Shown: piece after piece, positions 1-64,000 of the stretch
Position numbering within the stretch: the stretch's first letter is position 1
Layout of the letters: each line of letters begins with the position of its first letter
From: a virus
Taxonomy: Duplodnaviria > Caudoviricetes
IMG/VR virus record: IMGVR_UViG_3300020577_008405
Location: 3,069-67,068 of that record
Length of the DNA stretch: 64,000 bases
Direction: 5' to 3' (one strand)
Program-made: the position numbers and the translations under genes
Notes under the pieces: model-generated
Told to the model about the DNA's origin: nothing
What the model saw: only the letters and a program-made list of their open reading frames with translations
Database searches by the model: none

Positions 1-573
1 TCAGGTGTTGTTTACGAAAAGACAAACGGAAAAATGGGTCCTATTCGTTCAAGAATTCTAAGCGCCAATCATGTTCTTGAAACTCCTGCAATTGGATCTA
101 TTGAAGAAGATGTTGTAGAACTTTTTGGTATGCAAATTCCTAATGGCAAAATCCGCACTGATGCCGTTAAAATTGATCTGCAAACAGCAGATGGCAGGAT
201 TTGTGACGTACAGGTCTTAACATTAGGATCAAACGATCTACATGATGTTGCTGTTGCTGAAGCAAATTGTGATGCAGGAAATGTAGCAGAATTAGCTACT
301 GAAGCCCCAAATATGGGCGCCAAAGTGCTTGTTGTCGGATATCCTCAAGGAGTTAAACTGCCTATTGCAACCGATGGTTTTGTTAGCGGTTGGTCTAACG
401 GTTTTCTTCTAACAAGCGCAAGTGCAATTGGTGGAAACTCAGGTGGTCCTGTTTACCATAATGGTAAAGTTGTTGGTTTACTTGTTCGTGTAAGTGCATC
501 ATATTCGCATCATTCTCTAGCCGTTTCTCTTGAAGAATGTTTGATGCGAATTGCACAAACACCTACACTATAA
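1..573 (+). CDS. Trypsin-like serine protease (5'-truncated at window edge)
   Basis: Frame open from base 1 (SGVVY...ILSANHV); catalytic Ser motif GGNSGGPV. Confidence 0.85.
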   Translation, partial: SGVVYEKTNGKMGPIRSRILSANHVLETPAIGSIEEDVVELFGMQIPNGKIRTDAVKIDLQTADGRICDVQVLTLGSNDLHDVAVAEANCDAGNVAELATEAPNMGAKVLVVGYPQGVKLPIATDGFVSGWSNGFLLTSASAIGGNSGGPVYHNGKVVGLLVRVSASYSHHSLAVSLEECLMRIAQTPTL

Positions 574-643
574 AAACGATCTCTGTTGTAGAATACTTTT
601 GCATTCCACAAATCAGAACAATCAATACAGATAAGGTTTTTTC

Positions 644-925
644 ATGGATTTGGCTAAGATTATCAAGATCTTAAAACAAACAGCTAATGCTCCAAGAATG
701 TTTACATTCTCTATAGAGACAATGTTAATGAGAGTAACCACTCTTCTTGAATTGAGTGGAGTCAGTTTTAGTGTTACTGATTTTTATTCCAAACATGGCG
801 GTCGTATTGGTAATACTTACTTATTCACCCTTCCTGAAGGGAAAACCTTTGATGATTGGACACAGATAGTAGTTGATGATGCAATTAAGATGATCGAGGC
901 AAAACAAAATGAAAGCACGCATTAA
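644..925 (+). CDS. Hypothetical protein
   Basis: ORF in co-oriented gene run. Confidence 0.6.
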   Translation: MDLAKIIKILKQTANAPRMFTFSIETMLMRVTTLLELSGVSFSVTDFYSKHGGRIGNTYLFTLPEGKTFDDWTQIVVDDAIKMIEAKQNESTH

Positions 926-1097
926 AACCAGACAAATGCCTGGTGATGTTTCAAAGAAGGTTAAGCAAGCAATGCTTGAAGGCCATCATCCTGATAAAAA
1001 ACGAGCTAAAAACTTTAAAAAGAATTACGTTCTCTCTAGAGAACGTGCTGTTTTGAAAGAACGAACCAAAAAGGAAATTGAGAATGAAGCTTCCTAA
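909..1097 (+). CDS. Small basic hypothetical protein
   Basis: ORF overlapping both neighbours. Confidence 0.55.
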   Translation: MKARIKTRQMPGDVSKKVKQAMLEGHHPDKKRAKNFKKNYVLSRERAVLKERTKKEIENEAS

Positions 1098-2190
1098 GCT
1101 ATACAAGATCTCCTCAATAGGAGCTCAGCAAGAGTGGGAAATCTCAACAGATGGTAATGTTATCGTAACGCGTTGGGGTAAGGTTGGTGGAAAGATTCAA
1201 GAAACACAAGATGTAATTAAAGAAGGCAAGAATCAAGGTCGTAGCAATGAGACCACTGCTATTCAGCAAGCAGAGGCAGAAGCTACTAGTCAATGGGAAA
1301 AGAAGCTTAAGAGCGGTTATGTCAAGAGTCTTGACTCAGCTGAAGCTGGCGAAGTCGATGATGTGATTGAGGGCGGGATTTTGCCCATGCTTGCTAAGCG
1401 CTTTGATGAACAAGGCGACAAGATTACCTATCCTGCATTCGCTCAGCCAAAGTTTGACGGACATCGTTGTATTGCAATGGTTGACAAGAAGGGAGTTTGC
1501 ACTCTCTGGTCACGAACTCGCAAACCTATTACTGGACTTCCTCATATCATCAAGGCAATTGAGAATTCTGGTGCAAAGAATATCGTTCTCGATGGTGAGC
1601 TCTACAACCACGACTATAAGTCCAACTTCGAAGAGCTGACGAGCTTTATTCGTAATCCTGAGCCCAAAGAAGGCCATGAGGTTGTCGAATATCATATTTA
1701 TGATATCGCGGACAACACCCTTTCGTTTGTGCAAAGGCAGAACGAGATTGATAAGCTCTCTCTGTATTCTCCCCTTATCAAAGTGCAGACGTCTAAGGTG
1801 TTAGATGAAGATGAACTCATTACCATGTTCGAGGTGTTCTTGAAGCAGGGATATGAGGGTGCGATGGTTCGCAATGCAGCCGGTCTGTATGTCAACAAGC
1901 GGTCCAATGACCTTCAGAAGATCAAGGAATTCCAGGATGCCGAGTTTGAGATCGTGGACGTAGAAGAGGGTCGTGGTAAGTTGACTGGCAAAGCCATCTT
2001 CGTCTGCACTAATAAAGAAGGTGTTCGCTTCAAGGCTAAGATGAAAGGCGATCAAGACGAACTTGCTAAGTATTGGAAGACGCCTTCTCTTGCAATCGGT
2101 CGAATGCTCACTGTTCAATATCAAGGCCTCACTGGTAAAGCTGGTGTACCTCGTTTTCCAGTTGGATTGCGGTTTCGTGAGGATGTCTAG
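1078..2190 (+). CDS. lig: ATP-dependent DNA ligase with WGR-like N-terminal domain
   Basis: Motif I KFDGHRC, LDGELY, YHIYD, EGAMVR, KIKEF, OB-fold PRFPV; N-term VTRWGKVG. Confidence 0.95.
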   Translation: MRMKLPKLYKISSIGAQQEWEISTDGNVIVTRWGKVGGKIQETQDVIKEGKNQGRSNETTAIQQAEAEATSQWEKKLKSGYVKSLDSAEAGEVDDVIEGGILPMLAKRFDEQGDKITYPAFAQPKFDGHRCIAMVDKKGVCTLWSRTRKPITGLPHIIKAIENSGAKNIVLDGELYNHDYKSNFEELTSFIRNPEPKEGHEVVEYHIYDIADNTLSFVQRQNEIDKLSLYSPLIKVQTSKVLDEDELITMFEVFLKQGYEGAMVRNAAGLYVNKRSNDLQKIKEFQDAEFEIVDVEEGRGKLTGKAIFVCTNKEGVRFKAKMKGDQDELAKYWKTPSLAIGRMLTVQYQGLTGKAGVPRFPVGLRFREDV

Positions 2191-2192
2191 CC

Positions 2193-2603
2193 TTGAATAC
2201 GTTTCTTCCATTTGCTGATTTTGAACGCACTGTCAAGGTTTTAGACTATCGTCGACTTGGCAAGCAGCGAGTGGAATGTCAGCAACTGCTTAAAGCATTA
2301 GCTGGAGAAACAAAAGGTTGGGTTAACCATCCAGCCGCTAAAATGTGGCGAGGTTACGAACCCGCTTTACACGCATATAAAGACGCTTGTATCAAAGAAT
2401 GGATTGCTAGAGGATACAAGAATACGATGGTGCTTTCAAATGTAAAGGAATATGGGCTTCCATCGTGGTTTGGGGATGCTTCTTTTCATTTGAGCCATCA
2501 ATCTAATCTATTGCGTAAAGATGCCATTCACTATGGACCACATTTTCCAGGTGTCCCGCATGACTTGCCATATGTTTGGCCCTTACCAAAGGTTTCAACT
2601 TGA
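2193..2603 (+). CDS. Pyrimidine-dimer DNA glycosylase/DenV-like (MSMEG_6728-type)
   Basis: TFLP...LDYRRLGKQRVEC, HPAAKMWRGY, SHQSNLLRKD; TTG start. Confidence 0.85.
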   Translation: MNTFLPFADFERTVKVLDYRRLGKQRVECQQLLKALAGETKGWVNHPAAKMWRGYEPALHAYKDACIKEWIARGYKNTMVLSNVKEYGLPSWFGDASFHLSHQSNLLRKDAIHYGPHFPGVPHDLPYVWPLPKVST

Positions 2604-2833
2604 ATCCTCAATATCCACATAAGAAATTTACGATACGGTATAATTTAGAAACAAATTCTTTCCATCTCTTTGATAATAAAGACGTTTGTATTGGTGAAGA
2701 TAAAAATGGTCGCGAACTTGCTCGAGAAGCTTGGGATTTAGGTGCTGAGGAAGTTTGCTACGATTACGATCTAGGGATTGATGAGAAGCTTCCATTAAAA
2801 CCATTACATGAGAAACACAAAACGAGAAGTTGA
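2576..2833 (+). CDS. Hypothetical protein
   Basis: ORF in gene run. Confidence 0.5.
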   Translation: MALTKGFNLNPQYPHKKFTIRYNLETNSFHLFDNKDVCIGEDKNGRELAREAWDLGAEEVCYDYDLGIDEKLPLKPLHEKHKTRS

Positions 2834-3101
2834 GTGTCTTAAAAGAATGCAATCACTTACTCCAATGTTTGAGGAGTTGATTGCATTCTTATTGCAGGAA
2901 TTCTTGTTATCTAAAGAAGAATTAAAAGCAATTAAGGTTTCTCCAGAACAAGCAAGAATGCTTCAAGCAAAATTAGCAACCCTTTCTGATGAGAGGTTGT
3001 TGCAGCTTTTAGAGTATGAATGGACTCTTCTACCGACTGAGCGAATCCGAATTAATATTGTAACTGATCGCGGTTTTAAAGAGTTCATCGCTGAAACATA
3101 A
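2808..3101 (+). CDS. Hypothetical protein
   Basis: ORF in gene run. Confidence 0.55.
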   Translation: MRNTKREVECLKRMQSLTPMFEELIAFLLQEFLLSKEELKAIKVSPEQARMLQAKLATLSDERLLQLLEYEWTLLPTERIRINIVTDRGFKEFIAET

Positions 3102-3115
3102 ATTTTGGAGTTAAA

Positions 3116-3310
3116 ATGACTGATGACGACTTTATAATTCAAAAAGTTGTTTCTGGAAATGCATTACCAAATACATTTCTTTCTGATGCTTATTGGGAAG
3201 TTCTTAATAAGATTGACCGGCGAGAAATGAAAGTTAATCATTTTTATTGGCATTTTAGCATTGAAAGTGGTCGTGTAAATCATCGTAAATCACGCTTTGA
3301 CAAGACGTAA
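3116..3310 (+). CDS. Hypothetical protein
   Basis: GGAG RBS, ORF in gene run. Confidence 0.55.
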   Translation: MTDDDFIIQKVVSGNALPNTFLSDAYWEVLNKIDRREMKVNHFYWHFSIESGRVNHRKSRFDKT

Positions 3311-3322
3311 TAAGGGAATACA

Positions 3323-4309
3323 ATGGCTAAAAATGGTAAGTTTGAAGTTAAGCAAATCACCGCCTTTAACGATATTATCGCAGGGCGAGTAAAGGAGCTG
3401 GGCGAGAGTGATCTGTGTTTCCAAAACAATACGCATATCGTCCAGTTAGCATATAAAGATGGAGATGAAGAACGAAAACTACAGATTAAGCCAGGCTTTC
3501 ATACGCTCAGCGAGAGTGCTGCAGGTATTACGACTTCTCGGATTGAGTTCCGCCAACGAACTCTCCTCGAAGATGTTACTAGCACAAAGTCTATTATTCA
3601 AGAAGCTCGGCTATTCTTTAGTAAACTGTCGGTATACGATAAGCTTGGCCGCCCTAAAAAGCGTGGAGTGCTTTTATACTCTGCTCCCGGATACGGGAAA
3701 TCCTCTTCTATCGAGAAATTCTGTGTTGACTTTGCACATGAAGATCCGGGAACAGTCGTTCTTGTCTGGCCCACATCCCAAATTGATGCTGACAGCATCG
3801 TCCACTTCCTTAGCCATCGTGCCGAGTATACCCCTGAATGTACTCGGGTAATCTTGGTTATTGAAGATATTGGTGGTGGAGAACCTGGAGATGATCGAGG
3901 AACTCGGGCGGTTGGGTCAGGGTTGCTTAATCTTCTTGACGGAATTGGCATTACGTTCAAACTTCCCACGTTTATCGTAGCAACGACCAATCATCCTGAA
4001 TCGCTCTTGCAGGCTCTTGCTGATCGACCTGGCCGCTTTGATCGGCTGATTAAGCTTAATCCTCCAACGCATGAGGAGAAGATTCGCCTGCTTACCTTCA
4101 TTTCAAAGCGCGAACTCACTGACGATGAAAAAGCTTGCATTGGTAAAAAGGGAACAGAAGATTTTTCTGTTGCCCATCTTGAAGAGATTGCGGTTAGAAG
4201 TCTCTTGCATGACAAGTCATATCTAGAAGTTGTTCAAGAAATGATTGACCACACTAAGCTCTTCAAGAAGAATTTCGAAGAAAAAGGTAACTTCGGCTTC
4301 GGTAATTAA
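3323..4309 (+). CDS. AAA+ ATPase (classical clade)
   Basis: Walker A APGYGKS, Walker B VIED, ATTN, SRH DRPGRFDR. Confidence 0.9.
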   Translation: MAKNGKFEVKQITAFNDIIAGRVKELGESDLCFQNNTHIVQLAYKDGDEERKLQIKPGFHTLSESAAGITTSRIEFRQRTLLEDVTSTKSIIQEARLFFSKLSVYDKLGRPKKRGVLLYSAPGYGKSSSIEKFCVDFAHEDPGTVVLVWPTSQIDADSIVHFLSHRAEYTPECTRVILVIEDIGGGEPGDDRGTRAVGSGLLNLLDGIGITFKLPTFIVATTNHPESLLQALADRPGRFDRLIKLNPPTHEEKIRLLTFISKRELTDDEKACIGKKGTEDFSVAHLEEIAVRSLLHDKSYLEVVQEMIDHTKLFKKNFEEKGNFGFGN

Positions 4310-4311
4310 AA

Positions 4312-4383
4312 GAGTAGCGTTGGATAAGCGCAAACGCCCGACAGCAAACCTGACGGCGAGAGTTCGATTCTCTCGGCTACTCC
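4312..4383 (+). tRNA. Degenerate tRNA-like element (possibly Cys GCA-derived)
   Basis: GAGTAGC/GCTACTC stem and perfect T-arm GAGAG-TTCGATT-CTCTC; anticodon stem does not pair. Confidence 0.35.
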
Positions 4384-4412
4384 TGCAGTATATTCAAACA
4401 AGGAATAAATAA

Positions 4413-4670
4413 ATGACTACTACCCTAAATAAGACTATTCTAAGCGTTACCCGTCGTACGAGCAAGGGCTTCACGGTTGGCGAGATTTATGATCGTGTTG
4501 TCAATCGTCTTGTTGCTAATGGAGCTGTCTTGGTTGCTCCCTATAATAGCGTTCGTGCTCGAGTTTACGAACTTGCTCGTGATGGCAAGCTTCTAACGAC
4601 CGGTTCACGCAAGGACCCTATCTCACTACGTGAGGCAAAGGTATTTGTTGTGGGCACTCACACTGTCTAA
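4413..4670 (+). CDS. Small protein, possibly winged-helix DNA-binding
   Basis: AAGGA RBS; FTVGEIYDRV...SVRARVYELARDG pattern. Confidence 0.6.
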   Translation: MTTTLNKTILSVTRRTSKGFTVGEIYDRVVNRLVANGAVLVAPYNSVRARVYELARDGKLLTTGSRKDPISLREAKVFVVGTHTV

Positions 4671-4681
4671 TTAAGCAACGG

Positions 4682-4754
4682 GTTCTTGTAGCTCAGTGGT
4701 AGAGCAGGCTGCTAGAGATGCAGCCGGTTGTGGGTTCGAGTCCCTCCAAGAATC
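4682..4754 (+). tRNA. Atypical tRNA with 9-nt anticodon loop
   Basis: Acceptor GTTCTTG/CAAGAAT, D-arm GCTC-AGTGGTA-GAGC, GGCTG-CTAGAGATG-CAGCC, T-loop TTCGAGT. Confidence 0.75.
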
Positions 4755-4769
4755 TTTCAAAGAAGCGGT

Positions 4770-4843
4770 TTTCTTGTAGCTTAATTTAGGAAGAGCATCC
4801 GATTCCCAATCGGATGGTGTAGGTTCGAGTCCTACCAAGAAAT
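4770..4843 (+). tRNA. tRNA with CCC (Gly) anticodon
   Basis: TTTCTTG/CAAGAAA acceptor, TCCGA-TTCCCAA-TCGGA, GTAGG-TTCGAGT-CCTAC; no encoded CCA. Confidence 0.85.
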
Positions 4844-4855
4844 TAAGGAGATAAG

Positions 4856-5545
4856 ATGAGTGATGCTAGAAAAGCTGTTTGCAAATACTGTCAAACAAAC
4901 CTTATTTGGAACTGGAATTTCTTTTCAAAAGAACCTATTCTTACAAATGAATTTGGTCATCATCACGATTGTAAGGGTCATGCACAGGATGTCTTTCCTG
5001 GTTGGTGTAAGAAATGTAACGCCCCTGATCTTGTTTGGATTCGTAAGAACCATCAAATGGAACTTACTGAGGCGTATGGATTACCTCATACTTGCGAGCA
5101 AGATCAAGTTATTGAAGACATATCAGCTGCAAAATGCTTGCACTGTAAAACTAATGGATTATTGTGGCTTAATGTTTTAGGTAAATTTACATTAGTTAAT
5201 ACTAATGGAGAGAAGCATTCATGTGCTGAATATACTGCTTTTGCCACTGATTGGGCTGAAGCAAAACGCATTAACTATGCACTTGAAAAGAAGTGGTTGA
5301 AATCTATTCCTGATGGCACAGAATGCAAAAAATGTAATGGCAGAGGCTTTACATCTTATCTTAGTAATAATAAAAGATTGTGGAAGAAATTTAACTCAAC
5401 CGAACCGATTACCGTTGTAAAGCGTTGTTTAAAATGTAAACAACTTGGTACTTTTACAAAAAGTAAAAAGCAATTTTATCTTAGACAACTTAGAAGGAAG
5501 TATTGGCCATATAATGGTGCTTATCATAAGTGGAAAAATCACTGA
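4856..5545 (+). CDS. Multi zinc-finger protein
   Basis: Three CxxC...GxxHxC repeats plus CKKCNGRG/CLKCKQLG. Confidence 0.75.
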   Translation: MSDARKAVCKYCQTNLIWNWNFFSKEPILTNEFGHHHDCKGHAQDVFPGWCKKCNAPDLVWIRKNHQMELTEAYGLPHTCEQDQVIEDISAAKCLHCKTNGLLWLNVLGKFTLVNTNGEKHSCAEYTAFATDWAEAKRINYALEKKWLKSIPDGTECKKCNGRGFTSYLSNNKRLWKKFNSTEPITVVKRCLKCKQLGTFTKSKKQFYLRQLRRKYWPYNGAYHKWKNH

Positions 5546-5820
5546 TGAAAAAGAAAAATCTTCTTAAGACTCGCGATCACCTTATGGTTAAGGTGATTAA
5601 TGGTGTTACTAAGGCTGGTATCCATAAGGATCATAAGAAGGAAGCTAATAAGCGAGCTTCTCGTTCTAAAGTAGAAATTGAAGATGAAGAAGTTTGTCTT
5701 TGGTGTACCTTTCCCTATAAGGACTATCCCTTACCAAAGGATACATCTGAGCAAGTAGCTAGAGAATTGGGTTATTGTTCTATTTCGTGCCTCGAAATGG
5801 ATAGCGATACAAAAGACTAA
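5530..5820 (+). CDS. Hypothetical protein (C-terminal Cys pairs)
   Basis: ORF; CLWC...CSISC. Confidence 0.55.
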   Translation: MEKSLMKKKNLLKTRDHLMVKVINGVTKAGIHKDHKKEANKRASRSKVEIEDEEVCLWCTFPYKDYPLPKDTSEQVARELGYCSISCLEMDSDTKD

Positions 5821-5821
5821 A

Positions 5822-6208
5822 ATGAGCAAACGACTTGAGCGATTGAAAGAAACTGCATATAAGGAAGCGCTTAAAAGTACTGGTATTCAGCGTCATGGTG
5901 CTATTGTTCTTGGCAATGGAGGCCGTATTCTTGCCAAAGCATGCAATAACTATGACAATGGATGTCATGCAGAGGTACGTGCACTCAAGCGTGTTCCTCA
6001 TGATGCTAAGGAATGTGCCGTTGCTATTATTGTAGTACGTGCTCGCAGAAATCAACGCTTTGGTTTGAGTCGACCTTGTGTTGCTTGTCAAGCCGCACTC
6101 AAAGCAGCTAACATTGATGTTGTGTACTATTCAACTAATAATGAAACTTTAGAATATGAAACTTTCCACGAAAACGAGCACCGGCCAGTTTTTATTGAGG
6201 GTCATTAG
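5822..6208 (+). CDS. Zn-dependent cytidine/nucleotide deaminase-fold protein
   Basis: HAE (CHAEVRAL) and PCxxC (RPCVAC). Confidence 0.85.
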   Translation: MSKRLERLKETAYKEALKSTGIQRHGAIVLGNGGRILAKACNNYDNGCHAEVRALKRVPHDAKECAVAIIVVRARRNQRFGLSRPCVACQAALKAANIDVVYYSTNNETLEYETFHENEHRPVFIEGH

Positions 6209-6308
6209 AGAATTAGGCTTAATATCTTTTGTAACTGGATATCAAGCAAGCATTTTGTTAACAGTTCGCGGCTTTAAAGGAGTGACACGTGAAAACAACT
6301 TTTGGTGA
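6156..6308 (+). CDS. LxL-motif microprotein (50 aa)
   Basis: MKLSTKTSTGQF-LLRVIRELGLIS-FVTG...; overlaps both neighbours. Confidence 0.6.
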   Translation: MKLSTKTSTGQFLLRVIRELGLISFVTGYQASILLTVRGFKGVTRENNFW

Positions 6309-6501
6309 TTTGATGGGCGAATATGAGCATTCGCGAGATACAGTTAAGCGGTTTGGAACTTGGGATAAGTTAGATGCGTTTGTGGAAAATCTTATTAGTC
6401 AATTAGCAACTAAGCCCACTAGTGTAAGTACTGACAATCAGCCTCAGCAGCAATTTGGTTTTGATGATATGGGATCTGTTGTTCCGGTGACTCATGACTA
6501 A
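6289..6501 (+). CDS. Hypothetical protein
   Basis: AAGGAG RBS, GTG start. Confidence 0.6.
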   Translation: MKTTFGDLMGEYEHSRDTVKRFGTWDKLDAFVENLISQLATKPTSVSTDNQPQQQFGFDDMGSVVPVTHD

Positions 6502-6862
6502 GCCACTTGATAATAGTTGGCAACGGTATCCAGAAGCTCGTGTTCGAATGCGCGAGGATAGTATTAAAACTATTTTAGAAGGATTAGGTGAGAATGGTTT
6601 TTGTATTGATGCTGGTACAAGAGTTGATCTTGTAGATGAAGGGATTTATGTCAACATTCTTTTGAATGTTGGAGAACATGGTAATATTGTTGCTCTTCCC
6701 ATTGACGTTTTAATTCCAACTGAAATTCCTGAGGATGTTCCCAAGAAGACTCGGAAACCAAGAGTTGCAAAAACAGCACCAGTTGTAGATATTCCACTTT
6801 CAGTTGAAGAAGAGACTTCAGCTTCTGAGGAAGAAGTACAATTAGTAAATGAAGATTTGTAA
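6494..6862 (+). CDS. Hypothetical acidic protein
   Basis: ORF in gene run. Confidence 0.6.
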   Translation: MTKPLDNSWQRYPEARVRMREDSIKTILEGLGENGFCIDAGTRVDLVDEGIYVNILLNVGEHGNIVALPIDVLIPTEIPEDVPKKTRKPRVAKTAPVVDIPLSVEEETSASEEEVQLVNEDL

Positions 6863-7313
6863 GAAATGTCAATTATCTAAATCAATAGAAGAATTCCATG
6901 TTGGCAGAGCTAAATGTAAAGTTTGTAGGGAAGTTTATTTAACTTCTTATAGAAGCAAAAATAGTCAAAAAACTAAGTCTAATAAGAATAACTGGAAAAG
7001 AAATAATCCAGATGCTAATAAGTCAGCTAGTCTTAAATGTGACTATGGTATCGACTTAGATCAATATAAAACTATTTTAGACAAACAGAACAATGCTTGT
7101 GCTATTTGCAAGAAAGATAAAGATTGCTTTAATAAGGCCTTAAGTGTTGATCATTGCCATAAGACTAATTTGATTCGTGGTCTTCTTTGTCTGAGATGTA
7201 ATAGATCACTTGGTTTATTGTTCGACAACCCTGAGTTGTTTCGAGCTGCTGCTGAATATTTGGAGAAAGCCTATGCCCAACAAGAAACAGAAGAAGCTTT
7301 ATACGTCACCTGA
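6849..7313 (+). CDS. Endonuclease VII-family (His-Me finger) homing endonuclease
   Basis: CAICK...LSVDHCH...IRGLLCxxCNRSLG. Confidence 0.85.
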   Translation: MKICKKCQLSKSIEEFHVGRAKCKVCREVYLTSYRSKNSQKTKSNKNNWKRNNPDANKSASLKCDYGIDLDQYKTILDKQNNACAICKKDKDCFNKALSVDHCHKTNLIRGLLCLRCNRSLGLLFDNPELFRAAAEYLEKAYAQQETEEALYVT

Positions 7314-7614
7314 AAAGCCTTTTAGAGATCCGGATCACATTAGTAAAAGAGGTGTTTGGTATTTCTGGAGCCCAGAGTGGGTTCGGGGTACAGATTCAAC
7401 AAATAAGTCTTTCGGTCGAATTAAGGCTATTAAGGAATACAATACGGTCAATCTTTATATGCAGAGTAAAGATGGAAATCTAACGTATATTCAAGGCAGT
7501 ATTCAACAAGAATTTAAGGATTGGCACGAGAAGCGAAAGATTGACTATTTCTTTTTAGCTGATGAGCTTGATCCAGATGCTCTTGATGACATTATTCTGT
7601 CTTCTGAGAGTTAA
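7273..7614 (+). CDS. Hypothetical protein
   Basis: GGAG RBS before ATG 7273 (shorter than track ORF). Confidence 0.6.
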   Translation: MPNKKQKKLYTSPEKPFRDPDHISKRGVWYFWSPEWVRGTDSTNKSFGRIKAIKEYNTVNLYMQSKDGNLTYIQGSIQQEFKDWHEKRKIDYFFLADELDPDALDDIILSSES

Positions 7615-7616
7615 TC

Positions 7617-8102
7617 TTGAGTGCGATTATTGTAGCAATTGTATTGCTAGTTGTAATTATCGGCATTGCAGCTATTTTTATGGTTCCAGCATTTCTTCGC
7701 CAGAACATTCCCTGGCGAGTTTTACCAGGAACAGCAGTCAAATATCATGCCTTAGTTCCAATTTCTGAAGCTGCGCTTAAGGAAGCATATCTTGAAGCAC
7801 TTGTTCAGCTACGGACTCATACTGATTTCATGCCTGCAACTTTATTTAAAGTTGCAAATGAGTTACATATTGTTGTTCAAAATGTTAAAGATTGGAATTC
7901 ACCGATGCATGGGAGTAAGGTAGCCGGCATTGCCGATGGATTCACAATTTATATTGGAGTAGACTTTGCGGCATTACTCCACGAAATGGCACATGTTGCT
8001 GAATTTGTAGATGGCAGCATTGATAATGCTCACGCTACTTGGGTGAAGCGTGGCATTTATAAAGCCGATGATGCTTTTCAAGTTACGCTTAAAGCGAAAT
8101 AA
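7617..8102 (+). CDS. Membrane-anchored putative metallopeptidase
   Basis: N-terminal hydrophobic helix; HExxH (LLHEMAH). Confidence 0.6.
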   Translation: MSAIIVAIVLLVVIIGIAAIFMVPAFLRQNIPWRVLPGTAVKYHALVPISEAALKEAYLEALVQLRTHTDFMPATLFKVANELHIVVQNVKDWNSPMHGSKVAGIADGFTIYIGVDFAALLHEMAHVAEFVDGSIDNAHATWVKRGIYKADDAFQVTLKAK

Positions 8103-8111
8103 GTGACACTG

Positions 8112-8801
8112 CTACGGTCGACTATTACAGCGACTAATACGAAAAAGAAGTCTATTTACTAATTCATCTTTTTCTTGAGTTGTAATAGGAGTAGCGAGAT
8201 GAGTCAAACGATTTTTACGAAAAGCTGTACGGTCAATTGGTTCAATAATTTTATCTGCTAATCCAAGTTGACATGCTTCTTCTGCAGAAAGATATAAGTC
8301 TCGTTGACAAACATCTTGCCAAAATGATTTTGGCATTTTGCTATTAGATGCATAAATATCATATAGCTTGTCTTGAAGACGTACAGCTTCTGCAAGTTCA
8401 ATCTTAGTATCTGTATGGGTTCCTTTGACGCTTTCAGTGCCATCATGAACCATGACAGTAGTATTGGGGAATAGGTATCGTTCATCACAAACACACATAA
8501 TCCATGTGGCACTACTTTGAATAATACCACCACCAAAGAATTTTACTGGACAAGGACATGATAGAATTTCATCCACCAAACGCAACATGGCGTACGGATC
8601 CCCGCCTCCAGAGCTCATATATAGCTCAATGGGTTTATGAGGGTCATCGAATGTCAGAAGGTGTAGCGCGCGCACACAATGCTCTATCGAACGTGTGGTT
8701 ACTTCTCCGATGTCTTCCAAAGTTGGGTCTGTGCACACACCGAAGTATATACGACGCTGATCGAAATCTAAGCCAGTCTCTAAAATATTATCGTCGGTCA
8801 T
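8112..8801 (-). CDS. clpP: ClpP-like protease subunit (copy 1)
   Basis: YMSSGGG, QSSA (Ser), VMVHD (His), RDLYLSAEEA...GLADKII (Asp). Confidence 0.9.
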   Translation of the reverse strand: MTDDNILETGLDFDQRRIYFGVCTDPTLEDIGEVTTRSIEHCVRALHLLTFDDPHKPIELYMSSGGGDPYAMLRLVDEILSCPCPVKFFGGGIIQSSATWIMCVCDERYLFPNTTVMVHDGTESVKGTHTDTKIELAEAVRLQDKLYDIYASNSKMPKSFWQDVCQRDLYLSAEEACQLGLADKIIEPIDRTAFRKNRLTHLATPITTQEKDELVNRLLFRISRCNSRP

Positions 8802-8829
8802 AGAAGTATTCTACAAGGAGAAAACATAG

Positions 8830-9099
8830 ATGTCTAAGAAAGAAACAATTGAAGAATTTTTGGCTAGGGGTGGACAAATTACCAAATGTGCTTCCGCTCC
8901 ATTACCTGATGAAGAAGAAGATAATCGGACTAATCCGACTTCTGCAACTAGTTCAACTATGATGACTTTAGCAGAAGGCGCACTTTATTATGCCGAGTCA
9001 CGAGCTAAACCTAAAGAACGTAAGAAGATTGAAGATAAGCTTATCAACTTTGCCGCACTTCCAGCAAGTTTATTAAAGTACATGCCTAAGAAGAATTAA
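8830..9099 (+). CDS. Hypothetical phage protein
   Basis: AAGGAG RBS; ETIEEFLARGGQIT N-terminus. Confidence 0.65.
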   Translation: MSKKETIEEFLARGGQITKCASAPLPDEEEDNRTNPTSATSSTMMTLAEGALYYAESRAKPKERKKIEDKLINFAALPASLLKYMPKKN

Positions 9100-10421
9100 A
9101 ATGGATCTGTTTTAATTACTAATCTTCCATCTACGAAAATTAATGAACCGCTTTGTCCTGAAGGACTTAATTTCGCAATTGGAGCTACGTCATTATCATT
9201 AGTATCAGGGAAAGCACCTGGAATATTAAAAGCAAAGATACTAGCCGCTGCAGCCAACTTGAACGGAAGTCGAGTTTGAGTTTGCTGCAGCGTTGACATT
9301 TGAGTTAAATAGCCATTCATTGGCTCAATAGCATTTGGTAAGGCAACTTGAGTAACACCTTCACCAAATGCTTTATGTAAAGCAGCATCCAAATCCAATA
9401 ATGCAATTTTCTGTCGGAAAGTGACGCCTAAATTAGTTGAAACAACTGGCGTACCTGGCGGAATAAATTGCTCAATACCTACTTGACGAATAGTATCGGG
9501 CGACGCTGGACCTGGCAATCCCAGTTCAATAAGTTGCCCGATACCAATACCAAGAAATTCTTTATCTAGTTCTTTAATTGCTCGCGGTGTACCCACAGCA
9601 ATTGTTTGGTTAATTCCTTTACCAATAAAAGCTCCTGGACCCACAATTTCTGGTGAACCAAACGAAACATCTTGGTTAATTCCAAGATTACTTAATGTTA
9701 TTGGATTTAAGTCGCCAACTGGTGACCCAAAATCAATTAATTGAGCAATACCGACGCCTAATGGTTGAAGTTGTCGAATAACGCTTGGAGATCCAAGTTC
9801 AATAAGTTGCTCAATACCAATACCATTTGGGCGTACTGCCGTTAAGGACGTTGGCGTTCCAAAATTAATTAATTGCTCAAAACCAAGGCCATCAGGACGT
9901 ACGGAAGTTTGAGCAGTTGGATCCCCAAGTGTTATTGGTTGTTCAAAACCGAGACCAACAGCGTCTCCGTTCATATTGATATTTGGACTACCTAAAATTA
10001 CTGTTTGATCAACACCCACTCCAATACATGCAATGGTTGCTGGCAAGATAACATCTACGACTAAATTTGGCCAATTAGGATCATTTTCCGATAAAACTGT
10101 ATCAGGCAGAATTTTTAAAGTATAAGTATTAACAGCACTTAAGGCACCAGATAAATTAAGAACAATGATACGTGTATTGGCTGTAAATGTTACACTTGAT
10201 ATCGAAGGTACACTTGGCCCTAATAAAGTATAACTCGATGTAGCAGTACTCGCTGTATTCAGCAAATCAGGAAATTGGATTGTTATAGTATTAGGACCAG
10301 CTACTCCATAACGAGCTGTCCATAACATTCCTCGTACATCAGTATTTCCCCTTATCTTAAAAGCATATGAAAGAGGCTCAATGGAAGCATTAGCTGGCTG
10401 TGTATAGTCAAAAGCTGCCAT
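9096..10421 (-). CDS. Repeat-containing putative virion protein
   Basis: Nine GxGxxQxIxxGxP repeats; modules shared with neighbours. Confidence 0.75.
   Translation of the reverse strand: MAAFDYTQPANASIEPLSYAFKIRGNTDVRGMLWTARYGVAGPNTITIQFPDLLNTASTATSSYTLLGPSVPSISSVTFTANTRIIVLNLSGALSAVNTYTLKILPDTVLSENDPNWPNLVVDVILPATIACIGVGVDQTVILGSPNINMNGDAVGLGFEQPITLGDPTAQTSVRPDGLGFEQLINFGTPTSLTAVRPNGIGIEQLIELGSPSVIRQLQPLGVGIAQLIDFGSPVGDLNPITLSNLGINQDVSFGSPEIVGPGAFIGKGINQTIAVGTPRAIKELDKEFLGIGIGQLIELGLPGPASPDTIRQVGIEQFIPPGTPVVSTNLGVTFRQKIALLDLDAALHKAFGEGVTQVALPNAIEPMNGYLTQMSTLQQTQTRLPFKLAAAASIFAFNIPGAFPDTNDNDVAPIAKLSPSGQSGSLIFVDGRLVIKTDPF
10353..10420. repeat. 68-nt exact direct repeat, copy 1 (copy 2 at 10788-10855)
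   Basis: Identical sequence encoding the N-terminal AAFDYTQPANASIEPLSYAFKI of two adjacent genes. Confidence 0.95.
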
Positions 10422-10424
10422 TGA

Positions 10425-10856
10425 TTATGTGTCCAGATAAATAGCAATATTACCAATTGCATTCGCAACAGATGAAATTCCATCTGAAAAGGTATTTTCT
10501 TTAATAAATAAAGAATAGTTTTGTCCAATAGTTAATGAACCAGATAATGTCAGACGAATAAAAGTTTTTCCAGCAGTAAAGGTAACTGCAGAAACAGAAG
10601 GTGCACTAGGACCAGTGATAATGTAGTTTGATGTTGTGGTCATTGATGCACTAGATACTAAAATGCGATCAGTTTGAATGTAAAGAAAAGAAACACTTCC
10701 ACTAGGAGAATAACGTAAAACACATGGAATTGGACCATTTCCAATTCCATCTATTACTGCTGTACCAGCACTTACAGGGAATAAGGCTATCTTAAAAGCA
10801 TATGAAAGAGGCTCAATGGAAGCATTAGCTGGCTGTGTATAGTCAAAAGCTGCCAC
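10425..10856 (-). CDS. Putative virion protein (Ig-like/beta-rich)
   Basis: Homologous to N-terminal part of 9096-10421. Confidence 0.7.
   Translation of the reverse strand: MAAFDYTQPANASIEPLSYAFKIALFPVSAGTAVIDGIGNGPIPCVLRYSPSGSVSFLYIQTDRILVSSASMTTTSNYIITGPSAPSVSAVTFTAGKTFIRLTLSGSLTIGQNYSLFIKENTFSDGISSVANAIGNIAIYLDT
10788..10855. repeat. 68-nt exact direct repeat, copy 2
   Basis: Base-by-base match to 10353-10420. Confidence 0.95.
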
Positions 10857-10872
10857 AAGTCAAACACTCCTA

Positions 10873-11883
10873 TTATAAACTTGGTGCTACTGACATAGCG
10901 ATCATTTTTGAACCCAATAACACTCTTTCAATATTGCCAACGCTTGGAAAAACACTTCCTACTGCAACTTGTGAACCACATTCCCACATGTCAGGATATC
11001 TACCTCGCATTCCTTTACGATCAGCGGTATTCTCATATAAATAACAACAAGGAATAGAGTCAACTGTACTATCTAATACGTTTGTAGATGTATATGAGCT
11101 AAGTGTGATGCTCGCAGGATAGAACCCTATGTCAGCTATTCCTGCATCGCTACCTGTTAAAGCAGTGGTTCCATTAGTCGATAATCCTCTAATATTACAT
11201 ATTGGACTAACCCCCATGACTCCACGTCCCGAATCTAAAAAATGCGTTAAACAAAATGTTCTAGCAGGATCAACAGTGTGATACTCGACTAATCCTTCCA
11301 TACTAATATAAGTGTCAAAATAACCAGTTCCATTTCGTGAACGTAACCAGCGGAAATTACCATTAGCATCTATATTTAGATGGATTTTACCAGCACCTGC
11401 AGTAGTCGAACAAAATTGAACACTTGCTGCAACTGATTCTCCGGTTGAAGTTGGACGTGCCGTTGTAGATCCACCAGAAAAAACATTCTTAGAAACAATG
11501 ATTGAGCAAGTTTGATCATTCGTTGGACCTATATAGTCAAAACAAAAATACCAAGGTCCATCTAAAAGTGCAGTAGGTGATTTAATCACAAACCAAGTAT
11601 GAGCTGTACCGGCGTTTGCGCGAATCCAATCAGCATTTGTAAATGAGCCAGCAAAATGAAGTCTATCGGTAGTATCAATACCAGCAGTTGTACTGTTAGA
11701 ACTACCTTCAAGAGTCCAATAACAGGTACCGGGCCTGGCTCCTTCTGGACCATTAGTGCCAGATAAATTGCCAAGAAGCATAGCACCAAAACCCCAAATA
11801 CTGCTGTGTGCGCATCGACTAGCAGTGGTTGAATCTGCAAGTGCAAGATTAGCGGACGTATACCATTGTTTTGATGTTGACAT
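10873..11883 (-). CDS. Putative virion/tail accessory protein
   Basis: G/S/T-rich composition, structural-gene context. Confidence 0.6.
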   Translation of the reverse strand: MSTSKQWYTSANLALADSTTASRCAHSSIWGFGAMLLGNLSGTNGPEGARPGTCYWTLEGSSNSTTAGIDTTDRLHFAGSFTNADWIRANAGTAHTWFVIKSPTALLDGPWYFCFDYIGPTNDQTCSIIVSKNVFSGGSTTARPTSTGESVAASVQFCSTTAGAGKIHLNIDANGNFRWLRSRNGTGYFDTYISMEGLVEYHTVDPARTFCLTHFLDSGRGVMGVSPICNIRGLSTNGTTALTGSDAGIADIGFYPASITLSSYTSTNVLDSTVDSIPCCYLYENTADRKGMRGRYPDMWECGSQVAVGSVFPSVGNIERVLLGSKMIAMSVAPSL

Positions 11884-11892
11884 GTATATCTC

Positions 11893-12306
11893 TTAGGTTA
11901 ATTTGAAAATCTTGTTAGTACCAGAATCAGGTGTGAATGTAATATCACCACCGTTAGTTGCAAATGGGAGAGATACACCTGTCGTCGTGTCAATAAGAAC
12001 TAACAAAGGACTTGTAGCAGCAGACCCAGTGTCTTTATAAATAACAAAGTATCTCACAGTTGAACCGCTTGCCACAGCACTAAAAGTAACTGCGGAACTA
12101 TTAAATACACCATTAGTAATACTAATTCCACCCATTGCCACTGGCACGCCAATAACAAATGTATTTACGTCACTCCAAAATTGATGTGTTGCTATATTAG
12201 GTGTATAGGAACTAGACACAAGAGCTAGCTTGATGGTATCACTGTCGAGAACAAAACTACCGTGTAGTAAGCCTTGTTTGCCGAGAGTGTAAAGTGCATT
12301 TGACAT
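11893..12306 (-). CDS. Putative tail/virion protein
   Basis: NALY...DTIKLALV...NGGDITFT pattern typical of phage minor structural proteins. Confidence 0.7.
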   Translation of the reverse strand: MSNALYTLGKQGLLHGSFVLDSDTIKLALVSSSYTPNIATHQFWSDVNTFVIGVPVAMGGISITNGVFNSSAVTFSAVASGSTVRYFVIYKDTGSAATSPLLVLIDTTTGVSLPFATNGGDITFTPDSGTNKIFKLT

Positions 12307-12331
12307 ATAGATTTTTCCTCTTGTATAAAGA

Positions 12332-12673
12332 TTACGTTGGATTGATTTTCGATACTAAAATTCCGTCAACGAATGTTAACTGACCTGTTGTACCTAAAGT
12401 AGTTAACTTTGCTAAAGTTACAGTTGTTGAAAGTCCAGTGGGCAATGCTCGTTTAATGTTAAAAGCTACTAACATGGCTGCCACTAAGGATTTAAAGGAA
12501 GCTTTGACTTCAGTCTTAACTGCTTGTACTTCTGGCGTATCATAAAGCATTAATGGGTCATAGAAAGGCATACTCAAATTATCTTCGACACCTTCCGAAA
12601 ACGCCTTTTCTAAGTCACCTTCTAGAGTGATTAATCCCGTTTCTTGATCTGCTGTGATTATTAGCTTTGCCAT
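12332..12673 (-). CDS. Putative virion protein
   Basis: Homologous to C-terminus of 9096-10421 (KAFxEGV; GxLxFVDGxLVxKxxP). Confidence 0.7.
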   Translation of the reverse strand: MAKLIITADQETGLITLEGDLEKAFSEGVEDNLSMPFYDPLMLYDTPEVQAVKTEVKASFKSLVAAMLVAFNIKRALPTGLSTTVTLAKLTTLGTTGQLTFVDGILVSKINPT

Positions 12674-12760
12674 AAGCCTTCAATATTAATAGACAAACTT
12701 AAAACTATTAATATTCTACTTCGAATTCAGTTAACCAATCCGAATCAATTATTTCGTACA

Positions 12761-12976
12761 ATGAAACCTCTTGATTTGGTTCGAATTAAAGAAAGCTGTA
12801 AGTTAGATTATAAGGGAGTTCTTCCCGTTGAAGAACAGTTTGTTTTCATGGGAGAGATTAATCAGATGCCTGGCCATGGTGTTTTTGCTGTATTAGGGTC
12901 TGGAAAGCTGTATACCGGCTTTCATACAGATTCTTTTGAAGTTGTTCGCACTGGAGATGAGGATCTCGATGGTTGA
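12761..12976 (+). CDS. Hypothetical protein
   Basis: ORF after AATCCGAA...TACAAT motif. Confidence 0.65.
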   Translation: MKPLDLVRIKESCKLDYKGVLPVEEQFVFMGEINQMPGHGVFAVLGSGKLYTGFHTDSFEVVRTGDEDLDG

Positions 12977-13169
12977 ACAAGTTACATACTATTGGCGCTT
13001 AGTTAAGAGTTATATGCGTATGGGTGAATATAACAAAGCCATTAATAATGCATATGACCTTATCATGGAATGTGTTTTTCTGTTACTGATGTCTATTGTT
13101 AGGTTGCCTTTTTTGTTGCCCGCTGTTCTAATCATGCTTGTTGCGAAGTTCCGAAGTAGTAAATCATAA
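12969..13169 (+). CDS. Small membrane protein
   Basis: Hydrophobic C-terminal half; ATG 12969. Confidence 0.5.
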   Translation: MVEQVTYYWRLVKSYMRMGEYNKAINNAYDLIMECVFLLLMSIVRLPFLLPAVLIMLVAKFRSSKS

Positions 13170-13233
13170 AGATAGTATCTAATCCGAAATAATACCCTCT
13201 TGTTGTAAAACCCGCTTAGGAGATTGTTAATAA

Positions 13234-14370
13234 ATGAAGCCCTCTAATATTAAGGCAGTTCTGGACCTCGCTCTCAAGGCGAATGAAATTAATGAAGTCG
13301 TTAACCCGATGTTTACGGGCGACGCTGGACTTGGTAAGTCACAGATCGTTCAGCAGTGGGTTGAGGATGTGCGGGCGAAGGACCCTGAGTTTGGGTTTAT
13401 CGATCTTCGCATTGCTTACCTGGAGGCACCTGACCTTATCGGCTTCCCCGAGACTGGTAAGGACACCAACGGCCTCGAGCGCACGATGCACCGTCTTCCT
13501 GAGTTCTGGCCGACTTCTGGTCGCGGCCTGATTCTGCTCGAAGAGCCCAATCGTGGCACGACGGGCGTCATGAACTGCCTCATGCAGCTTCTGACTGACC
13601 GCAAGGTGCACAACTACAAGCTTCCGCCCGGTTGGATGATTGCTGCGTGTGTTAACCCGGATTCTTCCGAGTACGATGTTAACACGATGGATGCTGCTCT
13701 CAAGGATCGCTTTGAGGAATTCGAGGTTGAGTACGACGCTCTCACATTCATGGAGTTCATGGAGCAGAAGGGCTGGGATGCCAACATTCAACGCTTCGTT
13801 GGTAACGGTGTTTGGATTTATAAGACGCCCAAGGAACTTGGTCAGAATGGCAAGTACATCTCACCTCGTACTTGGAGCAAGGTGAATGCTGCCGAGCGCG
13901 CTGGTATGAGTCAGAACAATCGAATGCTCCACCGCATTACGGTTTGTGGCATCTTGGGTAAGGACATTGGCAACGAGTATCATTCGTATTGCTTCGATCA
14001 GGCTCCGGTTACCGCTCAGGAAATTCTCAAGGACAAGAAGGGAGCATTCAAGCGGCTCAAGGAACACTGTTCGCAGGACAGCTACCGCGGCGATATGATT
14101 CCTGTCACGGTTGATTCCATCATCAAGGCTTACGGTGGTAAGAAGGACAAGTGCACGGCAGAGCAGATTGATGAGGATACGATGGTGGAGGTTGCCAAGA
14201 TTATCCCGGCTGATCAGACTGCCAACCTCATTAAGGGGTGCGGCTATGCAGTTGCGAAGGGTCGCATGTCGGACTTCCTCAATCAGTTCGTTAAGGATCA
14301 CCCTGAGCTCATCAACATCATGAAGAGCAACATTAAGGTGAGTCGCGCAACTGGTGTTGACAAGAAGTAA
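13234..14370 (+). CDS. MoxR-like AAA+ ATPase
   Basis: Walker A GDAGLGKS, Walker B LLEEPNR, MDAALKDRF; AGGAG RBS. Confidence 0.9.
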   Translation: MKPSNIKAVLDLALKANEINEVVNPMFTGDAGLGKSQIVQQWVEDVRAKDPEFGFIDLRIAYLEAPDLIGFPETGKDTNGLERTMHRLPEFWPTSGRGLILLEEPNRGTTGVMNCLMQLLTDRKVHNYKLPPGWMIAACVNPDSSEYDVNTMDAALKDRFEEFEVEYDALTFMEFMEQKGWDANIQRFVGNGVWIYKTPKELGQNGKYISPRTWSKVNAAERAGMSQNNRMLHRITVCGILGKDIGNEYHSYCFDQAPVTAQEILKDKKGAFKRLKEHCSQDSYRGDMIPVTVDSIIKAYGGKKDKCTAEQIDEDTMVEVAKIIPADQTANLIKGCGYAVAKGRMSDFLNQFVKDHPELINIMKSNIKVSRATGVDKK

Positions 14371-14386
14371 GAAGCAAGTTGTTTAA

Positions 14387-14423
14387 GATTCACTAGTGGG
14401 ATTGTTGGCGCCACTAGTGAATC
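14387..14423. terminator. 13-bp hairpin after AAA gene
   Basis: GATTCACTAGTGG / CCACTAGTGAATC; no strong U-tail. Confidence 0.5.
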
Positions 14424-14486
14424 ATCAATTTCGCTTCTATGCTTGTAGTAGTGACGCCATAAACGATCTTTTAAGATTGACTTTAT

Positions 14487-14555
14487 TTGGGGCTAGCTTA
14501 AACTAGAGCGGGTGGCTTGTTACTACCAGGTTCTGGCTGAATCCAGAGCGCCGAA
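14487..14555 (+). tRNA. Degenerate tRNA-Thr(TGT)
   Basis: GGTGG-CTTGTTA-CTACC arm; 6-nt T-loop CTGAAT; G-G mismatch in acceptor. Confidence 0.55.
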
Positions 14556-14585
14556 TAAAAGTGAATCACAGATTAGGCGCCACTC

Positions 14586-14664
14586 TCCTAATTAGTTTAA
14601 TGGCAAAACGTAGTTGTAACGTGGAGTTACAACTGAGTTGAAGGTTCGATTCCTTCGTTAGGTG
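14586..14664 (+). tRNA. tRNA-like RNA with 10-bp anticodon stem
   Basis: TCCTAAT/GTTAGGT, GTTT-AATGGCA-AAAC, TAGTTGTAAC-GTGGA-GTTACAACTG, GAAGG-TTCGATT-CCTTC. Confidence 0.7.
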
Positions 14665-14873
14665 ATTATGTCTATATATCCTGTTACAGCAGATGAAGAG
14701 GAAGTACGTAGCGTTTATCACATATTATCTAAGGTTTTACGTCTGTTACGCGATATGGTGAAAGTTATTTTGATGGTCTTTTTATTGTAGGTAAATGGAA
14801 GAAAGCTCAAAAACAATTAAAGATTTCGAATGGTGAAATAAACCACTAAGTAGTAGTTTTCATTGGAGAATAA

Positions 14874-15221
14874 ATGAGTTATTCGATTGTTACCGTAGTG
14901 TATGGTGTTCCTCTTAATGACGATTGCATCGACTTGATCAATAAGTGGGAATCTGATACTAATGACGATAAGTGGTTCGAAGATGATGATGGAACTTGTG
15001 GTTTTACTACTCTTTATTCTGCCAGTGGTCCTCACAATGGATATTGTGGGGTTGAACTGGATACACTTGAATCTTATGGCAATCAGCTTGTTAGTGAAGT
15101 TCGAATGATTCCAACTGAGACTGAAATTAAAGAAGCTACTGCTCGTCTCGACAAGCTCCATCCTGAACTTCGCAGCAAGGTTGGTCCTATTGGCGTTTAC
15201 TTTATCTGGAGTGATTCATGA
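14874..15221 (+). CDS. Hypothetical acidic protein
   Basis: GGAG RBS. Confidence 0.7.
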   Translation: MSYSIVTVVYGVPLNDDCIDLINKWESDTNDDKWFEDDDGTCGFTTLYSASGPHNGYCGVELDTLESYGNQLVSEVRMIPTETEIKEATARLDKLHPELRSKVGPIGVYFIWSDS

Positions 15222-15835
15222 CTGCAAAAGTTGCTAAGTCGCGCACCTTGATTAAACTTGATGACAAAGTCATTGAGATTGTAGAAAGTAAAAAGGGACT
15301 TAAGGCTAAATATCTAACAGATGAAGAAGCGTTTGATGTCAATGTCTTCGAAGCTCCTGTTGAAGAATTAGTTCAGAATGACATTAACAGACTAACCAAT
15401 GAAGCATACAAAGAGCTTCAAGAATCTTTCAAAAACACTCTAAAAGCCAATGTTCTGAAAATAGTTGGTTTTGATAATAGATGGCCCAACAATAATTGGG
15501 AAGTTGATCATTGCAATGGTCGTAGTTCACTTCTAACTGAATTTATTGGCGCAAAAGTTAAAGAAATGTTTCATGAAGAATTTAACAATATGTCTCAAGA
15601 CGATGTTCAAAAGTTGCTTGAACCTGTTAAAACGACTTTTGTTGCAGAGTTTAAAAAAGTATTTGAGCGCGAAGTCCGCTCTCAAGCACGCGAAGCTGCT
15701 TACAAAGAAGTTCAAGCATTTGTGAAGCAGCTTGCTGCCCAACAGATCCAGAAATATCAAAAAGATCTTATTAAAGGAGTTGAGCTTTCTTTCTTAGGAC
15801 GCACAGCTAAACCTGAAGATCCTGAAGACAACTAA
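15218..15835 (+). CDS. Hypothetical helical protein
   Basis: ATGA overlap with upstream gene. Confidence 0.7.
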   Translation: MTAKVAKSRTLIKLDDKVIEIVESKKGLKAKYLTDEEAFDVNVFEAPVEELVQNDINRLTNEAYKELQESFKNTLKANVLKIVGFDNRWPNNNWEVDHCNGRSSLLTEFIGAKVKEMFHEEFNNMSQDDVQKLLEPVKTTFVAEFKKVFEREVRSQAREAAYKEVQAFVKQLAAQQIQKYQKDLIKGVELSFLGRTAKPEDPEDN

Positions 15836-15888
15836 GAAGTTTCTTTTCTGAATATAATATTACTTGTTAAACAACAATAGGAGATTGC

Positions 15889-17283
15889 ATGTCATCGCGC
15901 CTTAGAGGAAAGCTGGAAAAAGACCTTCTTGACAAGGAATTTGTTCCGGTTGAAGTAAAGAGTCAGTGTCTTTCTACAGTAATTTATGAGTGTTGCACGA
16001 AGACACACCAGTTTATGGGTGCTGTGCTGCAAAGTCTCACTATCAATTATAGTCATCAGCTGCCCACTGCAGGCATTCTGTTCAATACGGATGCCAAGCA
16101 CTGGGAAATGCTTATCAACCCATACTTCTTTTGCCGCAAGCTCAATGCTGAGCAGCGCAAAGCAGTGTTGCTCCATGAGTTGAGCCACATTCTCCACAAG
16201 CATCCGCTTCGCGTTCCGTTTCTTAAAATTGCGATGCGTAAGCGTGTTCTGATGAACATTGCGGCTGATATGGCTATCAATCAGTTCATTAAGAATATCC
16301 CTGATGGTTGTCCGCAGTGTACGCCTTATGACCCGGACCATCCGGTGCCTTGCCCGAATGAGATGTGCCCTGGTCGAGGTATCTTCTTGCGGGACTTCTA
16401 TGACATTGATGATAAGACTAAGGCTCGTATTCCGTGGAAAGCTAATCAGACCATGGAGCATTATTACGAGAAACTGCTTACTCGCTTCGAAGATCCTGAT
16501 GAAGATAAGGATGGAGAAGGTAATGCCGGTGGTGGTGCTGCAACCGGCGATCTTCCTCAGACCATTGATGAGCATCTTTGGGACAATGGCGCGGTTGAAG
16601 AAAAAGACATGCTGGATGCCACTGAGGAGTTAGCGAAGCGTGCGATGGTGAAGGCACGTCTTGATTATGACTCTCTGCCAGGTTCAGTGCGTGAACTTCT
16701 TGAAGACATTAAGTCGCGCCGAGCTGAGCTCAATTATAAGCAACTTATTATGTCGGCAATGAAGCGACATGCGTCAGGACACGATCGTGACTTCACCTGG
16801 ACTAGACCGTCTAAGCGATATGGAAATAAAGCGCGCGGAACTAAAGTTGGACAGTTGCCTAAGCTTCATAATTTTATCGACACGTCTGGGTCTATTTCAA
16901 TTGAAGAAGCCAACGGCTTCCTTGACGTTGTGGACCAATTCCTTCGAGTCGGTAGTCGCAAATGTGACTTGGGATTCTTTCACACCGAACTTTATAAAGA
17001 TGACAAGTATAAAATGGGTACCAAAGTTGCCCGAGAAGACATTCAAAGCGGTGGAACTGATCTCACACCGGTAATGAAGCGAATTCTGGATCAGAAGCCT
17101 GATTTGAGTGTTATTCTCACTGATGGATGCTATGGTGACGTGCGTTGCGAGGAATGGATGAAGCCTGGCGAGAAGTTCCCTCAGGTTCTCTTCGTTATCT
17201 CCAAGGATGGCACGACTGATCACCCGTTGAAAAGATTCGGCGAAACAGTTAAGATACCTGATTCAGCTACGTTTAAGAAGTAA
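15889..17283 (+). CDS. Metallopeptidase-like + VWA domain protein (DUF2201-type)
   Basis: LLHELSH, AADMAINQ, MIDAS DTSGS, GGT, TDG. Confidence 0.9.
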   Translation: MSSRLRGKLEKDLLDKEFVPVEVKSQCLSTVIYECCTKTHQFMGAVLQSLTINYSHQLPTAGILFNTDAKHWEMLINPYFFCRKLNAEQRKAVLLHELSHILHKHPLRVPFLKIAMRKRVLMNIAADMAINQFIKNIPDGCPQCTPYDPDHPVPCPNEMCPGRGIFLRDFYDIDDKTKARIPWKANQTMEHYYEKLLTRFEDPDEDKDGEGNAGGGAATGDLPQTIDEHLWDNGAVEEKDMLDATEELAKRAMVKARLDYDSLPGSVRELLEDIKSRRAELNYKQLIMSAMKRHASGHDRDFTWTRPSKRYGNKARGTKVGQLPKLHNFIDTSGSISIEEANGFLDVVDQFLRVGSRKCDLGFFHTELYKDDKYKMGTKVAREDIQSGGTDLTPVMKRILDQKPDLSVILTDGCYGDVRCEEWMKPGEKFPQVLFVISKDGTTDHPLKRFGETVKIPDSATFKK

Positions 17284-17284
17284 T

Positions 17285-17404
17285 ATGGAAGTCACGGACA
17301 GATGGCGTAGATATGTGTCTGTCCGTGACTTCCTAAGTATGCTATATGTCTTAGAATTGATTTCAAAGAATTCTTATTGGGCAGCAAAAAGCGCGTCAAG
17401 GTAG
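17285..17404 (+). CDS. LxL-motif microprotein (39 aa)
   Basis: MEVTDRWRRYVSVRD-FLSMLYVLELIS-KNSY... Confidence 0.65.
   Translation: MEVTDRWRRYVSVRDFLSMLYVLELISKNSYWAAKSASR
17287..17333. repeat. Perfect 16-bp inverted repeat inside microprotein 5' end
   Basis: GGAAGTCACGGACAGA / TCTGTCCGTGACTTCC. Confidence 0.9.
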
Positions 17405-17407
17405 ACG

Positions 17408-17527
17408 ATGAAAGCAACAAATAAACACAAATCGTCTGTTACAGAAATTGATGTTGCTTATATGCACAAGCGACAGCTAATAAGATTTATGCGACTGTTA
17501 CGATTAACAAATAAAATTCTTTTATGA
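17408..17527 (+). CDS. LxL-motif microprotein (39 aa)
   Basis: ...HKRQ-LIRFMRLLRLTN-KILL. Confidence 0.55.
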   Translation: MKATNKHKSSVTEIDVAYMHKRQLIRFMRLLRLTNKILL

Positions 17528-17718
17528 ATCGAAATAGTAAATCATTAGATTGGCTTTCACTTGACTCTGAAGCTTTAGTAAACTCTACTTTTCGTTTTTT
17601 CGCTGTCTTACTTACAGTTAAACTTATAACTGCAGATACCTTTTATTCTATGGGTACCAATCGGTTAATTGAAAGATTAATCAATAGTAAATTTCCTTAC
17701 AATACTATTGTGAAATAA
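17524..17718 (+). CDS. LxL-motif microprotein (64 aa)
   Basis: ...STFR-FFAVLLTVKLIT-ADT; ATGA overlap. Confidence 0.6.
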   Translation: MNRNSKSLDWLSLDSEALVNSTFRFFAVLLTVKLITADTFYSMGTNRLIERLINSKFPYNTIVK

Positions 17719-17740
17719 CCTTCTGATATAATCATAACTT

Positions 17741-18367
17741 ATGGCCAATGAAATTCCTACCATTCTAGAAAAGTTCCAGCAAGTCCTTGATCTTGCTAAA
17801 GAAATCTCACAAGACGAAGATACTCTTGAAGAATTAGCCAAGAGTTGTCCTCGTTGTGGTAAGCCTAGTAAGAATAAGAGTAATTCTTCTGGCCGTTGCG
17901 CTAGTTGTCTTAAGAAACTAGCTGCTAATAAAAAGAAGGTAGGACATTACTTACATGAGCATAAAGTGGCAGATGACGCCCTTCGACGACAAAAGGGCAA
18001 GAACGGTACCGCTCATAAGAAGTCTTCTGGCCTTGGGTCTCGTGAGTCTATCATCAAGCAAACACATGCTGCAGAAGCTAAATCAGGGCAAGTTCTCTCC
18101 CCTGATCGAAAAGATAACTCAAAGGGTTATTCTGCTAAAAATACTCGGATGGTCCCTCCCGAACTCAACCGAGGTCGACACCATGTAGATAAGAAGAAGT
18201 TAGCGGCCTGGAAAAAGCGATTAAAGAAGGGCGATATCACTGAAGATGAGCTTTACACTTTCATCTTAGCTAAAGCTGATGAGACTCAACCTGAACTTGC
18301 AGAAAAACTTATTCAAATGTCACCGTCAGAAGTAATGACCATGATTTTTGATGAAGATGTAGAATAA
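17741..18367 (+). CDS. Basic Zn-binding protein with degenerate His-Me finger motif
   Basis: CPRC/CASC; SPDRKDNSKGYSAKNTRMV. Confidence 0.6.
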   Translation: MANEIPTILEKFQQVLDLAKEISQDEDTLEELAKSCPRCGKPSKNKSNSSGRCASCLKKLAANKKKVGHYLHEHKVADDALRRQKGKNGTAHKKSSGLGSRESIIKQTHAAEAKSGQVLSPDRKDNSKGYSAKNTRMVPPELNRGRHHVDKKKLAAWKKRLKKGDITEDELYTFILAKADETQPELAEKLIQMSPSEVMTMIFDEDVE

Positions 18368-18388
18368 TTAAACACAACGAGATCTATA

Positions 18389-18886
18389 ATGTCAATTTTG
18401 CTTCTTGGCTCCCTTATTGGTGCAGGACTTGTAGCAGTGTCAGTATTTATTGTTGGCATCGTTCGGGTAGTTAAGTTGTATAAGAGACTTAAAAACGAAG
18501 AACGTGATCGAGAGCAAGCTCAGAAATATTTAAAAATGCTTGCAGAAGAGCAAGAGCAAGCCAACCTTCGTTTGCAAGAAACACTGAAACTTTTGCAGCG
18601 GCGACAGATTAAAACGCCACAAGCACAGAAAACTGATCCAGCTTCTACTATTCAGGATAGACTTAAGAAGGCTGGTGAACTTACTGTGAAGCAAAGCAAG
18701 ATTGATACTCGTTTAGGTCATGAATCTATTATGCAGCATAATGAACTTGAATTAGAGAAGCTTGTTGTGCTTAAAACTATTTTAGCTGATGGGTTTGATC
18801 CTGTTATTACCATCCGTTATAACTCAGGTGACCGAGAAATGGCACTGAGTGCTTATGTTGAATCAATTAATAAGGTACTTGTCTAA
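18389..18886 (+). CDS. Membrane-anchored coiled-coil protein
   Basis: N-terminal TM helix then heptad-rich region. Confidence 0.7.
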   Translation: MSILLLGSLIGAGLVAVSVFIVGIVRVVKLYKRLKNEERDREQAQKYLKMLAEEQEQANLRLQETLKLLQRRQIKTPQAQKTDPASTIQDRLKKAGELTVKQSKIDTRLGHESIMQHNELELEKLVVLKTILADGFDPVITIRYNSGDREMALSAYVESINKVLV

Positions 18887-19251
18887 TGTCTTTTCATATT
18901 GTCACTGATAGATGTTTTTTAACTTGTGAAAAAGTTATTGCCATAGTTATTGAAGATGCTTTACCTGAAGAAGAGTTGGAAACAAAGAGCAAGGCTAAGA
19001 AGTCGAAAAAGCAAGAGCCGCTGTATAGCACTATCTCTATTACGTATAAGCTTACAAATTCAAACAGTAATTATGATGGTGAAAGCTTATTGGAAATTCG
19101 TATTTCTGAAAAAGCAAAAGCACTTTCTATTTACAATGAAATCATTAAGCAAGTGCAGGAGCAGTTTCCTAATGACATCTTTTTAGATAAACTTGTACAT
19201 AACTTGTTAGGTGATGCTTCTTGTGAGATTGTTGAACCCAAAAAGAAGTAA
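18886..19251 (+). CDS. Hypothetical protein
   Basis: TAATG overlap. Confidence 0.65.
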   Translation: MSFHIVTDRCFLTCEKVIAIVIEDALPEEELETKSKAKKSKKQEPLYSTISITYKLTNSNSNYDGESLLEIRISEKAKALSIYNEIIKQVQEQFPNDIFLDKLVHNLLGDASCEIVEPKKK

Positions 19252-19276
19252 TTAAACGTAAATATCAACATTATTT

Positions 19277-19312
19277 AACGCACTCACTAAAAAATCAATG
19301 AGTGCGTTTTTT
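19277..19312 (+). terminator. Rho-independent terminator
   Basis: AACGCACTCA...TGAGTGCGTT followed by T-run. Confidence 0.75.
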
Positions 19313-19328
19313 AATTTGAGAGAGAAAA

Positions 19329-19520
19329 ATGCACAATAACATTCAATGGTTTGTTTCTTATCACGTAAGTTATTTTAACCGAGATGTAATCAGCGGACCT
19401 TTTGATTCAGCACATGAAGCAGATTCTCACGCACAAGACATTTCTTCTTATGAAGGTGTAACAAATTGTTTCTGCTATTTCGAGAATGTCGATGAACTTC
19501 TCGATAAGTCTCTTGCTTAA
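19329..19520 (+). CDS. Hypothetical protein
   Basis: ORF with purine-rich RBS. Confidence 0.55.
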   Translation: MHNNIQWFVSYHVSYFNRDVISGPFDSAHEADSHAQDISSYEGVTNCFCYFENVDELLDKSLA

Positions 19521-19595
19521 GAGCTAAAATCTTTTCCGAAAATATAGGTATATGTGATTAGGACATAGTCTTAATTTAGTAATATTTGAGGTGAT

Positions 19596-20351
19596 ATGGG
19601 GTCGCTTAAAGATGAAGCATTTGAAAAATTAGATTATCTTTCACAGCTTACAGAAATTGTTATTGCGCCGCAAAATGAACTGCTTGCGCAGTTTCCGGAT
19701 CGTGTAGAACTTACGTTAGAGCAAATTAAAGGTATAAAGGCCACTAATTGGAGTGGTTTAGGTTTTCGGTTAGAAACAAGTCATGCATTGCTTGCTATAA
19801 AAGGTGAAGCAAGGTGGATTGATTTACAAAAATTAACTAAGTATTTTACTCTTGAAGCATCACCTGATTTGCAAATAGATTTTGCCAACAATACAATGAC
19901 TGGCAAACTTTCACTTGTAAAACTAGTGAATCAAATTGAAGATAAAGAAGTCTTAGAGTTTGCTGTTAATGATGCTTGTTCAATTTTAAACTCTTACAGT
20001 TGGAAAAGTAAGAAAACGAATGAGAAATTAGTAACGGTTCTTAATACAATTGAATCTGGTCGCGGTACTGCATGGTGGATATCAGTGCAAAATGATAAAA
20101 CCCATCGTTCAATTACTCGTCAAGGCTATGATGAATTAGTTAAATTGTTTCGAGAAATTATTCTTGAAAACAAATGGCGAATTCGCGATGTTAAGATTAT
20201 TGTAAAACTTGGCGAATGGGTAAATTCTTACTTAGCAGATGCAACTGATACTAGTTTAGGATTGGTGAATCTTGTGAAACTCAAGATTATGCTTGAGAAG
20301 GATCTCCCGATCTATTCTATTGGCGAGGTGAAAAATGCCAACCCCACTTGA
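19596..20351 (+). CDS. Hypothetical protein
   Basis: GAGGTG RBS. Confidence 0.7.
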   Translation: MGSLKDEAFEKLDYLSQLTEIVIAPQNELLAQFPDRVELTLEQIKGIKATNWSGLGFRLETSHALLAIKGEARWIDLQKLTKYFTLEASPDLQIDFANNTMTGKLSLVKLVNQIEDKEVLEFAVNDACSILNSYSWKSKKTNEKLVTVLNTIESGRGTAWWISVQNDKTHRSITRQGYDELVKLFREIILENKWRIRDVKIIVKLGEWVNSYLADATDTSLGLVNLVKLKIMLEKDLPIYSIGEVKNANPT

Positions 20352-20808
20352 ACGTTTGCAAAAAATCATTACAGCACAAATTCCAAGTCATGTAGTGTAT
20401 GTACCAGATGACAATACTACTGCCGATACTTTCCTTCTAAAAGCTGTCATAGTATCTAACAGTCAACAGATTCCAATTCCAGACGATGCTGCACTTCAAG
20501 CAGCTCTTAAGTTTCAAGTCCAAGAGATCTTTCAAAGAAGCGATGGCATATATAAAATTGATGCTAATCCCGAGCGTCTTTGGAGTTATATTCGGCATAA
20601 GGTAAGTGCAGAATATAACAGCGTTAGTCCTCGCTGTGAAGCAACTAAGCGTAAGACTACTAAGTTCATCAATAGTATTCTTTTAGACAATGTTCATTTA
20701 GCGAATTACGTTATTCAAGTGTTTTTGAAGATACAGTCTACTGCCGATGTATCAGACTATGAGGCTTTTGAGACTCTAAGGAGAAGTTATGGAAAACGGA
20801 CTCGATGA
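20335..20808 (+). CDS. Hypothetical protein
   Basis: GAGGTG RBS, overlap. Confidence 0.7.
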   Translation: MPTPLERLQKIITAQIPSHVVYVPDDNTTADTFLLKAVIVSNSQQIPIPDDAALQAALKFQVQEIFQRSDGIYKIDANPERLWSYIRHKVSAEYNSVSPRCEATKRKTTKFINSILLDNVHLANYVIQVFLKIQSTADVSDYEAFETLRRSYGKRTR

Positions 20809-21343
20809 AATCGAGACGGCCGAAGAAGTAGAAGAAAAGGTAATTGTTAAGCGTAAGCTCAATAATGAAGATATTATTAAGTATGAGCCAATGGTTGAAA
20901 AGTTCATTCGTGATAGTTGTATGAAGAACTGGAATGAATCTCGAACAGGTGGTTCTGATGTTCCACTAGGCGCATCTGGTTATACGCTTAACGATTTGCG
21001 TCAGCATCTTCGTACTGAGATTTGCGTAGCATTACAGAATTTTAATCCCGACTATCGTACTAAAGAAGGTCGATCAGTTAAGGAGAGTACTTTCGTATAT
21101 CAACATCTTACTTTTCGAGTTGGTCAGCTGATGAAGCGGCTCACTAAGAAGCGTAATGGATATGGTGTTCGACATAACCCCGTCCATCTTGTTATTGAAG
21201 CCGGTGTTGAAGAGTTAGACTATCAAGACCTTGATCTTGCATTAGCTTTAGACCGACGCGCAGAAATTACAAATGAAAAGAAGAGTCAGGTAGAGCAATT
21301 CTTAAAATCTAAATCTAAAGGATTTGGCAGATATGAGTCCTAA
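20789..21343 (+). CDS. Sigma70 region-2-like protein (no evident region 4)
   Basis: YEPMVEKFI...NDLRQ...ALQNFNPD...KESTFVYQHL resembles regions 2.1-2.4. Confidence 0.6.
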   Translation: MENGLDEIETAEEVEEKVIVKRKLNNEDIIKYEPMVEKFIRDSCMKNWNESRTGGSDVPLGASGYTLNDLRQHLRTEICVALQNFNPDYRTKEGRSVKESTFVYQHLTFRVGQLMKRLTKKRNGYGVRHNPVHLVIEAGVEELDYQDLDLALALDRRAEITNEKKSQVEQFLKSKSKGFGRYES

Positions 21344-21998
21344 TCCTGTAAAAATAGTAGCTATCTCAGATACACATAATAAACACGATAGCATTACGAT
21401 TCCGCCTTGTGACATTTTGATTCATTCTGGTGATGAGTCTATGATGGGCAAAAAAGAAGAAATTGAAGCATTTGCTTACTGGTTTGATAAGCAACCAGCT
21501 AAGCATCTTGTGTGGACACCAGGAAATCACTCGGTTAAGTTAAAGGCTCATTGGCCTGGATCAAAGCGTTGGCTATCAGACATTAGTCCAAGGACTAATG
21601 TTTTAGTTAATTCACATGTAACACTTGAAGGTCTCAAGATTTGGGGAAGTCCTGTCACACCATGGTTTCATGATTGGGCATGGAATGTTCAGCGTGGTCC
21701 AGATATCAAGAAGTATTGGGACATGATTCCTGATGATACTAATATTGTTGTTACTCATGGTCCTCCAAATGGAACTTTAGATAAAGTTGCTCCAGGAACT
21801 CCGTGGGAACAAAATGTTGGTTGTGAAGAATTAGCAACAGCGTTACTTAGAGTTAAGCCTAAGTTAGTAGTGTTTGGCCATATTCACGAAGGATATGGTT
21901 GTCAACTTTCGCAAGGCATTATTTATTGCAATGCGTCTATTATGGACACTGGATATAAGCCAGTCAATGCTCCTTGGGAACTCACACTCTATGTTTGA
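21324..21998 (+). CDS. Calcineurin-like metallophosphoesterase
   Basis: SDTH, SGD, GNH, THGPP, GHIHE. Confidence 0.92.
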   Translation: MADMSPNPVKIVAISDTHNKHDSITIPPCDILIHSGDESMMGKKEEIEAFAYWFDKQPAKHLVWTPGNHSVKLKAHWPGSKRWLSDISPRTNVLVNSHVTLEGLKIWGSPVTPWFHDWAWNVQRGPDIKKYWDMIPDDTNIVVTHGPPNGTLDKVAPGTPWEQNVGCEELATALLRVKPKLVVFGHIHEGYGCQLSQGIIYCNASIMDTGYKPVNAPWELTLYV

Positions 21999-22128
21999 AA
22001 AGGCTAAAGAGCAAGTAGAACGAATTCTTATTTTTCCTGCACAAGTAGTTTTGTTTTTCTCAGTGGTTATCTTAGTAGAAGCTGGTAATCGAATTCAAAA
22101 ACTTTGGAAACATAGTTATGAGCAATGA
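21991..22128 (+). CDS. Small hydrophobic protein
   Basis: ATG 21991 overlapping upstream stop. Confidence 0.45.
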   Translation: MFEKAKEQVERILIFPAQVVLFFSVVILVEAGNRIQKLWKHSYEQ

Positions 22129-22312
22129 ACTTTGTATATGTGGTCATTTGTGGGCTGACTATTATGACTGTTCATATTGTCTTCATGAAGAATGCTGTTG
22201 CGGACCATGTACAGAATGTGGAGTACAGTTTGTGGAAGCTCCAGTGAATCAGGGAATTTGCCCTAAATGTAAAGTAGAACTTAACTCTAACTCGGAGAAA
22301 ACATGCGATTAG
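22118..22312 (+). CDS. Small Cys-rich protein
   Basis: Multiple CxC/CxxC pairs. Confidence 0.55.
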   Translation: MSNELCICGHLWADYYDCSYCLHEECCCGPCTECGVQFVEAPVNQGICPKCKVELNSNSEKTCD

Positions 22313-23004
22313 TAGAAGGAAAGCTAGGCCGCCGCAATAATGAAGATAGTGAAGAAAGCGAAGCAGTGTCACAGCCGATGGTATTGAATGAAATTCTTGA
22401 TGAAAATGGCCCAATTTGGGTCAATAAGTTCACAGAAGATTCTGCTCGAGCTTTCGTTAAGCAGCTTCATTATCAGAGCCGGCGTGACACGACCGCTCCT
22501 ATCTTAGTTTACATTGATTCTGATGGCGGCGAAGCTTACGCTCTACTAACCATGATTGCTGCTATTGAGCAAGTTCCCAATGAGATTATCACCGTAGCTC
22601 TAAGTAAGGCTTTCAGCGCAGGTGCTGTCTTACTTGCTTGTGGCGACGTAAGATTCGCCAGTGAACATGCCACAATTATGTTACATGAAATCAGTGCAGG
22701 CGCTGTTGGACATATTGATGACATCAACGTCCAACACGCTAGCATTACTAAACTGAATGAAAAAATCATGAAACTGATGGTGAAAAAAATTAAGTTTAAG
22801 GGTGGAGCAGTTGCCTTTAAGAAGCTTCTTTCTGGTCCTCGAGATCTTTACTTAGACGCCGAGGAAACCAAGAAGCTTGGACTTGTAGACCATATTGGTA
22901 TTCCGATGTTGTATAAGAATGTAACAATTCAACACGTCTTGTCGTCAAACCCTCGTAAGGATCCCGATGAGTCACCTTCTAAGAAAACCAAAACTTCGTC
23001 TTAA
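22303..23004 (+). CDS. clpP: ClpP-like protease subunit (copy 2)
   Basis: YIDSDGG, AFSAG (Ser), IMLHE (His), RDLYLDAEE...GLVDHI. Confidence 0.9.
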   Translation: MRLVEGKLGRRNNEDSEESEAVSQPMVLNEILDENGPIWVNKFTEDSARAFVKQLHYQSRRDTTAPILVYIDSDGGEAYALLTMIAAIEQVPNEIITVALSKAFSAGAVLLACGDVRFASEHATIMLHEISAGAVGHIDDINVQHASITKLNEKIMKLMVKKIKFKGGAVAFKKLLSGPRDLYLDAEETKKLGLVDHIGIPMLYKNVTIQHVLSSNPRKDPDESPSKKTKTSS

Positions 23005-23185
23005 TGGACAGCCTGTAAGAGTCGTAAACGGTCAAATGGTTGATTTTTTAGATTTTGATTTTAATCTTCCATCAAAGACAGAAGAAGTAACATGTACATG
23101 TGGCGCCCAAGCTATTGGGTGTTTGCCATATGCCGCAGGACATACAGAGTATTGTGATGTACATGAAAGTAAGTCTAACAATTAA
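22967..23185 (+). CDS. Hypothetical protein
   Basis: CTCG...H..YC motif. Confidence 0.5.
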   Translation: MSHLLRKPKLRLNGQPVRVVNGQMVDFLDFDFNLPSKTEEVTCTCGAQAIGCLPYAAGHTEYCDVHESKSNN

Positions 23186-23196
23186 TTGAGAAAACT

Positions 23197-23679
23197 ATGG
23201 ATCCACTAAGACACGTAAAGTTTTTTGCTACCATTAAACATGCTGGCCAGGCATATTCTGGCGGTTTGCCATATACACATCATTTGGCAGCTGTCGAACA
23301 AGTTCTACGGCGTTTTAATATTGCTGATGAAAACTTGCTAATGGCGTCTTGGTTGCATGATGTTGTTGAAGACACAGAAACCAAGTTGAAAGAGATCGAA
23401 GAAATGTTTGGTTCAGAAGTTGCTCGACTTGTTGGTGCTGTAACAAATGAAGAAGGCGTCAACCGGAAGACACGCAATGCTCTTACTTATCCAAAGATTC
23501 GCAATAACGGTGAGAAAGCAATTCGACTTAAGTTAGCTGATCGCATCGCGAATGTTGAAACTGGTGGTAATTTAGTTGAAATGTATCGCAAGGAATATGA
23601 AGACTTTAAGCGCGCCTTGTATACGCCAGGTCAAGCAGAGGACATGTGGGGACATCTAGATCATCTACTGAACAAGTAA
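23197..23679 (+). CDS. Stand-alone RelA/SpoT-type HD hydrolase (small alarmone hydrolase-like)
   Basis: HAGQ...PYTHHL, WLHDVVEDT, KLADRIAN. Confidence 0.9.
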   Translation: MDPLRHVKFFATIKHAGQAYSGGLPYTHHLAAVEQVLRRFNIADENLLMASWLHDVVEDTETKLKEIEEMFGSEVARLVGAVTNEEGVNRKTRNALTYPKIRNNGEKAIRLKLADRIANVETGGNLVEMYRKEYEDFKRALYTPGQAEDMWGHLDHLLNK

Positions 23680-23849
23680 CAGTAGGAATTATAAAGGTAA
23701 TGTACCTGTTGAAATTAGCGTATGTTAAGGAATATAAAGTTCCATATTTCAATGCGCTAAATAAATTAAGACGACTAATAGAACGCACTAAAAAGGCAAG
23801 AAGGAAACAATTACATGAGCACACACCGAGTCGAAGTGGTAAAGATTGA
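23646..23849 (+). CDS. LxL-motif microprotein (divergent; start uncertain)
   Basis: IIKVMYLLKLAY. Confidence 0.45.
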   Translation: MGTSRSSTEQVTVGIIKVMYLLKLAYVKEYKVPYFNALNKLRRLIERTKKARRKQLHEHTPSRSGKD

Positions 23850-24963
23850 TGCTGTTGAGAAACACCCTAATGCTGATAGGCTTGAATTAGCAAAGATTGA
23901 GGGATGGCAAGTTGTTACTGGAAAGGGTAATTTCCAAGCTGGCGATCTTGCACTCTATATCCCTGTAGACTCAATTCTGCCAAACTCACTCGAACTGCGT
24001 TTATTCCCACCTGGATCTAAGATCACTCTTAAGAAGGGTCGTATTCGCTCAATTAAGATTCGTGGTCAGATGTCGCAAGGGATGATTATTCCGCTTAGTG
24101 ACGTCGAGCAAGAAGTTGCTGCCACTTGGGATGGTAAGTCCAAGTTGCCTAAGTATACTGTTGGACTAGATCTTGCAGGAATGCTTAACATCACTAAGTA
24201 TGAGCCGCCTGAAGTTTCTGAACCGCAAACGATGCGGACTAAGAAGGCTAGCAAGAATCAGATCAATCCTAACTTCAAGAAGTATACTGATATTGAGAAT
24301 ATCAAGTGGTATTCTGACATCTTCCAAGAAGGTGAGATGGTATATATCAGTGAGAAGCTGCATGGAACTTCCGCTCGATACGGATATGTTCCTCGTCATT
24401 ATGAGGGTTTTCTAGCACCCGTTAAAACTGCCATTATGAGCTTTTTGGCGAAGTGGGGCGTGATTAAGTCACACCAGTTTGTTTATGGTTCACGTAATTG
24501 CCAACTTCAGACTGGCTCCAATAAGAGTTGGTACTCTGAGGATGTTTACACGAAGATTCTCAATCAAGAAGACATTAAGGCTAAGTTACAGCCTGGTGAA
24601 TGTGTTTACGGTGAAATCGTTGGTCATAATATTCAAACGAATTACACGTATGGCTGTAAGGAAGGCGAGCATCTCTTCTTTGTTTATGATGCAATGGTAG
24701 ATGGAAAGTGGCTTGATTTTCCTGCACTTGAGCGTTGGTGCGGTCGTCGTGGTTTTACTATGGTTCCCAAGCTGTATGTTGGTCCTTGGAGCCAGGAAGT
24801 TCACATGAAGCATCGCGATGGTGATTCGACTATCGGTGGTCAGAAAATTCGTGAAGGAGTTGTTATTAAGCCTGTCGTTGACCAAGACTCCATTTGCGGT
24901 CGGAAAGTGCTAAAGAGCATCAGTGATGCGTACTATCTCGAAGAAAACACCGATTTTCATTAA
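23815..24963 (+). CDS. RNA ligase, DRB0094/Rnl5-like with N-terminal OB domain
   Basis: HPNADRLE, EKLHGT, VYGEIVG, FFVYD, REGVVIK. Confidence 0.9.
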   Translation: MSTHRVEVVKIDAVEKHPNADRLELAKIEGWQVVTGKGNFQAGDLALYIPVDSILPNSLELRLFPPGSKITLKKGRIRSIKIRGQMSQGMIIPLSDVEQEVAATWDGKSKLPKYTVGLDLAGMLNITKYEPPEVSEPQTMRTKKASKNQINPNFKKYTDIENIKWYSDIFQEGEMVYISEKLHGTSARYGYVPRHYEGFLAPVKTAIMSFLAKWGVIKSHQFVYGSRNCQLQTGSNKSWYSEDVYTKILNQEDIKAKLQPGECVYGEIVGHNIQTNYTYGCKEGEHLFFVYDAMVDGKWLDFPALERWCGRRGFTMVPKLYVGPWSQEVHMKHRDGDSTIGGQKIREGVVIKPVVDQDSICGRKVLKSISDAYYLEENTDFH

Positions 24964-25087
24964 AGATAGTGCTGACCATCTAGTTGCGTTTGCGAACACC
25001 CTATTAAAGTTATTCCCGCAAATAACTAAGTGGGATTTGTATACTATCGAAATCATTCGTTTTAGTAAAAGGTGGAGTTCTGATTAA
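24926..25087 (+). CDS. Microprotein, LFP variant (53 aa)
   Basis: MRTISKK...FANTLLKLFPQ. Confidence 0.5.
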   Translation: MRTISKKTPIFIKDSADHLVAFANTLLKLFPQITKWDLYTIEIIRFSKRWSSD

Positions 25088-25112
25088 AAATAAAGATAGA
25101 ACTGAACAAATT

Positions 25113-25238
25113 ATGAATGGCGGACTTTACTTTAATCGTTTCTTTTGGGTACTTGCTGCCTTGTTTCCTAAGCATGATGTTTGGTATGAACAGCTTTCAG
25201 CAGACGAGATTCGCTTAGCTTCAAAACGAAATGTATAG
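25113..25238 (+). CDS. Microprotein, LFP variant (41 aa)
   Basis: MNGGLYFNR-FFWVLAALFPK. Confidence 0.55.
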   Translation: MNGGLYFNRFFWVLAALFPKHDVWYEQLSADEIRLASKRNV

Positions 25239-25266
25239 TGTATATTAGTTTTTAAACGAGAACAAA

Positions 25267-26280
25267 ATGAACCAACCATTAGTCAAAATGATGTTTGGAA
25301 GTCATGTTTATGGAACTGCGCTTCCGACTTCTGATAGAGATTTCAAGGGGCTCTTTCTTCCCGATGCTGAATCGCTAGTGATGCAGCGAGCAGCCAAGCA
25401 TTTGAATAATTCTACAAAGAAGAATGATTCAGTACGAAATACAGCAGAAGACGTTGATGATGAAATGTTCTCATATCAGACTTACATGGAACTTATTCGT
25501 CAAGGTCAGACTGTCGCATTAGATATGTTGTTTACTCCGCAGCAGTTTTATTGTGCCGATGTTGTTGTAAGTCCATATTGGCGCGAAATCGTTGATAATG
25601 CAAGTAACCTTATTCACAAGGGAACTAATGCTTTTGTCGGATATACGAAAGCACAAGCGTCTAAATATGGCAACAAGGGCGATCGCCTTGCGGCTTTAAA
25701 TCTCTTCATGAATGTTATGAAGGATTGGGATGGACGCAAGGAGCTTGGCGAATATGCTACTGAAATTACTGCACTCTTAAAATCAATTAATCCTAAAGAA
25801 GCTGAAATAGTCTTAATTCCTTCTCCTAACGGCTTAAACGAAACTCGCGATGTACCCCACCTATCCTTAGCTAATAAGAAGGTAGGTTATACTTGCTCAG
25901 TGGAATATGCACGTCAGGTATGGCAGTTAGCTTTAGATAAGTATGGACATCGTGCAAGACTTGCCGAATCCAATGAAGGAATTGATTGGAAGGCTACTAT
26001 GCACGCAGTTCGTATTGCAGCAGAAGCAAAAGAACTTCTTCTTACTGGCCATATTACATTTCCACGGCCAGAAGCGCTTCTGCTTCTTGCAATTCGTCAA
26101 GGCCAATTACCATATAAGCAAGTCGAAGAACTAATTGATCAAGGATTAATGGATATTAAGGAGGCAGAGCTTAAATCCCATCTTGCCAATAAACCAAATT
26201 ACGAACTTATGGAAAGCCTTGTTTCTAAGGCTCATTGGTCAGTTATTCATGAGCAAACTCTACTCATGAACCGCTTCTAA
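25267..26280 (+). CDS. Pol-beta superfamily nucleotidyltransferase
   Basis: FGSHVYGT..TSDRDFKG; C-terminal KATMHAVR helix. Confidence 0.85.
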   Translation: MNQPLVKMMFGSHVYGTALPTSDRDFKGLFLPDAESLVMQRAAKHLNNSTKKNDSVRNTAEDVDDEMFSYQTYMELIRQGQTVALDMLFTPQQFYCADVVVSPYWREIVDNASNLIHKGTNAFVGYTKAQASKYGNKGDRLAALNLFMNVMKDWDGRKELGEYATEITALLKSINPKEAEIVLIPSPNGLNETRDVPHLSLANKKVGYTCSVEYARQVWQLALDKYGHRARLAESNEGIDWKATMHAVRIAAEAKELLLTGHITFPRPEALLLLAIRQGQLPYKQVEELIDQGLMDIKEAELKSHLANKPNYELMESLVSKAHWSVIHEQTLLMNRF

Positions 26281-26281
26281 A

Positions 26282-26476
26282 ATGTTTGAAATACAAACAA
26301 TCCATAATAGTGTTAAGAAATTTTGGATTGTGTTGTATCGTTTAGAACTAATTTCGTATGATGTAGCTATAATTCTAGTTGCTTTAACTTACGATCGCCA
26401 TAACTTCATTTTACGATGGCAAAACCAAAAAAAAATCAGAGAATGTATAACTAAAATATATGAAAATTCTTGTTGA
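26282..26476 (+). CDS. LxL-motif microprotein (64 aa)
   Basis: FWIVLYRLELIS. Confidence 0.7.
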   Translation: MFEIQTIHNSVKKFWIVLYRLELISYDVAIILVALTYDRHNFILRWQNQKKIRECITKIYENSC

Positions 26477-27038
26477 TATGGATGGAATTGTTACTGATAC
26501 GCTTCCAGCTTGGTTGAAGCGTATTTACGAACTTACTGGTGTTTCTGTTGAGCCAGAGAAAATCCAGAAATGGAATCTTTGTGACAATCCGCCGCTAGAT
26601 AAGCTCGATCACAAACTTATTGTTGATATCTTAAACGAAAAAGATTTCAACATCAATCTGCCGCAAATGGCTGATGCTACTTATTATCTTAAGCGTCTTC
26701 ACGATGCTGGACATGATATCAGCATTGTAACAGCAAGACACGGAATCACCTGTATTTCTGAAACCATTCAATGGCTTGAAATCATGATGCCGTGGTTTAA
26801 TGTTGCTAAGAAAACCTGGTTTTGTTATGAAAAACACAGGATTATTGCTGATGTACTCATTGATGATAAAGCTGAAAACTTAATTGAGTACCGCAAAATG
26901 CACCCTAATGCTCATTTGATTACGATTGACTATATCTTTAATAAGCATGCGCCTAGTGATACTAAGCGTATCTTGAAGAATGGATATGAGTGGGAAGCTA
27001 TTGAAAGCTATATCACTAAGCTCTCTAAAAAGGACTAA
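26460..27038 (+). CDS. 5'(3')-deoxyribonucleotidase (HAD)
   Basis: DMDG, IVTAR, LIDDKAEN. Confidence 0.9.
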   Translation: MKILVDMDGIVTDTLPAWLKRIYELTGVSVEPEKIQKWNLCDNPPLDKLDHKLIVDILNEKDFNINLPQMADATYYLKRLHDAGHDISIVTARHGITCISETIQWLEIMMPWFNVAKKTWFCYEKHRIIADVLIDDKAENLIEYRKMHPNAHLITIDYIFNKHAPSDTKRILKNGYEWEAIESYITKLSKKD

Positions 27039-27767
27039 ATGAAATACGAAAACATTCATGAAGCATATACAGGAGTTTTGAAAGACGTCTATAATAATCC
27101 TGATTATCGAGCTGCACCTCGTGGCCTTCCTATTCGAGAGAAAGTGGATTATTCTTTTACGGTATTAAATCCAACATCTGAGCCAATTAAAACGGCAGAT
27201 GTCGAAAGGAATAATGTCATTGCAGACTATACAAGAAAAGAATTCAATCTTTATGACTCAGGGTCTAATAAGGCTGCTGAGTTTGCTCAAGCTAGTAAGT
27301 TTTGGGAAAAACTTGCAAATCCAGATGGAACTATCAATTCGGCTTACGGCTTTTTATTATGGAGAAATTACAGTTGCACCTCCAACTTTAGTAATCGCGC
27401 CATGACTCCTTGGGAGTGGGCTAGAGAGTCTTTACAGGCAGATAAAGATACTCGCCAAGCAATCTTAAGGTTCAATCTACCTGAGCATTGTTGGATTGGT
27501 AATAAAGACTTCACTTGTACGCTTACAGGTAACTTCTTAATTAGAAATGACAAGCTCTTTCTGACGATGGTAATGCGGTCTAACGATGTCGTATATGGAC
27601 TTACATATGACCTTCCTTGGTTTTGCAGCTTAATGGACAAGATGTTAGAAGAACTAAAGCCAACTTATCCGAATCTACAGAAGGGTACATATACGCATTT
27701 CGCCCATTCTTTACATATGTACGATAAAGATGAAAGTACGATTAAGAGCATGTTGGGGATAAGTTAA
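27039..27767 (+). CDS. ThyA-fold enzyme, dCMP hydroxymethyltransferase-like
   Basis: DFTCT...FLIRND...MRSNDVVYGLTYD...HSLHMY; Asp at the position of ThyA Asn177. Confidence 0.75.
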   Translation: MKYENIHEAYTGVLKDVYNNPDYRAAPRGLPIREKVDYSFTVLNPTSEPIKTADVERNNVIADYTRKEFNLYDSGSNKAAEFAQASKFWEKLANPDGTINSAYGFLLWRNYSCTSNFSNRAMTPWEWARESLQADKDTRQAILRFNLPEHCWIGNKDFTCTLTGNFLIRNDKLFLTMVMRSNDVVYGLTYDLPWFCSLMDKMLEELKPTYPNLQKGTYTHFAHSLHMYDKDESTIKSMLGIS

Positions 27768-28252
27768 TGGCAAAAGGTGAAGCTAGACAAAAAACCTGTT
27801 TGACTTGTAATTCTAGCTTCACCGCTCACAGAAGCGATGCTTGTTTTTGTAGTTTCCGATGTATGAGAAATAGTCCAAGCAATAAAGAATATTTACAGAA
27901 ATACAATAAATCATTTAACGGAAAATGGACACAAATTGTCAGTAAATGTAAGAAACTTGGTCAAGAGTTAGGATTAACTAGAGAAGAATGCATTGAATTA
28001 TGGCAGCAACCATGCCACTATTGCTCTAAGTCTTTAGATGGTGTACAAGGAATTAGTTTAGATAGAATTAATAATAATCTGAGTTATATTAAAGGCAATG
28101 TGCTTCCGTGTTGTGGAATTTGCAATAAAATTCGCAATACTTTTCTCACTGTAGAAGAGATGGAAGTAGCTATGAAGGCCGTTCTTGAATTTAGAAAGTC
28201 TAAGATGATTGGTACTGTTGCAGTACCTTTAGAAGGTAAACCTCTATGTTAA
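27767..28252 (+). CDS. His-Me finger (HNH-like) homing endonuclease
   Basis: CHYC...SLDRINNNLSYIKGNVLPCCGICN. Confidence 0.8.
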   Translation: MAKGEARQKTCLTCNSSFTAHRSDACFCSFRCMRNSPSNKEYLQKYNKSFNGKWTQIVSKCKKLGQELGLTREECIELWQQPCHYCSKSLDGVQGISLDRINNNLSYIKGNVLPCCGICNKIRNTFLTVEEMEVAMKAVLEFRKSKMIGTVAVPLEGKPLC

Positions 28253-28506
28253 GTGTTTGTGTATTTATTGTAGTAGTTTTTCGTTGGTGGTTTTTTGAGT
28301 GGTTACTTGGAACTAAGCGAATGCTACTTTTAGATAGTTTGTTATTTACTATTGGTGCTGCAATGTTTTTTGCTGACCCCAAGAGTGGATTTTTTAATTA
28401 CCTTGTAGGTAGTTTTTGTGTTTTTATCGCATTACACTCAAGCATTCGTTATATGCGATATGACAATTTTATTAAAGGAATTAAGGATGGAAACGCTAAC
28501 AAATGA
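28246..28506 (+). CDS. Small multi-pass membrane protein
   Basis: Three hydrophobic segments. Confidence 0.55.
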   Translation: MLSVCVFIVVVFRWWFFEWLLGTKRMLLLDSLLFTIGAAMFFADPKSGFFNYLVGSFCVFIALHSSIRYMRYDNFIKGIKDGNANK

Positions 28507-29218
28507 ACAATTTGAGAAAGTTGAAGAATTAGATTCTGTAATTGAGGGAGTACAGAATCTAAAAGAGAAACTTGCGCACTATCAACTTAATAGTGTTTAT
28601 TTGTTTGAGCGAATTGATTACTTCAACCCTAAAAACACGTGGGTTGAAAAAACCCACACGGGATTCCCTATCAAATACAAAGTTGTTTATATATCAAAAA
28701 CTGGCGTACCTTATCTACGACGTATTTCTGTAGCTGGAAATCCAGTTGGTAATGCTTTTATTCCACCAGAAGCACTTGCGATTCAAGCTTTAACAAATGT
28801 AACTAAAAATGAAACCTTGTTAAGCGGGAATTCAATTGTTGCTCGTTTTATCCCTGACCCAGAGCAACTTGATGCAATTCTTCTTCAAGAAGAATTTGAT
28901 CCTATGGAGCAACATAGAAAAAAGTCTCAACTTTTTAATGAGATCAATAAACACAATAAATCAGTCTTAGTCCGTACTGGTTCTGATTACAACAGTATTG
29001 CTACGTTTTTTAAGAACTTGCAACCTGGTGATAAGTTTTGGACTTCTGTAGAAAAACAGTTTGTTATTCAATCAGTTGTTAAAGTTAATCGTGAGTATGT
29101 AATTACTTGTACTGATCACAATCAAGCAACTGTCGAATTTCGTTTCAAAGATTTTATGTATAAGCGGCTATATTCTGCTCAACCGCGATCTTTCCGCAAA
29201 GAGACTCGAAGTGAATAA
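28487..29218 (+). CDS. Hypothetical protein, paralog of 34114-34866
   Basis: YLRRISVAG, RFIPDPE, LQPGDKFW. Confidence 0.75.
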   Translation: METLTNEQFEKVEELDSVIEGVQNLKEKLAHYQLNSVYLFERIDYFNPKNTWVEKTHTGFPIKYKVVYISKTGVPYLRRISVAGNPVGNAFIPPEALAIQALTNVTKNETLLSGNSIVARFIPDPEQLDAILLQEEFDPMEQHRKKSQLFNEINKHNKSVLVRTGSDYNSIATFFKNLQPGDKFWTSVEKQFVIQSVVKVNREYVITCTDHNQATVEFRFKDFMYKRLYSAQPRSFRKETRSE

Positions 29219-29375
29219 CAAACTGAGACCTGAAAAAATACGTCGAAAAATAGGTTATCTTCGACATATGAATGCACGAAATCCTACATCTGGAGCAAAT
29301 AGAAATACTTGGACTGTGTTTTGGATGATCTTATATAAGTTAAAATTAACTACTAAACTGCATTACCACTTCTAA
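29211..29375 (+). CDS. LxL-motif microprotein (54 aa)
   Basis: GTG start overlapping upstream stop; FWMILYKLKLTT. Confidence 0.65.
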   Translation: MNNKLRPEKIRRKIGYLRHMNARNPTSGANRNTWTVFWMILYKLKLTTKLHYHF

Positions 29376-29408
29376 TCCGAATCAATATTTCTTCACAAGG
29401 AGATACAC

Positions 29409-29840
29409 GTGTCCACACTGCCGAATGTAGTTTCTACTCCCGTTGAGCCGGTTTCTGATGAACAGAAGGAATTTCTCGCTGAGGCTGAAGTTATGGACCT
29501 CGGACCCATCAAAGGCAAGACGTATGTTGTTGCTGTTGGTACGGGTGATCCCAACAAGGTGAAGTTTCTTTGTTCAACAATTCACGGTCCTTACGATTTC
29601 ACTGAGATGTGCCAAGAAGTTGGCGAAATGTGGGTTCAGCATCAGCATCATGCTAAAGTAATCATCATGGAAAAGGATCCTAAATCTCGTGTTCTTTTGC
29701 TTGATGCGAACACGATTGATTACATTGAAGCCCACTACGTAGACATTATCATGGAAGAGACGTTGGCTGGTTTCCAAGATAAGGAGTTTACGTGCAGCGC
29801 TGGCACTATCGAAGAAGCTCCTTCTGAAGAAAAGAAGTGA
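29409..29840 (+). CDS. Hypothetical acidic protein
   Basis: AAGGAG RBS, GTG start. Confidence 0.75.
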   Translation: MSTLPNVVSTPVEPVSDEQKEFLAEAEVMDLGPIKGKTYVVAVGTGDPNKVKFLCSTIHGPYDFTEMCQEVGEMWVQHQHHAKVIIMEKDPKSRVLLLDANTIDYIEAHYVDIIMEETLAGFQDKEFTCSAGTIEEAPSEEKK

Positions 29841-29841
29841 C

Positions 29842-29988
29842 ATGACCACAACGAGCCAATTACTACGATGGTTACATATGGCTCATTTTCTTTCATTTAT
29901 TCGGACTATAAAGTTAATTAGAAATCACACTGGTACTGAAGCATTAATTCTGGAGTATAGACGTATATGTCCGCCTCTAGAACCATAA
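29842..29988 (+). CDS. LxL-motif microprotein (48 aa)
   Basis: FLSFIRTIKLIR. Confidence 0.6.
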   Translation: MTTTSQLLRWLHMAHFLSFIRTIKLIRNHTGTEALILEYRRICPPLEP

Positions 29989-30152
29989 CTTCAAAAATTC
30001 TTTTAGATAGTCATCTTAAAACATTTAATTGGTTTTTTTGGATTTTGAGGGAAACAGGTCTTATAAAGAAAATGACCTTCTATGAGATAACTCATAATAC
30101 AGCTAAAGAATTTTATGGTGCGCGCATCACTTCAACACTTAAAAGCTTTTGA
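29967..30152 (+). CDS. LxL-motif microprotein (61 aa)
   Basis: FFWILRETGLIK. Confidence 0.65.
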   Translation: MSASRTITSKILLDSHLKTFNWFFWILRETGLIKKMTFYEITHNTAKEFYGARITSTLKSF

Positions 30153-30240
30153 TTATCTTCTTTGGTGTATATTTAGATTAAAATTAATAAGCAAGAAGAG
30201 TATGGATGACACATATTCGCGTTCGCGCTTTTTAAGATAA
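30115..30240 (+). CDS. LxL-motif microprotein (41 aa)
   Basis: LLWCIFRLKLIS. Confidence 0.65.
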   Translation: MVRASLQHLKAFDYLLWCIFRLKLISKKSMDDTYSRSRFLR

Positions 30241-30244
30241 AGTT

Positions 30245-30377
30245 ATGACTAGCTCACTCAAATCAGAACAATGGTTGTATTTTGTGCGTTTTTTTCCGAT
30301 CACTTATCTATTTAAAACTAATTGATCCCGTAACGAGTAGTATTTCATTAAAGAAAGCACATAATCGTACTCTTTAA
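30245..30377 (+). pseudogene. LxL-motif microprotein frameshifted at a T7 run
   Basis: Removing one T from 30289-30295 gives MTSSLKSEQWLYFVR-FFRSLIYLKLID-PVTSS... Confidence 0.55.
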
Positions 30378-30383
30378 AATAAA

Positions 30384-30542
30384 ATGACTCGGGAACAATT
30401 AGTTTTGGCAGATTATTTTTTGTCACTTGGTGTGCTTTTAGGACTCTTTTCTCGTAAAGCTTCAAACACAGCCTGGTGGAGAGTGCGTGATCGAATGGCA
30501 CGCAATGAGCCTGGATTAGGTAAACTCCATGAAAGACTTTAA
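30384..30542 (+). CDS. LxL-motif microprotein (52 aa)
   Basis: FLSLGVLLGLFS. Confidence 0.55.
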   Translation: MTREQLVLADYFLSLGVLLGLFSRKASNTAWWRVRDRMARNEPGLGKLHERL

Positions 30543-30699
30543 AAAACTATCTCGTCGTGATCAGCATTCTTGGATTGATGTTATGGATAGTTATCTTATG
30601 TTCTGCTGTAAACTTAATCTTATTTCAAGCGAATGTAATGCAGCTTGTTGGGATTTTGTGGTTGATAAGTATTTAACAAAGGCAAGAAAATATGACTGA
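30529..30699 (+). CDS. LxL-motif microprotein (56 aa)
   Basis: YLMFCCKLNLIS; overlaps orn start. Confidence 0.6.
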   Translation: MKDFKKLSRRDQHSWIDVMDSYLMFCCKLNLISSECNAACWDFVVDKYLTKARKYD

Positions 30700-31213
30700 T
30701 TATCTTTGGGCTGATTGTGAAATGACTGGGTTGGACAATAAAAACTGTCGAATTATCGAAGTTGCATGTATCCTCACTAAGGACGATCTTGTTCCTTATA
30801 GTCAATTTGAAGCTATTGTTTATCAAAATCCGCACGTTGGATGGGAACAAGTAGCTAAGGAAATGCATAAGAAGAGTGGTCTTTTTGATTTAATTCAAAA
30901 CGAAGGATTAGACGAGCGTGGTGTAGTTGCTGAACTTGTGTTTTGGCTTAAAGGCAATGTTGGTACGAATTTAGTTAATCTTGCTGGCAATTCTGTTCAC
31001 TTTGATCGTGGTTTTCTAATTGAACAATGGCCGGAAATTAAGCCCTTTTTGTCGCATCGTCATCTTGACGTTAGTTCATTCAAGATTTATGCAGAAGGAC
31101 AAGGAATTAAGAAGTTTAGTTCCACCTTGCCTGCTCATCGAGCTATGGATGACATTGAACACTCGATCAAGGAGTTTAAGTATTACTTAAGTGAATTAAA
31201 GAAGCTCCCATAA
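30692..31213 (+). CDS. orn: Oligoribonuclease (DEDDh)
   Basis: WADCEMTGLD, AGNSVHFDRGFL, HRHLDVSS, HRAMDDI. Confidence 0.9.
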   Translation: MTDYLWADCEMTGLDNKNCRIIEVACILTKDDLVPYSQFEAIVYQNPHVGWEQVAKEMHKKSGLFDLIQNEGLDERGVVAELVFWLKGNVGTNLVNLAGNSVHFDRGFLIEQWPEIKPFLSHRHLDVSSFKIYAEGQGIKKFSSTLPAHRAMDDIEHSIKEFKYYLSELKKLP

Positions 31214-31221
31214 GGAACAAC

Positions 31222-31728
31222 ATGACAACAGTCCTTACATCTTTTCTTATATCTTTAGTTCCTTTAGACATGAAAGTGTCTACTTGGCCACTCGAAGGTA
31301 TGAATGGAGAACTTAATAATATTGCTTACATGGAGTCATATTATGGGACTTATGTCAACCATGAACCACATGTTCGTGGAGCGTTTCATACTGCTTTTGG
31401 TTCGCTAGGACTAAAACCAGTTACTGCTCATGATCAGTATTTGAAGTCCCCAAGACTTCAAAAGCAATTTCCGGGTCTTCAAGATGAAAAAGTTTTCTTG
31501 CAAGAGTTTTGGCGCAATCGTTTACTTTATGTGCAATGTGCCAACTTTCATTGGTATTATTTACGATCAGTGACACCTACATTAGCGAGAGCTGTTTATT
31601 CTTGGCGATGGGGTTTGACTGCTTCTAATAATGCAACAGATGAGCAGATTGCAACTGATTCATATACGGCTAAATATGCCATACTCACGCAACGATATAT
31701 CGATGCAAGAACCATCTCCAAGCGTTAA
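31222..31728 (+). CDS. Hypothetical protein, possibly lysozyme-fold
   Basis: AAGGA RBS; IAYMES resembles the SLT catalytic Glu motif (weak). Confidence 0.5.
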   Translation: MTTVLTSFLISLVPLDMKVSTWPLEGMNGELNNIAYMESYYGTYVNHEPHVRGAFHTAFGSLGLKPVTAHDQYLKSPRLQKQFPGLQDEKVFLQEFWRNRLLYVQCANFHWYYLRSVTPTLARAVYSWRWGLTASNNATDEQIATDSYTAKYAILTQRYIDARTISKR

Positions 31729-31861
31729 TGGTATATATCCACCATACTTAGCTTATGCATATTTAATTAACTTTTATTGGACTCTTCATACATTAAAGTT
31801 AATGTCAGATTCTGTTTTTACTTTAGCTAAGCAAAAAGTGTTTGAAAAATATTTATGGTAA
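31703..31861 (+). CDS. LxL-motif microprotein (about 52 aa)
   Basis: FYWTLHTLKLMS. Confidence 0.6.
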   Translation: MQEPSPSVNGIYPPYLAYAYLINFYWTLHTLKLMSDSVFTLAKQKVFEKYLW

Positions 31862-32877
31862 CTCTACTTACAAGAGACGAATTTCGCAATGGTGTATTTG
31901 CTCGTGATGGGCATAAATGCGTTATTTGTAAACTACCTGCTCAAGACGCTCATCATATTTTAGAGCGACGACTTTGGCCTGATGGTGGATACTACTTAGA
32001 TAATGGAGCAAGTCTTTGTGGTGAACATCATATACAAGCCGAACAGACTACTCTAAGTTGTCCTGAAATTCGTGAGAAAGCGGGTATTGCTAAGATAGTA
32101 TTACCACCTCACTTATATCGTGATCAAGAGTATGACAAGTGGGGAAACCCTATTCTCCCTAATGGAACTAGGTTAAGAGGTGATCTTTTTTCTGATGAGA
32201 GCGTGCAAAAGATTCTGCAACCTGTTTTATCACTTTTCACGCATCACGTCAAATATCCAAGAACCTATCACGTCCCCTGGTCACCAGGAATGACAAAAGA
32301 TGATAGGGCCATGCCTACGGATGGGCCCTTTATTGGACAAGAAGTAGTGGCAACTCTTAAGATGGACGGAGAGAACACAACTATGTATCGAGATTATGTT
32401 CATGCTCGATCATTAGTTTATGAGCCCCATCCATCAAGAAATTGGGCAAAAACTATTCATAGTCGGATTAGCCATGAAATCCCCGAAGGTTGGAGGATTT
32501 GTGGAGAGAATCTAGCAGCAGTTCACAGCATTGAATACAAGGATCTTCCTAGTTATTTCATGATTTTTAGCATTTGGAATGACAAGAATATTTGTCTTTC
32601 TTGGAAAGAAACAGTTGAATGGGCTCAACTTTTAGACCTTCCAACTGTGCATGATTTTTGGCAAGGTACATATAACAATGAAGGATATGGAATCCGTGAA
32701 GCGTTTAGTAACAATTACGCTTCTACTCATGAAGGATATGTGATTCGACTAGCTGGATCCTTTCCTTATTCTGAGTTCCGTAAAAGTGTAGGCAAGTATG
32801 TGCGTAAAAACCATGTACAAACTCATGGGCATTGGATGCGGCAAGTAATGCGGCTAAATGGTTTAGCTAATGCCTAA
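31855..32877 (+). CDS. HNH-domain / ATP-dependent RNA ligase fusion
   Basis: CVIC..DAHH..NGASLCGEHH; KYPRTYH, KMDGEN, CGENL, EGYVIR, KYVR. Confidence 0.85.
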   Translation: MVTLLTRDEFRNGVFARDGHKCVICKLPAQDAHHILERRLWPDGGYYLDNGASLCGEHHIQAEQTTLSCPEIREKAGIAKIVLPPHLYRDQEYDKWGNPILPNGTRLRGDLFSDESVQKILQPVLSLFTHHVKYPRTYHVPWSPGMTKDDRAMPTDGPFIGQEVVATLKMDGENTTMYRDYVHARSLVYEPHPSRNWAKTIHSRISHEIPEGWRICGENLAAVHSIEYKDLPSYFMIFSIWNDKNICLSWKETVEWAQLLDLPTVHDFWQGTYNNEGYGIREAFSNNYASTHEGYVIRLAGSFPYSEFRKSVGKYVRKNHVQTHGHWMRQVMRLNGLANA

Positions 32878-32971
32878 ATAGGATAGTGTTAATCCAGAAG
32901 TACGAGTAAGAAAATTTTACCTAACAATAGCAGTTTAAAGATAAAGAATATAAAAATTAACATTAAGTAAA

Positions 32972-33139
32972 ATGCTACTCACTCACTTAGCCATTAAGTC
33001 TCGACTAACGGCATCTAAAATAACAATGTTACAGACAACTGTACTTTTCTTATGGATGCTACGTATACTACATTTAATTAGCATTGATACAAATTGGTGC
33101 GCGCGGAATTTAGTTTACGATGAGTACAAATACCTATAA
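32972..33139 (+). CDS. LxL-motif microprotein (55 aa)
   Basis: FLWMLRILHLIS. Confidence 0.65.
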   Translation: MLLTHLAIKSRLTASKITMLQTTVLFLWMLRILHLISIDTNWCARNLVYDEYKYL

Positions 33140-33296
33140 TCGTCATATCGTATTTCCCTTTGGAGGCTTTCAATATGCGAGCTTTCGAAGATTGCGCGCT
33201 ATGTGGCCTTCGGGCGGCGATGCACAAATTTCTTTTATAGGGTTTTTAACAATCTTATCTAGGTTAGGACTGTGTTCTGCAAGGCATTTAGACTAA
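33120..33296 (+). CDS. LxL-motif microprotein (58 aa)
   Basis: FLTILSRLGLCS. Confidence 0.6.
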   Translation: MSTNTYNRHIVFPFGGFQYASFRRLRAMWPSGGDAQISFIGFLTILSRLGLCSARHLD

Positions 33297-33305
33297 AAGG
33301 AATAG

Positions 33306-33857
33306 TTGTTAATGACAATACTGTTAAATAAAGTACCTGTTCTAGATAAAGGATTTGTAGCTACATACGATACTAGTTGTAATAGCACGAAGTTAAATGA
33401 ACTTGCCGTTGAGTTCTATAAACGACTCGATGGCAAGTTTCTTTGTGAGAATTCTTCACTAACAGTGATGATGAAATGTCCGCTGTTTATTCAACTGAAT
33501 CTCTCACAATTCAATCTACGAATTACTAATTTACCAAATATCGGCTCAGATGAACTAGAGTGTTATTGCCCTAATGCAGGTGAGATTGGTAGTGGTGATT
33601 TTCAGGTTGGCATTGATATCTCAGAAGACATGAAGCGGACATCATCTGCATTATTGATGAACCATAAGGCTTATCAAGCTGATGGCTGTGATCGCTTTAT
33701 GTCACAAATCCTAACACCTATCAACACTTACACAACCATTCTTGTTCATGGATTGTATAATGATTGGAGCAGGTTTATTTCACAAAATAATGCACCTGCC
33801 CCAATTGCAGCTTATATCATTGCTGTGGGGCAGTTGCTTAAAGCTGAGTGGCAATGA
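33306..33857 (+). CDS. Degenerate ThyX-like protein
   Basis: VLDKGFV N-term, KCPLFI, ILTPINTYT; lacks RHRx7S motif. Confidence 0.55.
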   Translation: MLMTILLNKVPVLDKGFVATYDTSCNSTKLNELAVEFYKRLDGKFLCENSSLTVMMKCPLFIQLNLSQFNLRITNLPNIGSDELECYCPNAGEIGSGDFQVGIDISEDMKRTSSALLMNHKAYQADGCDRFMSQILTPINTYTTILVHGLYNDWSRFISQNNAPAPIAAYIIAVGQLLKAEWQ

Positions 33858-34117
33858 CAAAGAAACCAACCCAAAAAACAGAAAAAGGCCCAGTTCTAGA
33901 AAAGACTTACGAAACAGAGATTGAATTCATGTGTCCTGTTAGAGGCTTAGTTAAGCAAACAGTGACGATTAAGAAATATCAAAGTCAAGATGAAGCTGGA
34001 CATCCAGTAGAAAACATTCGCCACAGTAGCAGTGTCGCTGATCTACTAGATAGGAAACATTCAGGACTCCCTCTGTTTGAGGATGAAGAAGATAACGAGG
34101 ATACTACCTTTTCATGA
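33848..34117 (+). CDS. Hypothetical protein
   Basis: Overlapping ORF in gene run. Confidence 0.65.
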   Translation: MAMTKKPTQKTEKGPVLEKTYETEIEFMCPVRGLVKQTVTIKKYQSQDEAGHPVENIRHSSSVADLLDRKHSGLPLFEDEEDNEDTTFS

Positions 34118-34866
34118 AATACGAAATTACGCAAACTGATCGCGACATAATGGAACGCGATATGCATACTGATCGAACGCTTAAACACCTTCGAAATCTT
34201 TCATTTTATAAATTTACTATTGGCGATGTTTTGATTCGCGAAGAGAAGTATCGAAAACATGGTTCGCATGATGAATACGAATGGAAGCCAATGACTGCTT
34301 CTTGTGGATTAAATAACAAATATGTTTATATATTTGAAAATGAACTTGGAATTGGTTATATTCGTCGTTTAAGTGTAAATGGACGCAAATTTGTTGATCA
34401 TCCGATGTGTGTTACCACTTTTGATCCTGACCAAACCAGGTTTTCTTTAGATCCAGAATACGCTGATCATATGCTTTTATCAGGCGAGGATGATGAATTC
34501 GATACCCAAACTCGTTATGAAACACTTAAGAAGAAGAAGGAACGTGTTAAGCGCATGAATGCAAAGCTTGCTCTTAAACTTGATACTAGCAATGAATTAA
34601 GTGTTGTGACTTGGATGAAAAGTCTTAAGCCAGGTGATACACTTTGGTGGGGCAATGGTCTTAGTAATATTCGTAAAGAACCCCTTGTTGTTCAATCTGT
34701 AACAACGAATACTAATTCATGGGGTTATAACCAAAATACCCACACTCTAAAATGTGTAGATGTTAATAATCCAACTGGATATCCTCACACATTCCAGTCA
34801 AATTATATGGGACCATATTGCTTCTTTACAACACGACCACATTTCGCTGATGAGGTACTTGACTAA
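34114..34866 (+). CDS. Hypothetical protein, paralog of 28487-29218
   Basis: YIRRLSVNG, RFSLDPE, LKPGDTLW. Confidence 0.75.
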   Translation: MKYEITQTDRDIMERDMHTDRTLKHLRNLSFYKFTIGDVLIREEKYRKHGSHDEYEWKPMTASCGLNNKYVYIFENELGIGYIRRLSVNGRKFVDHPMCVTTFDPDQTRFSLDPEYADHMLLSGEDDEFDTQTRYETLKKKKERVKRMNAKLALKLDTSNELSVVTWMKSLKPGDTLWWGNGLSNIRKEPLVVQSVTTNTNSWGYNQNTHTLKCVDVNNPTGYPHTFQSNYMGPYCFFTTRPHFADEVLD

Positions 34867-35903
34867 TGAAAAGTAGGCATCAAGAAATCAAAATAAATAA
34901 TACCTATTCTAATTGGACGGTTACTAGTTTACCATTTTTAGATGGAAAGTTTTATAAAGTTTCTTGCCAATGCACTTGCGGTAAAACTAAAAAAGTTAAA
35001 ACACATAATTTATTGAGTGGCAAAAGCAAAAGTTGCGGTTGCATTCAACAAAAGGCCTTAGTCAAGAATTTAACTGGAAAACCATCTAAACATCGTGTTT
35101 CTGCGGCAGTAAAGGCGATTAACCAAATTCACAATTCTTATAAATTTGGAGCCAAAAAAAGATCTCTTTCTTTTTCTTTAACTAAGTCGGAATTCACAAC
35201 ACTATTACAACAAGAATGCTCATATTGTGGTAAATTAAATAGTAATCTTAAAAATAATATTAATGGATCTTTTACTTACAACGGCATAGACAGAGTTGAC
35301 TCAAATATTGGATACGAACTCTATAATGTTGTTGCATGTTGCTCAACATGCAACATGATGAAAAACGACTTACCATTAAATGAATTTTATGAACATCTTC
35401 GCGCTATAAAAACTTATACAACTAAAGATCTATTTAAGATTACTGAACGCAAATTAAATTATCTTCACGCTAAGGCTACGGCTGTTGCAGCCGCATCACA
35501 TGACATCCACACTAAAGTTGGAGCGATCGTGTTAGATGCTAAAACGGGAGCGGTCTTAGCAGAAGGTTACAACGGTTTTGTGCGGCATGCTCCTGATATT
35601 ATCTTGCCTACGAGTAGACCTGAAAAGTATGATTATATGGTCCACGCAGAAATGAATGCACTTTGCCACGCTGGGAGACAAGGCACCAAAGTGGATGATA
35701 GTATTCTGTATACAACTTTGTCTCCATGCAAGCTTTGTTTGCGCTTGATGTGGCAAGCAGGAATTAAGGATATTTATTTCAAAGAAAAATATAAAGACTT
35801 TGAGGAATGTACGTCTATGTTGGACTTAAAAGTATCTTTAAATCAAATTGGTGACTTTTATCATATGATAGTGAGTACTCGTGACCAAGCAAAAAACATT
35901 TGA
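34866..35903 (+). CDS. Homing endonuclease-like / dCMP deaminase fusion
   Basis: CQCTCG...SCGC; GIDRVDSNIGY..NVVACCSTCN; TKVGA...GYNG...HAEMNAL...SPCKLC. Confidence 0.85.
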   Translation: MKSRHQEIKINNTYSNWTVTSLPFLDGKFYKVSCQCTCGKTKKVKTHNLLSGKSKSCGCIQQKALVKNLTGKPSKHRVSAAVKAINQIHNSYKFGAKKRSLSFSLTKSEFTTLLQQECSYCGKLNSNLKNNINGSFTYNGIDRVDSNIGYELYNVVACCSTCNMMKNDLPLNEFYEHLRAIKTYTTKDLFKITERKLNYLHAKATAVAAASHDIHTKVGAIVLDAKTGAVLAEGYNGFVRHAPDIILPTSRPEKYDYMVHAEMNALCHAGRQGTKVDDSILYTTLSPCKLCLRLMWQAGIKDIYFKEKYKDFEECTSMLDLKVSLNQIGDFYHMIVSTRDQAKNI

Positions 35904-36060
35904 TAGATTGTTTTATAGCTTAAATCATAGAATTGCCTTAGAGCGGTTTTTCTTTACATTAAAGATTCTTAAACTATTTGCGCTAGACAAGAGTAGATGG
36001 TCAATAGAATTACGCTATAGTGAACAAAATGCTTTTATAGATAGACATGGATCTTTTTAA
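35881..36060 (+). CDS. LxL-motif microprotein (59 aa)
   Basis: GTG start; FFFTLKILKLFA. Confidence 0.6.
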   Translation: MTKQKTFDRLFYSLNHRIALERFFFTLKILKLFALDKSRWSIELRYSEQNAFIDRHGSF

Positions 36061-36211
36061 GAAAAGACTTAAAACCCCCTCGGGGGTATTAATTAGTGAA
36101 GTCGATCTTATTCACTTTTTTACTATGTTGAGCAAATTAAAACTAATTAATAGTGATACTAGTTATCAGGCTTTTGTGCGCTTTAGCGATAACTTAGAGC
36201 GCGTTGAGTAA
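36047..36211 (+). CDS. LxL-motif microprotein (54 aa)
   Basis: FFTMLSKLKLIN. Confidence 0.65.
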   Translation: MDLFKKRLKTPSGVLISEVDLIHFFTMLSKLKLINSDTSYQAFVRFSDNLERVE

Positions 36212-36589
36212 CCATTTAATCATACCGGCTAGAGTACCGATTGCTGCAATAGCACCGCCTAATTTTGCTAAGAAAACTACGCGAGCTTTCCACCAATCGG
36301 CGACCGCTGTCGAACGTAGTAGTTCTAATTCCACTGGTGCAATGCGCTGATCAAGTCGTTTAACATAGCTCTCAAGTAGATCAGTTCTTTCCATGTGATC
36401 TTTTAAAGAAGCTGTATTAATATCTAGAATATCTGTATTTCGCTTTAAGATTTCATTTCGCTCTTGTTCTTGATCAATGTGCATATTAAACTTAGAGATA
36501 TGAACCTCTAATTTAGTATTAATATCAGACACTTTGTCTGACATAGAATCAAGTTTCTCGACAACATTGTCGATTTTGTCGTTCGCCAT
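36194..36589 (-). CDS. Coiled-coil protein with C-terminal TM (holin-like)
   Basis: Heptads, then hydrophobic C-terminus. Confidence 0.55.
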   Translation of the reverse strand: MANDKIDNVVEKLDSMSDKVSDINTKLEVHISKFNMHIDQEQERNEILKRNTDILDINTASLKDHMERTDLLESYVKRLDQRIAPVELELLRSTAVADWWKARVVFLAKLGGAIAAIGTLAGMIKWLLNAL

Positions 36590-36600
36590 GGTAATAGTCC

Positions 36601-36933
36601 TTATTTCTGAGGAGGTTTGTCTTCCTTGTCTTTAGATGGAAGAGTTTTTGAAGTTTCCTCAGATACTGTTGCACCAGTACGCCAATTACGACCAAAATAC
36701 AAGAATGACGAAGCGTAAAAGAACTCTAGGGCGTTACTAATATCTACAACTCCCATATGTCCACTCCACTTACCAACCAAGCCTAAGATGACTAAGATTG
36801 AAGAGATGAACACTAATGTAAGAGAAACGGAACCTCTTCCTGTCTTAGGATCTCTAACCATTGGAAGAGGAACTCCGTACATATTAAAGGTTTGAACTAG
36901 CTTTTGAAGTTCTTTTAGAAGTTGTCGTAACAT
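36601..36933 (-). CDS. Two-TM membrane protein (holin-like)
   Basis: Two hydrophobic helices, charged tail. Confidence 0.55.
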   Translation of the reverse strand: MLRQLLKELQKLVQTFNMYGVPLPMVRDPKTGRGSVSLTLVFISSILVILGLVGKWSGHMGVVDISNALEFFYASSFLYFGRNWRTGATVSEETSKTLPSKDKEDKPPQK

Positions 36934-37034
36934 AGAGCACGCTTACAGGATGACTAAGGTAATAGTATCAGGTTTGCGGGTATAATTTTGTTGGACGATT
37001 GTCTAACTTTTTAAAAGTAATAAAGGAAAAACAA

Positions 37035-37412
37035 ATGAAACTTGTAAGACTTACAGATGCACGGTTACATACAGCGCTTCAGCGGCTCGGAGCAGCATCC
37101 GTACCCCTGCGGGTAGCCTTTAAGCTTAAAGGCATTCAATCTCGAGTTGAAGAAGAACTTAAGAAGTTTGAACAGTGCCGTCAAGAAGCACTAGTCAAAT
37201 TTGGCAAGAAAGACCCCGAAGGGAAATTACTTACTAAGCCAGATGGAGCAGTTGAATTTGACCCTGAGCAAATGCAACTTTTTGTTTCAGAACTCAATGA
37301 ACTTGGCGAAACAGAAGTAAGCATACCAACCTTAAATGTCATTGAACTTGGAGACAAAGTAGAATTATCAGCTAATGACTTATTTGTCTTAGAGGGCATT
37401 TTAGTCGAGTAA
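37035..37412 (+). CDS. Hypothetical phage protein (possible chaperone)
   Basis: AAGGA RBS before ATG 37035. Confidence 0.65.
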   Translation: MKLVRLTDARLHTALQRLGAASVPLRVAFKLKGIQSRVEEELKKFEQCRQEALVKFGKKDPEGKLLTKPDGAVEFDPEQMQLFVSELNELGETEVSIPTLNVIELGDKVELSANDLFVLEGILVE

Positions 37413-37430
37413 AATTTAAATTTCGTAAAT

Positions 37431-37461
37431 AAAAAGGTCGGGACTTGCGTCCCGACCTTTT
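37431..37461. terminator. Bidirectional terminator
   Basis: AAAAAGGTCGGGAC-TTGC-GTCCCGACCTTTT between convergent genes. Confidence 0.9.
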
Positions 37462-37484
37462 ATAGTTTCTAAGCTACTGATTTA

Positions 37485-37901
37485 TTATGCTAGTGCAACG
37501 CCATCGTTCGCAACTACCTGCCAACGAAGAGCACCACCAACTAGAACTGAACGAAGCATAATGCTATCGCGCGCAGCACCAAATGTCATCGTGGTGTTAC
37601 CTGCCTGATTAATACCCTGCGCTGAAGTAATTACTCGGTTACCACCGAAGACGTTCATATTCAAGATAAGAACTTGGCCTAAGAAGGTAGGAATGGCAAG
37701 CGTGTTAGTTTCAGCGCCTGCAGAGGTAATGTTAATTGTAGCACTTGTCGTTACAGGAATTGCTGCGCCCGTTCCAGGATCTGCAACTGAAAGAGGAATA
37801 TAAAGTGAAAGATTGTCAATCGCATCTGAAATTTCAGTTGCTTCAGAGCGCTTAGCGAGCGCTGCTTCTAAACGTTTACGTGCTTTTGTTGATAGAGCCA
37901 T
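37485..37901 (-). CDS. Putative virion accessory protein
   Basis: Shares N-terminus with 37985-39409. Confidence 0.7.
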   Translation of the reverse strand: MALSTKARKRLEAALAKRSEATEISDAIDNLSLYIPLSVADPGTGAAIPVTTSATINITSAGAETNTLAIPTFLGQVLILNMNVFGGNRVITSAQGINQAGNTTMTFGAARDSIMLRSVLVGGALRWQVVANDGVALA

Positions 37902-37902
37902 A
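37861..37902. repeat. 42-nt exact direct repeat (copy 2 at 39369-39410)
   Basis: Encodes MALSTKARKRLEAA in both genes. Confidence 0.9.
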
Positions 37903-37984
37903 TATCACATCCTTTGTGTATAGGAACCACCGGAGAATCCGGGGAACCATCTACAGCAATAATACCACAGGATTAGAGTTGAAA

Positions 37985-39409
37985 TTACTCGTAAATGTAA
38001 GTGCCGTATGGATTAGGTACCAACGGGAAAACTCTTGGAGAGTTACCTCTGAGAGTCACTAAGGTTCCAGTTGTACCGTCAACGGAAAGTTCGTTGCCTG
38101 ATACGCTTAGAGTAGCTGTATTCGAGATTTGAACACGAGCACCTTTTACAGCAACTATGCCGTTAGTATTGCCCGAACCAGAGCAAGTTGCTAGCGCGCA
38201 TATAGCATGATTTTGAGCACTTAAGATAGTGGTACAGCCATTAAAGAACATAGTAGTGGCAGATGCTGAAGAGAGTGTTGCACTAGCGTTGGTTGATCCT
38301 ACAGAAATCGCCGTTGTTGTGTTTATAAATCGCATGCCAGATGTTATAAGAGCCTGAGATCCAGCATTGAGACTCAAACCGGTAGTCTGACCTTCAAAAG
38401 TAGATGTTCCGATTGAATATAGAGAAGGACCTGTGCCAGTACTTATCGCAGTAGCGCCATTTCGAAAATAAGAATTGAAGAGCGTGAAATTACGTAAAGC
38501 GGTTGCAGACGTTATGCCATTGCCAGTGGTATCGTTAAAAGAGACGTAACATTTAGAGAGAGTTAGAGTAGATCCAGAAGTACAGGAAACTCCCGCCGTG
38601 TTAGTTCCAGATGTACGCAATAGACTTACGTTTGCCAGTGTAACAGTAGCGTTACGAATAGTAACTGCAGAATTACCGCTGGCTAATCCAGTAGAATCAG
38701 CCACCATTGTCGATATAGTTATATCATTGGAGTTAGGAGTTATAAGGTCGGAAATTGCTATTCGTGCTACACCAGATCCTGAGGAGGTTAACATCACACT
38801 ACCAGTATTAATTACAGTTCCGACTTCCCAGATTGAATATGCTCCGGAAAGTGCGCTATTTGACGCAGCCGTGATCGTTGTAGCTGTATTTGAGATGATC
38901 GGGTAATAAATAGAGCTAACTAAAACAAAGCGTCCACGAAGTTCATTAACTGTCCAAGACTGCCCTGCGTCTGTTAAGACAGCAGCTAAATCAACCAGAC
39001 TGCCTGTAGCAGTCCCAGATGTCGTCCCCGATGTTAGTACTGGCGCTATCCAAGTGCCAGCAATAGTAAGCGAACCTTGAGTTGGGGTCGATACCGTGGA
39101 CGGAGAAACAGGTGTAAATGCTCCACCGTTAATAGAAAAAGCGTTAAAAGAACCAGCACCAACCTGAATGATTGCAGCATTTCTATTGACCTTACGAGCC
39201 AATGAGTCAATCGCAGCTTGAATAGACCTAAACGGTTTTGTTACAGAACCATCACCAGAATCTGATCCTGTTACAGAAACATTCAATGTGAGTGCAGTAT
39301 TGACATTAGTATCTAAAACTGAGTCAATTGCATCTGCAATTTCAGTTGCTTCTGCCTTTCGTGATAGTGCTGCTTCTAAACGTTTACGTGCTTTTGTTGA
39401 TAGAGCCAT
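37985..39409 (-). CDS. Tailspike-like beta-helix protein
   Basis: VSVTGSDSGDGSVTKPFRSIQAAID motif followed by pectin-lyase-like repeats. Confidence 0.7.
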   Translation of the reverse strand: MALSTKARKRLEAALSRKAEATEIADAIDSVLDTNVNTALTLNVSVTGSDSGDGSVTKPFRSIQAAIDSLARKVNRNAAIIQVGAGSFNAFSINGGAFTPVSPSTVSTPTQGSLTIAGTWIAPVLTSGTTSGTATGSLVDLAAVLTDAGQSWTVNELRGRFVLVSSIYYPIISNTATTITAASNSALSGAYSIWEVGTVINTGSVMLTSSGSGVARIAISDLITPNSNDITISTMVADSTGLASGNSAVTIRNATVTLANVSLLRTSGTNTAGVSCTSGSTLTLSKCYVSFNDTTGNGITSATALRNFTLFNSYFRNGATAISTGTGPSLYSIGTSTFEGQTTGLSLNAGSQALITSGMRFINTTTAISVGSTNASATLSSASATTMFFNGCTTILSAQNHAICALATCSGSGNTNGIVAVKGARVQISNTATLSVSGNELSVDGTTGTLVTLRGNSPRVFPLVPNPYGTYIYE

Positions 39410-39440
39410 AATTAAGTCCTTTTAATTATTTTATCACGGG

Positions 39441-39893
39441 TTACATTCGTGCAAAAATGAGTTTAACAAGCCGATAGATCTTATCAACAATCGAAGACTG
39501 AGCTACGATAGCATCCTGGATTTCCTGAGCCTGAATAAGGCCTGCTGAGTTCTGAGAGCGAATAGAAACCTGATTTACAATAGAAACATCAGCGATATTG
39601 GAGTTAGCACCAACTAAGTTAACAGCATACTGACCGTCCTCAAATAGAATCGTATATCCGTTAATGATCTCAATCACTCTGGCAAGCGTAGTACCACCTA
39701 CTGATACAGGAGGATTGTGGCTGTGAGTGGCTGGATACAGCATACCGTCTTCTGAGTCTTCAAGATCTTTAAGAATAAGTCGGAAAGCGTTAATATCCAG
39801 CGAGCGAATCTCAGTAGGTACTAGCTGAACCACAGCGAGGTCAGCCTTAGGAATGTTGATTATCCGTGTACCCCAGTCAATTGTTATCGCCAT
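39441..39893 (-). CDS. Putative virion protein
   Basis: Structural cluster, GAGG RBS. Confidence 0.65.
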   Translation of the reverse strand: MAITIDWGTRIINIPKADLAVVQLVPTEIRSLDINAFRLILKDLEDSEDGMLYPATHSHNPPVSVGGTTLARVIEIINGYTILFEDGQYAVNLVGANSNIADVSIVNQVSIRSQNSAGLIQAQEIQDAIVAQSSIVDKIYRLVKLIFARM

Positions 39894-39904
39894 TTACAAC
39901 CTCG

Positions 39905-40105
39905 TTAGCGCGACGTAGGTCCAGATCCCATAAGCATAGCGCGTAATAGATTCACCGTTCTCTCTAGATTATCTATTCTACTATTAAGTGTTGTAATCGT
40001 AGAGTTAAGGCCATCAATTTTGACCTGTTGAGCAAAGACCTGATCTGACATGCCCTTTAATGTCTGTCTGACAGTTTCGGTGTTACGGCGATTTAGTTCG
40101 TCCAT
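39905..40105 (-). CDS. Small coiled-coil protein
   Basis: Adjacent ORF. Confidence 0.55.
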   Translation of the reverse strand: MDELNRRNTETVRQTLKGMSDQVFAQQVKIDGLNSTITTLNSRIDNLERTVNLLRAMLMGSGPTSR

Positions 40106-43100
40106 TTATTGGTCCGGGATAAGTTGTAAGGTAGTCGATAATCCAGTTGTACTAGATACTGTACCAGAAATACCTGCTGTTCTGTACTTTGTCTTTGCAG
40201 GGAAAGAAGGGCCAGTGTGTGATGTCCAGGTCCCGCTTCCACCATTTACTAAAGTGTTTTCGTTACCTGAAATGTCAACATAAGGATTAACAGTATCATT
40301 AAGCGGCCACTCTGCCTTTAGACCAGCGGTACGAACAGGATCGAAGTTAGTGCGTTCTGCTTCGATTTCTGCATCTGAAAGTATAGCATCCCAAACTCTA
40401 GCGTGTGAAACGATTGCTGCACCCAGATACAAGTTTCCTGATGTTCCGTAGTGAAGAATTCGCTGAGTGGTACCTAAGAGAGCTTCCGTTCCTGTGTACT
40501 TAGTAACTGCCGCACCTTCTGTACCTACATACAAAGCTAGTGATGTTCCGTTGCGAACAACACCAACGAAATACCAAGTTTCGACAGTTAAGGTAGGACC
40601 AGTAGCTATAGTAGCAAATCCATATCCGTTTGTAAGTGTTAATACACCACCATTTAAATAGACAATGAAGTTAGATCCGTTTGCTTCTGCTTCAAATGGA
40701 ATTGAATCAGTTACACCAGTAGGACGTTTAAGCCAAAAGGTCGTACTAAAGAAATTAAGATCAGGAACAATGGTCAAATCAACAGTTTTAAGAGCATCGC
40801 CAATTGCATTGAAACCTAAGCCACCTGGCGAAGCAGTGTCGGTGCCATAACGAGCTCTGCCAGTAACGTTTTGGCTTGATGCTAATGAACGAATATCAGA
40901 AATGACTCCGCTGCCGTTTGTCTTTCCAGCAATTAGGACGCCTGTCGTAAGGATAGTTCCTGTAGCAGGTGTTGTAGGTGTACCGCTTACTTTGAACGTG
41001 AACGTATTAGCGCCGGTACTAGTAATAATGTGAAGACCATTATATTCAGCTTGATTGGCTCCCTTAATTAATGCTTTCGAACCTGTAGTTAAACCGTGAG
41101 CTGTACATGTTGCTGTCGCAGTTGAACCAGTGCGAGTAATAGTAGTTGATTTCTGATATGGTAACGGTCCAGTAGCATCTGCAGCGGTAACTAGTACGCG
41201 TGCTCCAGAAATCACGCTACCTGAAGTCGCATCGATTGCAGTGACTTGCGTAGTGACCGGCGCAATAATTAATGTTGTTGAAGCACCAGTACCATTTCGA
41301 ATAGTTGGTGCAGTGCCATTGGTAATAGTAAGCGTTACTGCACCACCAGAATCATTAAAGATTGCCGCACTGTTTGTTCCATCAGCTCCAAAGCTTGTCC
41401 AAGTATTTCCGTTGAGAGTGAAGCTTCCTGTCGCGGTTAAACGTAGAGCATGACCGCCGCCACCAGTAAAAGTGCACAAAGAAAACTTATCTGGTGTTGC
41501 AGTAGAAAGCCATCGATTGCCTGATGCAACTGCTGAAACATCTAGCAAACAACTAGTAAAAGTAGATGTACTGTTAGTTGTAACAGAATCATTAGTCGTT
41601 GGTACTGCCTTGATAGTACTTGAAAGTAAAGTCAAACTTGAAGCATCAATAGTTGAATAATCGTTGATTGTAAGGCCGGTTACTGTAATTGCCTTATTAA
41701 GCGTGATTGTTCCTGCGCCAATAACTGACAATCCTGAAAAGTTGTATGTAGCAGACGCACTAGCACTTGCATGTAAGCCCCACTTATAGCGGCTTGGAGA
41801 GCTGATAATGCTATTCTTGTGAATGATAGTGTCTGAAGCACCAGGATAGTAAATCAGACCAGCATAGTTATCAACACTATTGTAGTAAACTTCTTTTAAT
41901 GTCTTGTTGTATTGCCGAGGAAACTCAGCGGCAGTAGCATCGAGCGAGAGATAGACTGGGTTGGTACCACCGTCACCGATCTGTACAGGACCAAGGAATA
42001 GTGCTTGGTTGGCACCTTGGCGAATAGCTGAACGTCGCTCATGTCCATCAGCATAAGAAGCAACGATTTGGTTCATACTCAATGGATTGGCAGCATTGCC
42101 ACCCGCAATAGTGCAAGTATCAAGTGCCCAAACACTTCCCGCTAACCAGTTAGCCGCGACGATTTTGGAGCTAACCATTAGTCCAATTTCAGTAATAGAA
42201 GCCGTATTTAAAGTTCCCGTAGTTTGTAATAAACCAGCGGTTGCATCAGTATTAATAACAACCGGTTGGTGACGCTGAACGCCCCATGAAGTTCCGGCAC
42301 CGGCAACATGCCATACTTTAAAGTTGCTTGTAGTTGATGCTAGACCGATAGCAACACCGCAAGCACCAGTGAGCGCCGCAGAGTCTGTCGTTTGAATGTC
42401 GACGGGTAAATAAGGTTGAATGTGAAAAAGGATATTCTTTGATGCAAGAGTAGTACGTGCAACAAGAGTAGTACGTGTTCCTGCGAATGAACCGTTTGTC
42501 GTCACGCCGGTAAAGTTATTCATAGCATGGTATGAGTTAATACCAGAGTCTGCGCGGGTCACAGTAGCGCCACCGTTTGCCAACGGACGCCCATTAATTG
42601 TTCCAGTGAACGGTGTAGTAATAGTAGCAGCAGGAACAGAGTCGCTGTTAAATGCAGCGCCTGTAAAAGGCGAAACATAAACAGAAGCATCAGCCGAACA
42701 ATATCCAGGAATAATGGTTGCACCAGTTGCAGGAGGGTTAATGGCAATGACTGCTTGTGTAGCAACAAGCGCAGACATCTGGGACATGGTGACAGTTGGT
42801 GTTACTCCAGCTACTGCTTGAAATCCCCAAGCACAACCATCTGCATGAGCCGCACCATCCTTACCAGCAATAAGTTGACAAGGACCCTCAATGATTGATG
42901 GAACAGAAGCACCGTCAGGCGCTGCTGCCCAAATTAGTAAACAATTATTTCTATTAGTTGTTAATGTGGGTAGGTTCTGCTTTGAAGTATTGTTATTTGC
43001 ATTTGCAAACTTCGTTGAGTTAAAAGGTGTCGAAACAATACGCTCGTTGTTAGTTCCTGTTTCTGTCACTAAACCTGTTCCAGAAGTCACCGTGATTGTA

Positions 43101-44071
43101 TCGTTGGCGTTGGTTGTCGTAGTGATGCTCTGAATAATCTTAGTAGTATTGTTACCAGCGTTTGTAAAACCAGTCATGTCAATGGTGTCGTTAACTTCAA
43201 AACCATCAGTGGCAAATGAGCCAGTTGTGCGAATAAAGGTTCTATTGGTTGCATTGACGTTAATAGTTAGTGCAGCTGAACCTGTATCATGAACTTGAGC
43301 AACATCCCGGATAGAAATGAGTTCTACGTCAGCAGTTTCAGCGGTAGTGTTGTAGAAGAATGTTGTAGCGACTGGCTCAGATGCTGAAGCAATTTTCCAA
43401 ACCACTGTTAGTGGCGCAGGCGTTGTACCAGCGTAGTAAGCAAACAACTGTTTCCAACCAGATGAACCGCTTGTTTCAACTGGGATAACCCAAAGTTGCG
43501 TACAGACTGGACGAGTAGTGATGCTTGTGAAAGCACTGACACGGCTACGGAGCCAATAGGCACTAACACCGTTTACAGTTGTTGTAGCCCAGTTTGTCTG
43601 CGGAACGTGAGTTACGCGAGCATGTACAGTTGTAGCTGCCTTAAAACTTGTCGTACCGTCTGAAGGTGTATTAACAGTGACCCATGCCGCGCCATTCCAG
43701 TATTCCCATGTATTGGTCCAAGTTCCTACGCCAGCAGTACTAAACAAAAAATCAACTTCGCTAAATGTTGTAGCAGAACCTACGTAAAAAGCGTCATTGA
43801 CTGTGGGTGCCGCGGCAACAGGAAAGAAGTCTGCAGCTGTCGCGTCGTTCGCGGCTGTGTCATAGTTTGTAAAGGCACCGAGGACATCAAGACGTGCATA
43901 TTGCGCAGGCATACCACCAATGACGTTTTGAGCTGCAGCTGTTGCAGAGTCATCCATCGAAATGATGGCAAGTAGTAAATCGCCTGCTACATAAACAGGG
44001 GTCGGCGCTTCGACATGCTTAAATGTCGTCGTAGCGTGATACCCCTGACTGAAGTCTCGAATCGCCGGCAT
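40106..44071 (-). CDS. Large tail fibre/adhesin with LamG-like domain
   Basis: 1321 aa T/G/A/S-rich; WYFVGVVRNG...RVWDAILSDAEI. Confidence 0.8.
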   Translation of the reverse strand: MPAIRDFSQGYHATTTFKHVEAPTPVYVAGDLLLAIISMDDSATAAAQNVIGGMPAQYARLDVLGAFTNYDTAANDATAADFFPVAAAPTVNDAFYVGSATTFSEVDFLFSTAGVGTWTNTWEYWNGAAWVTVNTPSDGTTSFKAATTVHARVTHVPQTNWATTTVNGVSAYWLRSRVSAFTSITTRPVCTQLWVIPVETSGSSGWKQLFAYYAGTTPAPLTVVWKIASASEPVATTFFYNTTAETADVELISIRDVAQVHDTGSAALTINVNATNRTFIRTTGSFATDGFEVNDTIDMTGFTNAGNNTTKIIQSITTTTNANDTITVTSGTGLVTETGTNNERIVSTPFNSTKFANANNNTSKQNLPTLTTNRNNCLLIWAAAPDGASVPSIIEGPCQLIAGKDGAAHADGCAWGFQAVAGVTPTVTMSQMSALVATQAVIAINPPATGATIIPGYCSADASVYVSPFTGAAFNSDSVPAATITTPFTGTINGRPLANGGATVTRADSGINSYHAMNNFTGVTTNGSFAGTRTTLVARTTLASKNILFHIQPYLPVDIQTTDSAALTGACGVAIGLASTTSNFKVWHVAGAGTSWGVQRHQPVVINTDATAGLLQTTGTLNTASITEIGLMVSSKIVAANWLAGSVWALDTCTIAGGNAANPLSMNQIVASYADGHERRSAIRQGANQALFLGPVQIGDGGTNPVYLSLDATAAEFPRQYNKTLKEVYYNSVDNYAGLIYYPGASDTIIHKNSIISSPSRYKWGLHASASASATYNFSGLSVIGAGTITLNKAITVTGLTINDYSTIDASSLTLLSSTIKAVPTTNDSVTTNSTSTFTSCLLDVSAVASGNRWLSTATPDKFSLCTFTGGGGHALRLTATGSFTLNGNTWTSFGADGTNSAAIFNDSGGAVTLTITNGTAPTIRNGTGASTTLIIAPVTTQVTAIDATSGSVISGARVLVTAADATGPLPYQKSTTITRTGSTATATCTAHGLTTGSKALIKGANQAEYNGLHIITSTGANTFTFKVSGTPTTPATGTILTTGVLIAGKTNGSGVISDIRSLASSQNVTGRARYGTDTASPGGLGFNAIGDALKTVDLTIVPDLNFFSTTFWLKRPTGVTDSIPFEAEANGSNFIVYLNGGVLTLTNGYGFATIATGPTLTVETWYFVGVVRNGTSLALYVGTEGAAVTKYTGTEALLGTTQRILHYGTSGNLYLGAAIVSHARVWDAILSDAEIEAERTNFDPVRTAGLKAEWPLNDTVNPYVDISGNENTLVNGGSGTWTSHTGPSFPAKTKYRTAGISGTVSSTTGLSTTLQLIPDQ

Positions 44072-44085
44072 AAGCTCTTCTCTCC

Positions 44086-46272
44086 TTATGCGTCGGTTGT
44101 GCGAATCGCTGTTGCGCCGCCGCCTGCTGAACCAAGGGTCGCAGTCGTCTCGAAGGTCTTGATCGGCGTACCGCCACCGTCACGAACTCGAACGAAGAGC
44201 GAGCGATCGGCCAAGTAAACAACCGTGAAGGCTTCTGAAGCTGCACCAGCAAGCTTATCAATATAACTGATAAACGTATTATTGCCAGTAGTTGCCTGAT
44301 TAACACCAGAGAAGTCTGTTGCGCCAATAGTGAATGTTGATCCAGTAAAGCTTGTGTAAGCTACTCGACGATAAACACCCGTGTCTAATAGAATACGAAT
44401 TGTTCCAGTAGCGGGCGTATCAGTTGGAATCGCGGTATTTACCACAACTGAAGTTACTGCAGCACCTGAAAGTGTGCCGTTAAGCGTGAACTGATTGAGT
44501 TGTAGTGTACCACCAGATTCTGGACCGACAAGAACGCGGTCTTCAGTAGAGACCAAGCCACCGAGTGTAAATGTAACGTTGTTAGGAGGAACTCGTTGAG
44601 TATTAGTGAGGTCAAAGAGTTTATCACTTGCTGATAGGTCAGCTGTTTCAACACCAATACCATAAGCACCGATGAGAGCAGAACCAGTCGAAGCACCAAG
44701 GAATGGATATGAGAGGCTTCGCTCTGTAGCAGTGCCAGAAGTTGTACCGGTCGCTGCAGAAGTAACACCAGTAATAGTAACACCAGTACCAGGTGCTGTG
44801 CCTGTAAGAAGTTGAATCCACATCTTTGTAGATGCAGCAACTGAGTCAACGGCTAGAAGGATGCCTGTTCCGCCGGCCCAAGAAAGACGTTCAACTGCAC
44901 TGAACGAACCTGCTCGAGGGGTTGTCATTGTAAGTTCGTGCGTGATACCACGGAAGAGTTCACCAGGAACAGTATAGAGTTTGTGGCTAGCATGTACTGA
45001 GAATGTCAAATCGTCAGTTGCAGTTGCTGCCCACGTACCGGTGTTCTGTGAACGGTTACCTGCGTGAGTACCTGATGTCGCAAGACCACGAACATGTAGA
45101 TAGTTTGAAGCATCACCAGTATATTCGACAGAGATAGTATAGTTCGTCGAAGCTACCATTTCATACGGGGTTGAGAAAGTGAATTCAACTGTTTGATACG
45201 CACCAGTAATAGATGCAATTGAAACGTTAGCAGAAGTAGCGAGCGCAGCACCTGTTGGGACTGATGAAGTACCAAATGTACCAGAGTGAGCGTAAAGTTT
45301 AGCAACTACGTTACCTGCCACAGAAGGCGCTCCAGCACCAATCTTTAAATCAAAGAATGCGCGAGTAAGATATTGTGCATTTGTTCCGTTAGCAAATGAC
45401 TGTGCTTGACCAGTGATCGTACCGTTACCAAGGTTAAAGTTGGTTCCAACATCGGCGCATGAAGATTCTACTGTTGCGCGACGTGATAAGTACTTAGCAC
45501 GTTCAAAGAGTTGGTTGATTGTAAATGTAGCTCTATTCCATTCAGAGTAATATCGTTCAACCACCGTATTGTTATCAACATCTAGAGAACGATATCCTTC
45601 AGTATTGCTAATAGTTGTCCAAGTCTTGATAGTGGCCGCAGCAGTAGCATTGTTAAGGTCATCTGAGTATTGTAAAGCGAAAACGTTGTTACCGCGCGAA
45701 GTACCGTTGATCTTGAATTCAGAGAACGTTTTACCCATTTCGCGGGTTTGGCCAATAAGTCGACGACCATCAATATCTGCTGCACCAGAACGTACTTTTA
45801 CCATAAAACGATGGCTAATACCTTGTGTTGCATCTGCATTGTATGCAGTAGTCCAGAAGTTAGGAGAGATGGCTGCACCGTTCTGAATAACTTGAAGATA
45901 AGTACCAGCGGGAGCGAAACATACGATACCGTCATAGATAGTATCGCCGTTCGACTGTACGATCGAACCATCGTACAAGAATCGAGCTGTATAGTCATCA
46001 ATGTTATAGCCGTTTACGAGCGTCACAAGGTTGTCCGTTGCGCGCTGTGAAGCGTCAACATCTGTAATATCTAGAATGTCGTTGCCGGCAGCTTGGGCAT
46101 CATCCATCAAGTCGCCAAGCCAACGGTGAAATGCAATGACTGTGTAAGTCGCTCCTGATCCTACATATCGAATTGCGCCTGATGCGCTAACGCTGAAATC
46201 GTCGGCAATAGCCATATATATCACTCCTAAAAGTTGTAACTTGATAATTATAACGGTTACCAAGTTAGACAT
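44086..46272 (-). CDS. Large putative tail/virion protein
   Basis: T/G/A-rich; probable start MAIADDF after AGGAG. Confidence 0.75.
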   Translation of the reverse strand: MSNLVTVIIIKLQLLGVIYMAIADDFSVSASGAIRYVGSGATYTVIAFHRWLGDLMDDAQAAGNDILDITDVDASQRATDNLVTLVNGYNIDDYTARFLYDGSIVQSNGDTIYDGIVCFAPAGTYLQVIQNGAAISPNFWTTAYNADATQGISHRFMVKVRSGAADIDGRRLIGQTREMGKTFSEFKINGTSRGNNVFALQYSDDLNNATAAATIKTWTTISNTEGYRSLDVDNNTVVERYYSEWNRATFTINQLFERAKYLSRRATVESSCADVGTNFNLGNGTITGQAQSFANGTNAQYLTRAFFDLKIGAGAPSVAGNVVAKLYAHSGTFGTSSVPTGAALATSANVSIASITGAYQTVEFTFSTPYEMVASTNYTISVEYTGDASNYLHVRGLATSGTHAGNRSQNTGTWAATATDDLTFSVHASHKLYTVPGELFRGITHELTMTTPRAGSFSAVERLSWAGGTGILLAVDSVAASTKMWIQLLTGTAPGTGVTITGVTSAATGTTSGTATERSLSYPFLGASTGSALIGAYGIGVETADLSASDKLFDLTNTQRVPPNNVTFTLGGLVSTEDRVLVGPESGGTLQLNQFTLNGTLSGAAVTSVVVNTAIPTDTPATGTIRILLDTGVYRRVAYTSFTGSTFTIGATDFSGVNQATTGNNTFISYIDKLAGAASEAFTVVYLADRSLFVRVRDGGGTPIKTFETTATLGSAGGGATAIRTTDA

Positions 46273-46987
46273 CTACGATTGTAACAGCGAGATTAGTCAA
46301 GTTGCCATTACCGTCATATGTAAAATCTTCAACACGCTTCTTTGTCCCAATAGTTGTTTCAATTTTTGTAACGTTACCAAGCGTATATGTATACACTACT
46401 GATCTAGCCACAAATCCAGTTTGTAGTACATCTACTTTTAGGGCCTTAGTTCCGGCCACAGTAGAGATTCCAACTGTATCAGTACCATCTGAGACTTTAA
46501 CAGGCCAAGCATTAGCATTGGTATTTGCTGCTCCCTGACCCACTGTATCAACTGTAATAGGCGGAACAGTAAGTGTTGCACTAGTAGGAAGTGGATTTGC
46601 GGCATTAATCTTGTTGCCTTTCTCATCGACAAGAATGGTTCGCTTGGCTACTAATGGCTCTTCTTCATAAACTGCGCGCTCAAAGTCATCACTTGTTACA
46701 AGTGGTCGTCTTTGTTCATTAGCAAAAATTTGGGCAGTTGCTGCTGTAGTGTAAGCAGAAAGATCAGTAAAAGCGTTTGGACTACCTTGGATAGGTCCTA
46801 CAATCAACTCAGTAGCACTTGAAACTCTTTTAACTTCGAGTTCAAGATTCACTTGACCTGTTGCAGTAATAACTACAAGTTGTTGGACTCTAAATGGAGT
46901 TGTATCAGCGATCGTGACAGAGCCATTAGCTCCACCGTTCGCTGTAAAAGCTTGTGCTTGTATTGCAGCTAATCGTTTCTCAAACAA
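46265..46987 (-). CDS. Putative virion protein
   Basis: TTG start after GAAGG; YD-like C-terminus. Confidence 0.65.
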   Translation of the reverse strand: MFEKRLAAIQAQAFTANGGANGSVTIADTTPFRVQQLVVITATGQVNLELEVKRVSSATELIVGPIQGSPNAFTDLSAYTTAATAQIFANEQRRPLVTSDDFERAVYEEEPLVAKRTILVDEKGNKINAANPLPTSATLTVPPITVDTVGQGAANTNANAWPVKVSDGTDTVGISTVAGTKALKVDVLQTGFVARSVVYTYTLGNVTKIETTIGTKKRVEDFTYDGNGNLTNLAVTIVDV

Positions 46988-47002
46988 AACAAACCTTCCT
47001 TC

Positions 47003-47506
47003 TTAGTATCCGTCGTTACCTCTGCCGCTATCATTAATCTTAATTCTATCCCAGTATTCTCTTTCTTCTTGCTCATTCTTGAATCGTTGACTGATAGGTT
47101 TAGTAGCTTCTATGAGCCAATTATTAATTCCTTGACCCCACTCTGATTCAGCTTTATTCATATCTTCTTGAGAAGAAAAACCATTTTGCTGTGCCCACAT
47201 ATTTCTTGCGGCAGCTGCCATTTCTTGATTAGAAGGTTGACCTGGAGTAGGACGTACACCGAGAGCGCCACCTTTTTGCAATTGATTAGCTAAACGTTGA
47301 GCATGTTGCTGTTCTAATACTTCTTTAGCTTTTGCTAAAACCTGTTCACGATTCAACTTTGAAACAGGCTTATTGAACATTCGAGCAACATCGGCTGCTG
47401 CACGCTGAGCGGGCGATAAGGTTTCTTCGTCAGCGAGGGCTTTCTTTAATACCTTAAAGCGATAAATCAAGTCACCTAATTCTTTATTAATCTCGTCCTT
47501 CGTCAT
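47003..47506 (-). CDS. Hypothetical (putative head-associated) protein
   Basis: Structural cluster. Confidence 0.7.
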   Translation of the reverse strand: MTKDEINKELGDLIYRFKVLKKALADEETLSPAQRAAADVARMFNKPVSKLNREQVLAKAKEVLEQQHAQRLANQLQKGGALGVRPTPGQPSNQEMAAAARNMWAQQNGFSSQEDMNKAESEWGQGINNWLIEATKPISQRFKNEQEEREYWDRIKINDSGRGNDGY

Positions 47507-48851
47507 TGTCTTCCTCGCTCTTTTTAAGTGGCTTCTTAGGTGGATTCTTAGCTTCTTTTAGCTTTTGTTCATGCTTAATGCCAGAAATCTCACCTTTGTG
47601 TTTTGCTTGTTCTTTCAGTTGCGCTTCCATCATCTTAAGTTTTAATTCATGTTCACGCTTTTTGAATTCAAGTTCAAGCTTTAATTCTTCTTGATGTAGC
47701 CTTAATTCCAACTTCTTCTTTTCTACCTCAAGCATTTTTAACTCGCGATTAGCTTCAGCATCACCTTCAGAACCATCTGATTGCTCAGATTCTTTCTTAG
47801 CTCGCTCGTACTCGAGATCTAACATACGCTGCTTATGAGCTGTCTCGAGAGCAGCAGGATTATTGCGCTGAGCTTGTTCGTGCTCAACATCAGCCATTCT
47901 CTGCTTGTGAGCAGCATCCTGATCAAGCAATGCATGTTTCTTTTGTGCCTGTTCAAACTCGAGATCTTGCATGCGCTTTTTGTGTTCACGTTCGGCAGCT
48001 AGACTTTGTTCGTTATGTGAATGTTCTAGTTCAGCTGACTTCTGAGCATTCGTAACATCGATATTGGACATTGCACGAGTTGCTTCGGCCTTCGCAGCCT
48101 TACTCTCGTCGATCTCAGGAGCATGATGTCCATGAACGATATATGCAATTTCTTGCTCTGAATATCCTTCTTCAGCAAGTGCTTCCATAAGTTCCTGAGG
48201 ATCAACGGGTAAGTCTCCGTTGCCTTCTTCAGGATTTTCTTGATCGGGCTGTTCTTCTTGTCCTTCTTCAGAACCTGCTGACACTGCTTCGGGTGGACTC
48301 TCGCCACCTTCCATTTGCTCAGCTTCACCAGGAACTTCCTGTCCTTCAACTGGTGGAGCTTGCGTTGCTACATTACCTTCTTCAGGTGCAGGTTCGTCAT
48401 CACCCATTGCTTCCTCTAGACTCATGAATGCCTTATTGTGGTCTAATGCTTTCTTGAGAGCATTCCAGCGAGCCTTAGGATCCTTCTTTAGTGGCTCTGA
48501 TCCTTGTACGACTTCTCGCTTACCATCAGAAGTTATATCTAACATTTCTTCCTTAATAACTGCAGTAGGATTGTTTCCTAAACGCGCAATTTCTTCTGGC
48601 GAAAGTGTTTTCACTTTACCACTTAACGCTTTTCGGCGTTTTAACGTATTCTCAGCAGCAGCTTGCTGTTTCGCTGAAAGTTGACCAGCTTTTGTACTAT
48701 ACGCCTTAACATTCTTATTAGTACCCACTTCAACCACATCACCAGTGTTCCGAGCTTTTCGCTCTTGATTAGCATGAGCTTGATATTGTGCACCGGCTGC
48801 AGTACCTGGAGGACCATAGGCGCTCTTCTTCATATTCGCGTCATCTGACAT
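47487..48851 (-). CDS. Acidic/coiled-coil putative internal head protein
   Basis: HKxRMxDxExExA repeats; LKKA/LKKS motifs. Confidence 0.7.
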   Translation of the reverse strand: MSDDANMKKSAYGPPGTAAGAQYQAHANQERKARNTGDVVEVGTNKNVKAYSTKAGQLSAKQQAAAENTLKRRKALSGKVKTLSPEEIARLGNNPTAVIKEEMLDITSDGKREVVQGSEPLKKDPKARWNALKKALDHNKAFMSLEEAMGDDEPAPEEGNVATQAPPVEGQEVPGEAEQMEGGESPPEAVSAGSEEGQEEQPDQENPEEGNGDLPVDPQELMEALAEEGYSEQEIAYIVHGHHAPEIDESKAAKAEATRAMSNIDVTNAQKSAELEHSHNEQSLAAEREHKKRMQDLEFEQAQKKHALLDQDAAHKQRMADVEHEQAQRNNPAALETAHKQRMLDLEYERAKKESEQSDGSEGDAEANRELKMLEVEKKKLELRLHQEELKLELEFKKREHELKLKMMEAQLKEQAKHKGEISGIKHEQKLKEAKNPPKKPLKKSEEDNDEGRD

Positions 48852-48863
48852 TTTATTATCTCC

Positions 48864-49688
48864 TTACAGGTACGACAGCAAAAATCTCTTCTGATAATGA
48901 CCACGTGCAGCTTCTTTTTGACATTGAACAATTTTTTCAAGTTCTGACAAACGTTGCTGTAAAAATGCTGGTCCAGCTGTTCCAACACTTTGTGATGTTC
49001 CATCAATACTAATACCAACTGAAGAATAAGGAAACAAAACAGGACCTAAAGTTGACAGAAATCTATATGCTGCTAAGTTTTCAATCAGTCCAGCTAATAA
49101 TGCGGGAACTTGACCTTCTGGGAAACCAGCTGTATATTCAACAAGAATAGCACCTGGCCAACTAGAAATTTGTTGGCTATTAAAGGCATGATACCCCAAA
49201 CCACTATACACGCTAGCGACAAATCCAGAAATACTTACGCCAGTAGCAGGAACAAGCTGTACCGTTCCGTCTTGTGGTTGAACATGAATAAACTCTAAAG
49301 GCATATCAACTAATGGATTTGTTGCTTGTCCATTATTAAAAGTAAGTTGGAACTTATTTACATTTAAGATTGGTGCATGATGAAGTTGTAAATAGCCAAA
49401 ACTCCAAAATTGCATTTCACGATTATAATCGTGACGTTCAGCAAATTGAGTTGGAGTGATATAAAGATCAAGTTCATGCTCAATTTCAGAAATACTTTCA
49501 GCAATATATGTTTCCAAGGTAGCATCTTCTACTGTTTCACCAGTCAACCTAGATGTCAAAGGAATACCGAACAAACTCTGCTTCTTCATTTTTGCTGCAG
49601 TAGGAATAGGCAAGTACCGATTAGCACCATTTTGATCAATAGCCCATGATGGAAAAGGTTGAACCTGATTTGTTTTAGAAATTGTCAT
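48864..49688 (-). CDS. Putative head-tail connector/neck protein
   Basis: SEIEHEL, VEYTAGF, GISIDGTSQS pattern; AGGAG RBS. Confidence 0.55.
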   Translation of the reverse strand: MTISKTNQVQPFPSWAIDQNGANRYLPIPTAAKMKKQSLFGIPLTSRLTGETVEDATLETYIAESISEIEHELDLYITPTQFAERHDYNREMQFWSFGYLQLHHAPILNVNKFQLTFNNGQATNPLVDMPLEFIHVQPQDGTVQLVPATGVSISGFVASVYSGLGYHAFNSQQISSWPGAILVEYTAGFPEGQVPALLAGLIENLAAYRFLSTLGPVLFPYSSVGISIDGTSQSVGTAGPAFLQQRLSELEKIVQCQKEAARGHYQKRFLLSYL

Positions 49689-51478
49689 TATTCGTCTCCT
49701 TCGCCACCAGATGAATACTTAATGTTTGTTAGTTTTGGACCAGTTTGCTTAGGTGCTGCGACTGGCGTAGGTACTGCTGGTTGAGCTGCTTGACGTCGAA
49801 CAATTGGAGCACGAACCGCCGTAACACGCTTAAATCTATCCTGAATATCAGGGTGATGTTGTTGCACAATTTCTGCCACTGACTTTTTAGGAATATTAGC
49901 AGCAGGATTAATAATCGTGGTGACGCCTTCTTTATTCGTATGCTTAATTGGTGCAGCATTTTCAGCACGACGTTGCGCTTCAAACTGCTTAGCACCAGCC
50001 CGCATCGTAGTTGGAATTTCGTCTTGTCCCTTTAAAGCTGTTTGCATCAAACCACGCATTTTATTCGCAAGATGTGTTGTGAACTTTGCCTTACTAGCGT
50101 GATTATGGTCATAGTCATTGATAGCTTGGAATAAAGCATGCATACCGGCTTCATGCAATACACCAGCATCAATTTCTCCTCGTTTGGCTTTTTCACTAAG
50201 ACCAAGTTTACCGAGTACGTGACGCGCTGCCTTACCAATTTGTGGGTGGTATCTTGCTACGAATTGATCAACTGCGCGCTTCTTAGCAGGATCCTGGAGC
50301 GTTGGGTGATCTCCTAGCACAGTATTAACATCTGCACGAGTCTCTTGCTCAGGAGCATCCCAATCGGCTGCTTCAGAAAACTTCTTACCTTTCTTATTAT
50401 AATTCTTCATATACTCTTGAACGAATTCTTGATGTCCAGAAGCAAACTGTGCGCTTTTGTCTTGCTGAATACCGCTTGGTGCGCTATCTTCATCTTCACG
50501 ACCGCCACCGACATGTTGAATACCTTCTTCAACAGACATGGCTCCGGGTTGAGCACCACCACTTGCAATGTGACGAAGCTTTTCATCTTTCATTTGGTTA
50601 AAACGCGAAAGAGCTTGACTACCTTTCTTGTGAGCTTCATGATGTGAGCTTAATGCATTCATCAAGTGCTGAGGGTTTTGCTTATTCCAATCATCGTGGA
50701 ATTTACTCTCCATTTCCATTTGAGTAATTGGATCAGCATTCTGAAAATCAGGTGATTGAGAAAAAGCATTGTATGCTTTTTGACGATCTGCATGTGACAA
50801 GTTTCGCGCTTCAATTAAACGTCCTTGATGATGTTGGACAGGATTAACATGCGCTTCAGCTTCTAATCTAGCTTTATCTCTTGCACGTGAAGCCCATGGA
50901 CGTGTATATTCACGCATTTGAGTAAGTTCTTCAGGAGTTGGTTGCAAGTCACCAGAAACTGATTCTTCTGACTCTTGGGGCGGTGGAGTTGGAGCAGGTG
51001 GAGTTATCCCTTGGCGACGAACTATTGGTCGCCGAGCCGATTGTTTTTCGTCAGATTCGCGTCCTATTGTAGGTTTATCCACAATAGAAGGACTAACGCC
51101 TTCACCACGTTTTGGTGACCATTTATCAGGAGCAATAACAGAATCAGCTCCGTCATATCCTTCTTCTTCACCTAATAATTGAGCTTCTGGCTCTTCTTCA
51201 AGAGGTTCAGTTTCACCATCTGAATCTGCTGATTCTGTTTCGCCATGTTCTGCTAACCATCGGTCTGCATCATCACCTTCATCGAAATTTAACTCAGGAT
51301 CTTCGGGAACTTCTTCTTGTTCATCCTGGTCCGAATAGTCAGGATTCTCGTCTGAGAGGCGACGTCTAGCCTTCTCTAAAAATTCTTTTACAACTTCTAA
51401 TGTATTAGGTTCCCAAGTTGACATATTATTTCTTCCCGCCTTTTGTTGCAGCGTATTCTCTAAGACCTGGAATTCCAT
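49688..51478 (-). CDS. Low-complexity protein with embedded sigma70 region-2-like domain
   Basis: YHPQIGKAAR...LHEAGMHALFQAINDYD...KFTTHLANKMRGLM. Confidence 0.7.
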   Translation of the reverse strand: MEFQVLENTLQQKAGRNNMSTWEPNTLEVVKEFLEKARRRLSDENPDYSDQDEQEEVPEDPELNFDEGDDADRWLAEHGETESADSDGETEPLEEEPEAQLLGEEEGYDGADSVIAPDKWSPKRGEGVSPSIVDKPTIGRESDEKQSARRPIVRRQGITPPAPTPPPQESEESVSGDLQPTPEELTQMREYTRPWASRARDKARLEAEAHVNPVQHHQGRLIEARNLSHADRQKAYNAFSQSPDFQNADPITQMEMESKFHDDWNKQNPQHLMNALSSHHEAHKKGSQALSRFNQMKDEKLRHIASGGAQPGAMSVEEGIQHVGGGREDEDSAPSGIQQDKSAQFASGHQEFVQEYMKNYNKKGKKFSEAADWDAPEQETRADVNTVLGDHPTLQDPAKKRAVDQFVARYHPQIGKAARHVLGKLGLSEKAKRGEIDAGVLHEAGMHALFQAINDYDHNHASKAKFTTHLANKMRGLMQTALKGQDEIPTTMRAGAKQFEAQRRAENAAPIKHTNKEGVTTIINPAANIPKKSVAEIVQQHHPDIQDRFKRVTAVRAPIVRRQAAQPAVPTPVAAPKQTGPKLTNIKYSSGGEGDE

Positions 51479-52784
51479 TCATAATAGTTTCGTGATGCTG
51501 CGCTGGTACATGCGCTAAAGCTTGATAAGCAGACTCTAGAGGATGTACGGGTGCAGTAGGTGCTACTGCCGCTTTAGGTTCGGCAGGTTTTACCGCAGGT
51601 GTAACTGGAACTTGCTTTCTAATAGTTACACCTTTTGGTGGCGCACCTGGTGCAAGGTGACGAATTGATTTAGGCAAAGCGTCAACGTTAATTTCAGGTT
51701 GTGTAGCAGCCTCTGGTGCTGCAGAAGCTTGAGTTTTTGTTGGCGTAACTGGTGTAGCAGTCGTAGTTTTCGCGGCAGCGGCAGCTTTTGCGGCAGCTGC
51801 TTCTGCATACTTCTTAGTGTGTCCAGGTGATTCGGCGAGCGGAATACCATCATAAAAATTAGGTCCCTTTGTTTGGCCACGCTTCTTATAACCCTCTGGA
51901 TCGGCAGTAAATTTAGCTTTTTGACCTTCCATCCATTTTTTGTGATGTTCACTACCACGCCAGCCAGTATGCGCATTTGCAAAGTTTTGCATAGCTTCTG
52001 GCGTCATATGATCCGCTTGAATATCAGCCACCCCGCGAATAGGATGCATATCGAATTCGTGTGGGGTGTAATCTTGTTTATTAGGCACATCTTCGATATG
52101 TAGATATGCCTTCTTTGCATCAATATCAGCAGGAGAGCCAATCTGAACTTCTTCCCATGGATATGCGCCTTTGTGGGGCATTTTGCCAACTGCTTCATGT
52201 CCAGGATGTGGAGCCATTTCTAAATAGTGATAATCAGGAATAGAAGTTGATAAATCATGATCACGCTTAGCACCCTTAGAAGGACGGGCGCGTAGTAACT
52301 TAGCATCTCGCTTAAACCGTCCACTAGGAACTCTTTCTAGAGTAGTATAGTTAGTTTCCCACGGTGCTAGAGGTGGGTAATCAATACCAAGTTTACCTTG
52401 GGAGTGAGCTGATGCTCGAGCCGTCAAGTGCATTAAAGGAATAGCATGTTCAAGATGCTGATCTGCAACTTGGCGAAGATGGCTTTTTTGCTTCTCATCG
52501 GTTGCAGCATGATGCGCCTTTAAAGCCGCCTTATAATGTGATAAGTGATGGCTAAGTGCATCACGAAGTTGAGTTGTATCAGTTCGATCTAAGTTAGCAC
52601 CAAAGCTAGTTAATGGAGCATTAGCATTAATGCCAGTAAGATGAGTAGGCTTAGCCATCTTCTCAAGAGCATCAACAACTGAATTAACAAAAGAATCTTC
52701 TTCGATATTAGCTAACAGTTGAAGAAGACTAGTATTGCCATCCGCTTTTCGTAAAAGGATGGCCTTGAAAGAGTCAAGTTCCAT
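51426..52784 (-). CDS. Putative internal virion protein
   Basis: His-rich; Ala/Pro/Thr tail; structural cluster. Confidence 0.7.
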   Translation of the reverse strand: MELDSFKAILLRKADGNTSLLQLLANIEEDSFVNSVVDALEKMAKPTHLTGINANAPLTSFGANLDRTDTTQLRDALSHHLSHYKAALKAHHAATDEKQKSHLRQVADQHLEHAIPLMHLTARASAHSQGKLGIDYPPLAPWETNYTTLERVPSGRFKRDAKLLRARPSKGAKRDHDLSTSIPDYHYLEMAPHPGHEAVGKMPHKGAYPWEEVQIGSPADIDAKKAYLHIEDVPNKQDYTPHEFDMHPIRGVADIQADHMTPEAMQNFANAHTGWRGSEHHKKWMEGQKAKFTADPEGYKKRGQTKGPNFYDGIPLAESPGHTKKYAEAAAAKAAAAAKTTTATPVTPTKTQASAAPEAATQPEINVDALPKSIRHLAPGAPPKGVTIRKQVPVTPAVKPAEPKAAVAPTAPVHPLESAYQALAHVPAQHHETIMNGIPGLREYAATKGGKK

Positions 52785-52793
52785 AGGTCACCT

Positions 52794-53111
52794 TTATGGT
52801 TGTAGTTTAGGACGCTTCTGTTCACGAGCAACTTGAACGAAAGCAGCAATAGCAGCAATAACCACTGTCACAGTGGATTTTGTATCATCAGGATTGCCGT
52901 CGCCAGTGTTAAAGACAATAATCTCGCCAGCAGACATAGTCGCAGCAAGAACACCATCAATTGTTACTGTAGTAGCACCAGTAGCCCTTACGCGAAAAGT
53001 TGAAGCCTTTGTCAGCTCTAAGGTACCAGTGTTGTTAGTAATTTTCTCTTCCCACGTAAGACCACTCTCAGATTGGCGAAGAGTCTCTGAAATAAGATTT
53101 GCTGTACGCAT
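52794..53111 (-). CDS. Small putative virion protein
   Basis: AGGAG RBS; beta-rich. Confidence 0.65.
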   Translation of the reverse strand: MRTANLISETLRQSESGLTWEEKITNNTGTLELTKASTFRVRATGATTVTIDGVLAATMSAGEIIVFNTGDGNPDDTKSTVTVVIAAIAAFVQVAREQKRPKLQP

Positions 53112-53112
53112 G

Positions 53113-53143
53113 TATAGCTCCTGTTAAACACCCAGGAGCTATA
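53113..53143 (-). promoter_or_regulatory. 11-bp hairpin occluding the RBS of 52794-53111
   Basis: TATAGCTCCTG-N9-CAGGAGCTATA immediately before ATG. Confidence 0.7.
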
Positions 53144-53161
53144 GTACCACTTGTGAAGTTA

Positions 53162-53181
53162 ATCCGAAAATGCTTTCGGAT
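53162..53181. terminator. Short hairpin after microprotein gene
   Basis: ATCCGAAA-ATGC-TTTCGGAT. Confidence 0.5.
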
Positions 53182-53324
53182 CACTTTCTTTTCTTCATCT
53201 TGACATTGTGAGTCATTTTATGAAATAGCACAATGAATTCACCAAGAACAGGATTGGAAATCAGTCCTAATCGTCGGAATACAATAAAAGGCGCCATATA
53301 CATGCGTACATGCTTATATTTCAT
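53181..53324 (-). CDS. LxL-motif microprotein (47 aa)
   Basis: TAATG coupling; PFIVFRRLGLIS. Confidence 0.65.
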   Translation of the reverse strand: MKYKHVRMYMAPFIVFRRLGLISNPVLGEFIVLFHKMTHNVKMKKRK

Positions 53325-54970
53325 TACAATTTCCAGCGCCCATCAATCATATTCACTAATTGACGTGAACCATCGCTATAAACAACACAGTGAGTTTGCA
53401 TCCAATTGCTCGGACCTTGGTTATAACCAAGTTTAAGGAAAGAAGAAGTCCCTACTGCAAATGCCCCATGCCAAATACCCGGACAATGACTATGACCGGT
53501 GACAGATAAGCCATATGACTTACGCATATTCTTGATATTACCCTTAGAACCTGCAGGGCCAATATCGCCATGAGCTCCTAATTGAATACCTGCTACTTTA
53601 AAATCTTCATCTCGTTGTAGCCAACGAATATTTTCGGCCTTAAGACCAACTTTTTCAGCACCAGTCTTAATTGGATCTTTTCCATCTAACATTGCCTTAG
53701 CGAGATCTAGAGAGAAATAATGATTTTGGGGATCGTGAGCATACTTAGCATACCGTAAGTAATCTTTTGACAAAAACTCATCATGATTAGACTTGATGAC
53801 AACTACTTCATCAACTTGTTTTGAGAACCAAGTTAAATCGTCACGAAGTCCAACAAATTCCTGCTCTAGAGACGGAACACCATTCATAAAATGCATTGTC
53901 TTAACGACAATATTATGCTCTTCGTGATGGTTAATAGACTTACCGTTAAAGGTATCGTGAAGAGCAACTTTCTTAGGTTTAAAGAAACCTAGCATCTCTC
54001 CTGTACACTTATAAACCATAGGATCGGTTTCACCTGAATGCCAATCACCACACACCAAGACTTCAGGAGCTTCGTCTACAATCCTGCCATCTGGATGATA
54101 GCGCTTACCAAAGTGAACAAAACTACCTTCTGCATTTAACATTTGAATCTGTGTGTAACCATATAAAGCATCATCAATAATGTTTACAAAAATTGCACCC
54201 ATCACATGATGCTTGTCGGCGATATAAGCTGTTCTCTCAGACATGTAATTTGATGTCACATAATTAGGTACTGTAATGGCACCTGTAGTCATCATGACAT
54301 GTGGCAACTTCTCATTAGACGTTGACTCAAGAGTCATACTCTGTTTAGGAGATGCGAACACAAAGCTACCTTCACGCTGACCAATATCACCAAGACCAGT
54401 AGTCGGATTGATTTGCTTTGCAGAGAGCTTAATGGTACTAATGAAGAAATTAGAATTAAGGTGAGTATCCTCAACAACTAAACAATCCTTAGCTAATCGC
54501 TGATCAATTGTGCCATATCCACCTCGATTATAAGTTTTATTATGAGCAGGATCAGAGGCAACTAAGACAAGCATTGCTGCTTTGTTCTGTTTGCAGAAAC
54601 TTTTTAAACTAGCATGAAAACCAGAATGTACAGCACATCCAGTAACTGCAGTAGTGATAATAAACTTTTTGTGCTGTTTTACTACCTTATGAAGTTTATC
54701 ACTTAAATCACTTTCATCCATTAAATCAACAATCTCAACATCAAAAAACTTTTTCGGAAATTCTTCGCGGGCTTCTTCTTCTAATTTTCCTAGCGAAGAA
54801 AAGTGATGCTTAACAGAATCTTTCGTGTGACCACGCTCGCATAATTCATCCATTTTAGGAGCACGGGAGAGCTCTTCAAATAGATCTGAAAAATCTACGA
54901 TGATTTGGTGCTTCTTGTCTTCACTTTCTGTCTCGTCTTTAACGGACTTCGGCGTCTTTGATTTACTCAA
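53324..54970 (-). CDS. Calcineurin-like phosphoesterase-domain protein
   Basis: GDWH, LHD, SNHD, HGD, GHSH. Confidence 0.75.
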   Translation of the reverse strand: MSKSKTPKSVKDETESEDKKHQIIVDFSDLFEELSRAPKMDELCERGHTKDSVKHHFSSLGKLEEEAREEFPKKFFDVEIVDLMDESDLSDKLHKVVKQHKKFIITTAVTGCAVHSGFHASLKSFCKQNKAAMLVLVASDPAHNKTYNRGGYGTIDQRLAKDCLVVEDTHLNSNFFISTIKLSAKQINPTTGLGDIGQREGSFVFASPKQSMTLESTSNEKLPHVMMTTGAITVPNYVTSNYMSERTAYIADKHHVMGAIFVNIIDDALYGYTQIQMLNAEGSFVHFGKRYHPDGRIVDEAPEVLVCGDWHSGETDPMVYKCTGEMLGFFKPKKVALHDTFNGKSINHHEEHNIVVKTMHFMNGVPSLEQEFVGLRDDLTWFSKQVDEVVVIKSNHDEFLSKDYLRYAKYAHDPQNHYFSLDLAKAMLDGKDPIKTGAEKVGLKAENIRWLQRDEDFKVAGIQLGAHGDIGPAGSKGNIKNMRKSYGLSVTGHSHCPGIWHGAFAVGTSSFLKLGYNQGPSNWMQTHCVVYSDGSRQLVNMIDGRWKL

Positions 54971-55631
54971 AATTTTCTCCTAAGTTAAGGTTCCGGAGAA
55001 TCTCATTAAAATTCTCATCAACGGTTTTGCCTTCTACATCAATTATACAATGAGAGAATGCATTAACCATGCCATCCATGTCCTTAGCCACCTTAACCAT
55101 AAACTCATTGCCTTTGGCTTCAATAGCGTCACCCTGCGTAAACTCTTGTTTAGCCTGTTGAGCAACTGCTAAACTTTTTGAAGGATCACTCTTAAGATAA
55201 ATAACCTTGTCATAAAGTTCAGACCAATCGCAACCAGTGCCACGACAAACTTCATATGCCAATTGGGCTAAAAGCAAATGTGGATTGCCACATACATGAC
55301 CATAGGAAAGACCTGATAAAATTCCGCGATCTTGAATAATAAAATCATACTCTTGAAGAGCTGGAATAATAACCTTTTCGATATGAATCGATCGAATTGC
55401 TTGACTAACAAATTCACGAGCAACTACAGTCATTTGTGATTCGTACTTAGCATCAAGCATAACCGCACGTAGTTCCATTGTCAATGGAGCAAGCGGCGAA
55501 CCTGGTTCTTTAGTTTCTAAGACACGAAAACCTTTTGCCCTTAAATGCTCCGCAAGCTTTTTACAATGAGTTGTTTTACCGCATCCTTCAACACCCTCGA
55601 ATACGTAATACTTAGCCTTACGTTGTTTCAT
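54963..55631 (-). CDS. tmk: Thymidylate (dTMP) kinase
   Basis: FEGVEGCGKTT, TKEPG, IIQDRG. Confidence 0.9.
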   Translation of the reverse strand: MKQRKAKYYVFEGVEGCGKTTHCKKLAEHLRAKGFRVLETKEPGSPLAPLTMELRAVMLDAKYESQMTVVAREFVSQAIRSIHIEKVIIPALQEYDFIIQDRGILSGLSYGHVCGNPHLLLAQLAYEVCRGTGCDWSELYDKVIYLKSDPSKSLAVAQQAKQEFTQGDAIEAKGNEFMVKVAKDMDGMVNAFSHCIIDVEGKTVDENFNEILRNLNLGENFE

Positions 55632-55639
55632 GTTTATTC

Positions 55640-56026
55640 CTATATAGAAGAATCGTCCGGAAGAAAACCGGAAATATCGATATCTTCCGATATAGATTGT
55701 ACATCTGGGGATGATTGGATGGTTACTGGAAGCGTATATGTGCCCATCGTATACGTGGCACCAGACATGAGACTACAGCAAATAACGCAATATGTATTGC
55801 CAAGGTAATCCGGAAGAGATCCTTGGCACACATGTGGTTTAGGTATCGGCGTTGTAATCGGCATACCTACATATTGACCAGATGTAAATCCAAAAGGGTT
55901 GTCCCTCATGGATTTAATCGTGTCTCTGCTCGCTTCCGAGTTAGACCAATCTTGATCGGACCTGACTTTGCCTGTATAAAGTAAATTTTGCTGCTCTTGT
56001 TGGATCCCCAGATTTGCTTTTGCCAC
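55640..56026 (-). CDS. Hypothetical protein (start uncertain)
   Basis: Overlaps 55906-56157 in another frame. Confidence 0.45.
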   Translation of the reverse strand: MAKANLGIQQEQQNLLYTGKVRSDQDWSNSEASRDTIKSMRDNPFGFTSGQYVGMPITTPIPKPHVCQGSLPDYLGNTYCVICCSLMSGATYTMGTYTLPVTIQSSPDVQSISEDIDISGFLPDDSSI

Positions 56027-56157
56027 GCTTCCGTTTGCCGGAATTTCGTCTGGTTCACCTTGCCCTGCTCGCGGCGCTTCTTCACATACTCTGGATCTTT
56101 CATCCGTTTCTGGTGGTACTCACGGGCGGCGGCATTCTTCTCTTCCTTGCTGCTCAT
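55906..56157 (-). CDS. Basic protein ending in truncated GIY-YIG/T5orf172-like motif
   Basis: IYFIQAKSGPIKIGLT...RL; TATAAT upstream. Confidence 0.5.
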   Translation of the reverse strand: MSSKEEKNAAAREYHQKRMKDPEYVKKRREQGKVNQTKFRQTEAWQKQIWGSNKSSKIYFIQAKSGPIKIGLTRKRAETRLNP

Positions 56158-56241
56158 CTGTTTGCGTGCCTTGGTTAACGCCGCTGGTGCTCTAATCCTG
56201 CTGAGTTAGTATTCATAAGAAGATTATACCTCAATAATTTA

Positions 56242-56313
56242 TCACAACCTATAAAACAACTTCAATTTATATAGTATATACCTAAACCTCATCATCCTGT
56301 GATGGTCAGTCAT
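56242..56313 (-). CDS. LxL-motif micropeptide (23 aa)
   Basis: MTDHHRMMR-FRYILYKLKLFY-RL. Confidence 0.65.
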   Translation of the reverse strand: MTDHHRMMRFRYILYKLKLFYRL

Positions 56314-56318
56314 GTAAT

Positions 56319-56432
56319 TTATTTATAAGGGTTAAACAGTTTCAACTTGTAAAGTAAAAATTTTAATTTTAACATTTTCTCTTGGGGAGAAAGATATTTT
56401 ACATAAGGGTCTAAGGTGTATGGATAAGACAT
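56319..56432 (-). CDS. LxL-motif microprotein (37 aa)
   Basis: LKFLLYKLKLFN. Confidence 0.7.
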   Translation of the reverse strand: MSYPYTLDPYVKYLSPQEKMLKLKFLLYKLKLFNPYK

Positions 56433-56437
56433 ATAGT

Positions 56438-56539
56438 TTAGCTAAGTTTACCACATAATTTTAATTTATAAAGAATATACCTAAATTTCATTTTCCAATG
56501 GCGAATCGCCATATTCTTTAATACTTCACTCCAATCCAT
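56438..56539 (-). CDS. LxL-motif microprotein (33 aa)
   Basis: FRYILYKLKLCG. Confidence 0.7.
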   Translation of the reverse strand: MDWSEVLKNMAIRHWKMKFRYILYKLKLCGKLS

Positions 56540-56544
56540 TTTTG

Positions 56545-56626
56545 TGGGTGTGGTAGGGATCGAACCTACTTGACCGAAGTCGACGGATTTACAGTCCGTT
56601 GCCTAGTCCATTAAGGCGGCACACCC
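56545..56626 (-). tRNA. tRNA-Tyr(GTA)
   Basis: GGGTGTG/CACACCC, ACGGA-CTGTAAA-TCCGT, long variable arm, GTAGG-TTCGATC-CCTAC, A73. Confidence 0.92.
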
Positions 56627-56633
56627 GTTAATA

Positions 56634-56774
56634 TTACTTAGAATTGAGATACAGTTGCTGTAATTCGTTATTACTTATAAAACGATAATTCTTATTAAGA
56701 TCTAACACATATAGCATCCACATAAAATTCTGAATAACTCCACGATCAACCCATTTCCATTTCATGGTTTTCAT
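56634..56774 (-). CDS. LxL-motif microprotein (46 aa)
   Basis: FMWMLYVLDLNK; sits between two tRNA genes. Confidence 0.7.
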   Translation of the reverse strand: MKTMKWKWVDRGVIQNFMWMLYVLDLNKNYRFISNNELQQLYLNSK

Positions 56775-56776
56775 AA

Positions 56777-56849
56777 CGATCTCTAAGAGAATTGAACTCT
56801 TATTTACTAGTTGAGCAAACTAGTCGCTCTACCGTTGAGCTAAAGAAGC
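56777..56849 (-). tRNA. Atypical tRNA-like gene with 9-nt anticodon loop
   Basis: GCTC-AACGGTA-GAGC, ACTAG-TTTGCTCAA-CTAGT, AAGAG-TTCAATT-CTCTT; weak acceptor. Confidence 0.6.
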
Positions 56850-56902
56850 AAGTGATAGTCGTTCGTACTCAGGCAGTGAAATACGAATATGAGGCCTACT
56901 AA

Positions 56903-57337
56903 TTATCTCGCGACCTTGTCACTTAACAAAATTCCATCTAAGTGCTCTATTTCGTGCTGCAACATCTGTGCTCTTAAGCCGCCAGTATTCATAGTGTGAC
57001 TAACTTTATCAACGTCTTGATATGAAACTGTAATCTTCGAAAAGCGCTGTACGTCTTCAAAGATGCCCGGGAAAGAAAGACATCCTTCTTTCATAAACTT
57101 CTTTGTACCACCAATGCGTTCGATTTTAGGATTGATATAGATCTCCTTGCCGTTACCTACATCAGCCACGATGACACGTAGAGGCGTTCCAATCTGGATT
57201 GCTGAAAGACCGACACCTTCATACTGATACATCACTGCAAACATGTTGTGAATAAGGATTTGCAAGTCGGTGGAAAAATCCACTTCAGACGACACTTGCC
57301 GCAATTTTTCGTCCGGAAAAACTACCAACATAATCAC
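56903..57337 (-). CDS. def: Peptide deformylase
   Basis: GVGLSAIQIG, EGCLS, QHEIEHLDG. Confidence 0.95.
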   Translation of the reverse strand: MIMLVVFPDEKLRQVSSEVDFSTDLQILIHNMFAVMYQYEGVGLSAIQIGTPLRVIVADVGNGKEIYINPKIERIGGTKKFMKEGCLSFPGIFEDVQRFSKITVSYQDVDKVSHTMNTGGLRAQMLQHEIEHLDGILLSDKVAR

Positions 57338-57458
57338 GTCTCCATAATCGTAATAGAATCAGAACAGCAAGAAAGTTATGAGACAAGTCCGCATTACGTG
57401 TTAGATCCGACTTTTTAAAACGTGGTCTAAGGTGAGGCGGTATCCATAGCGGAGGCAT
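57285..57458 (-). CDS. LxL-motif microprotein (57 aa)
   Basis: FLAVLILLRLWR; overlaps def start. Confidence 0.5.
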   Translation of the reverse strand: MPPLWIPPHLRPRFKKSDLTRNADLSHNFLAVLILLRLWRRDYVGSFSGRKIAASVV

Positions 57459-57461
57459 AGA

Positions 57462-58433
57462 TTAGTACAGTTTGTGGTGTTTTTTAAAGCGATCAAGCGC
57501 ACGTTTTACGACCGCGTTATTAAGTTGCTTTCTTAAATGCTTGCTTTCTTCATGTGGACCCTGGTAGTCCCAATCCCAAGTGGACATAGCCTTCTCATGA
57601 GCATTTTGAACCTTTCGATCAAGCTTTGGATCAGATTCGACTTTGCCATAAGTGGGTGTATAAGTAACACGTTCATCACCAATACCCCAATCTTCTAATG
57701 GGATTCTATGATCCGGTCTCATAAGATCATGCATATCAGCCCATATTTGATTGTTTTTGTGGGCGCGAATATTGTAAGAATGTGGAGCGAGATTGTCCGC
57801 TCCATGAGTATGTGCCAGTGTTTCAATAGCATCAATTCCACCATTATTATCGTGAATATGTTTCAAGGAAGGAGCATCTCCCGTATGATGATTGATAATT
57901 TCTGCCATGTCTTCATGAGAAATTGGCTTTCTCTTGAAGCTGCCATAGGTGTTGTCGTCTTCGAGATCAATCTCATCTTGCGCCTCACGAAGTTTACCTA
58001 AATGTCCTAAATCAATTTGACCTTTAGGTAAACCCAAAGCGTACTTCCTAATTGCACCACGAATATTGTCCACACTATGGAGCTGAGGTCTTTCCCCCGT
58101 TTGTTCTTCCACCTGATCATGCAGTACTGCTAAGAAAGGAGGTTCAGGATGCTTAACAGGGACCTTATTCAAAGGAATAGGTGTTTTCTGTGAAGGAAGA
58201 GTGGCAGCAACTTTGGGCGCAGCAGCCATTGTGTTTTTTAAGTGTGTGAAAAGTTCTGAAAACATCTTATTAGATTCACTATGTGGAACTGTCTTCGGTA
58301 GATTAACGCTCTTACCGAGCAACTCCCACTGACCATTGGGCAATGTTTTAAGAAGCTCAAAAGGCTGTGCCTTACTTCGCTTATCTACCACGATAGATAG
58401 TTGCTCTAAAATTGATTTAATTAAGTTTTCCAT
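57462..58433 (-). CDS. Hypothetical His-rich (putative virion) protein
   Basis: LIKS, NGQWELLGKS motifs. Confidence 0.65.
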   Translation of the reverse strand: MENLIKSILEQLSIVVDKRSKAQPFELLKTLPNGQWELLGKSVNLPKTVPHSESNKMFSELFTHLKNTMAAAPKVAATLPSQKTPIPLNKVPVKHPEPPFLAVLHDQVEEQTGERPQLHSVDNIRGAIRKYALGLPKGQIDLGHLGKLREAQDEIDLEDDNTYGSFKRKPISHEDMAEIINHHTGDAPSLKHIHDNNGGIDAIETLAHTHGADNLAPHSYNIRAHKNNQIWADMHDLMRPDHRIPLEDWGIGDERVTYTPTYGKVESDPKLDRKVQNAHEKAMSTWDWDYQGPHEESKHLRKQLNNAVVKRALDRFKKHHKLY

Positions 58434-58440
58434 AAGCTAA

Positions 58441-58968
58441 TTATAACCTATCTTTAGGTGCAATCCACGGCATTCCTAGAAAACATAAAGCAGCTTTTTC
58501 ATCAGAAAAACAGATATTCGTCGAATCGATAATTCGCTCAAAATAAGGTGGATTGGCCCATGAATATCCAAGTGACAATATATTTGCCCTAATCTTATCG
58601 TTGAAGTTCTGTGAACCTGTAGTAAACAGTAGTGCATTGCCCATGCATCCAGGTGGCACAAAAAAGACATCTAAGCAAATCACCTTATTGCCGACTTTCT
58701 TAAACAATAAATAACCAAAAGTAGAAGCACTAAAGAAATCAGCGCGCTTTTGCCAACCAAGTTGAGCTAAACGAGCCTTAATCCCTTCCTTTTCCTCAAT
58801 AGAAGAAACGGGGATAAGCATGTCTATATCGTTACACCACCACTTACCTCGGCGATAAGAACCGGCAAGAATATAGTCCTCGATGTGTAATTGTTTAGCA
58901 ATTTGCTTGGCCGTTAGCCAAACAACCCAACGATGAAGTCTAACTTGACCTGGAAAATTCATTGACAT
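58441..58968 (-). CDS. polX: Minimal X-family DNA polymerase
   Basis: AGSYRRG...DIDML, LDVF, FTTGSQNFN, EKAALCFLGMPWIAPKDR; 175 aa. Confidence 0.85.
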   Translation of the reverse strand: MSMNFPGQVRLHRWVVWLTAKQIAKQLHIEDYILAGSYRRGKWWCNDIDMLIPVSSIEEKEGIKARLAQLGWQKRADFFSASTFGYLLFKKVGNKVICLDVFFVPPGCMGNALLFTTGSQNFNDKIRANILSLGYSWANPPYFERIIDSTNICFSDEKAALCFLGMPWIAPKDRL

Positions 58969-59019
58969 ATAAGAATACTTGGGGGTTCGAACCCCGTAGC
59001 TCCATGCAGTATCCCGCTA

Positions 59020-60273
59020 TCACTCTCGAGTGGGAGTATTGATAGCCTCGATGAGAAGATTATACTTTAGGTAATCTAGAACCTCTAAAGAAGTTCCGGA
59101 AAATATCGCAACACTTTGTGCGCGCCTATTAATCGCTATAATGCGACTATCACTCAATGCGGTTCCTGTTCCCCTTTGCTTCAAACGTTCAAGCACAGTT
59201 TCCTTTGTTTCAATAACAAAAATTGGCTTGATATCGAACTTGTCAGTATTTCGTTTAATGAAAGTAGAAATGCCAATCGACAAATCATAAATTAACGGTT
59301 TATTGAGTTTACTAAGTTTTAGCAGTTCATCTACATGGCTCTTTTTATCTGCAGAATCTGATGACAAATAAGACACATTGTTTAGCTGATTACATATCCA
59401 TGACTTACCAGAACCCGATACTCCGCATATTAGATACAATATTGGTTTAGTAACTAAAACCTCATCTTTATATTTCCATGTTAAACCGCCAGCGCTTTTA
59501 TATCGGCCTTGAATATTCTTAATGATAGAGGATCCTGGGCAACCAACAGTGCTAGCTGCTTCCTTAATAGAAGGAAATTCCCTACCATCACTAGCAATAA
59601 CCTCCTTTTGTTGAGTTTTATAAAACTCGGCCATTTTAGCCTGAGTCTCAGGAGAATTGAGCGAGGTTTTTACCGCCAATGAAATTTGCTTCTTAAGCTC
59701 ATCTGTAGTATTTGCTTTAGCTCTTTCTGATGCTGCTTGTCGATGCTCAGGATCCGCCCAGTATTCTTTCCGTTTTTCACTAATATTAGTTCTAAAGTCT
59801 TCGTCTTCCCACATTGCTTTCGATTGCTCAGAGCGAGCAATGGCAAGCTGAGGATCAGTTTTAAATCGCTGCTTATGTGAAGAAGACATTTTGGCTCTAA
59901 CTTCTTCAGGCACAATGGCTCCGAGTTTTGCTTGTCGCATTTTTTCTATTGTCTCCGGAGCAAAGAAATGTCCATTTCCTCCTTCTTTTAAATTGTAACC
60001 ATTGGGAGATAAAGTATTTCGACTTTCAATAAAGAACCTTTCAAGTTTATCTAATTCATCCTGAGAAGAAGCTTTAGCTAATTCTTCAATAGAAAAATTC
60101 TCTTCTCCATATTTCTTAATAGCATCTCTAATTGCCTTACAACCAGAACTTGGAAAAGTATGTTCTATAAATCGTTGTTCTAAATCTCTTATTGTTTGAC
60201 CAATATAAACTTTATTATTGAGCTTATTAGTTATCTTATAAATAATCATAGAGCAATTATACCCCACAATCAT
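59020..60273 (-). CDS. GIY-YIG/NUMOD3 homing endonuclease fused to P-loop kinase-like domain
   Basis: IIYKITN..NKVYIGQT, NGYNL; CGVSGSGKS. Confidence 0.85.
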   Translation of the reverse strand: MIVGYNCSMIIYKITNKLNNKVYIGQTIRDLEQRFIEHTFPSSGCKAIRDAIKKYGEENFSIEELAKASSQDELDKLERFFIESRNTLSPNGYNLKEGGNGHFFAPETIEKMRQAKLGAIVPEEVRAKMSSSHKQRFKTDPQLAIARSEQSKAMWEDEDFRTNISEKRKEYWADPEHRQAASERAKANTTDELKKQISLAVKTSLNSPETQAKMAEFYKTQQKEVIASDGREFPSIKEAASTVGCPGSSIIKNIQGRYKSAGGLTWKYKDEVLVTKPILYLICGVSGSGKSWICNQLNNVSYLSSDSADKKSHVDELLKLSKLNKPLIYDLSIGISTFIKRNTDKFDIKPIFVIETKETVLERLKQRGTGTALSDSRIIAINRRAQSVAIFSGTSLEVLDYLKYNLLIEAINTPTRE

Positions 60274-60280
60274 ATAAACA

Positions 60281-60313
60281 AGAAGGGCTTGGAGTGTTCG
60301 TCCAAGCCCTTCT
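60281..60313 (-). terminator. Terminator after capsid gene
   Basis: AGAAGGGCTTGGA / TCCAAGCCCTTCT 13-bp stem. Confidence 0.75.
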
Positions 60314-60339
60314 AACTACTTTATTTTGTTAGTAAGTTA

Positions 60340-61785
60340 TTACTTACCGGCGTTCTTGAAGAAGCAGTTGAATCGCGGAGTGTACACAAAGAGAGCGCCA
60401 TAGAGAACAATGGCAAACTCAAGTGCAGTGGTGACAATCGCGAAATTTATTTTACTGAGCGGAGCAAGCTGTTTGAAGCGCATGTTCTCCGCGCTCATGT
60501 CAAGTAGGAAAGCCTCGCCGAGACCGGGGAGCTTCGCACCAGCGCAGCGATAAACACCCGCACCAGCGTTTGCCCAGTTACCTGCAAACTTTTCAGTTCC
60601 TGCAGCACCGCCTGGAGCACTGACGTAAACCTTCCACGTCTTTACGCCAGCAGGAACAGAACCCATCGTAACATCGATGTTTTGACCAACGGTTAGAGTG
60701 ACCGCACCCGAAGCGACAGGGGCTGATTCACCTGAATCGTTAACCGCAGTAACCTTCACCTGATAAACGCCAGCCGCAAAGGTTGAACCTGTGCCAGCTG
60801 CTGCGCCTGATGCCGTAAACGTTGAAGCAGGAGCCGCTGTACCGCTTGCTACTGCGCGAACACCTGAACGAGGACGTAGGAATAGGTTAGGCTTGAGGTC
60901 GATCGCACCAGCAGTGGTCTGAATCTTCGATACGTCGTAACCAACAGTCTGTGACGCAAGACCAGGTGACGAACGGAACTGAGGATAGAACTGCTTAACG
61001 AATGCCGAGATTACTGCAGGCTCAGCGTGTAGTTCGCTAGGTGAACCGAAGTTCTCTAGTGCAATAACTGCTAGACGCTCGATATCATCTTGAGCCATAA
61101 CTGCACCAGCAAGGTCCTGACCGATTGAACTGGTCGTACCATAACCGTTGAAGTCGCCTGAAATCATCTGCGCATCCGTATCGCCCTTTAGAAGCTGCTT
61201 TAGAAGACCGCTCATCGCGATTGAGCTGCTAGGAAGATCTGCATCCGAGCCACTCATTGCGCCAGTCGTCTGGGTCTGATAGTGTGCATGACCCCAGTAT
61301 AGCTCGCGCTCAACGTTCTTCAGAAGATGCATCGTGCCTTCTTTGGCTTGCTGTGCAACAATGTCACCGACAGTAACTCGAACTAGAGTCATCTGGTGGC
61401 TAACACGTCGACGCGTGCCGAAGAACACGATCTTCTGACCATCACGTACGTAGGTCGAATCTTCCTCTTGAGGAGCTCCACCTTCGCCGAGATAAGGTGC
61501 TGAATCGCTACCGTACGAAATTAGACGGTTGTACTGTTCAAATAAGTTGTATGCCTTATCTACGCTAACAGCAGGCCACATCTTAAGGTTCTTCATATCA
61601 AACGTAACGCTCTTTAGAGTCGTTTCGAGTGATTCAGCCTGTAGAACACCACCATAGGTGAGGTCTGTAGGCTTGCCTGCGCCGCCGTAGCCTGCGCTAA
61701 TTGCCTTGTTAAGTGCCTCGATTTCAGCCGCTGACACGAGACCGGACTCGAGACCCTGTAATACTTGATTAACTGTGTCGTTCAT
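60340..61785 (-). CDS. Major capsid protein (Herelleviridae-like)
   Basis: AGYG...LQAESLE N-term, EGGAP..DS, C-term FAIVLYGALFVYTPR; next to scaffold; AGGAG RBS. Confidence 0.85.
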   Translation of the reverse strand: MNDTVNQVLQGLESGLVSAAEIEALNKAISAGYGGAGKPTDLTYGGVLQAESLETTLKSVTFDMKNLKMWPAVSVDKAYNLFEQYNRLISYGSDSAPYLGEGGAPQEEDSTYVRDGQKIVFFGTRRRVSHQMTLVRVTVGDIVAQQAKEGTMHLLKNVERELYWGHAHYQTQTTGAMSGSDADLPSSSIAMSGLLKQLLKGDTDAQMISGDFNGYGTTSSIGQDLAGAVMAQDDIERLAVIALENFGSPSELHAEPAVISAFVKQFYPQFRSSPGLASQTVGYDVSKIQTTAGAIDLKPNLFLRPRSGVRAVASGTAAPASTFTASGAAAGTGSTFAAGVYQVKVTAVNDSGESAPVASGAVTLTVGQNIDVTMGSVPAGVKTWKVYVSAPGGAAGTEKFAGNWANAGAGVYRCAGAKLPGLGEAFLLDMSAENMRFKQLAPLSKINFAIVTTALEFAIVLYGALFVYTPRFNCFFKNAGK

Positions 61786-61798
61786 ATTATCTCCTTAA

Positions 61799-62542
61799 TT
61801 ACTTAATGTTATATTTCGAAACAATCTTATCCAGATCGTGTCCCATCTCAGCCATTGCGATGTCATTGCTGTCAACGCGCGAGCCAGACTTTTTCAAATC
61901 AAACAACTTTGAAGCTACTTCAGACTTCGATAGAGTCTCAACCTCATCTGCTGACTTCAGCAACGGAGCTGCACCCTTGTAACCAACGCCCTTAGCAGGT
62001 ACAGGAGCATCTGCTAGTTTGGTAACAGTTTCAAGGATAGAAGCGAGCTGCTTCTCAAGTGCGCCAACTTTTGAATCAACATAACTCTTCATGAGAGTAT
62101 CAGCGTCTTCTAGAGACTTCTTCATTTCACCCTTGTGCATGTCGAGAAGTTTCTTAGCCATATCCTTCTCTTTCTCTTCGTGCTTAGGATCATCCTTGTG
62201 AGGTTCGTCTTTCTTGTCCTCTTTCTTGTCTTCGTCCTTCTTATCTTCAGCCTTGCCCATGTCAGCAGCAGCGTTTACACCTTCGCCCTTGCCCATGTCA
62301 GCTGCGGAATTGACGCCTTCGCCCTTTTCAGCGACTTCGTCCTTCTCTTCATCCTCATCTTCCTTCTTATCTTCAGCCTTCTCAGCAAGTTTGCCATTAG
62401 CAGGCTTGCCAGCGATGCCATCAGCACCAGGACCCTTGAGGTCCACTTCAGCGGCCGAAAAACGAGACTTCTTGAGCTCTTCAAGCTCTAGCAGTGTCTC
62501 ATCAATTAGGTCAGTGAGGCTCTTTTTAAGTTCCTCTTTCAT
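61799..62542 (-). CDS. Capsid scaffolding protein
   Basis: Highly charged, upstream of capsid gene, repeated [LM]xKS. Confidence 0.7.
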   Translation of the reverse strand: MKEELKKSLTDLIDETLLELEELKKSRFSAAEVDLKGPGADGIAGKPANGKLAEKAEDKKEDEDEEKDEVAEKGEGVNSAADMGKGEGVNAAADMGKAEDKKDEDKKEDKKDEPHKDDPKHEEKEKDMAKKLLDMHKGEMKKSLEDADTLMKSYVDSKVGALEKQLASILETVTKLADAPVPAKGVGYKGAAPLLKSADEVETLSKSEVASKLFDLKKSGSRVDSNDIAMAEMGHDLDKIVSKYNIK

Positions 62543-62570
62543 AGTTATAGCTCCTTAGTTAGCTTACTAA

Positions 62571-62978
62571 TTACTGCCCCATACCAGTTAGTTCAGCGTG
62601 GCCACGGATCGTTGCTGAGAAAGTTGCATCAACATTCTCAAGAAGAATATCATTGCCCATACCAACAAGAACCTTGAATACCTTAGCAGCAACAACTGAA
62701 TCAAGAACGTCAGTGATTGCATCAGCCGCAGTGCTTGCGCTCTTAAGCTTAAGAACACCGGGGTTAACAACGCCAACACCTAGGAAAGGTGAAGCAGCAG
62801 GTGAAACACCGCCCATAGGAAGATCGATTGAAGCAGCAACATACGAAATAGTGAGATCGTTTGAACCGTTCTCAATAACAACAGCAGAACCTGAATTTGA
62901 GTTGACAGTAAGACCTAATTGTTCGCAGTTGCGAGCAATCTTCGCCATAATCTGTGCAACAGCGGAAGTAGATGCCAT
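62571..62978 (-). CDS. Putative head decoration/structural protein
   Basis: AAGGAG RBS, high-expression codon style. Confidence 0.6.
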   Translation of the reverse strand: MASTSAVAQIMAKIARNCEQLGLTVNSNSGSAVVIENGSNDLTISYVAASIDLPMGGVSPAASPFLGVGVVNPGVLKLKSASTAADAITDVLDSVVAAKVFKVLVGMGNDILLENVDATFSATIRGHAELTGMGQ

Positions 62979-63101
62979 GTGAGTTTTCTCCTTAAAAAAT
63001 TACGTAAAAGCTTTACTAAGACCCCACTCTACCATGGGCCACCAGTTAAACTCCTGGCTTTAAAGGACAAGTCAACCTCGAGACAAGATATTATCTATAC
63101 T

Positions 63102-64000
63102 ATGGCAAAACGACCTCTAGAAATTGACATGTGTGCAGGATCTCAACTTAGAGACACCCAAGGCGAAATGTTAAATGTAGATGGAGCTGACATTTCTGAA
63201 CTGGAAACTGGCCGTGGAAGGATAAATGATAACCACGGAAAGGGATTTTTTAACTGCTTGGGTAAAGTTCTCTCTGCTAAGCGAATCTTCAAATCAGAAG
63301 ATTGTGAAGATGACAGACAGAAATACTACTGGGAAAAGGTAAAAAGTCCTTATATTTATGTTAAAGCTCAACTGTTTGACGATGAGGACCACCCCAACGC
63401 TAAGGCCGCGGCTGCAATCCTACGAAATGTGCATAAGACTGATTGCCCGCTTAAGGTGAAGGCGTCAGTAGAGGGTGGGGTTATTGCAAGAGGGATTAGT
63501 GATCCAGCGCTGCTAGCCAGGACTAAGATCCACTCGATTGCTCTTACCTTCGTGCCGGCCAACCAGGCCACTCTCGTCGAACCGCTCAACCTAGATAAGA
63601 GTGAAGTGGACGCTGACGCAGATATGGTTCTAATTAAGTCAGTGATGCATCTTGCTGAAACAATGGTTCCTTCGTTTCGCCATATCGCTCGGGATGCCTC
63701 TGCCGAACGTATTGAAAATAACGTTAATCAAATCTTGGCAGCATTGGGCACCGAAGATGCGCTCAACCTAAAGAAGGCGCTTCTTCAAGATGCTCTTGAG
63801 GGCAGGATCGCTAACAACATCGAGAAAATTCACATGCTTGTTAAATCCAGTGCAATGGAGAAAACTCTCATGGCTGGATATGGTGGTGCGGGTGCCCCCA
63901 CTGGAATGACTGGTGGCGGAGTTCTTCAGAGCGAGTCTCAGGAATTAGGCCCAAAGAAGCTATCCTTTATTACGTGCGATCACTGCGGTAAAGAACAAGT
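63102..64000 (+). CDS. Prohead protease (3'-truncated; absent from ORF track)
   Basis: Open frame to window end; DTQGE, NDNHG, ASVEGGV, IALTFVPAN. Confidence 0.8.
   Translation, partial: MAKRPLEIDMCAGSQLRDTQGEMLNVDGADISELETGRGRINDNHGKGFFNCLGKVLSAKRIFKSEDCEDDRQKYYWEKVKSPYIYVKAQLFDDEDHPNAKAAAAILRNVHKTDCPLKVKASVEGGVIARGISDPALLARTKIHSIALTFVPANQATLVEPLNLDKSEVDADADMVLIKSVMHLAETMVPSFRHIARDASAERIENNVNQILAALGTEDALNLKKALLQDALEGRIANNIEKIHMLVKSSAMEKTLMAGYGGAGAPTGMTGGGVLQSESQELGPKKLSFITCDHCGKEQ

Follow-up and report, generated by a model that had tools for sequence, protein, structure and literature searches.

Many known host-takeover and anti-defence functions are carried by small phage proteins, most of which are singletons and hard to recognise. 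Arbiol, Comeau and Krisch are said to have described PeSL cassettes and the ORFan mini-genes in the hyperplastic regions of T4-type phages. The stretch of phage DNA analysed here (64,000 nucleotides, hereafter the window) resembles that system in that many very small genes lie between conserved early and metabolic genes and follow the local gene direction, and in that the content differs among related phages by cassette gain and loss. However, the T4-type cassettes carry a repeated DNA element (an early promoter plus a stem-loop), whereas the searches here revealed neither a DNA repeat nor a promoter box, and the T4-type cassette ORFs are mutually unrelated whereas the ORFs described below are paralogues with a common protein core. 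A PeSL-like or sigma-70-type repeated regulatory cassette was rejected for this locus because there are no nucleotide boxes at fixed spacing and the codons vary synonymously.

A dispersed family of microproteins

The window, which comes from an environmental phage of about 170 kb, contains a fast-evolving family without known relatives that comprises about 20 genes of 23-64 codons located between larger genes and accounts for roughly one fifth of the gene count of the window. The microproteins (median length 52 aa, median pI 10) share a 12-residue core. The initial annotation had reported a dispersed family of about 26 members; all 12 peptides or cores quoted there were found in the sequence, at positions that correspond to ORF start codons with the cores 27-108 nt further downstream, and this observation is confirmed. 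The dispersed family stands, with 19 firm copies and 3 weak ones, but the count of about 26 does not.

A strict regular expression for the core matched 11 times in the window, whereas block-shuffled sequence gave 1.0 matches on average. A matrix built from 12 cores gave 14 matches with scores of at least 21, all 14 in gaps and on the sense strand, the next-best match in the window scoring only 14.8; the same matrix yielded zero matches of 17 or above in 1.42 Mb of unrelated jumbo-phage loci. With a second matrix, derived only from relatives and trained without sequences from the window (threshold 13.2), 19 copies at or above the threshold were detected in the window, and all 19 lie between long ORFs on the local sense strand, in agreement with the earlier claim that the members follow the local gene direction. 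One further match, at 8702, is antisense, within a gene and probably due to chance; the control rate of this matrix is about 0.7 matches per 64 kb in 1.4 Mb of unrelated jumbo-phage DNA. The negative controls were 80 IMG/VR loci found via RNA ligase, which are too distant to serve as relatives. Match rates similar to that of the genuine copies were found neither in antisense frames nor in shuffles or unrelated phage DNA.

Family members lie densely among early-type nucleotide-metabolism, RNA-repair and tRNA genes, often with start/stop coupling, and the overlap with neighbouring starts and stops noted initially is borne out, for example, at 6156, 26282, 31703 and 53181. The leftmost member (50 aa, 6156-6308, plus strand, core LLRVIRELGLIS at 6192-6227, relatives-matrix score 18.1) overlaps the end of the ORF at 5822-6208 and the start of that at 6289-6501. 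The 39-aa member at 17285-17404 (+, core at 17330-17365) begins with an ATG 1 nt past the upstream TAA, and its N-terminal codons form a 13-bp hairpin that is kept in the closest relative, L082, by a compensatory G-C to C-G change. It is followed by a 64-aa member of group F at 17524-17718 (+, core FFAVLLTVKLIT at 17596-17631, pS 0.24, pN 0.05). The group H member (64 aa, 26282-26476, +, core at 26321-26356, pS 0.28, pN 0.06) also has its ATG 1 nt past an upstream TAA, and its 3' end overlaps the start of the gene at 26460-27038. The group A member (54 aa, 29211-29375, +) uses a GTG start and carries its core, FWMILYKLKLTT, at 29319-29354, near the C-terminus, behind a basic N-terminal part that is kept in 7 phages.

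Six further copies, all on the plus strand, form an array: unit 1 (48 aa, group E, 29842-29988, core at 29887-29922), with its ATG 1 nt past the upstream TGA; unit 2 (61 aa, group D, 29967-30152, core FFWILRETGLIK at 30033-30068); unit 3 (41 aa, 30115-30240, core at 30157-30192); unit 4 (30245-30377, core FFRSLIYLKLID at 30291-30326), which is frameshifted in this assembly and restored to an intact 43-aa ORF by a 1-nt deletion at 30289/30290 in three other samples; unit 5 (52 aa, 30384-30542), with a weak core, FLSLGVLLGLFS, at 30417-30452 (score 9.5); and unit 6 (56 aa, subfamily J, 30529-30699, core YLMFCCKLNLIS at 30592-30627). Unit 6 overlaps the start of an RNase T-like gene at 30692, and its orthologue is kept at the same site, coupled to the RNase T gene, throughout the clade.

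Downstream of the array, the stop codon of a 52-aa member at 31703-31861 (+, core at 31772-31807), for which the profile-search protein P0140 is cited, overlaps the ATG of an RNA ligase gene at 31855. Members of group I (55 aa, 32972-33139, +, core at 33047-33082, pS 0.47, pN 0.13) and group B (58 aa, 33120-33296, +, core FLTILSRLGLCS at 33243-33278 near the C-terminus, pS 0.13, pN 0.01) overlap each other, as do a weak member (50 aa, 35908-36060, +, core FFFTLKILKLFA at 35947-35982) and the group G member (54 aa, 36047-36211, +, core at 36116-36151, pS 0.39, pN 0.06). The remaining copies are on the minus strand. The ATG of a 47-aa member at 53181-53324 (core PFIVFRRLGLIS at 53256-53291) overlaps the TAA of an A1-like gene (TAATG). 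Around the tRNA genes lie a 23-aa member (56242-56313, core FRYILYKLKLFY at 56251-56286, repeat D8), a weak 37-aa member (56319-56432, core LKFLLYKLKLFN at 56331-56366), a 33-aa member that starts 5 nt past tRNA-Tyr (56438-56539, core FRYILYKLKLCG at 56450-56485, score 24.6) and a 46-aa member between tRNA-Ser and tRNA-Tyr (56634-56774, core at 56691-56726). Finally, a weak 57-aa member at 57285-57458 (core FLAVLILLRLWR at 57339-57374, score 13.2) overlaps the start of a peptide deformylase-like gene.

The motif is present at the same junctions in seven syntenic relatives (71-96% identity in the neighbouring enzyme). The family is specific to a group of environmental phages of roughly 160-180 kb, and the clade that carries it is widespread in freshwater and wastewater. 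A search with the family profile against 1.84 billion representatives retrieved only 16 small proteins and three large ones; P0139 and P0141, the two proteins whose contigs were looked up, belong to the same clade. Two of the three large proteins contain multiple matched stretches (7 and 12) and are presumably leucine-rich repeat proteins. Whole units are gained and lost between strains, as seen from unit-sized indels and one extra unit in other samples. No relative was obtained from IMG/VR with the nucleotidyltransferase as the query, megablast against annotated phage records produced no match, and no RNA run was listed with the family among sequencing runs, one being labelled RNA-Seq but probably DNA. 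Sequence-profile searches of Pfam, PHROGs, the ESM Atlas and PDB gave nothing above noise for the family (no PDB match below E 0.079), and a literature search for comparable families returned nothing relevant.

The flanks of the core had been described as unrelated. This does not hold, since each orthologous group has conserved flanks; profile-profile comparison shows that subgroups share 18-32 alignable columns (E about 1e-4). The only segment common to all groups is the core.

Coding signal and selection

The earlier proposal that conservation is at the protein rather than the DNA level holds: across relatives, synonymous codons vary while amino acids are kept, with every synonymous codon in use at the conserved residues (all six Leu codons, TTT/TTC for Phe, TCN/AGY for Ser). 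Comparison of the window with L082 over 11 ORFs yielded a pN/pS of 0.41 for the ORF frame and of 0.84 and 1.12 for the two shifted ones, the excess of synonymous change being confined to the former. Purifying selection acts on the motif codons (pN/pS 0.37) and on the flank codons (0.42). The pS of the microproteins (0.305) is close to that of the neighbouring genes (0.301), whereas the neighbouring enzymes show a pN/pS of 0.04; purifying selection on the family is about ten times weaker than on these enzymes. The signal against L084 is weaker (0.73 versus about 1.0), in gappy alignments. In the member at 36047, an internal CCCCCTCGGGGG hairpin is erased in a relative by four synonymous changes while the peptide TPSG is kept. 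The frame upstream of the core is open in all 14 copies, over a median of 28 codons (minimum 12) compared with 5-9.5 in the other five frames, and the stop/start coupling at several members takes the forms TAAnATG, TGAnATG and TAATG. Stop-codon recoding was rejected since all three stops are frequent in the flanking frames. Judged from sequence, the ORFs represent a real, presumably translated protein family, and this clade-specific multigene family of small basic phage proteins consists of genuine, selected coding genes.

The opposite view would be that the core is a DNA- or RNA-level element, such as a promoter, a terminator, a processing site or the boundary of a mobile cassette, and that the peptides are similar only incidentally. 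The copies are indeed intergenic, directional and genome-specific, hairpins occur just 5' of two of them, a weak Shine-Dalgarno-like match precedes at most 1-2 member starts as opposed to about 60% of the long genes, and the codon-usage score of the ORFs is intermediate (-0.05 for the family, between the +0.26 of real genes and the -0.29 of spurious ORFs). The last two points also weigh against the coding reading, although several starts are coupled to the upstream stop. However, apart from the synonymous codon usage, the frame-specific synonymous excess and the open upstream frame, such an element is hard to reconcile with a Trp that is displaced by exactly one codon, and there are no conserved hexamers, no positional k-mers outside the core and no boxes at a fixed distance. 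Half-site nucleotide matrices are unspecific, and the window contains no DNA repeat family, apart from one 64-nt pair at 56234 and 56433. A sigma-70 promoter and terminator scan showed no coincidence with the cores, aligned copies judged by eye revealed no consistent Bacteroidetes-type or phage-type boxes, GTGCGCGC, which is close to some copies, is not enriched, Rfam and tRNA scans of the window detected only five tRNAs, and eight folded copies have no common RNA structure. This explanation is largely refuted here already and is very improbable.

Predicted fold and possible function

The AlphaFold2 model of the member at 30529 (pLDDT 84.3) consists of a helix at residues 9-28, a loop at 29-33 (L-N-L-I-S) and a second helix at 34-54. 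A second model reaches a pLDDT of 88-91 across the core, and the member at 17524 is modelled as three helices with a mean pLDDT of 69.6. Each protein is predicted, from shallow alignments, to be an alpha-hairpin in which the core would start with the final two helix-1 turns (F-x3-L-x2), run through a five-residue L-x-L-[ICT]-[ST] turn and end at the Ser/Thr that N-caps helix 2. Given this placement, the simplest reading of the models is that the paralogues have inherited the core as part of their fold and that it is not an autonomous docking peptide: these 12 residues would be the structural core retained since duplication while the surfaces diverged. In groups A and B, the core is located 5-6 residues from the C-terminus with no helix after it, and one member has only 23 aa; for these proteins a two-helix hairpin is not a sufficient description. 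Foldseek searches of PDB and BFVD and VIA-align comparisons with the predicted models gave nothing above noise; the best VIA hit, with a Z of 5.6 and an rmsd of 6.1 across 58 residues, is no better than the noise expected of helical models. Small hydrophobic membrane toxins and holin-like peptides, which would need a hydrophobic span of membrane length, are a poor match judged by the GRAVY of about 0 (-0.8 to +0.5) and by the charged residues within and beside the core.

The explanation that we consider best, with a probability of roughly 0.55, is a translated, clade-specific family with a predicted alpha-hairpin fold core whose members diversify as accessory binding modules. We infer that such modules, which would be expressed alongside the early genes and present a different surface each, would evolve by arms-race-like turnover; their targets would probably be host or phage macromolecules, in takeover or counter-defence, and nucleic acid is a possible target given the basic charge.

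The initial annotation had instead envisaged an autonomous amphipathic helix, carried on unrelated small proteins, that docks on one common target (such as a host defence sensor, a polymerase or ribosome factor, a protease adaptor or the membrane, to which a clamp may be added) and makes up an expandable set of decoys or effectors. Its protein-level family, gene direction and overlaps stand, but the unrelated flanks and the free-standing docking helix are not supported as stated in view of the flank conservation and the AlphaFold2 models, which place the conserved residues where folds keep residues for structural reasons. The core is nevertheless the sole segment common to all groups, in groups A and B it is at the extreme C-terminus behind unrelated conserved N-terminal parts, the 23-aa member is hardly more than a core, and the hydrophobic face (positions 1, 2, 4, 5 and 8) is broader than a two-helix hairpin requires. 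On the other hand, subgroup similarity runs past the 12 residues (32 columns), and the core lacks the residues that define known docking motifs of bacteria, for instance the Gln in the clamp-binding motif QL[SD]LF. We regard docking by a free helix as unlikely. It is likewise improbable that about 20 paralogues plug through the core into one hub and that each, through its own diverged surface, recruits or blocks a different client; the hub could be a host factor or a phage protein such as the ClpP-like protease or the AAA-ATPase/VWA pair, which are encoded nearby. If so, the phage would possess a set of adaptors or decoys that differs between strains and expands as units are added. More doubtful still is a role as small basic nucleic-acid-binding proteins of an RNA-repair/tRNA module, that is, RNA chaperones or shields of tRNA against anticodon nucleases. 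The median pI is compatible with such a role; so is the location of the members among tRNA genes and the genes for two RNA ligases, an RlaP-type nucleotidyltransferase and an RNase T-like exonuclease, one orthologue being coupled to the RNase T gene in every case. However, the high pI may be no more than a consequence of A+T-rich, fast-evolving sequence, there is no match to an HTH or RNA-binding family, the neighbourhood is by itself weak evidence, and unrelated genes (the A1-like gene, the deformylase and a dCMP deaminase) also adjoin members.

The rate of evolution of the family is about ten times that of its neighbours, and its copy number differs between strains, which offers a natural variant series for separating fold residues from function residues. 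Gene callers with a 60-aa floor overlook a large, selected portion of genomes like this one. Should all members act on one target, they would represent a modular effector system of a new kind; otherwise, they would still be a clean case of a microprotein family born and diversified within a phage lineage.

Comparison with known protein classes

The leucine spacing of the core is identical to that of the leucine-rich repeat and export-signal pattern L-x2-L-x-L. However, there is one copy per protein, the segment is predicted to be helical up to the L-x-L turn, and the phage is one of bacteria; the similarity lies in composition and does not indicate homology. Leucine-rich repeat proteins were rejected as a class given one core per ORF without tandem L-x2-L-x-L units.

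The helix-turn-helix (HTH) pattern, hydrophobic-x2-Leu-Gly-Ile/Val-Ser/Thr, has in common with the core that Leu ends a helix, that a short turn follows and that Ser or Thr caps the next helix; several members read L-G-L-I-S, and the proteins are small and basic. The turn here is longer by one residue, though, position 9 is mostly Lys rather than Gly, groups A and B have no helix past the core, and no HTH family in Pfam reaches the cut-off (the best, HARE-HTH, has an E of 0.12 for one member); the better model here has the form of a two-helix hairpin rather than a three-helix bundle. Although there is no sequence match or significant fold match to the four-helix-bundle dimers of the Rop/ROM type, the proteins resemble such small alpha-hairpin proteins in having two predicted antiparallel helices of about 20 residues, a tight turn and a wide hydrophobic face.

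Distribution of the micro-ORFs in the genome

All twelve peptides quoted in the initial annotation were found in the window, and the coordinates assigned to them proved to mark the start codon of the enclosing ORF in each case. The regular expression proposed for the core, [FL]-x-x-x-[LIM]-x-x-L-x-L-[IFT]-[ST], matched 11 times in the window against a mean of 1.0 in shuffled sequences. A position matrix built from the 12 cores produced 14 matches of at least 21 bits (the next best in the window scored 14.8), all located between long ORFs on the local sense strand, and no match of at least 17 in 1.42 Mb comprising loci of 80 unrelated jumbo-type phages (28–58 % G+C). To avoid circularity, a second matrix was derived from the relatives only, leaving out the window; it detected 19 sense-strand copies in gaps with scores of at least 13.2, along with one antisense match within a gene, compared with about 0.7 per 64 kb in control DNA at the same threshold. 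With three more weak copies the gaps are fully tiled, so that the original estimate of about 26 copies is reduced to a firm count of 19, or 22 including the weak copies.

Member length ranges from 23 to 64 aa (median 52); the proteins are basic, their median pI being 10.0, and their GRAVY values lie close to zero. Their starts are frequently coupled to the upstream stop codon (TAA-n-ATG at 17285 and 26282, TGA-n-ATG at 29842, TAATG at 53324) and their ends often overlap the next start (26460, 30692, 31855). Six or seven units tile the 860-bp gap at 29842–30699 (plus strand), four units surround two tRNA genes, and the virion block, where gaps are few, contains no copy. Unit-sized replacements within the tandem array (29994–30127 and 30168–30265) in other samples and an extra unit there near 32910 (core FLWLLFELKLIS), also present in the closest syntenic relative, L082, indicate strain-level copy-number variation. 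In other samples, a 1-nt deletion at 30289/30290 yields an intact 43-aa ORF for a unit whose reading frame is shifted in the present assembly.

The window spans bases 3069–67068 of a 67-kb viral contig with a completeness rating of about 39 %, the close relatives being contigs of 160–178 kb; near-identical DNA was detected in nine metagenomic studies covering riverine, aquatic, activated-sludge and wastewater samples. The left arm (plus strand) encodes a DNA ligase, an AAA-type ATPase, a 464-aa protein annotated as an HNH endonuclease by PHROGs (its counterparts in relatives contain Pfam DUF2201, VWA-like, domains), two RNA ligases, an RlaP-type nucleotidyltransferase and a dCMP deaminase with an HNH insertion, together with putative ClpP-like, NT5C, thymidylate-synthase-like and RNase T-like genes assigned by synteny with relatives. 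The deaminase gene (34866–35903) encodes 345 aa, the N-terminal half being HNH/endonuclease VII-like, whereas the relatives' deaminases consist of the deaminase alone (142–159 aa); the arrangement suggests an endonuclease that was fused to the deaminase or inserted before it. The right arm (minus strand) includes virion genes, a T5 A1-like gene and a GIY-YIG homing-endonuclease-like gene (59020–60273) directly adjoining the major head protein gene (60340–61785). The window contains five tRNA genes; beside the tRNA cluster, ORF 56903–57337 shows, by eye, the EGCLS and HE..H motifs of peptide deformylase and would be an auxiliary host-like gene. Two pairs of minus-strand genes share repeats at their 5′ ends: an exact 68-nt direct repeat (10353–10420 and 10788–10855) in the adjacent genes 9096–10421 and 10425–10856, the products of which would accordingly have an identical N-terminus, and a 45-nt repeat with 98 % identity (37858–37902 and 39366–39410) in the neighbouring genes 37485–37901 and 37985–39409, with the same N-terminal 15 residues in both.

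Conservation at the protein level

A protein search with the neighbouring nucleotidyltransferase retrieved relatives on long contigs (96 % to 71 % identity), and seven syntenic loci were compared with the window. The motif is present in all seven, at the same junctions and almost only on the sense strand. At the conserved positions codons vary freely, with all six Leu and all four Thr codons, TTT and TTC, and both TCN and AGY Ser codons in use. The flanks, initially described as unrelated, are in fact kept within each junction across relatives, which defines orthologous groups: in group A, the core is preceded by a basic N-terminal part and a GA...TW segment; group B combines an N-terminal PF...KY part with the C-terminal end LCS-x-RHL-D/E; and subfamily J fits the pattern [IL]-x3-D-x-[FY]-L-x4-K-L-x-L-I-[ST]-x7-[WY]. 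Subgroup C, confined to relatives (L086, 11120–11311; L087, 11186–11428; L089, 10962–11207; L090, 10938–11204), shows the core followed by a conserved D-[FY]-C-R-F ... P-C-[RK]-H signature that may bind metal; in three of these four phages it lies upstream of a MopE-like gene.

Across eleven gap-free ORF alignments with L082, pS was 0.305 and pN 0.125 (ratio 0.41), compared with pN/pS of 0.84 and 1.12 for the same columns in the shifted frames. Seven neighbouring long genes have an equal pS (0.301) and a pN/pS of 0.04. Motif and flank codons behave alike (0.37 and 0.42).

That the copies represent a DNA-level element, or chance, is very unlikely. They are intergenic, directional and genome-specific, as such an element might be; Shine-Dalgarno sequences are mostly absent at micro-ORF starts, compared with their presence in about 60 % of long genes; the codon-usage score is intermediate; and strong hairpins precede two copies. 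However, the DNA reading fails every direct test: no repeat family representing the element was found in the window, no conserved boxes or positional k-mers extend beyond the core, promoter-like sites do not coincide with cores, nucleotide matrices of the two core half-sites are unspecific, and Trp occurs at position 2 or 3, that is, displaced by exactly one codon. Furthermore, in all 14 strong copies the micro-ORF's own frame stays open over at least 12 codons upstream of the core (median 28), against medians of 5–9.5 codons in the other five frames. As for hairpins, an internal G+C hairpin in member 36047, CCCCCTCGGGGG, coding for T-P-S-G, is lost in L082 through four synonymous changes that keep the peptide. 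The 13-bp hairpin at 17290–17330, directly after the 464-aa gene and overlapping the start of micro-ORF 17285, is retained in L082, where a compensatory change turns the G-C pair at the base of the stem into C-G, and is probably a real RNA element (RNA stability or terminator) overlapping the ORF. As far as sequence comparison goes, the relatives settle the question in favour of protein, and the initial claim of conservation as protein rather than DNA holds, given the synonymous codon variation and frame-specific selection. The micro-ORFs are very probably real genes.

Predicted fold and possible role

AlphaFold2 modelling of subfamily J (16 sequences; mean pLDDT 84.3) predicted helices at residues 9–28 and 34–54 connected by a loop at 29–33 (L-N-L-I-S); for member 17524, modelled with the family-wide alignment, helices were predicted at 15–31, 37–44 and 47–56, with core pLDDT of 88–91. 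Both predictions place the 12-residue core across the last part of helix 1, a turn of five residues and the Ser/Thr capping helix 2. In many members the core is followed by a capping-box-like x-D or x-T and, a few positions on, by an aromatic residue. Profile–profile comparisons between subgroups align 18–32 columns around the core (E ~1e-4). Helix-end, turn and cap, together with this similarity, are as expected of paralogues in which nothing but the core of a very small fold has been retained.

We propose that these genes constitute a clade-specific family of small basic alpha-hairpin proteins expanding in tandem, in which the shared "motif" would be the fold core (probability about 0.6). 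Under the original model, the core is instead a short helix docking members onto one common target. In groups A and B and in the 23-aa member, the protein stops 2–6 residues past the core, which does not suit a simple hairpin and leaves room for docking; we consider it unlikely, even if, were it true, it would be the more exciting outcome. On the fold-core reading, the members would be expressed with early-type genes and serve as accessory binding modules with fast turnover; a role in takeover or counter-defence is a tentative suggestion.

Comparison with known protein families

Searches of Pfam and PHROG, PDB sequences and the ESM Atlas yielded no match for the family, and Foldseek and VIA returned nothing beyond chance level for the helical models. 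The family profile matched 19 of 1.84 billion representative proteins, 16 of them unnamed proteins of 50–66 aa; for the two of these (P0139 and P0141) whose contigs were looked up, the gene lies ahead of the RNase T-like gene at the orthologous position in a member of the same clade. The remaining three are large proteins; two of them match over several stretches (7 and 12), tentatively taken here to be leucine-rich repeats. The initial annotation had recognized a genuine, previously unnamed microprotein family. While giving no significant match to a helix-turn-helix family, the proteins have a pattern like the turn of these domains and, without the defining features of either, show the same leucine spacing as leucine-rich repeats and export signals.

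Follow-up and report, generated by a model that had tools for sequence, protein, structure and literature searches.

What does a phage do with an RNA that has the body of a tRNA and, at the anticodon position, a long hairpin? We addressed this question at a locus of an uncultured phage of ~170 kb, known from a 67,068-nt IMG/VR record (39% complete by CheckV). Positions 3069-67068 of the record were analysed, and this whole stretch of 64,000 nt is called the window below. Of its relatives, the closest complete one is a phage of 172.6 kb that has direct terminal repeats. The DNA of the window itself recurs in metagenomes of rivers, wastewater and activated sludge (12 studies). A nucleotide search of cultured phages gave zero matches. 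By ATPase protein, the nearest cultured phages were <31% identical, so the phage has no annotated relative.

The features of the locus are collected in Table 1. Every gene between 12761 and 35903 lies on the + strand, and we found no terminator-like site in the interval from the ATPase gene to the focal RNA. The 115-aa gene is followed by a 205-aa gene and then by a DUF2201/VWA gene (15889-17283). The RNA-repair gene set comprises an HD_4 domain protein, an RlaP nucleotidyltransferase, an RNase T-like exonuclease and two RNA ligases, one of which carries a PHA02142 OB / tRNA-binding-type N-domain. This set suggests that the phage faces host defences cleaving RNA or tRNA.

Table 1. Coordinates of the focal RNA, its neighbours and other features of the window
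Feature	Position	Strand	Basis or remark
tRNA with a textbook body	4682-4754	+	
MoxR/CobS-like AAA ATPase gene, upstream	13234-14370	+	PHROG 1297, E = 4e-48
Plain hairpin with 18-nt arms, cassette copy 1, right after the ATPase gene	14382-14428	+	Inverted repeat I1, 89% complementary
Long stem AAGATTGAC...GTGAATCAC, extends the acceptor of tRNA-like #1	14470-14571	+	Direct repeats D1, D4
tRNA-like #1 (weaker)	14486-14556	+	ARAGORN, at relaxed threshold only
Focal tRNA-shaped RNA (tRNA-like #2)	14585-14665	+	Rfam tRNA, fold, model R1, acceptor covariation
Anticodon-position hairpin, TAGTTGTAAC-GTGGA-GTTACAACTG	14611-14635	+	Sequence, fold, pair table
Shine-Dalgarno-like AGGTGA, then TT, then ATG	14660-14670	+	Within 3' acceptor strand and discriminator
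Small ORF, 40 aa, ATG at 14668 (3 nt past the focal RNA)	14668-14790	+	
115-aa gene, downstream	14874-15221	+	Query for fetching related loci
RNA-repair gene set	23197-26280 and 30692-32877	+	
Atypical tRNA(GCU)	56777-56849; relative L105 1451-1524	-	

Architecture of the focal RNA and its neighbours

The focal RNA scored 37.9 bits against the Rfam tRNA model (RF00005; gathering threshold 29), with 15 nt inserted in place of the 7-nt anticodon loop. Its acceptor stem pairs TCCTAAT (14586-14592) with GTTAGGT (14657-14663) and contains a U1.U72 mismatch, a U7.G66 wobble and an extra C(-1):G73 pair (C14585:G14664). The dinucleotide TA leads into a canonical D arm (14595-14609; GTTT-AATGGCA-AAAC) in which G18G19 is present, and G26 follows at 14610. 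Beyond the anticodon position lie a variable loop, AGTT (14636-14639), and a canonical T arm (14640-14656; GAAGG-TTCGATT-CCTTC, GGTTCGATTCC) whose loop fits GTTCRANYC. The discriminator is G, followed by ATT; CCA is not encoded.

At the anticodon position we observed a hairpin of 10 pairs that ends in a 5-nt loop, GUGGA; its first pair is U.G and the remaining nine are Watson-Crick. The single-strand minimum-energy fold of the RNA was the cloverleaf (-25.6 kcal/mol, z = -4.1; 0 of 200 shuffles equally good). In its score, 7-pair acceptor stem, D arm and T arm, the focal RNA is like a canonical tRNA. It lacks the 5-6-pair anticodon stem, 7-nt loop, U33 and anticodon of one. In known working tRNAs the anticodon stem has 6 pairs at most (PMC7609411). 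Because a 10-pair stem with a 5-nt loop can present no anticodon, the focal RNA is unable to decode. The sequence-only reading had described a 'perfect 10-bp anticodon stem' between normal D and T arms. Both arms are canonical by sequence and the ten pairs are present; the word perfect is too strong, given the U.G wobble at the first pair and a C.A mismatch in one relative (L078).

ARAGORN called a tRNA-Arg(ACG) at 14585-14665. We rejected this assignment: its stem had to be forced, including G.G and G.U pairs, and the call further needed a long extra arm. A tRNA-Arg label placed by tRNA finders on the focal gene would skew codon-usage and host-prediction analyses.

Upstream, the weaker tRNA-like #1, which an Rfam search at E <= 5 did not recover, has an acceptor stem of 8 pairs and a T loop of 6 nt, and its anticodon loop reads CTTGTTA. 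It was kept in L078 with a compensatory C-G to T-A change in the acceptor. The loops of its homologues are mostly non-canonical (8 nt in L001, CTTTCAA in L087, CATTTAA in L088). We observed that a hairpin cassette is repeated here, its second copy being the long stem that bears tRNA-like #1 at the tip, and that the region 14371-14700 folds into strong structure (z = -5.5). The cassette might serve as a processing stem or be mobile. Its ends are conserved as TTTAAGATT(C/G)AC...GT(G/C)AATCAC, also in L001 and L024; L024 carries two plain cassette copies and zero tRNA-likes at 5144-5295. A sigma-70-like promoter inside tRNA-like #1 (14477-14504) was discarded as chance level, with 6 such sites found against 5.3 expected.

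Conservation of the RNA and of its locus

We used the upstream ATPase gene as a synteny anchor (27 related loci) and gathered loci via the downstream 115-aa gene from Logan, ENA and JGI assemblies. A covariance model (R1) was built from the acceptor, D and T stems alone. R1 matched 12 distinct relatives at 47-102 bits, and the position was shared by 12/12: ATPase gene, tRNA-like #1, tRNA-like #2, small ORF, 115-aa gene, ~205-aa gene and DUF2201/VWA gene. The L077 copy was identical to the window RNA. A metagenome pattern scan placed the L078 copy within a 160-kb contig, where the RNA was identical to that of the window at 77/79 positions and the flanks at about 81%.

Other relatives do not carry the RNA. 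It was absent from the site in L001, L024 and L002 (90-92% ATPase identity). In L001 and L024 (92% ATPase identity) tRNA-like #2 was missing entirely, and it is therefore dispensable for the neighbouring genes. The focal RNA was also absent from two close relatives, G001 and G002, and an R1 search of the more distant ATPase loci L003-L026 gave no copy. Exact-pattern scans of IMG/VR with the hairpin or with the conserved arms of the family returned zero matches, or L002 only.

The deeper relatives (L087, L088, L091, L096, L097, L102 and L002) retain the acceptor, the invariant GATTAGTTTAA at the start of the D arm, and the T arm. Their anticodon-position hairpins are dissimilar and span 14-31 nt. 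We observed 4+4 pairs with a 6-nt loop in L091, 6+4 pairs in L097, 5+2+4 pairs in L096, 5+2 pairs in L002, and 3-4-pair hairpins with 6-8-nt loops in L087 and L102; the anticodon-position region of L088 is ~35 nt. A 7-nt loop with U33 occurs in none of these deeper relatives, and the Rfam tRNA model does not reach them. Because their hairpins are unrelated, the constraint is on possessing a hairpin and not on an anticodon. The trait of the family is a tRNA body plus some hairpin, and it lies outside every Rfam family. A Gly-type tRNA-like of an unrelated phage (L058 2103-2189, - strand) was rejected, its fold being no better than shuffles (z = -0.9). L058 is a 59-kb contig with a tRNA cluster; the anticodon region of its tRNA-like is as long as that of the focal RNA, with 33 nt from D arm to T arm and not 25.

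Covariation was assessed first in the acceptor stem. Across 12 sequences, both partners vary in five of the eight pairs, and pairing holds in 88% of cells. The acceptor covariation score was 0.246, compared to 0.03-0.14 in slid registers, and was reached by no shuffle. The ancestral acceptor stem was likely a perfect TCCCGAT/ATCGGGA. The window lineage carries double substitutions at acceptor pairs 4 (C-G to U-A) and 5 (G-C to A-U); in L085 and L086 this stem contains a C.A mismatch.

The hairpin was compared within the close clade, which consists of the window, L078, L083/X16, L085, L086 and the X17 contig variant. At pair 1 we found U.G, U-A or C-G, and at pair 2 A-U or G.U. The X17 variant shows double compensatory changes at pairs 3 (G-C to A-U) and 4 (U-A to C-G). 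Pairs 5-9 and the loop are constant except for the one C.A mismatch in L078, and pair 10 is C-G or U.G. The distal hairpin (14615-14631) is otherwise unchanged in the close clade, with 17/17 nt identical in both L085 and L086. Across positions 31-72, which take in the distal hairpin, the variable loop and the T arm, 38/38 are identical in L085 and 37/38 in L086. The flanks of these two copies are 55-78% identical to those of the window (78% in tRNA-like #1, 55-70% in the remaining segments). X17 is labelled 'RNA-Seq' and possibly derives from DNA. It contributes a single 197-nt contig over 14492-14673, confined to the two tRNA-likes, which served solely as a source of sequence variants; such contigs are uninformative on transcription or ends. 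Coverage by X19, an RNA-library run, was confined to 14764-14880.

Since the proximal pairs covary and the distal part is invariant, the proximal stem is constrained as a structure and the distal hairpin as a sequence. We conclude that this is very probably a gene for a non-decoding tRNA-shaped RNA that is kept by selection. Gene conversion near a homing-endonuclease site could inflate identity without selection; L002 carries a GIY-YIG homing-endonuclease ORF (about 5160-5800) between the ATPase gene and the tRNA-like.

The proposal of the sequence-only reading that the structure is under selection was borne out: pairs 1-4 vary in the close clade and still pair, with two double compensatory changes, and the acceptor covaries in 12 relatives. 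It had named a lack of compensatory changes as a refutation, and we instead found hairpin pairs 3 and 4 doubly compensated. Its view that the RNA is non-decoding agrees with the 10-pair stem and 5-nt loop, and with a canonical loop in none of the relatives. Nothing in the analysis pointed to mimicry that acts on the ribosome or EF-Tu. The proposed class of three lengthened anticodon arms, with the genes at 4682 and 56777, had to be redrawn. Both of these genes have a normal overall length, a 6-pair stem and a 7-nt loop. The class consists instead of the locus family of related phages plus tRNA-like #1, which had gone unnoticed.

Two drawings of the 4682 tRNA are possible: six stem pairs that close the loop UAGAGAU, with A in place of U33, or five stem pairs and a loop of 9 nt. 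Neither G001 nor G002 yielded a homologue of it. The 56777 tRNA has a 6-pair anticodon stem, U33 and the anticodon GCU; its variable loop is 4 nt, and a long Ser-type arm is absent. In its G001 homologue, six of six pairs have changed (ACTAGT/ACTAGT vs TTCGCA/TGCGAA), with stem and loop kept. Because the stem and anticodon were kept through six pair changes, it looks like a working atypical tRNA; by this comparison it is probably a conserved, non-standard, working tRNA. Similar to the focal RNA, the 56777 tRNA and its G001 relative have an ORF start right after them and a ribosome-binding site in the acceptor strand. tRNAs with a 6-pair anticodon stem keep the 7-nt loop and an anticodon, unlike the focal RNA with its 10 pairs and 5-nt loop, and are the better comparison for the 4682 and 56777 genes.

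The small ORF next to the focal RNA was followed through the family. An ATG lies 2-7 nt past the discriminator in 11/12 members, and the acceptor strands contain the Shine-Dalgarno-like sequences GGGAG, GGTGA, GAGAG or GGGG. A 7-nt gap leaves the window ORF with 40 aa, compared to 63 aa in close relatives; run X16 has the insertion ACGTTTA behind 14747 relative to the window. Full-length homologues reach 100-111 aa (L088 2199-2501, L102 880-1215). We found no Pfam or PHROG family match for the small ORF, whose product belongs to a conserved family of unannotated proteins. The protein has an N-terminal FxxFMKxxRxLxLxxxxEYGL motif, which matches the 'microprotein' family from the first reading of the genome, and full-length forms end in CRGCGNKxDxCRCRRK.

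Possible roles of the RNA

Our best overall explanation, with a probability of about 0.45, is that the focal RNA is a selected non-decoding tRNA-like that acts as a transcript-processing element. The upper body of a tRNA (acceptor, D and T arms) has been retained, and the anticodon arm has been swapped for a stable hairpin that varies in length and sequence from one phage lineage to another. We tentatively suggest that the tRNA body is a handle for host tRNA-processing enzymes: RNase P may cut the 5' end, and RNase Z, RNase E or an exonuclease the 3' end. In the style of t-elements or mascRNA, the focal element would thereby split the co-directional transcript and separate the ATPase gene from the small ORF. 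Folding of the tRNA-like and cutting at its 3' side could silence the small ORF, or leave it almost no leader, because its ribosome-binding site sits in the acceptor stem. The long hairpin may keep the L-shape rigid and bar the RNA from translation.

The focal RNA has what a processing signal would need, a tRNA-like acceptor/T-arm body with no functional anticodon arm. A place at an mRNA boundary is predicted for it from the DNA sequence, with co-directional neighbours and an ORF just past its end. Sequestration of a Shine-Dalgarno sequence in a helix has been described for several T4 genes (PMC3014915). The ATG beside the tRNA gene could be accounted for by tight gene packing alone. Against a role in processing only, the invariance of the distal hairpin is not needed by a pure processing signal and points to a reader of the hairpin.

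Such a reader is central to a second explanation, a stable tRNA mimic acting in trans, which we consider possible and on the whole unlikely. The body would give stability and end-processing. The hairpin UUGUAAC-GUGGA-GUUACAA would be displayed to a phage or host protein, or the whole RNA would titrate an enzyme that binds tRNA, or a tRNA-cleaving defence nuclease for which the body is the recognition feature. An invariant distal hairpin sequence, next to a proximal stem and acceptor that covary, fits sequence-specific recognition. The heavy investment of the phage in RNA repair (two RNA ligases, RlaP, HD domain, RNase T-like exonuclease) also favours a mimic. Engineered tRNA scaffolds with a hairpin for the anticodon arm are stable and processed in bacteria (PMC3753655), phage tRNAs counter anticodon nucleases (PMC10264068), and T4 rnaC, of similar build, is a stable RNA (PMC3014915). 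On the other side, the window has no second copy of the hairpin or complementary target; the 15-nt hairpin core gave one match elsewhere in the window, with 3 mismatches, and a total of 2 lies within chance expectation. The hairpins of the deeper relatives are unrelated, so the ligand would have to change by lineage, and nucleases that read the anticodon loop would miss the focal RNA.

The loop contains GGA, and good substrates of RegB have GGA unpaired and the following G paired (PMC3014915), as in the focal loop. The idea of a RegB substrate was rejected, because no RegB family match was found in G000, G001 or G002; this absence of a RegB homologue despite the GGA also weighs against the mimic. 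The processing and mimic readings are compatible with each other and not mutually exclusive. That the RNA is a natural tRNA scaffold, its lineage-specific invariant hairpin serving as ligand or decoy for a protein in a phage-host conflict over tRNA, seems to us possible but rather unlikely.

We also considered whether the locus is a decaying pseudogene, in which a former Gly-type tRNA took up a small palindromic insertion and survived without function by chance or hitch-hiking. Its D arm, TAGTTTAATGGCAAAAC, recurs unchanged in many phage tRNA-Gly genes, the acceptor has mismatches, the RNA is missing from some close relatives and the adjacent ORF is truncated. However, the element is conserved far above its flanks and shows compensatory changes in two stems. 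The fold also recurs at the same site although the neighbouring protein is only ~70% identical, and a neutral 80-nt stretch would be unrecognisable at that level. These data make decay improbable.

A DNA-level element is more improbable still. The palindrome TTGTAAC-N5-GTTACAA would then be an operator or a homing-endonuclease target within tRNA-derived sequence, as could be suspected from its perfect, sequence-invariant 7+7 inverted repeat and from the homing endonucleases active in the region (the L002 GIY-YIG ORF and the gene at 59020-60273), like segB in T4. However, G.U and U.G are tolerated at pairs 1, 2 and 10, which indicates RNA pairing and not DNA symmetry. The palindrome occurs nowhere else in the window, and the covarying acceptor, the D arm and the T arm would be left unexplained. 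The window endonuclease gene lies on the - strand and adjoins the capsid gene; together with the L002 GIY-YIG ORF, it parallels segB within the T4 tRNA cluster.

We give almost no credence to a decoding tRNA made by removal of a tiny insert, in which excision of 8 nt (UGGAGUUA) at the canonical 37/38 position would produce the loop GUAACGC, containing U33 and an AAC anticodon. The case for it is the arithmetic: the 15 nt enclosed by the five proximal pairs could shrink to a 7-nt loop that has U33. Against it, the helix is fully paired and thus has no bulge-helix-bulge motif or 3-nt bulges, a group I intron core takes about 200 nt or more against 8 extra nt here, the insert is perfectly paired to the supposed anticodon in pairs that covary as a stem, the unrelated arms of the relatives yield no common anticodon, and we know of no bacterial or phage system that splices such inserts.

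Known analogues and significance

The preferred reading, a non-decoding tRNA-like that would act in transcript processing, resembles two eukaryotic systems. The mascRNA / MALAT1 3'-end module has a tRNA-like body beside an mRNA end, and RNase P and RNase Z are its presumed nucleases. Plant-mitochondrial t-elements are tRNA-like processing signals with the same two presumed nucleases (PMC1920247). Like the focal RNA, t-elements and mascRNA combine an acceptor and T-arm body with no usable anticodon, beside an mRNA end. They are organellar or nuclear RNAs of eukaryotes with demonstrated cleavage, whereas cleavage of the focal RNA is only predicted. The focal distal hairpin is invariant in sequence, a feature unneeded in pure processing signals of this kind. 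The engineered tRNA scaffolds of Ponchon and Dardel (PMC3753655) share with the focal RNA a foreign hairpin in place of the anticodon arm on a retained acceptor/D/T body; they are man-made, whereas the focal RNA is natural and conserved.

The closest known analogue is T4 species 1 RNA (rnaC), by likeness of build and not by descent. Similar to the focal RNA, rnaC is phage-encoded and lies among tRNA genes and the GIY-YIG homing endonuclease segB; rnaC and rnaD are the small stable RNAs that end the T4 tRNA cluster. It is non-decoding and has no assigned role (PMC3014915). In our fold of rnaC (L108 2909-3047, - strand; z = -4.6), a canonical T arm (CCGGG-UUCGAAU-CCCGG) follows a 10-pair anticodon-position hairpin. 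On this modelled fold, rnaC would also be a hairpin-substituted tRNA-like. A search of the T4 tRNA region with R1 found the true tRNAs and gave rnaC 6.7 bits, for the T arm only, which indicates no sequence homology. In contrast to the focal RNA, which is 79-81 nt long with a normal D arm and G18G19, rnaC is 139 nt long, a long hairpin replaces its D arm, and no ORF abuts it in the same manner.

In the literature, we found no description of non-decoding phage tRNA-shaped RNAs as a class. If the natural-scaffold reading is true, the focal RNA would belong to a widespread, undescribed class of non-decoding phage tRNA mimics, and T4 rnaC, unexplained for 50 years, would join the same class. The focal family and T4 rnaC suggest that phages repeatedly turn tRNA genes into hairpin-bearing tRNA-shaped RNAs. 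With its ~80-nt length, its natural compensatory variants and a ribosome-binding site in the acceptor stem, the family is a tractable test case. It allows a direct test of whether these RNAs are processing and translation-control modules or decoys, and the result could hint at a role for the T4 stable RNAs.

Follow-up and report, generated by a model that had tools for sequence, protein, structure and literature searches.

A tandem array of paralogous microprotein genes with variable unit number upstream of an exonuclease gene in an uncultured phage

The window that was analysed comprises 64 kb out of a virus record of 67,068 bp and has a GC content of about 36%. The capsid protein of this phage is distantly SPO1-like, with an identity of about 32%. 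In the interval 29842-30699, six small ORFs on the plus strand, which are called u1 to u6 here, tile about 860 bases upstream of an exonuclease gene (Table 1). All six had been listed in a preliminary description of the region that was made from the sequence, and they were found again at the same positions and on the same strand, including the frameshifted fourth. In this unit, the N-terminal part is encoded in the first of two ORFs, and the motif and the C-terminal part are encoded in the second ORF, in the +1 frame. The array is part of a plus-strand block that encodes NT5C, a ThyA-like enzyme, a dCMP deaminase, two RNA ligases, a nucleotidyltransferase, ClpP and an HD protein, and the neighbouring genes with a Pfam annotation encode metabolic or RNA-repair enzymes. 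The gene for the ClpP-type protease subunit (22303-23004; PF00574, E 1.2e-27) shares this strand block with the microgenes.

Table 1. Features of the microprotein gene array and its surroundings. Positions refer to the 64-kb window.
Feature	Position	Strand	Basis or remark
Upstream anchor, conserved 143-aa gene, function unassigned	29409-29840	+	Query of the related-locus search
Accessory island between two core genes	29841-33305	+	Distant loci without the segment
u1, 48-aa microprotein gene	29842-29988	+	Starts 1 nt past the stop of the upstream 143-aa gene
u2, 61-aa microprotein gene	29967-30152	+	22-nt overlap with u1
u3, 41-aa microprotein gene	30115-30240	+	38-nt overlap with u2
u4, frameshifted unit	30245-30377	+	Split ORFs 30245-30325 and 30282-30377
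T7 homopolymer breaking u4	30289-30295	+	Sequence; alignment with L004
u5, 52-aa microprotein gene, most conserved unit	30384-30542	+	ORF and profile match
u6, 56-aa microprotein gene	30529-30699	+	14-nt overlap with u5, 8-nt overlap with orn
Downstream anchor, RNase T/Orn-type 3'-5' DEDDh exonuclease gene	30692-31213	+	PF00929, phrog_192

The units are very tightly spaced. It had been claimed that most of them overlap the next one, and this was true for three of the five internal junctions (overlaps of 22, 38 and 14 nt), whereas the junctions u3-u4 and u4-u5 have gaps of 4 and 6 nt, respectively. On the plus strand of the array, 83% of the sequence is covered by ORFs with a length of 40 aa or more, versus 23% on the minus strand. 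Such a coverage was reached in only one of 5000 first-order Markov simulations (chance about 2e-4), and, thus, the tiling is not due to chance. The annotation of the downstream gene as orn was also verified: its product is an RNase T/Orn-type exonuclease according to PF00929 (E 9.5e-18) and phrog_192 (E 8.6e-21), and it is 34% identical to phage genes annotated as orn (tblastn). The gene is probably translationally coupled to u6.

The coding character of the units was analyzed on the protein as well as on the DNA level. For the annotated frames of all units together, the pN/pS values were 0.38 in comparison to the related locus L004 and 0.43 in comparison to L005 (both are described below), while the two alternative frames had values of 0.69-1.38. 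The values of the single units ranged from 0.08 to about 1.2; u5 (0.14-0.40) and u6 were the most constrained units, u1 had values of 0.37-0.52, and u2 was near neutral (0.8-1.2). Judged from these values, purifying selection on the units appears to be only moderate overall. A codon-usage log-likelihood that was trained with the 36 longest ORFs gave the units values between -0.02 and +0.28 per codon. For real genes it was 0.37±0.15 in the correct frame, versus -0.59 and -0.93 in shifted frames, and, thus, the scores of the units are above the out-of-frame values and below those of typical genes, i.e., the units are coding-like, but atypical.

The codons for the leucines of the conserved core vary from unit to unit, and the core is also kept in a GC-richer contig of 172,623 bp, which contains the related loci L002 and L006, as D-Y-L-L-Y-L-G-x-x-L-x-L-W. 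The conservation thus sits in the protein and not in the DNA. DNA repeats between the units were not found beyond imperfect matches of 10-37 nt, in agreement with what had been noted before. An Rfam search of the array gave no match at E values up to 1, and the stability of its RNA fold is not unusual (z -1.26). Seven promoter-like sites were detected in 5.5 kb, versus 18.9 expected, with one weak match within the array. No terminator-like hairpin was found inside the array, and neither promoters nor terminators have a regular placement between the units. An exact-sequence look-up revealed that u2, u5 and u6 are present among publicly predicted proteins, while u1, u3 and the intact ortholog of u4 are absent. 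As far as sequence comparisons can tell, the units are real genes.

The units have a core of about 35 residues in common, F-L-x5-L-x-L-I-S...A. In the alignment, an aromatic hydrophobic helix (D/N-Y/W-F-L-x-x-Φ-x-x-L-x-L-I-S) is followed by six variable residues and then by A-Φ..Φ. For the whole family, the core was defined by alignments as aromatic-F/L-L-x5-L-x-L-[IW]-[ST]-x6-A. According to the preliminary description every unit carries one copy of the motif. A profile was built from 15 members outside of the array only, i.e., from dispersed copies of this genome and copies from two other phages, and all 1338 stop-to-stop frames of the genome were searched with it. The claim was borne out, as u5 (E 5.6e-7), u3 (3.1e-6), u2 (6.8e-5), u6 (5.3e-4) and u1 (6.4e-4) were the top non-training frames, directly below the training sequences. 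The 3' half of u4 ranked next after these five units (E 0.13). With the profile of the whole family, the 3' frame of u4 had an E value of 2.2e-8, and its intact ortholog in L004 an E value of 7.9e-11.

The genome contains 13 clear members of the family (E <1e-7 after iteration), and the array is their largest cluster. All 13 are located on the locally coding strand and in gaps between larger genes; the units of the array have these traits and also the typical length of about 40-65 aa. Further family members in the vicinity of the array are encoded at 31703-31858 and 32972-33136. Two additional family microgenes, 17285-17401 and 17524-17715, directly follow an HNH endonuclease gene (15889-17283), which is part of the early block. 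Weaker matches to the family were found at 29211-29375 and 33114-33293, and on the minus strand at 53184-53342 and 56245-56819; the weak members at the last position sit between tRNA genes. The first of these weaker matches is an ORF of 54 aa just 5' of the 143-aa gene, with a basic N-terminus that is followed by the helix-1 part of the motif only (FWMILYKLKLTT). It has homologs in L002, L004, L005, L007 and L008, and it may be an old, divergent member of the family.

The preliminary description had proposed to compare the locus in related contigs with regard to gain or loss of units. Related loci were retrieved with the upstream 143-aa protein, and 17 loci were obtained with identities of 53-99%. 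Whole units were indeed gained and lost: the slot before orn is occupied by six units in the window, by five, four or three units in relatives, or by an unrelated small gene. In L004, the anchor protein of which is 99% identical, u1, a hybrid of u2 and u3, an intact u4, u5 and u6 are present. The body of u2 (about 121 nt) is missing, and the first nine codons of u2 are fused in frame to u3. The next example is L005 (90% identity, on a 160-kb contig), which contains u1, u2, u5 and u6, and is devoid of u3 and u4 (233 nt). The junction lies at a CT(T)TAAAA microhomology; u2 gained a new stop, and u5 is intact. The orthologous units have identities of 92% (u1), 68% (u3), 92% (u5) and 95% (u6) in L004, and of 79% (u1), 74% (u2), 90% (u5) and 72% (u6) in L005. 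The indels between these close strains are thus precise with respect to the units, and the neighbouring ORFs stay intact.

More divergent arrangements were seen in additional loci. In L008 (84% identity) three units precede orn, two of which are mutually closest. In L007 (91%) an unrelated gene of 88 aa occupies the slot. L002 has one unit before orn, and four or five units after a homolog of the 168-aa gene; the four that were seen by the profile (L2_a-d) are mutually closest. The corresponding second junction, between the 168-aa gene and the HNH-RNA ligase gene, contains one unit in the window (31703-31858) and in L004, and three units in L005 (L005:6994-7518), and it forms another small array with a variable number of units. 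Taken together, these comparisons show that the array evolves by birth and death, with whole units turning over between strains. No relative has one long gene at this place, or a non-coding element that could be recognised; both had been named before as contents that would speak against an array. A single long gene with readthrough was rejected also for the window, because stops are present in all frames and the relatives keep separate ORFs.

The comparison with L004 also clarified the state of u4. At the position of the T7 run of the window, L004 reads C+T5 (6 nt), and its u4 ortholog is an intact ORF of 43 aa (L004:2730-2861). By this alignment, u4 of the window is the version with one additional T, i.e., a +1 frameshift, of a gene that is intact in a near-identical strain. 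The break could be due to decay, population heterogeneity, an assembly error or slippage. Programmed -1 frameshifting at the T7 run was rejected, because the shift that is needed to restore the frame is +1, and thus classical -1 frameshifting does not apply to u4.

On a larger scale, the array is part of a variable segment. In seven of the nine distant loci (L003 and L011-L016) the homologs of 29409-29840 and of 33306-33857 directly abut or overlap each other, while in L010 and L017 they are separated by gaps of 400-600 nt. The abutting of the flanking genes in the seven loci identifies 29841-33305 (about 3.4 kb) as an accessory island, the right border of which is the gene 33306-33857 (183 aa). 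The island contains the array, orn, the 168-aa gene, the HNH-RNA ligase gene and further microgenes, and it is hypervariable.

Whether the units arose by insertion or by duplication was judged from their borders and their relationships. The array had been interpreted as a cassette array that grows by unit insertion. The tandem arrangement of paralogs and the gain and loss of units support one part of this view, but the insertion mechanism could not be upheld, as no flanking repeats, promoter or stem-loop cassettes or attC-like sites were detected. The ends of the units carry no attC-like sites, scattered inverted matches of 10-23 nt have no regular placement, and a promoter plus stem-loop element repeated at the unit borders was not found. 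PeSL-like as well as integron-like cassettes were therefore rejected. The body of u2 is kept in the window and in the more distant L005, and thus its loss in L004 is a deletion by parsimony. The difference in u3 and u4 cannot be polarised with the loci that are available. Units of the L002 and L008 arrays have their closest paralog beside them in the same array, which argues for local duplication and divergence and not for the import of cassettes, with the reservation that these paralog similarities are weak and between short sequences. Local duplication, divergence and deletion at microhomologies would thus fit better than cassette insertion. A bolder idea, to which we give little credence, is that the family is a self-propagating, protein-coding mini-element, a microgene that uses microhomology-mediated recombination to copy itself into intergenic junctions of the phage and builds an array at each landing site. 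Its products would then be a repertoire of small inhibitors that is quickly renewed under the pressure of an arms race against the defences of the host.

The distribution of the family turned out to be very narrow. A HMMER scan of 1.84 billion cluster representatives yielded 13 proteins at E values up to 1e-3, all from this phage group, and nearly all of them are the units themselves or close variants. No cellular homologs were found among these representatives. A word-indexed search of 5.8 billion proteins gave nine matches, and no cluster member bears a name. The 90% cluster of u5 comprises six variants on at least 18 contigs, and one protein (P0003) that is 91% identical to u6 is encoded on a 125.6-kb contig. 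Copy numbers per genome were counted in two whole records of relatives: a complete relative of 172.6 kb with direct terminal repeats has 12 family matches, and a complete relative of 176.8 kb has none. No family of Pfam-A, PHROGs v4 or PADLOC-DB had matches to two or more of the 33 aligned members (best E 0.0012), and a profile search of PDB sequences gave no match at E values up to 10. The ESM Atlas contained no usable look-alike, the locus had no blastn match in 50,697 phage records, and a search of viral contigs for related loci with orn and with u5 found none. A description of this microprotein family was also not found in a literature search. The family thus appears to be previously undescribed and limited to one small set of uncultured phages, with complete or long contigs of 160-177 kb.

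The structures of u5 and u6 were modelled with AlphaFold2 using the family alignment. Both were predicted to be hairpins of two helices, which comprise residues 3-18 and 24-41 in u5 (mean pLDDT 84.4) and residues 9-28 and 34-54 in u6 (mean pLDDT 80.8, 92-94 across the turn). In both models the L-x-L-I-S segment closes helix 1 and makes the turn. Searches with Foldseek (PDB, BFVD) and VIA-align retrieved only generic hairpins (Z <=6.5, Foldseek E >=0.8); a helical hairpin is a fold that is uninformative on function.

The explanation that we favour, and which we regard as fairly probable, is that the locus is a co-transcribed, coupled tandem array of six paralogous hairpin microproteins, which evolves by birth and death and provides diversified small binders. 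Transcription would run through from the upstream gene and translation would be coupled, as is suggested by the tight spacing, the overlaps and the absence of internal signals. Each unit would encode a basic protein of 41-61 residues that folds as a two-helix hairpin, the core of which would be built by the conserved helix 1 and the L-x-L-I-S turn. Helix 1 and the turn would probably also serve as interface for oligomerisation or for a partner. Tails and surface positions vary from unit to unit. Units would be born by local duplication and rapid divergence, and they would be lost by microhomology deletion. The products would be small binders that are made early or in the middle of infection, each adapted to its own target in the host or the phage, with a role in host takeover or counter-defence. 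It is from the size, diversification, turnover and location of the units that we infer this role.

The charge of the units could point to another function. All six units are basic, with pI values of 8.4-10.9 and net charges of +1.6 to +5.6 (the median pI of neighbouring long genes is 6.8). Together with the Rop-like size of the hairpins, the exonuclease, RNA ligase and nucleotidyltransferase genes in the neighbourhood, and the weak members between tRNA genes, this would suit small nucleic-acid-binding proteins, i.e., Rop-like hairpin dimers, RNA chaperones or small regulators that act on RNA or DNA together with the RNA-repair and tRNA neighbours and do not inhibit host proteins. However, the basic charge is not universal, as the units of L008 and the u5 ortholog of L005 have pI values of 6.3-7.9. 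Moreover, the conserved positions of the family are hydrophobic and aromatic, not basic, and neither a sequence match nor a significant fold match to any nucleic-acid binder was obtained. Nucleic acid binding as the function of the units is thus considered to be unlikely. Rop itself, the ColE1 repressor of primer, is a helical hairpin of 63 aa that dimerises into a four-helix bundle. The units resemble it in length, in the predicted hairpin topology and in a hydrophobic face that would favour dimerisation, but it was not matched by sequence in the PDB profile search.

A location in the membrane was considered because helix 1 is very hydrophobic. The 19-residue Kyte-Doolittle mean is 1.67 for u5, and values of 1.6-1.8 were found for u5 and some dispersed members, in comparison to a membrane reference of about 1.6. 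Holins and membrane proteins are also among the weak viral Foldseek matches, and the units might be membrane-active peptides, involved in superinfection exclusion or similar to holins/antiholins or type I toxins. We think that this is improbable: the other five units have values of only 0.55-1.00 and contain Arg, Lys, His or Asp within their helix 1, the array is located among early/middle metabolism genes and not in a lysis module, and the fold matches are not significant.

The turnover of the units would also be compatible with translated, near-functionless filler that was duplicated and is kept open mainly for the translational coupling of the flanking genes and drifts to loss. The units are dispensable between close strains, u4 is broken in the window, u2 is near neutral, the codon usage is weak, and in many family members the ORF extends into the start of the gene that follows. 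Nevertheless, this explanation has only a slim chance, because the core of 35 residues is kept across phages with a flanking protein that is 82-84% identical and with differing GC content, the pooled pN/pS is about 0.4, and the deletions spare the remaining ORFs. Translational coupling by itself would give no reason for a protein motif to be conserved. Lastly, that the region, which is AT-rich (31-36% GC) and without database-annotated genes, is non-coding and that the motif is a repeated DNA or RNA signal (promoters, terminators or structured RNA) is very improbable in view of the lack of DNA repeats, of a promoter or terminator excess, of an Rfam match and of an unusual RNA fold, the synonymous codon variation at conserved residues, the frame-specific selection and the non-random tiling.

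The favoured array of small binders can be compared with several known systems. In hyperplastic regions of T4-type phages, mobile PeSL (promoter-early stem-loop) cassettes have reportedly been described by Arbiol and colleagues. These T4 cassettes contain unrelated ORFs, each bracketed by a repeated DNA element of promoter and stem-loop that mediates shuffling. The array is similar to the small-ORF clusters of T4-type phages in that the early region of a large lytic phage holds, between its core genes, tiny accessory genes with a fast turnover, and in that the gene content of the slot differs between close relatives. In contrast to the PeSL cassettes, its units are paralogs of one family, and repeated DNA, promoters or stem-loops are absent between them. 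The gp37-gp60 genes of Bacillus phage SPO1 and the pre-early genes of T5 are host-takeover modules of small early proteins that are mostly unrelated and have individually known targets. They share with the array the dense, operon-like runs of genes for proteins of less than 100 aa in a large phage, but the units belong to one family, and no sequence similarity to those modules was found.

Two single inhibitors have a similar size of about 40-60 aa and the shape of a two-helix hairpin. The RNA polymerase inhibitor RIP of the archaeal virus ATV (7ok0_Q/7oq4_Q) was aligned with a VIA Z of 6.0 (rmsd 1.5, 42 residues aligned) and Foldseek TM values of 0.65-0.82, and the sliding-clamp inhibitor Gp168 of a Twort-like phage (7evp_D) with a VIA Z of 5.5 (rmsd 3.0, 42 residues aligned). 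In contrast to the family of the array, RIP and Gp168 are single-copy; the identities of 7-18% reveal no sequence relation, and generic hairpins give scores of this size. The two examples show that proteins of such a size and shape can act as inhibitors, and they are not evidence of kinship. A tandem multi-copy family of small proteins in large phages is known from the high-light-inducible (hli) proteins of cyanophages, which are single-pass membrane proteins with a chlorophyll-binding motif that were acquired from the host. The array shares the tandem organization, but cellular homologs were not found for its family among the scanned representatives, and the hydropathy values do not suggest a consistent transmembrane segment.

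The expansion of paralogs is rare in phage genomes, which face a strong size constraint. Here, one microprotein scaffold has expanded to 13 or more copies within 67 kb, and the number of units in the array changes between strains that have flanking proteins with 90-99% identity. If the units were target-specific binders, the locus would be a natural library of diversified mini-binders, and new activities in host takeover or counter-defence could be sought there within a short stretch of DNA. Moreover, the family exemplifies coding capacity that is missed by standard annotation, as only three of the six units (u2, u5 and u6) were recovered by their exact sequence among public predictions.

Some further observations were made in the surroundings of the array and elsewhere in the genome. 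In L007, the gene in the slot before orn (L007:5424-5690) has a Cys-rich N-terminus, and a homolog is present in the island of L001 (L001:7373-7576); the size of this small gene is 67-88 aa. The HNH-RNA ligase homolog of L007 (L007:7591-8526) is split into three consecutive ORFs of 179, 47 and 64 aa, and it is probably disrupted or contains assembly frameshifts. The GIY-YIG-type homing endonuclease gene 59020-60273 adjoins the major capsid gene. The island is flanked by two genes for proteins of 230-270 aa without a Pfam match, 28418-29218 and 34114-34866. Corresponding genes are present in L003 (L003:5195-5953, 7445-8200 and 8146-8823), in which the homolog of 34114-34866 is duplicated. By eye, the two flanking genes of the window share motifs such as KFWTS and LDP..AD..LL, and, thus, the two genes that flank the island may be paralogs.

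Follow-up and report, generated by a model that had tools for sequence, protein, structure and literature searches.

The gene, its parts and its neighbours

The window, i.e., the whole 64,000-nucleotide stretch of phage DNA that was analysed, contains a gene encoding a partner protein, here called X, in fusion with a minimal sigma module (Table 1). The source phage of this X-sigma protein is uncultured and has a genome of about 170 kb. The open reading frame occupies 49688..51478 (-) and is 596 aa long, which is the protein length given in an earlier, sequence-only reading of this DNA; however, since homologues begin at Met19 of this frame, the likely gene is the shorter one of Table 1, with a product of 578 aa. 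The same reading had described the protein as mostly disordered. This is contradicted by the predicted model, in which 376 of the 578 residues have a pLDDT of at least 70 and only 118 fall below 50, with disorder confined to residues 30-155 and 541-578. Among 8000 candidates, 201 homologues were found at E<=0.001; clustering at 50% identity gave 102 clusters. Neither tblastn with the protein nor megablast with the 12 kb around the gene returned a match in the phage collection.

Table 1. Parts of the X-sigma gene and neighbouring features, with positions in the window.
Feature	Position	Strand	Description
Whole gene	49688..51424	(-)	578 aa; partner protein X and minimal sigma module in fusion
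N-terminal amphipathic helix	51356..51406	(-)	aa 7-23; conserved; LEVVKEFLEKARRRL, then invariant D-E; helix in model
Acidic disordered linker	50960..51337	(-)	aa 30-155; 38 D+E vs. 11 K+R; pLDDT 39-58
First PIVRRQ copy	51011-51028	(-)	inside acidic linker
Helical middle domain of X	50387..50947	(-)	aa 160-346; pLDDT >90; common to sigma-less short forms
Sigma module	49955..50311	(-)	aa 372-490; sigma-70-family regions 2.1-2.4 and region 3.0 helix; includes 50030-50272
Beta-hairpin and two helices	49805..49948	(-)	model elements E493-505, H516-538; bear X tail motif
X tail motif	49811-49873	(-)	aa 518-538; HHPDIQDRFKRVTAVR
C-terminal disordered tail	49691..49804	(-)	Gly/acidic end; from pLDDT and composition
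Second PIVRRQ copy	49790-49807	(-)	at C-terminal tail
w274, head-tail adaptor-like	48864..49688	(-)	ATG overlaps TAA of the X-sigma gene by one base; translational coupling
w452, upstream gene	51426..52784	(-)	conserved, His-rich, cysteine-free; stop one base before ATG of the X-sigma gene
w105	52794..53111	(-)	first gene of tightly packed block
Spacer before block	53112..53323	(-)	212 nt; extended -10-like TGGTACTAT; inverted repeat over ribosome-binding site
Hairpin in spacer	53162-53181		within 212-nt spacer

In X, a lineage-specific, cysteine-free protein, an N-terminal helix is joined through an acidic disordered linker to a helical domain, and there is also a basic tail motif. In the region of the N-terminal helix, L34, K36, D43 and E44 (596-aa numbering) are invariant. 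For the middle domain and for the short form of X, which occurs without the sigma module, we found no known family or fold, as searches of PHROGs gave nothing below E 0.05 and searches of the Atlas gave nothing. The best PDB match of the short form was to a kinesin coiled coil at an E of only 0.037.

The slot of X is always directly before the head-tail adaptor-like gene, which in the window is w274. The w274 protein matched phrog_772 (E 4.7e-34) and phrog_442, annotated as 'head-tail adaptor' (E 3.8e-5), and its homologues occur in 727 phage records, mostly of Herelleviridae, plus Mx1. On the other side of the gene, w452, whose stop codon is TAA, lies upstream in 25 of 25 long-form loci and in 14 of 15 short-form loci. 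The sequence-only reading had placed the protein among head genes, and the gene does abut the adaptor-like gene; however, plain enzymes are encoded between the capsid and adaptor genes. Between the major capsid gene and the X-sigma gene, which follows 8.9 kb downstream, there are also genes for thymidylate kinase, peptide deformylase, a metallophosphatase and a GIY-YIG endonuclease. Matches to the sigma-70 consensus promoter were not enriched (34 found vs. 37.8 expected), and enrichment of 7-mers in the promoter search was weak. In the upstream regions of G001, a genome that carries an orthologue, TATAAT was found 14 times vs. 2.2 expected, an expectation that ignores the AT-richness of the spacers. 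Motifs of the TGnTAnnAT type occur in phage spacers upstream of w105, the portal gene and the sheath gene.

A stripped-down sigma domain

The peptide that the sequence-only reading had likened to sigma-70 region 2 is encoded at 50030-50272 (-). It reads VDQFVARYHPQIGKAARHV...NKMRGLMQTALK and spans residues 403-483 in 596-aa numbering; the end given in that reading, 50270, falls 2 bases before the codon boundary. Profiles, fold and orthologues all bear this likeness out. As a single sequence, the protein matched no Pfam or PHROG family. Pfam Sigma70_r2 (PF04542) gave no match at E<=1 with either the whole protein or a 136-aa segment, its gathering cut-off was not reached, and it was touched by only 3 of 36 homologues (best E 0.1). 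When a profile of 36 sequences was compared to solved structures, it matched WhiG (6pfj_A) at E 3.1e-8 and FliA at E 1.3e-7. A profile of 128 homologues matched FliA (9wsf_A, E 4e-12), WhiG (E 1.6e-11), sigma-28 (6pmi_F, E 5.4e-11) and SigB (E 8.4e-7), and sigma factors made up most of the 38 matches listed for it. At profile level only, the resemblance of the module to sigma is well beyond chance.

In the profile alignment, the core-binding helix of the module retains the FliA pattern AGM-GL and the next segment retains F-T-A...IRG-M. Residues H469, K473, G476, L477 and A481 do not vary within the family, and the positions of the first three follow the FliA pattern. We take H469 and K473 to correspond to Y430 and W434 of E. 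coli sigma-70; at the former position, sigma-70 presumably stacks on the flipped -11 base. Since the Y430-equivalent is His in the fused clade and Tyr in the free forms, promoter melting might be altered in the fused clade.

The sigma2 fold, too, is found in the predicted structure, which matches SigB with Z 9.6 and an rmsd of 3.8 over 114 aligned residues, and the pLDDT exceeds 90 across the module. Sigma-factor chains occupied 21 of the top 22 rows in the structure search with the X-sigma model, led by SigB. Matches were also obtained to an RpoS fragment (Z 8.0, rmsd 2.8, 90/96 aligned), to the SigE N-domain (Z 7.9, 78/80 aligned) and to chain F of the T4 late-transcription complex 7D7D (Z 7.2). 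Top rows of a Foldseek search against the PDB were all sigma chains, none at E<=0.001 (WhiG, probability 1.00, E 0.03), and against BFVD the single row at E<=0.001 was an uncharacterised 407-aa phage protein. We conclude that the module is a genuine but stripped-down bacterial-type sigma domain that spans regions 2.1 to 3.0 and is most like FliA/WhiG.

The profile matches to the PDB end near residue 111 of the 254 residues of FliA. Sigma70_r4 was absent among the families matched by 36 homologues at E<=10, and a six-frame search of 5 genomes with PF04545 matched only another small ORF and not the X-sigma protein. The C-terminal tail was considered as a vestigial region 4.2, but it gave no Sigma70_r4 signal either, and the idea was rejected because the tail motif belongs to X in the sigma-less short forms. 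The w452 protein was rejected as the missing half of sigma, since its PDB profile search gave nothing at E<=10 and the Atlas gave no usable match. A protein of these phages with a helix-turn-helix and four cysteines is a weak candidate for region 4: it scored 21.9 bits in Pfam, under the cut-off of 24.1, its PDB profile weakly matched SigA region 4 (E 1.2), and its model (pLDDT 61.6) had a best structural match of Z 3.7. Among the 85 ORFs of G001 we saw no sliding clamp, clamp-binding motif or gp33 homologue, and no phage RNA polymerase gene was recognisable in 5 complete genomes.

Sigma fused and free in sister phages

In a sister clade, the orthologous slot before the adaptor-like gene holds a short form of X without the sigma module. 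In all 3 complete short-form sister genomes, a stand-alone sigma-2 ORF of 123-159 aa lies beside ClpP, outside the structural block. Five sister-clade records were searched, and four had one sigma match, which was free in three of them and fused in one, G008; the fifth, a record only 69% complete, had no sigma match. All 5 long-form records had one sigma match, always within a large ORF. Each of the 8 complete genomes examined carries exactly one sigma copy, fused or free. The free form from sister phage G007 scored 38.1 bits with Pfam Sigma70_r2 (cut-off 24) and matched PHROG 351, 'RNA polymerase sigma factor', at E 7.8e-12, and comparison of the stand-alone orthologue to the window by tblastn gave a match at 49934-50299 (E 2.9e-10). 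The region 3.0 helix is retained in fused and free forms alike.

The X tail motif matches the C-terminus of the short forms and residues 342-362 of the G008 protein, where it stands before sigma. Thus, sigma follows the tail motif in G008, whereas it precedes the tail motif in the window protein, and in the adaptor tree the fused G008 is nested within the short-form clade. Since the order of parts differs between the two fused forms, their origins are independent, and the X-sigma fusion arose twice. What is new in these results is that one phage lineage carries the same minimal sigma either free or fused to one uncharacterised protein, with the fusion made twice. The alternation points to X as the partner of the minimal sigma without any experiment, and it supplies a directly testable protein pair, namely the short X and the free sigma of a sister phage. 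One example is a 353-aa X of the P0174 type and the 123-aa sigma from the same genome.

Proposed function and known systems

Since the sigma domain is genuine and occurs as a free small gene in sister phages, it most likely steers the host RNA polymerase to phage genes. We consider it somewhat probable that the X-sigma protein is a gp55-like minimal sigma that redirects the host RNA polymerase and is tied to an obligate partner, X. The sigma module would dock on the beta-prime clamp helices of the host RNA polymerase and would read a -10-type element, perhaps an extended -10, with no -35 contact, like T4 gp55. The host core enzyme would thereby be diverted to phage promoters, and X would be the working partner of sigma, acting as a co-factor or a tether. 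The present analysis establishes the homology, the fold, the alternation between fused and free sigma and the independence of the two fusions, whereas core binding, promoter reading and the role of X are inferred. The gp55-like reading does not require virion packaging. The late-operon-like position of the gene, coupled to the adaptor, looks odd for a late-gene switch, unless the spacer before w105 has its own promoter.

A factor encoded in a late operon acts early only if it is carried in, and X could conceivably reside inside the virion and be ejected together with the DNA, the fusion serving to load sigma so that host core is captured at the start of infection; we regard this as a serious but rather doubtful alternative. 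Translation of the gene is coupled to that of the adaptor-like gene, likely structural genes come next, and the fact that sigma was joined to X twice independently would suit a delivery vehicle. Cysteine is also scarce, with 4 in the 71,392 residues of the X-sigma family (3 of 128 sequences have any) and 3 in the 2,998 residues of the window block from w105 to w728; in G001, structural proteins mostly have <1% cysteine and the listed enzymes 0 to 3.75%. However, low cysteine content is also usual in disordered, charged proteins, the dUTPase and UvsX of G001 are low too, and the stretch between the capsid and adaptor genes also encodes the plain enzymes listed above. In the sister phages, moreover, sigma is free and sits beside ClpP in a non-structural neighbourhood, and tblastn found no cultured relative with the gene in the phage collection. 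By eye, the N-termini of w452, the X-sigma protein and w167 look alike, but a shared capsid-targeting signal was rejected because an HMM of the N-terminal helix matched only the X-sigma protein and its orthologue among the 881 ORFs of the window and G001 (others E >1). A mobile N-terminal tag was likewise rejected, since the optional extension MPxF...KAK... is restricted to the X-sigma family (11 matches, 20 candidates). Salmonella phage Arash offers a precedent, as LC-MS found its sigma Gp10 in particles; however, Arash has its own RNA polymerase, and 116 proteins are called 'virion' there (PMC10585845). A limited literature search found no report of a sigma for the host enzyme that is delivered with the DNA. 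If X were virion cargo, a sigma for the host enzyme would be delivered along with the DNA, before phage expression, and a free phage sigma would have been placed twice in evolution onto the same cargo, which we hold to be unlikely.

Two further readings assign the module a negative role. As a decoy or inhibitor, it would merely occupy the beta-prime clamp helices and shut off host sigma-dependent transcription while reading no promoter. Such a role appears improbable, even though region 4 is absent, Tyr is replaced by His at the position that, in our own residue mapping, stacks on the flipped -11 base, and conservation in comparison to FliA is highest in the core-binding helix. The region 2.3-2.4 surface positions H469 and K473 are invariant, the region 3.0 helix is retained in fused and free forms although a plain blocker would not need it, the single copy in every complete genome looks like a core function, and T4 gp55 is a true sigma despite having region 2 alone. 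Since the positions that would correspond to the DNA-melting residues are invariant and there is one copy per complete genome, a decoy is less likely than a working sigma. It is very improbable that X holds sigma in the manner of an anti-sigma factor and so links the activity of sigma to the assembly of particles, as a phage analogue of FlgM-FliA, and we give hardly any credence to the idea that sigma would be released or removed as X is consumed in heads. The module is FliA-like, X is partly disordered and encoded in the head-neck block, and the model packs an X helix on the sigma bundle, with matched ranges starting at residues 155-166 in 17 of 21 sigma rows. However, the proposal is drawn by analogy only, and a fused sigma would be freed only by proteolysis, of which we have no evidence.

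Phage sigma factors, and gp55 as a factor with region 2 only, are textbook knowledge, and SPO1 has the sigma factors gp28 and gp34. Sigma function can also be split, as in SigO-RsoA of B. subtilis, over two polypeptides that meet on the polymerase. It would here also be divided between two polypeptides; however, X has no recognisable region 4, and it is the separate four-cysteine helix-turn-helix protein that is weakly region-4-like. The free orthologue shares ~33% identity with proteins annotated as sigma factors in large Bacillus myoviruses, among them Deep Blue, JBP901 and SP-10. Identity of the capsid protein to that of SPO1-like phages is 32%, and the adaptor-like protein has homologues in Herelleviridae. 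This kinship of sigma, capsid and adaptor suggests that the whole lineage redirects the host polymerase with its own sigma. However, only the region 2 part aligns with the Bacillus myovirus sigmas, none of which is known to be fused to a structural-block protein. The best sequence and profile matches are to the group 3 factors FliA/sigma-28 and WhiG (PDB 9WSF, 6PMI, 6PFJ, 1RP3), over regions 2.1-3.0 and with the motifs Y-PL, AGM-GL, F-T-A...IRG-M and D-IP. The module differs from these factors in that region 3 is missing beyond 3.0 and region 4 is missing entirely, that His replaces Tyr of T-Y-A in members of the fused clade, and that it is encoded by a phage and joined to an unrelated protein.

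Transcription proteins are delivered by virions in the case of the N4 virion RNA polymerase and the virion polymerases of phiKZ and AR9 (PMC4496689, PMC7598289). As in these phages and Arash, a protein for transcription whose gene lies among late or structural genes could be active from the very start of infection if virions carried it; however, those phages bring their own polymerase, whereas none is recognisable in the phages studied here. T4 gp55 is a late sigma that works with the co-activator gp33 and shows that region 2 by itself can suffice for a true sigma (PDB 7D7D; PMC7892883). It has a sigma region 2 domain alone, binds the beta-prime clamp helices, uses a -10-like element and has no region 4, features that the present module may share; the free orthologues are also similar in size (123-159 aa), and the structural match has Z 7.2. 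However, the module resembles cellular group 3 sigmas far more than gp55 (FliA, E 4e-12), it ends in the region 3.0 helix where gp55 ends in a helix-loop-helix, and in the window it is embedded in a 578-aa protein, with no clamp-binding motif or clamp gene seen. T4 gp55 needs a separate partner, and the recurrent fusion to X points to a partner here. Should X turn out to be a co-activator, these phages would have solved in a second, unrelated way the problem for which T4 uses gp33.

A sigma region 2 module within a larger gene

Since homologues begin, in alignment, at Met19 of the 596-aa open reading frame (ORF), and since this ATG lies one base past the TAA of the upstream gene, the target gene most likely encodes 578 aa. 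As a single sequence, the target matched no Pfam or PHROG family and nothing among 50,697 phage records. Of 8000 candidates scored, 201 were homologous at E<=0.001; their contigs reach about 180 kb, and one of them has the source name "specialized sigma subunit". An exhaustive HMMER search gave 102 clusters at 50% identity. An alignment of 36 sequences showed four conserved pieces (N-terminal helix, middle domain, C-terminal module and short tail motif) joined by variable acidic linkers. The hexapeptide PIVRRQ, possibly a short linear binding motif, occurs once in each of the target's two disordered regions; by eye, both positions also carry P-x-[IV]-[RK]-[RK]-like copies in close relatives, and w452 (neighboring ORFs are named by their length in aa) has VTIRKQ.

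The sequence-only reading had proposed a sigma region 2-like domain, and the peptide that it quoted is encoded as described (residues 403-483 of the 596-aa frame). Family profiles, the predicted fold and free orthologues bear the proposal out, and the sigma identity of the module is established by profile matches, their extent and the fold. The 36-sequence profile, searched against 177,635 PDB sequences, matched the group 3 sigma factors WhiG (E 3.1e-8) and FliA (1.3e-7), and a 128-sequence profile matched FliA (4e-12), WhiG (1.6e-11), sigma-28 (5.4e-11) and SigB (8.4e-7), sigma factors being the majority of the 38 PDB matches listed. The alignment spans FliA residues 18-111 of 254, i.e., regions 2.1-2.4 plus the first helix of region 3; past residue 111 the family profile matched no further, and no region 4 was found in the target protein. 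An AlphaFold2 model built on a 128-row alignment had a mean pLDDT of 76.8, with residues 160-540 mostly above 90 and residues 30-155 and 541-578 disordered. Foldseek returned no row at E<=0.001 for this model, and its top rows were all sigma chains. In a second structure search, independent of Foldseek, sigma-factor chains made up 21 of the 22 top rows (Z of 9.6 for SigB, 8.2 for WhiG, 8.0 for an RpoS fragment and 7.2 for chain F of the T4 late-transcription complex). Since the aligned range in 17 of these 21 rows begins at model residues 155-166 and then skips to 379 onward, these alignments suggest that the middle domain's first helix lies against the bundle in the position of sigma region 1.2.

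Coordinates of the features discussed
Feature	Location	Strand	Remarks
Target ORF	49688..51478	-	596 aa
Likely target gene	49688..51424	-	578 aa
Peptide of the sequence-only reading	50030-50272	-
PIVRRQ copies	51011-51028; 49790-49807	-
w452	51426-52784	-	about 330 N-terminal aa conserved, no Cys
Low-Cys block	46265-53111	-	w105, w452, target, w274, w454, w167, w240; together 1 Cys
Hairpin ATCCGAAAGCATTTTCGGAT, then TGGTACTAT (extended -10-like)	53112-53190	-	before w105
548-aa protein	53324-54970	-	phrog_1745 "DNA transfer protein", E 2.2e-88
Terminator-like hairpin, strong	60281-60313	-	13 pairs, 7 G-C; directly after major capsid gene
4-Cys helix-turn-helix protein	L026:1255-1656; L027:1417-1821; L034:13139-13546 (= G001)		place beyond end of window's contig
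Free sigma, phage ClpP and 110-115-aa gene	L059:257-1824; L061:1495-2870; L062:335-1758		conserved in sister phages
115-aa gene of G001	L028:18907-19248		no sigma beside it
Mx1 1479-aa "NUDIX hydrolase" and 619-aa "kinase"	L043, record 24404-30710		directly after adaptor homologue

Free and fused forms of the module

The sigma module is absent from distant members of the family (330-410 aa), in which the N-terminal helix, linker, middle domain and tail motif (together, partner X) are all retained. In a sister clade with 65-72% identity in the capsid protein, 14 of 15 loci have such a short form in the same slot, between the homologues of w452 and of w274, a head-tail adaptor-like protein; the remaining locus does not extend far enough to reveal the slot. 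A search of five sister-clade records, with the sigma segment of the window protein as query, yielded one match in every complete record (four) and none in the 69%-complete one. The match was a free ORF in three complete records; in the fourth, G008, it lay inside a 503-aa frame holding a 499-aa orthologue. The free proteins (123, 134 and 159 aa) adjoin a ClpP gene and a 110-115-aa gene, the latter retained in G001, a complete relative with the long form. The 123-aa protein scored 38.1 bits against Pfam Sigma70_r2 (cut-off 24), also passed PHROG 351, and matched the window module at E 2.9e-10. In the reverse search its single match in each of five long-form records lay within the large ORF, and G001 had none outside that ORF. 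Therefore, each complete genome examined has one sigma module, either free or fused.

A maximum-likelihood tree of the adaptor protein was built from the window and 30 loci (31 rows; of 40 loci, those covering <90% of w274 and duplicate sequences were left out). Two clades resulted, each supported at 100/100: a long-form one of 19 rows and a short-form one of 12, the latter with the fused G008 inside a supported subclade of short forms (96/92). In G008 the protein consists of an entire short form, which aligns to residues 22-345 of the 353-aa short X P0174, and a sigma module added after the tail motif (tail motif 342-362, sigma about 383-481); the window protein has the opposite order, with sigma at 378-489 and the tail motif at 518-538. 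This difference in order, together with the placement of G008, means that fusion happened twice, independently. By Rosetta-stone logic applied to these sequences, recurrent fusion implies that X and the sigma module would be functional partners that work together.

Gene neighborhood and virion packaging

The order w105, w452, target was kept in 25 of 25 related loci and w274 followed in 24, the 25th ending inside the target; the TAA of the target and the ATG of w274 share one base. The sequence-only reading had a sigma-like factor or RNA polymerase decoy packaged in the virion and injected; we consider packaging possible but less likely than not. Coupling to an adaptor-like gene favors it, as does scarcity of cysteine: 4 Cys in 71,392 residues of the target family (3 of 128 sequences have any), 1 in 6,758 of the w452 family and 0 in 3,684 of the short forms. 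The low-Cys block plus w728 holds 3 Cys in 2,998 residues, and the interleaved upstream enzymes (w548, tmk, w128, w175) have 1.5-3.1% Cys; in G001, most annotated structural proteins have less than 1%, and enzymes range from 0 to 3.75%. However, low Cys is also to be expected of charged, disordered proteins, the target has no N-terminal signal in common with other proteins of the phage, and in the sister phages sigma is free in a non-structural neighborhood. A precedent in favor is one cultured phage with a sigma in its particle proteome, in that case together with the phage's own polymerase (PMC10585845). Since the capsid-to-w274 interval includes plain enzymes (thymidylate kinase, peptide deformylase, GIY-YIG endonuclease, polymerase-beta-like nucleotidyltransferase and metallophosphatase), position alone is no proof that the target is a virion protein. 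The same interval of Myxococcus phage Mx1 has thymidylate synthase and dNMP kinase; the large Mx1 enzymes after its adaptor homologue occupy a structural position and may, by analogy, parallel enzyme or effector cargo of the lineage.

Several other features of the region were observed. Invariant His residues abound in the conserved part of w452 (H79, H80, H110, H193, H196, H242, H247); w452 is possibly a metal-binding protein, and no relatives of it were found in PDB, Pfam, PHROG or Atlas. The 548-aa protein, encoded between the thymidylate kinase gene and the w105 block, occurs in many relatives but not in all. Before w105, TGGTACTAT is followed by an inverted repeat, TATAGCTCCTG...CAGGAGCTATA, predicted to pair over the ribosome-binding site, and from its sequence the whole element is possibly a promoter and translational control element. 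The terminator-like hairpin stands between the capsid gene and the GIY-YIG endonuclease gene that comes next. Sense-strand counts in 9,950 nt of G001 upstream spacers were 14 for TATAAT (2.2 expected) and 7 for GTATAAT (0.7 expected), both uncorrected for spacer composition; TATAAT is often without a -35 box, e.g., before the sheath, protease and w728 genes.

The phage, its polymerase and the overall reading

SPO1-like phages have capsid proteins with about 32% identity to that of the window phage, and w274 homologues occur in 727 records, mostly Herelleviridae, Mx1 covering 99% of w274 and being the sole match to TerL (28.7% identity). The myovirus G001 (172.6 kb, terminal repeats) encodes sheath, baseplate, DNA polymerase, TerL, portal, protease and capsid proteins. 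No RNA polymerase was recognized in five complete genomes: PF00562 and PF00623 had no match while their positive controls worked, and PF00940 had none either, but its positive control also failed to score. Since no phage RNA polymerase was recognized, the sigma module should act on the host enzyme.

These phages also encode, between portal and prohead protease, a protein of 134-146 aa that has four invariant Cys and, at its C-terminus, a helix-turn-helix. It is strongly conserved (1047 homologues; 54-87% identity among the 120 matches listed) and scored 21.9 bits against Sigma70_r4, just under the cut-off of 24.1. In the PDB its profile matched SigA region 4 at E 1.2, its predicted model had a pLDDT of 61.6, and the best structural match reached Z 3.7; as an idea only, it could be the region 4-like half of a split sigma.

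Partner X and the sigma module offer a clear pair of proteins for testing. With moderate confidence, we read the target as a putative minimal sigma tied to a new partner, X, and resembling gp55, the region 2-only late sigma of T4.
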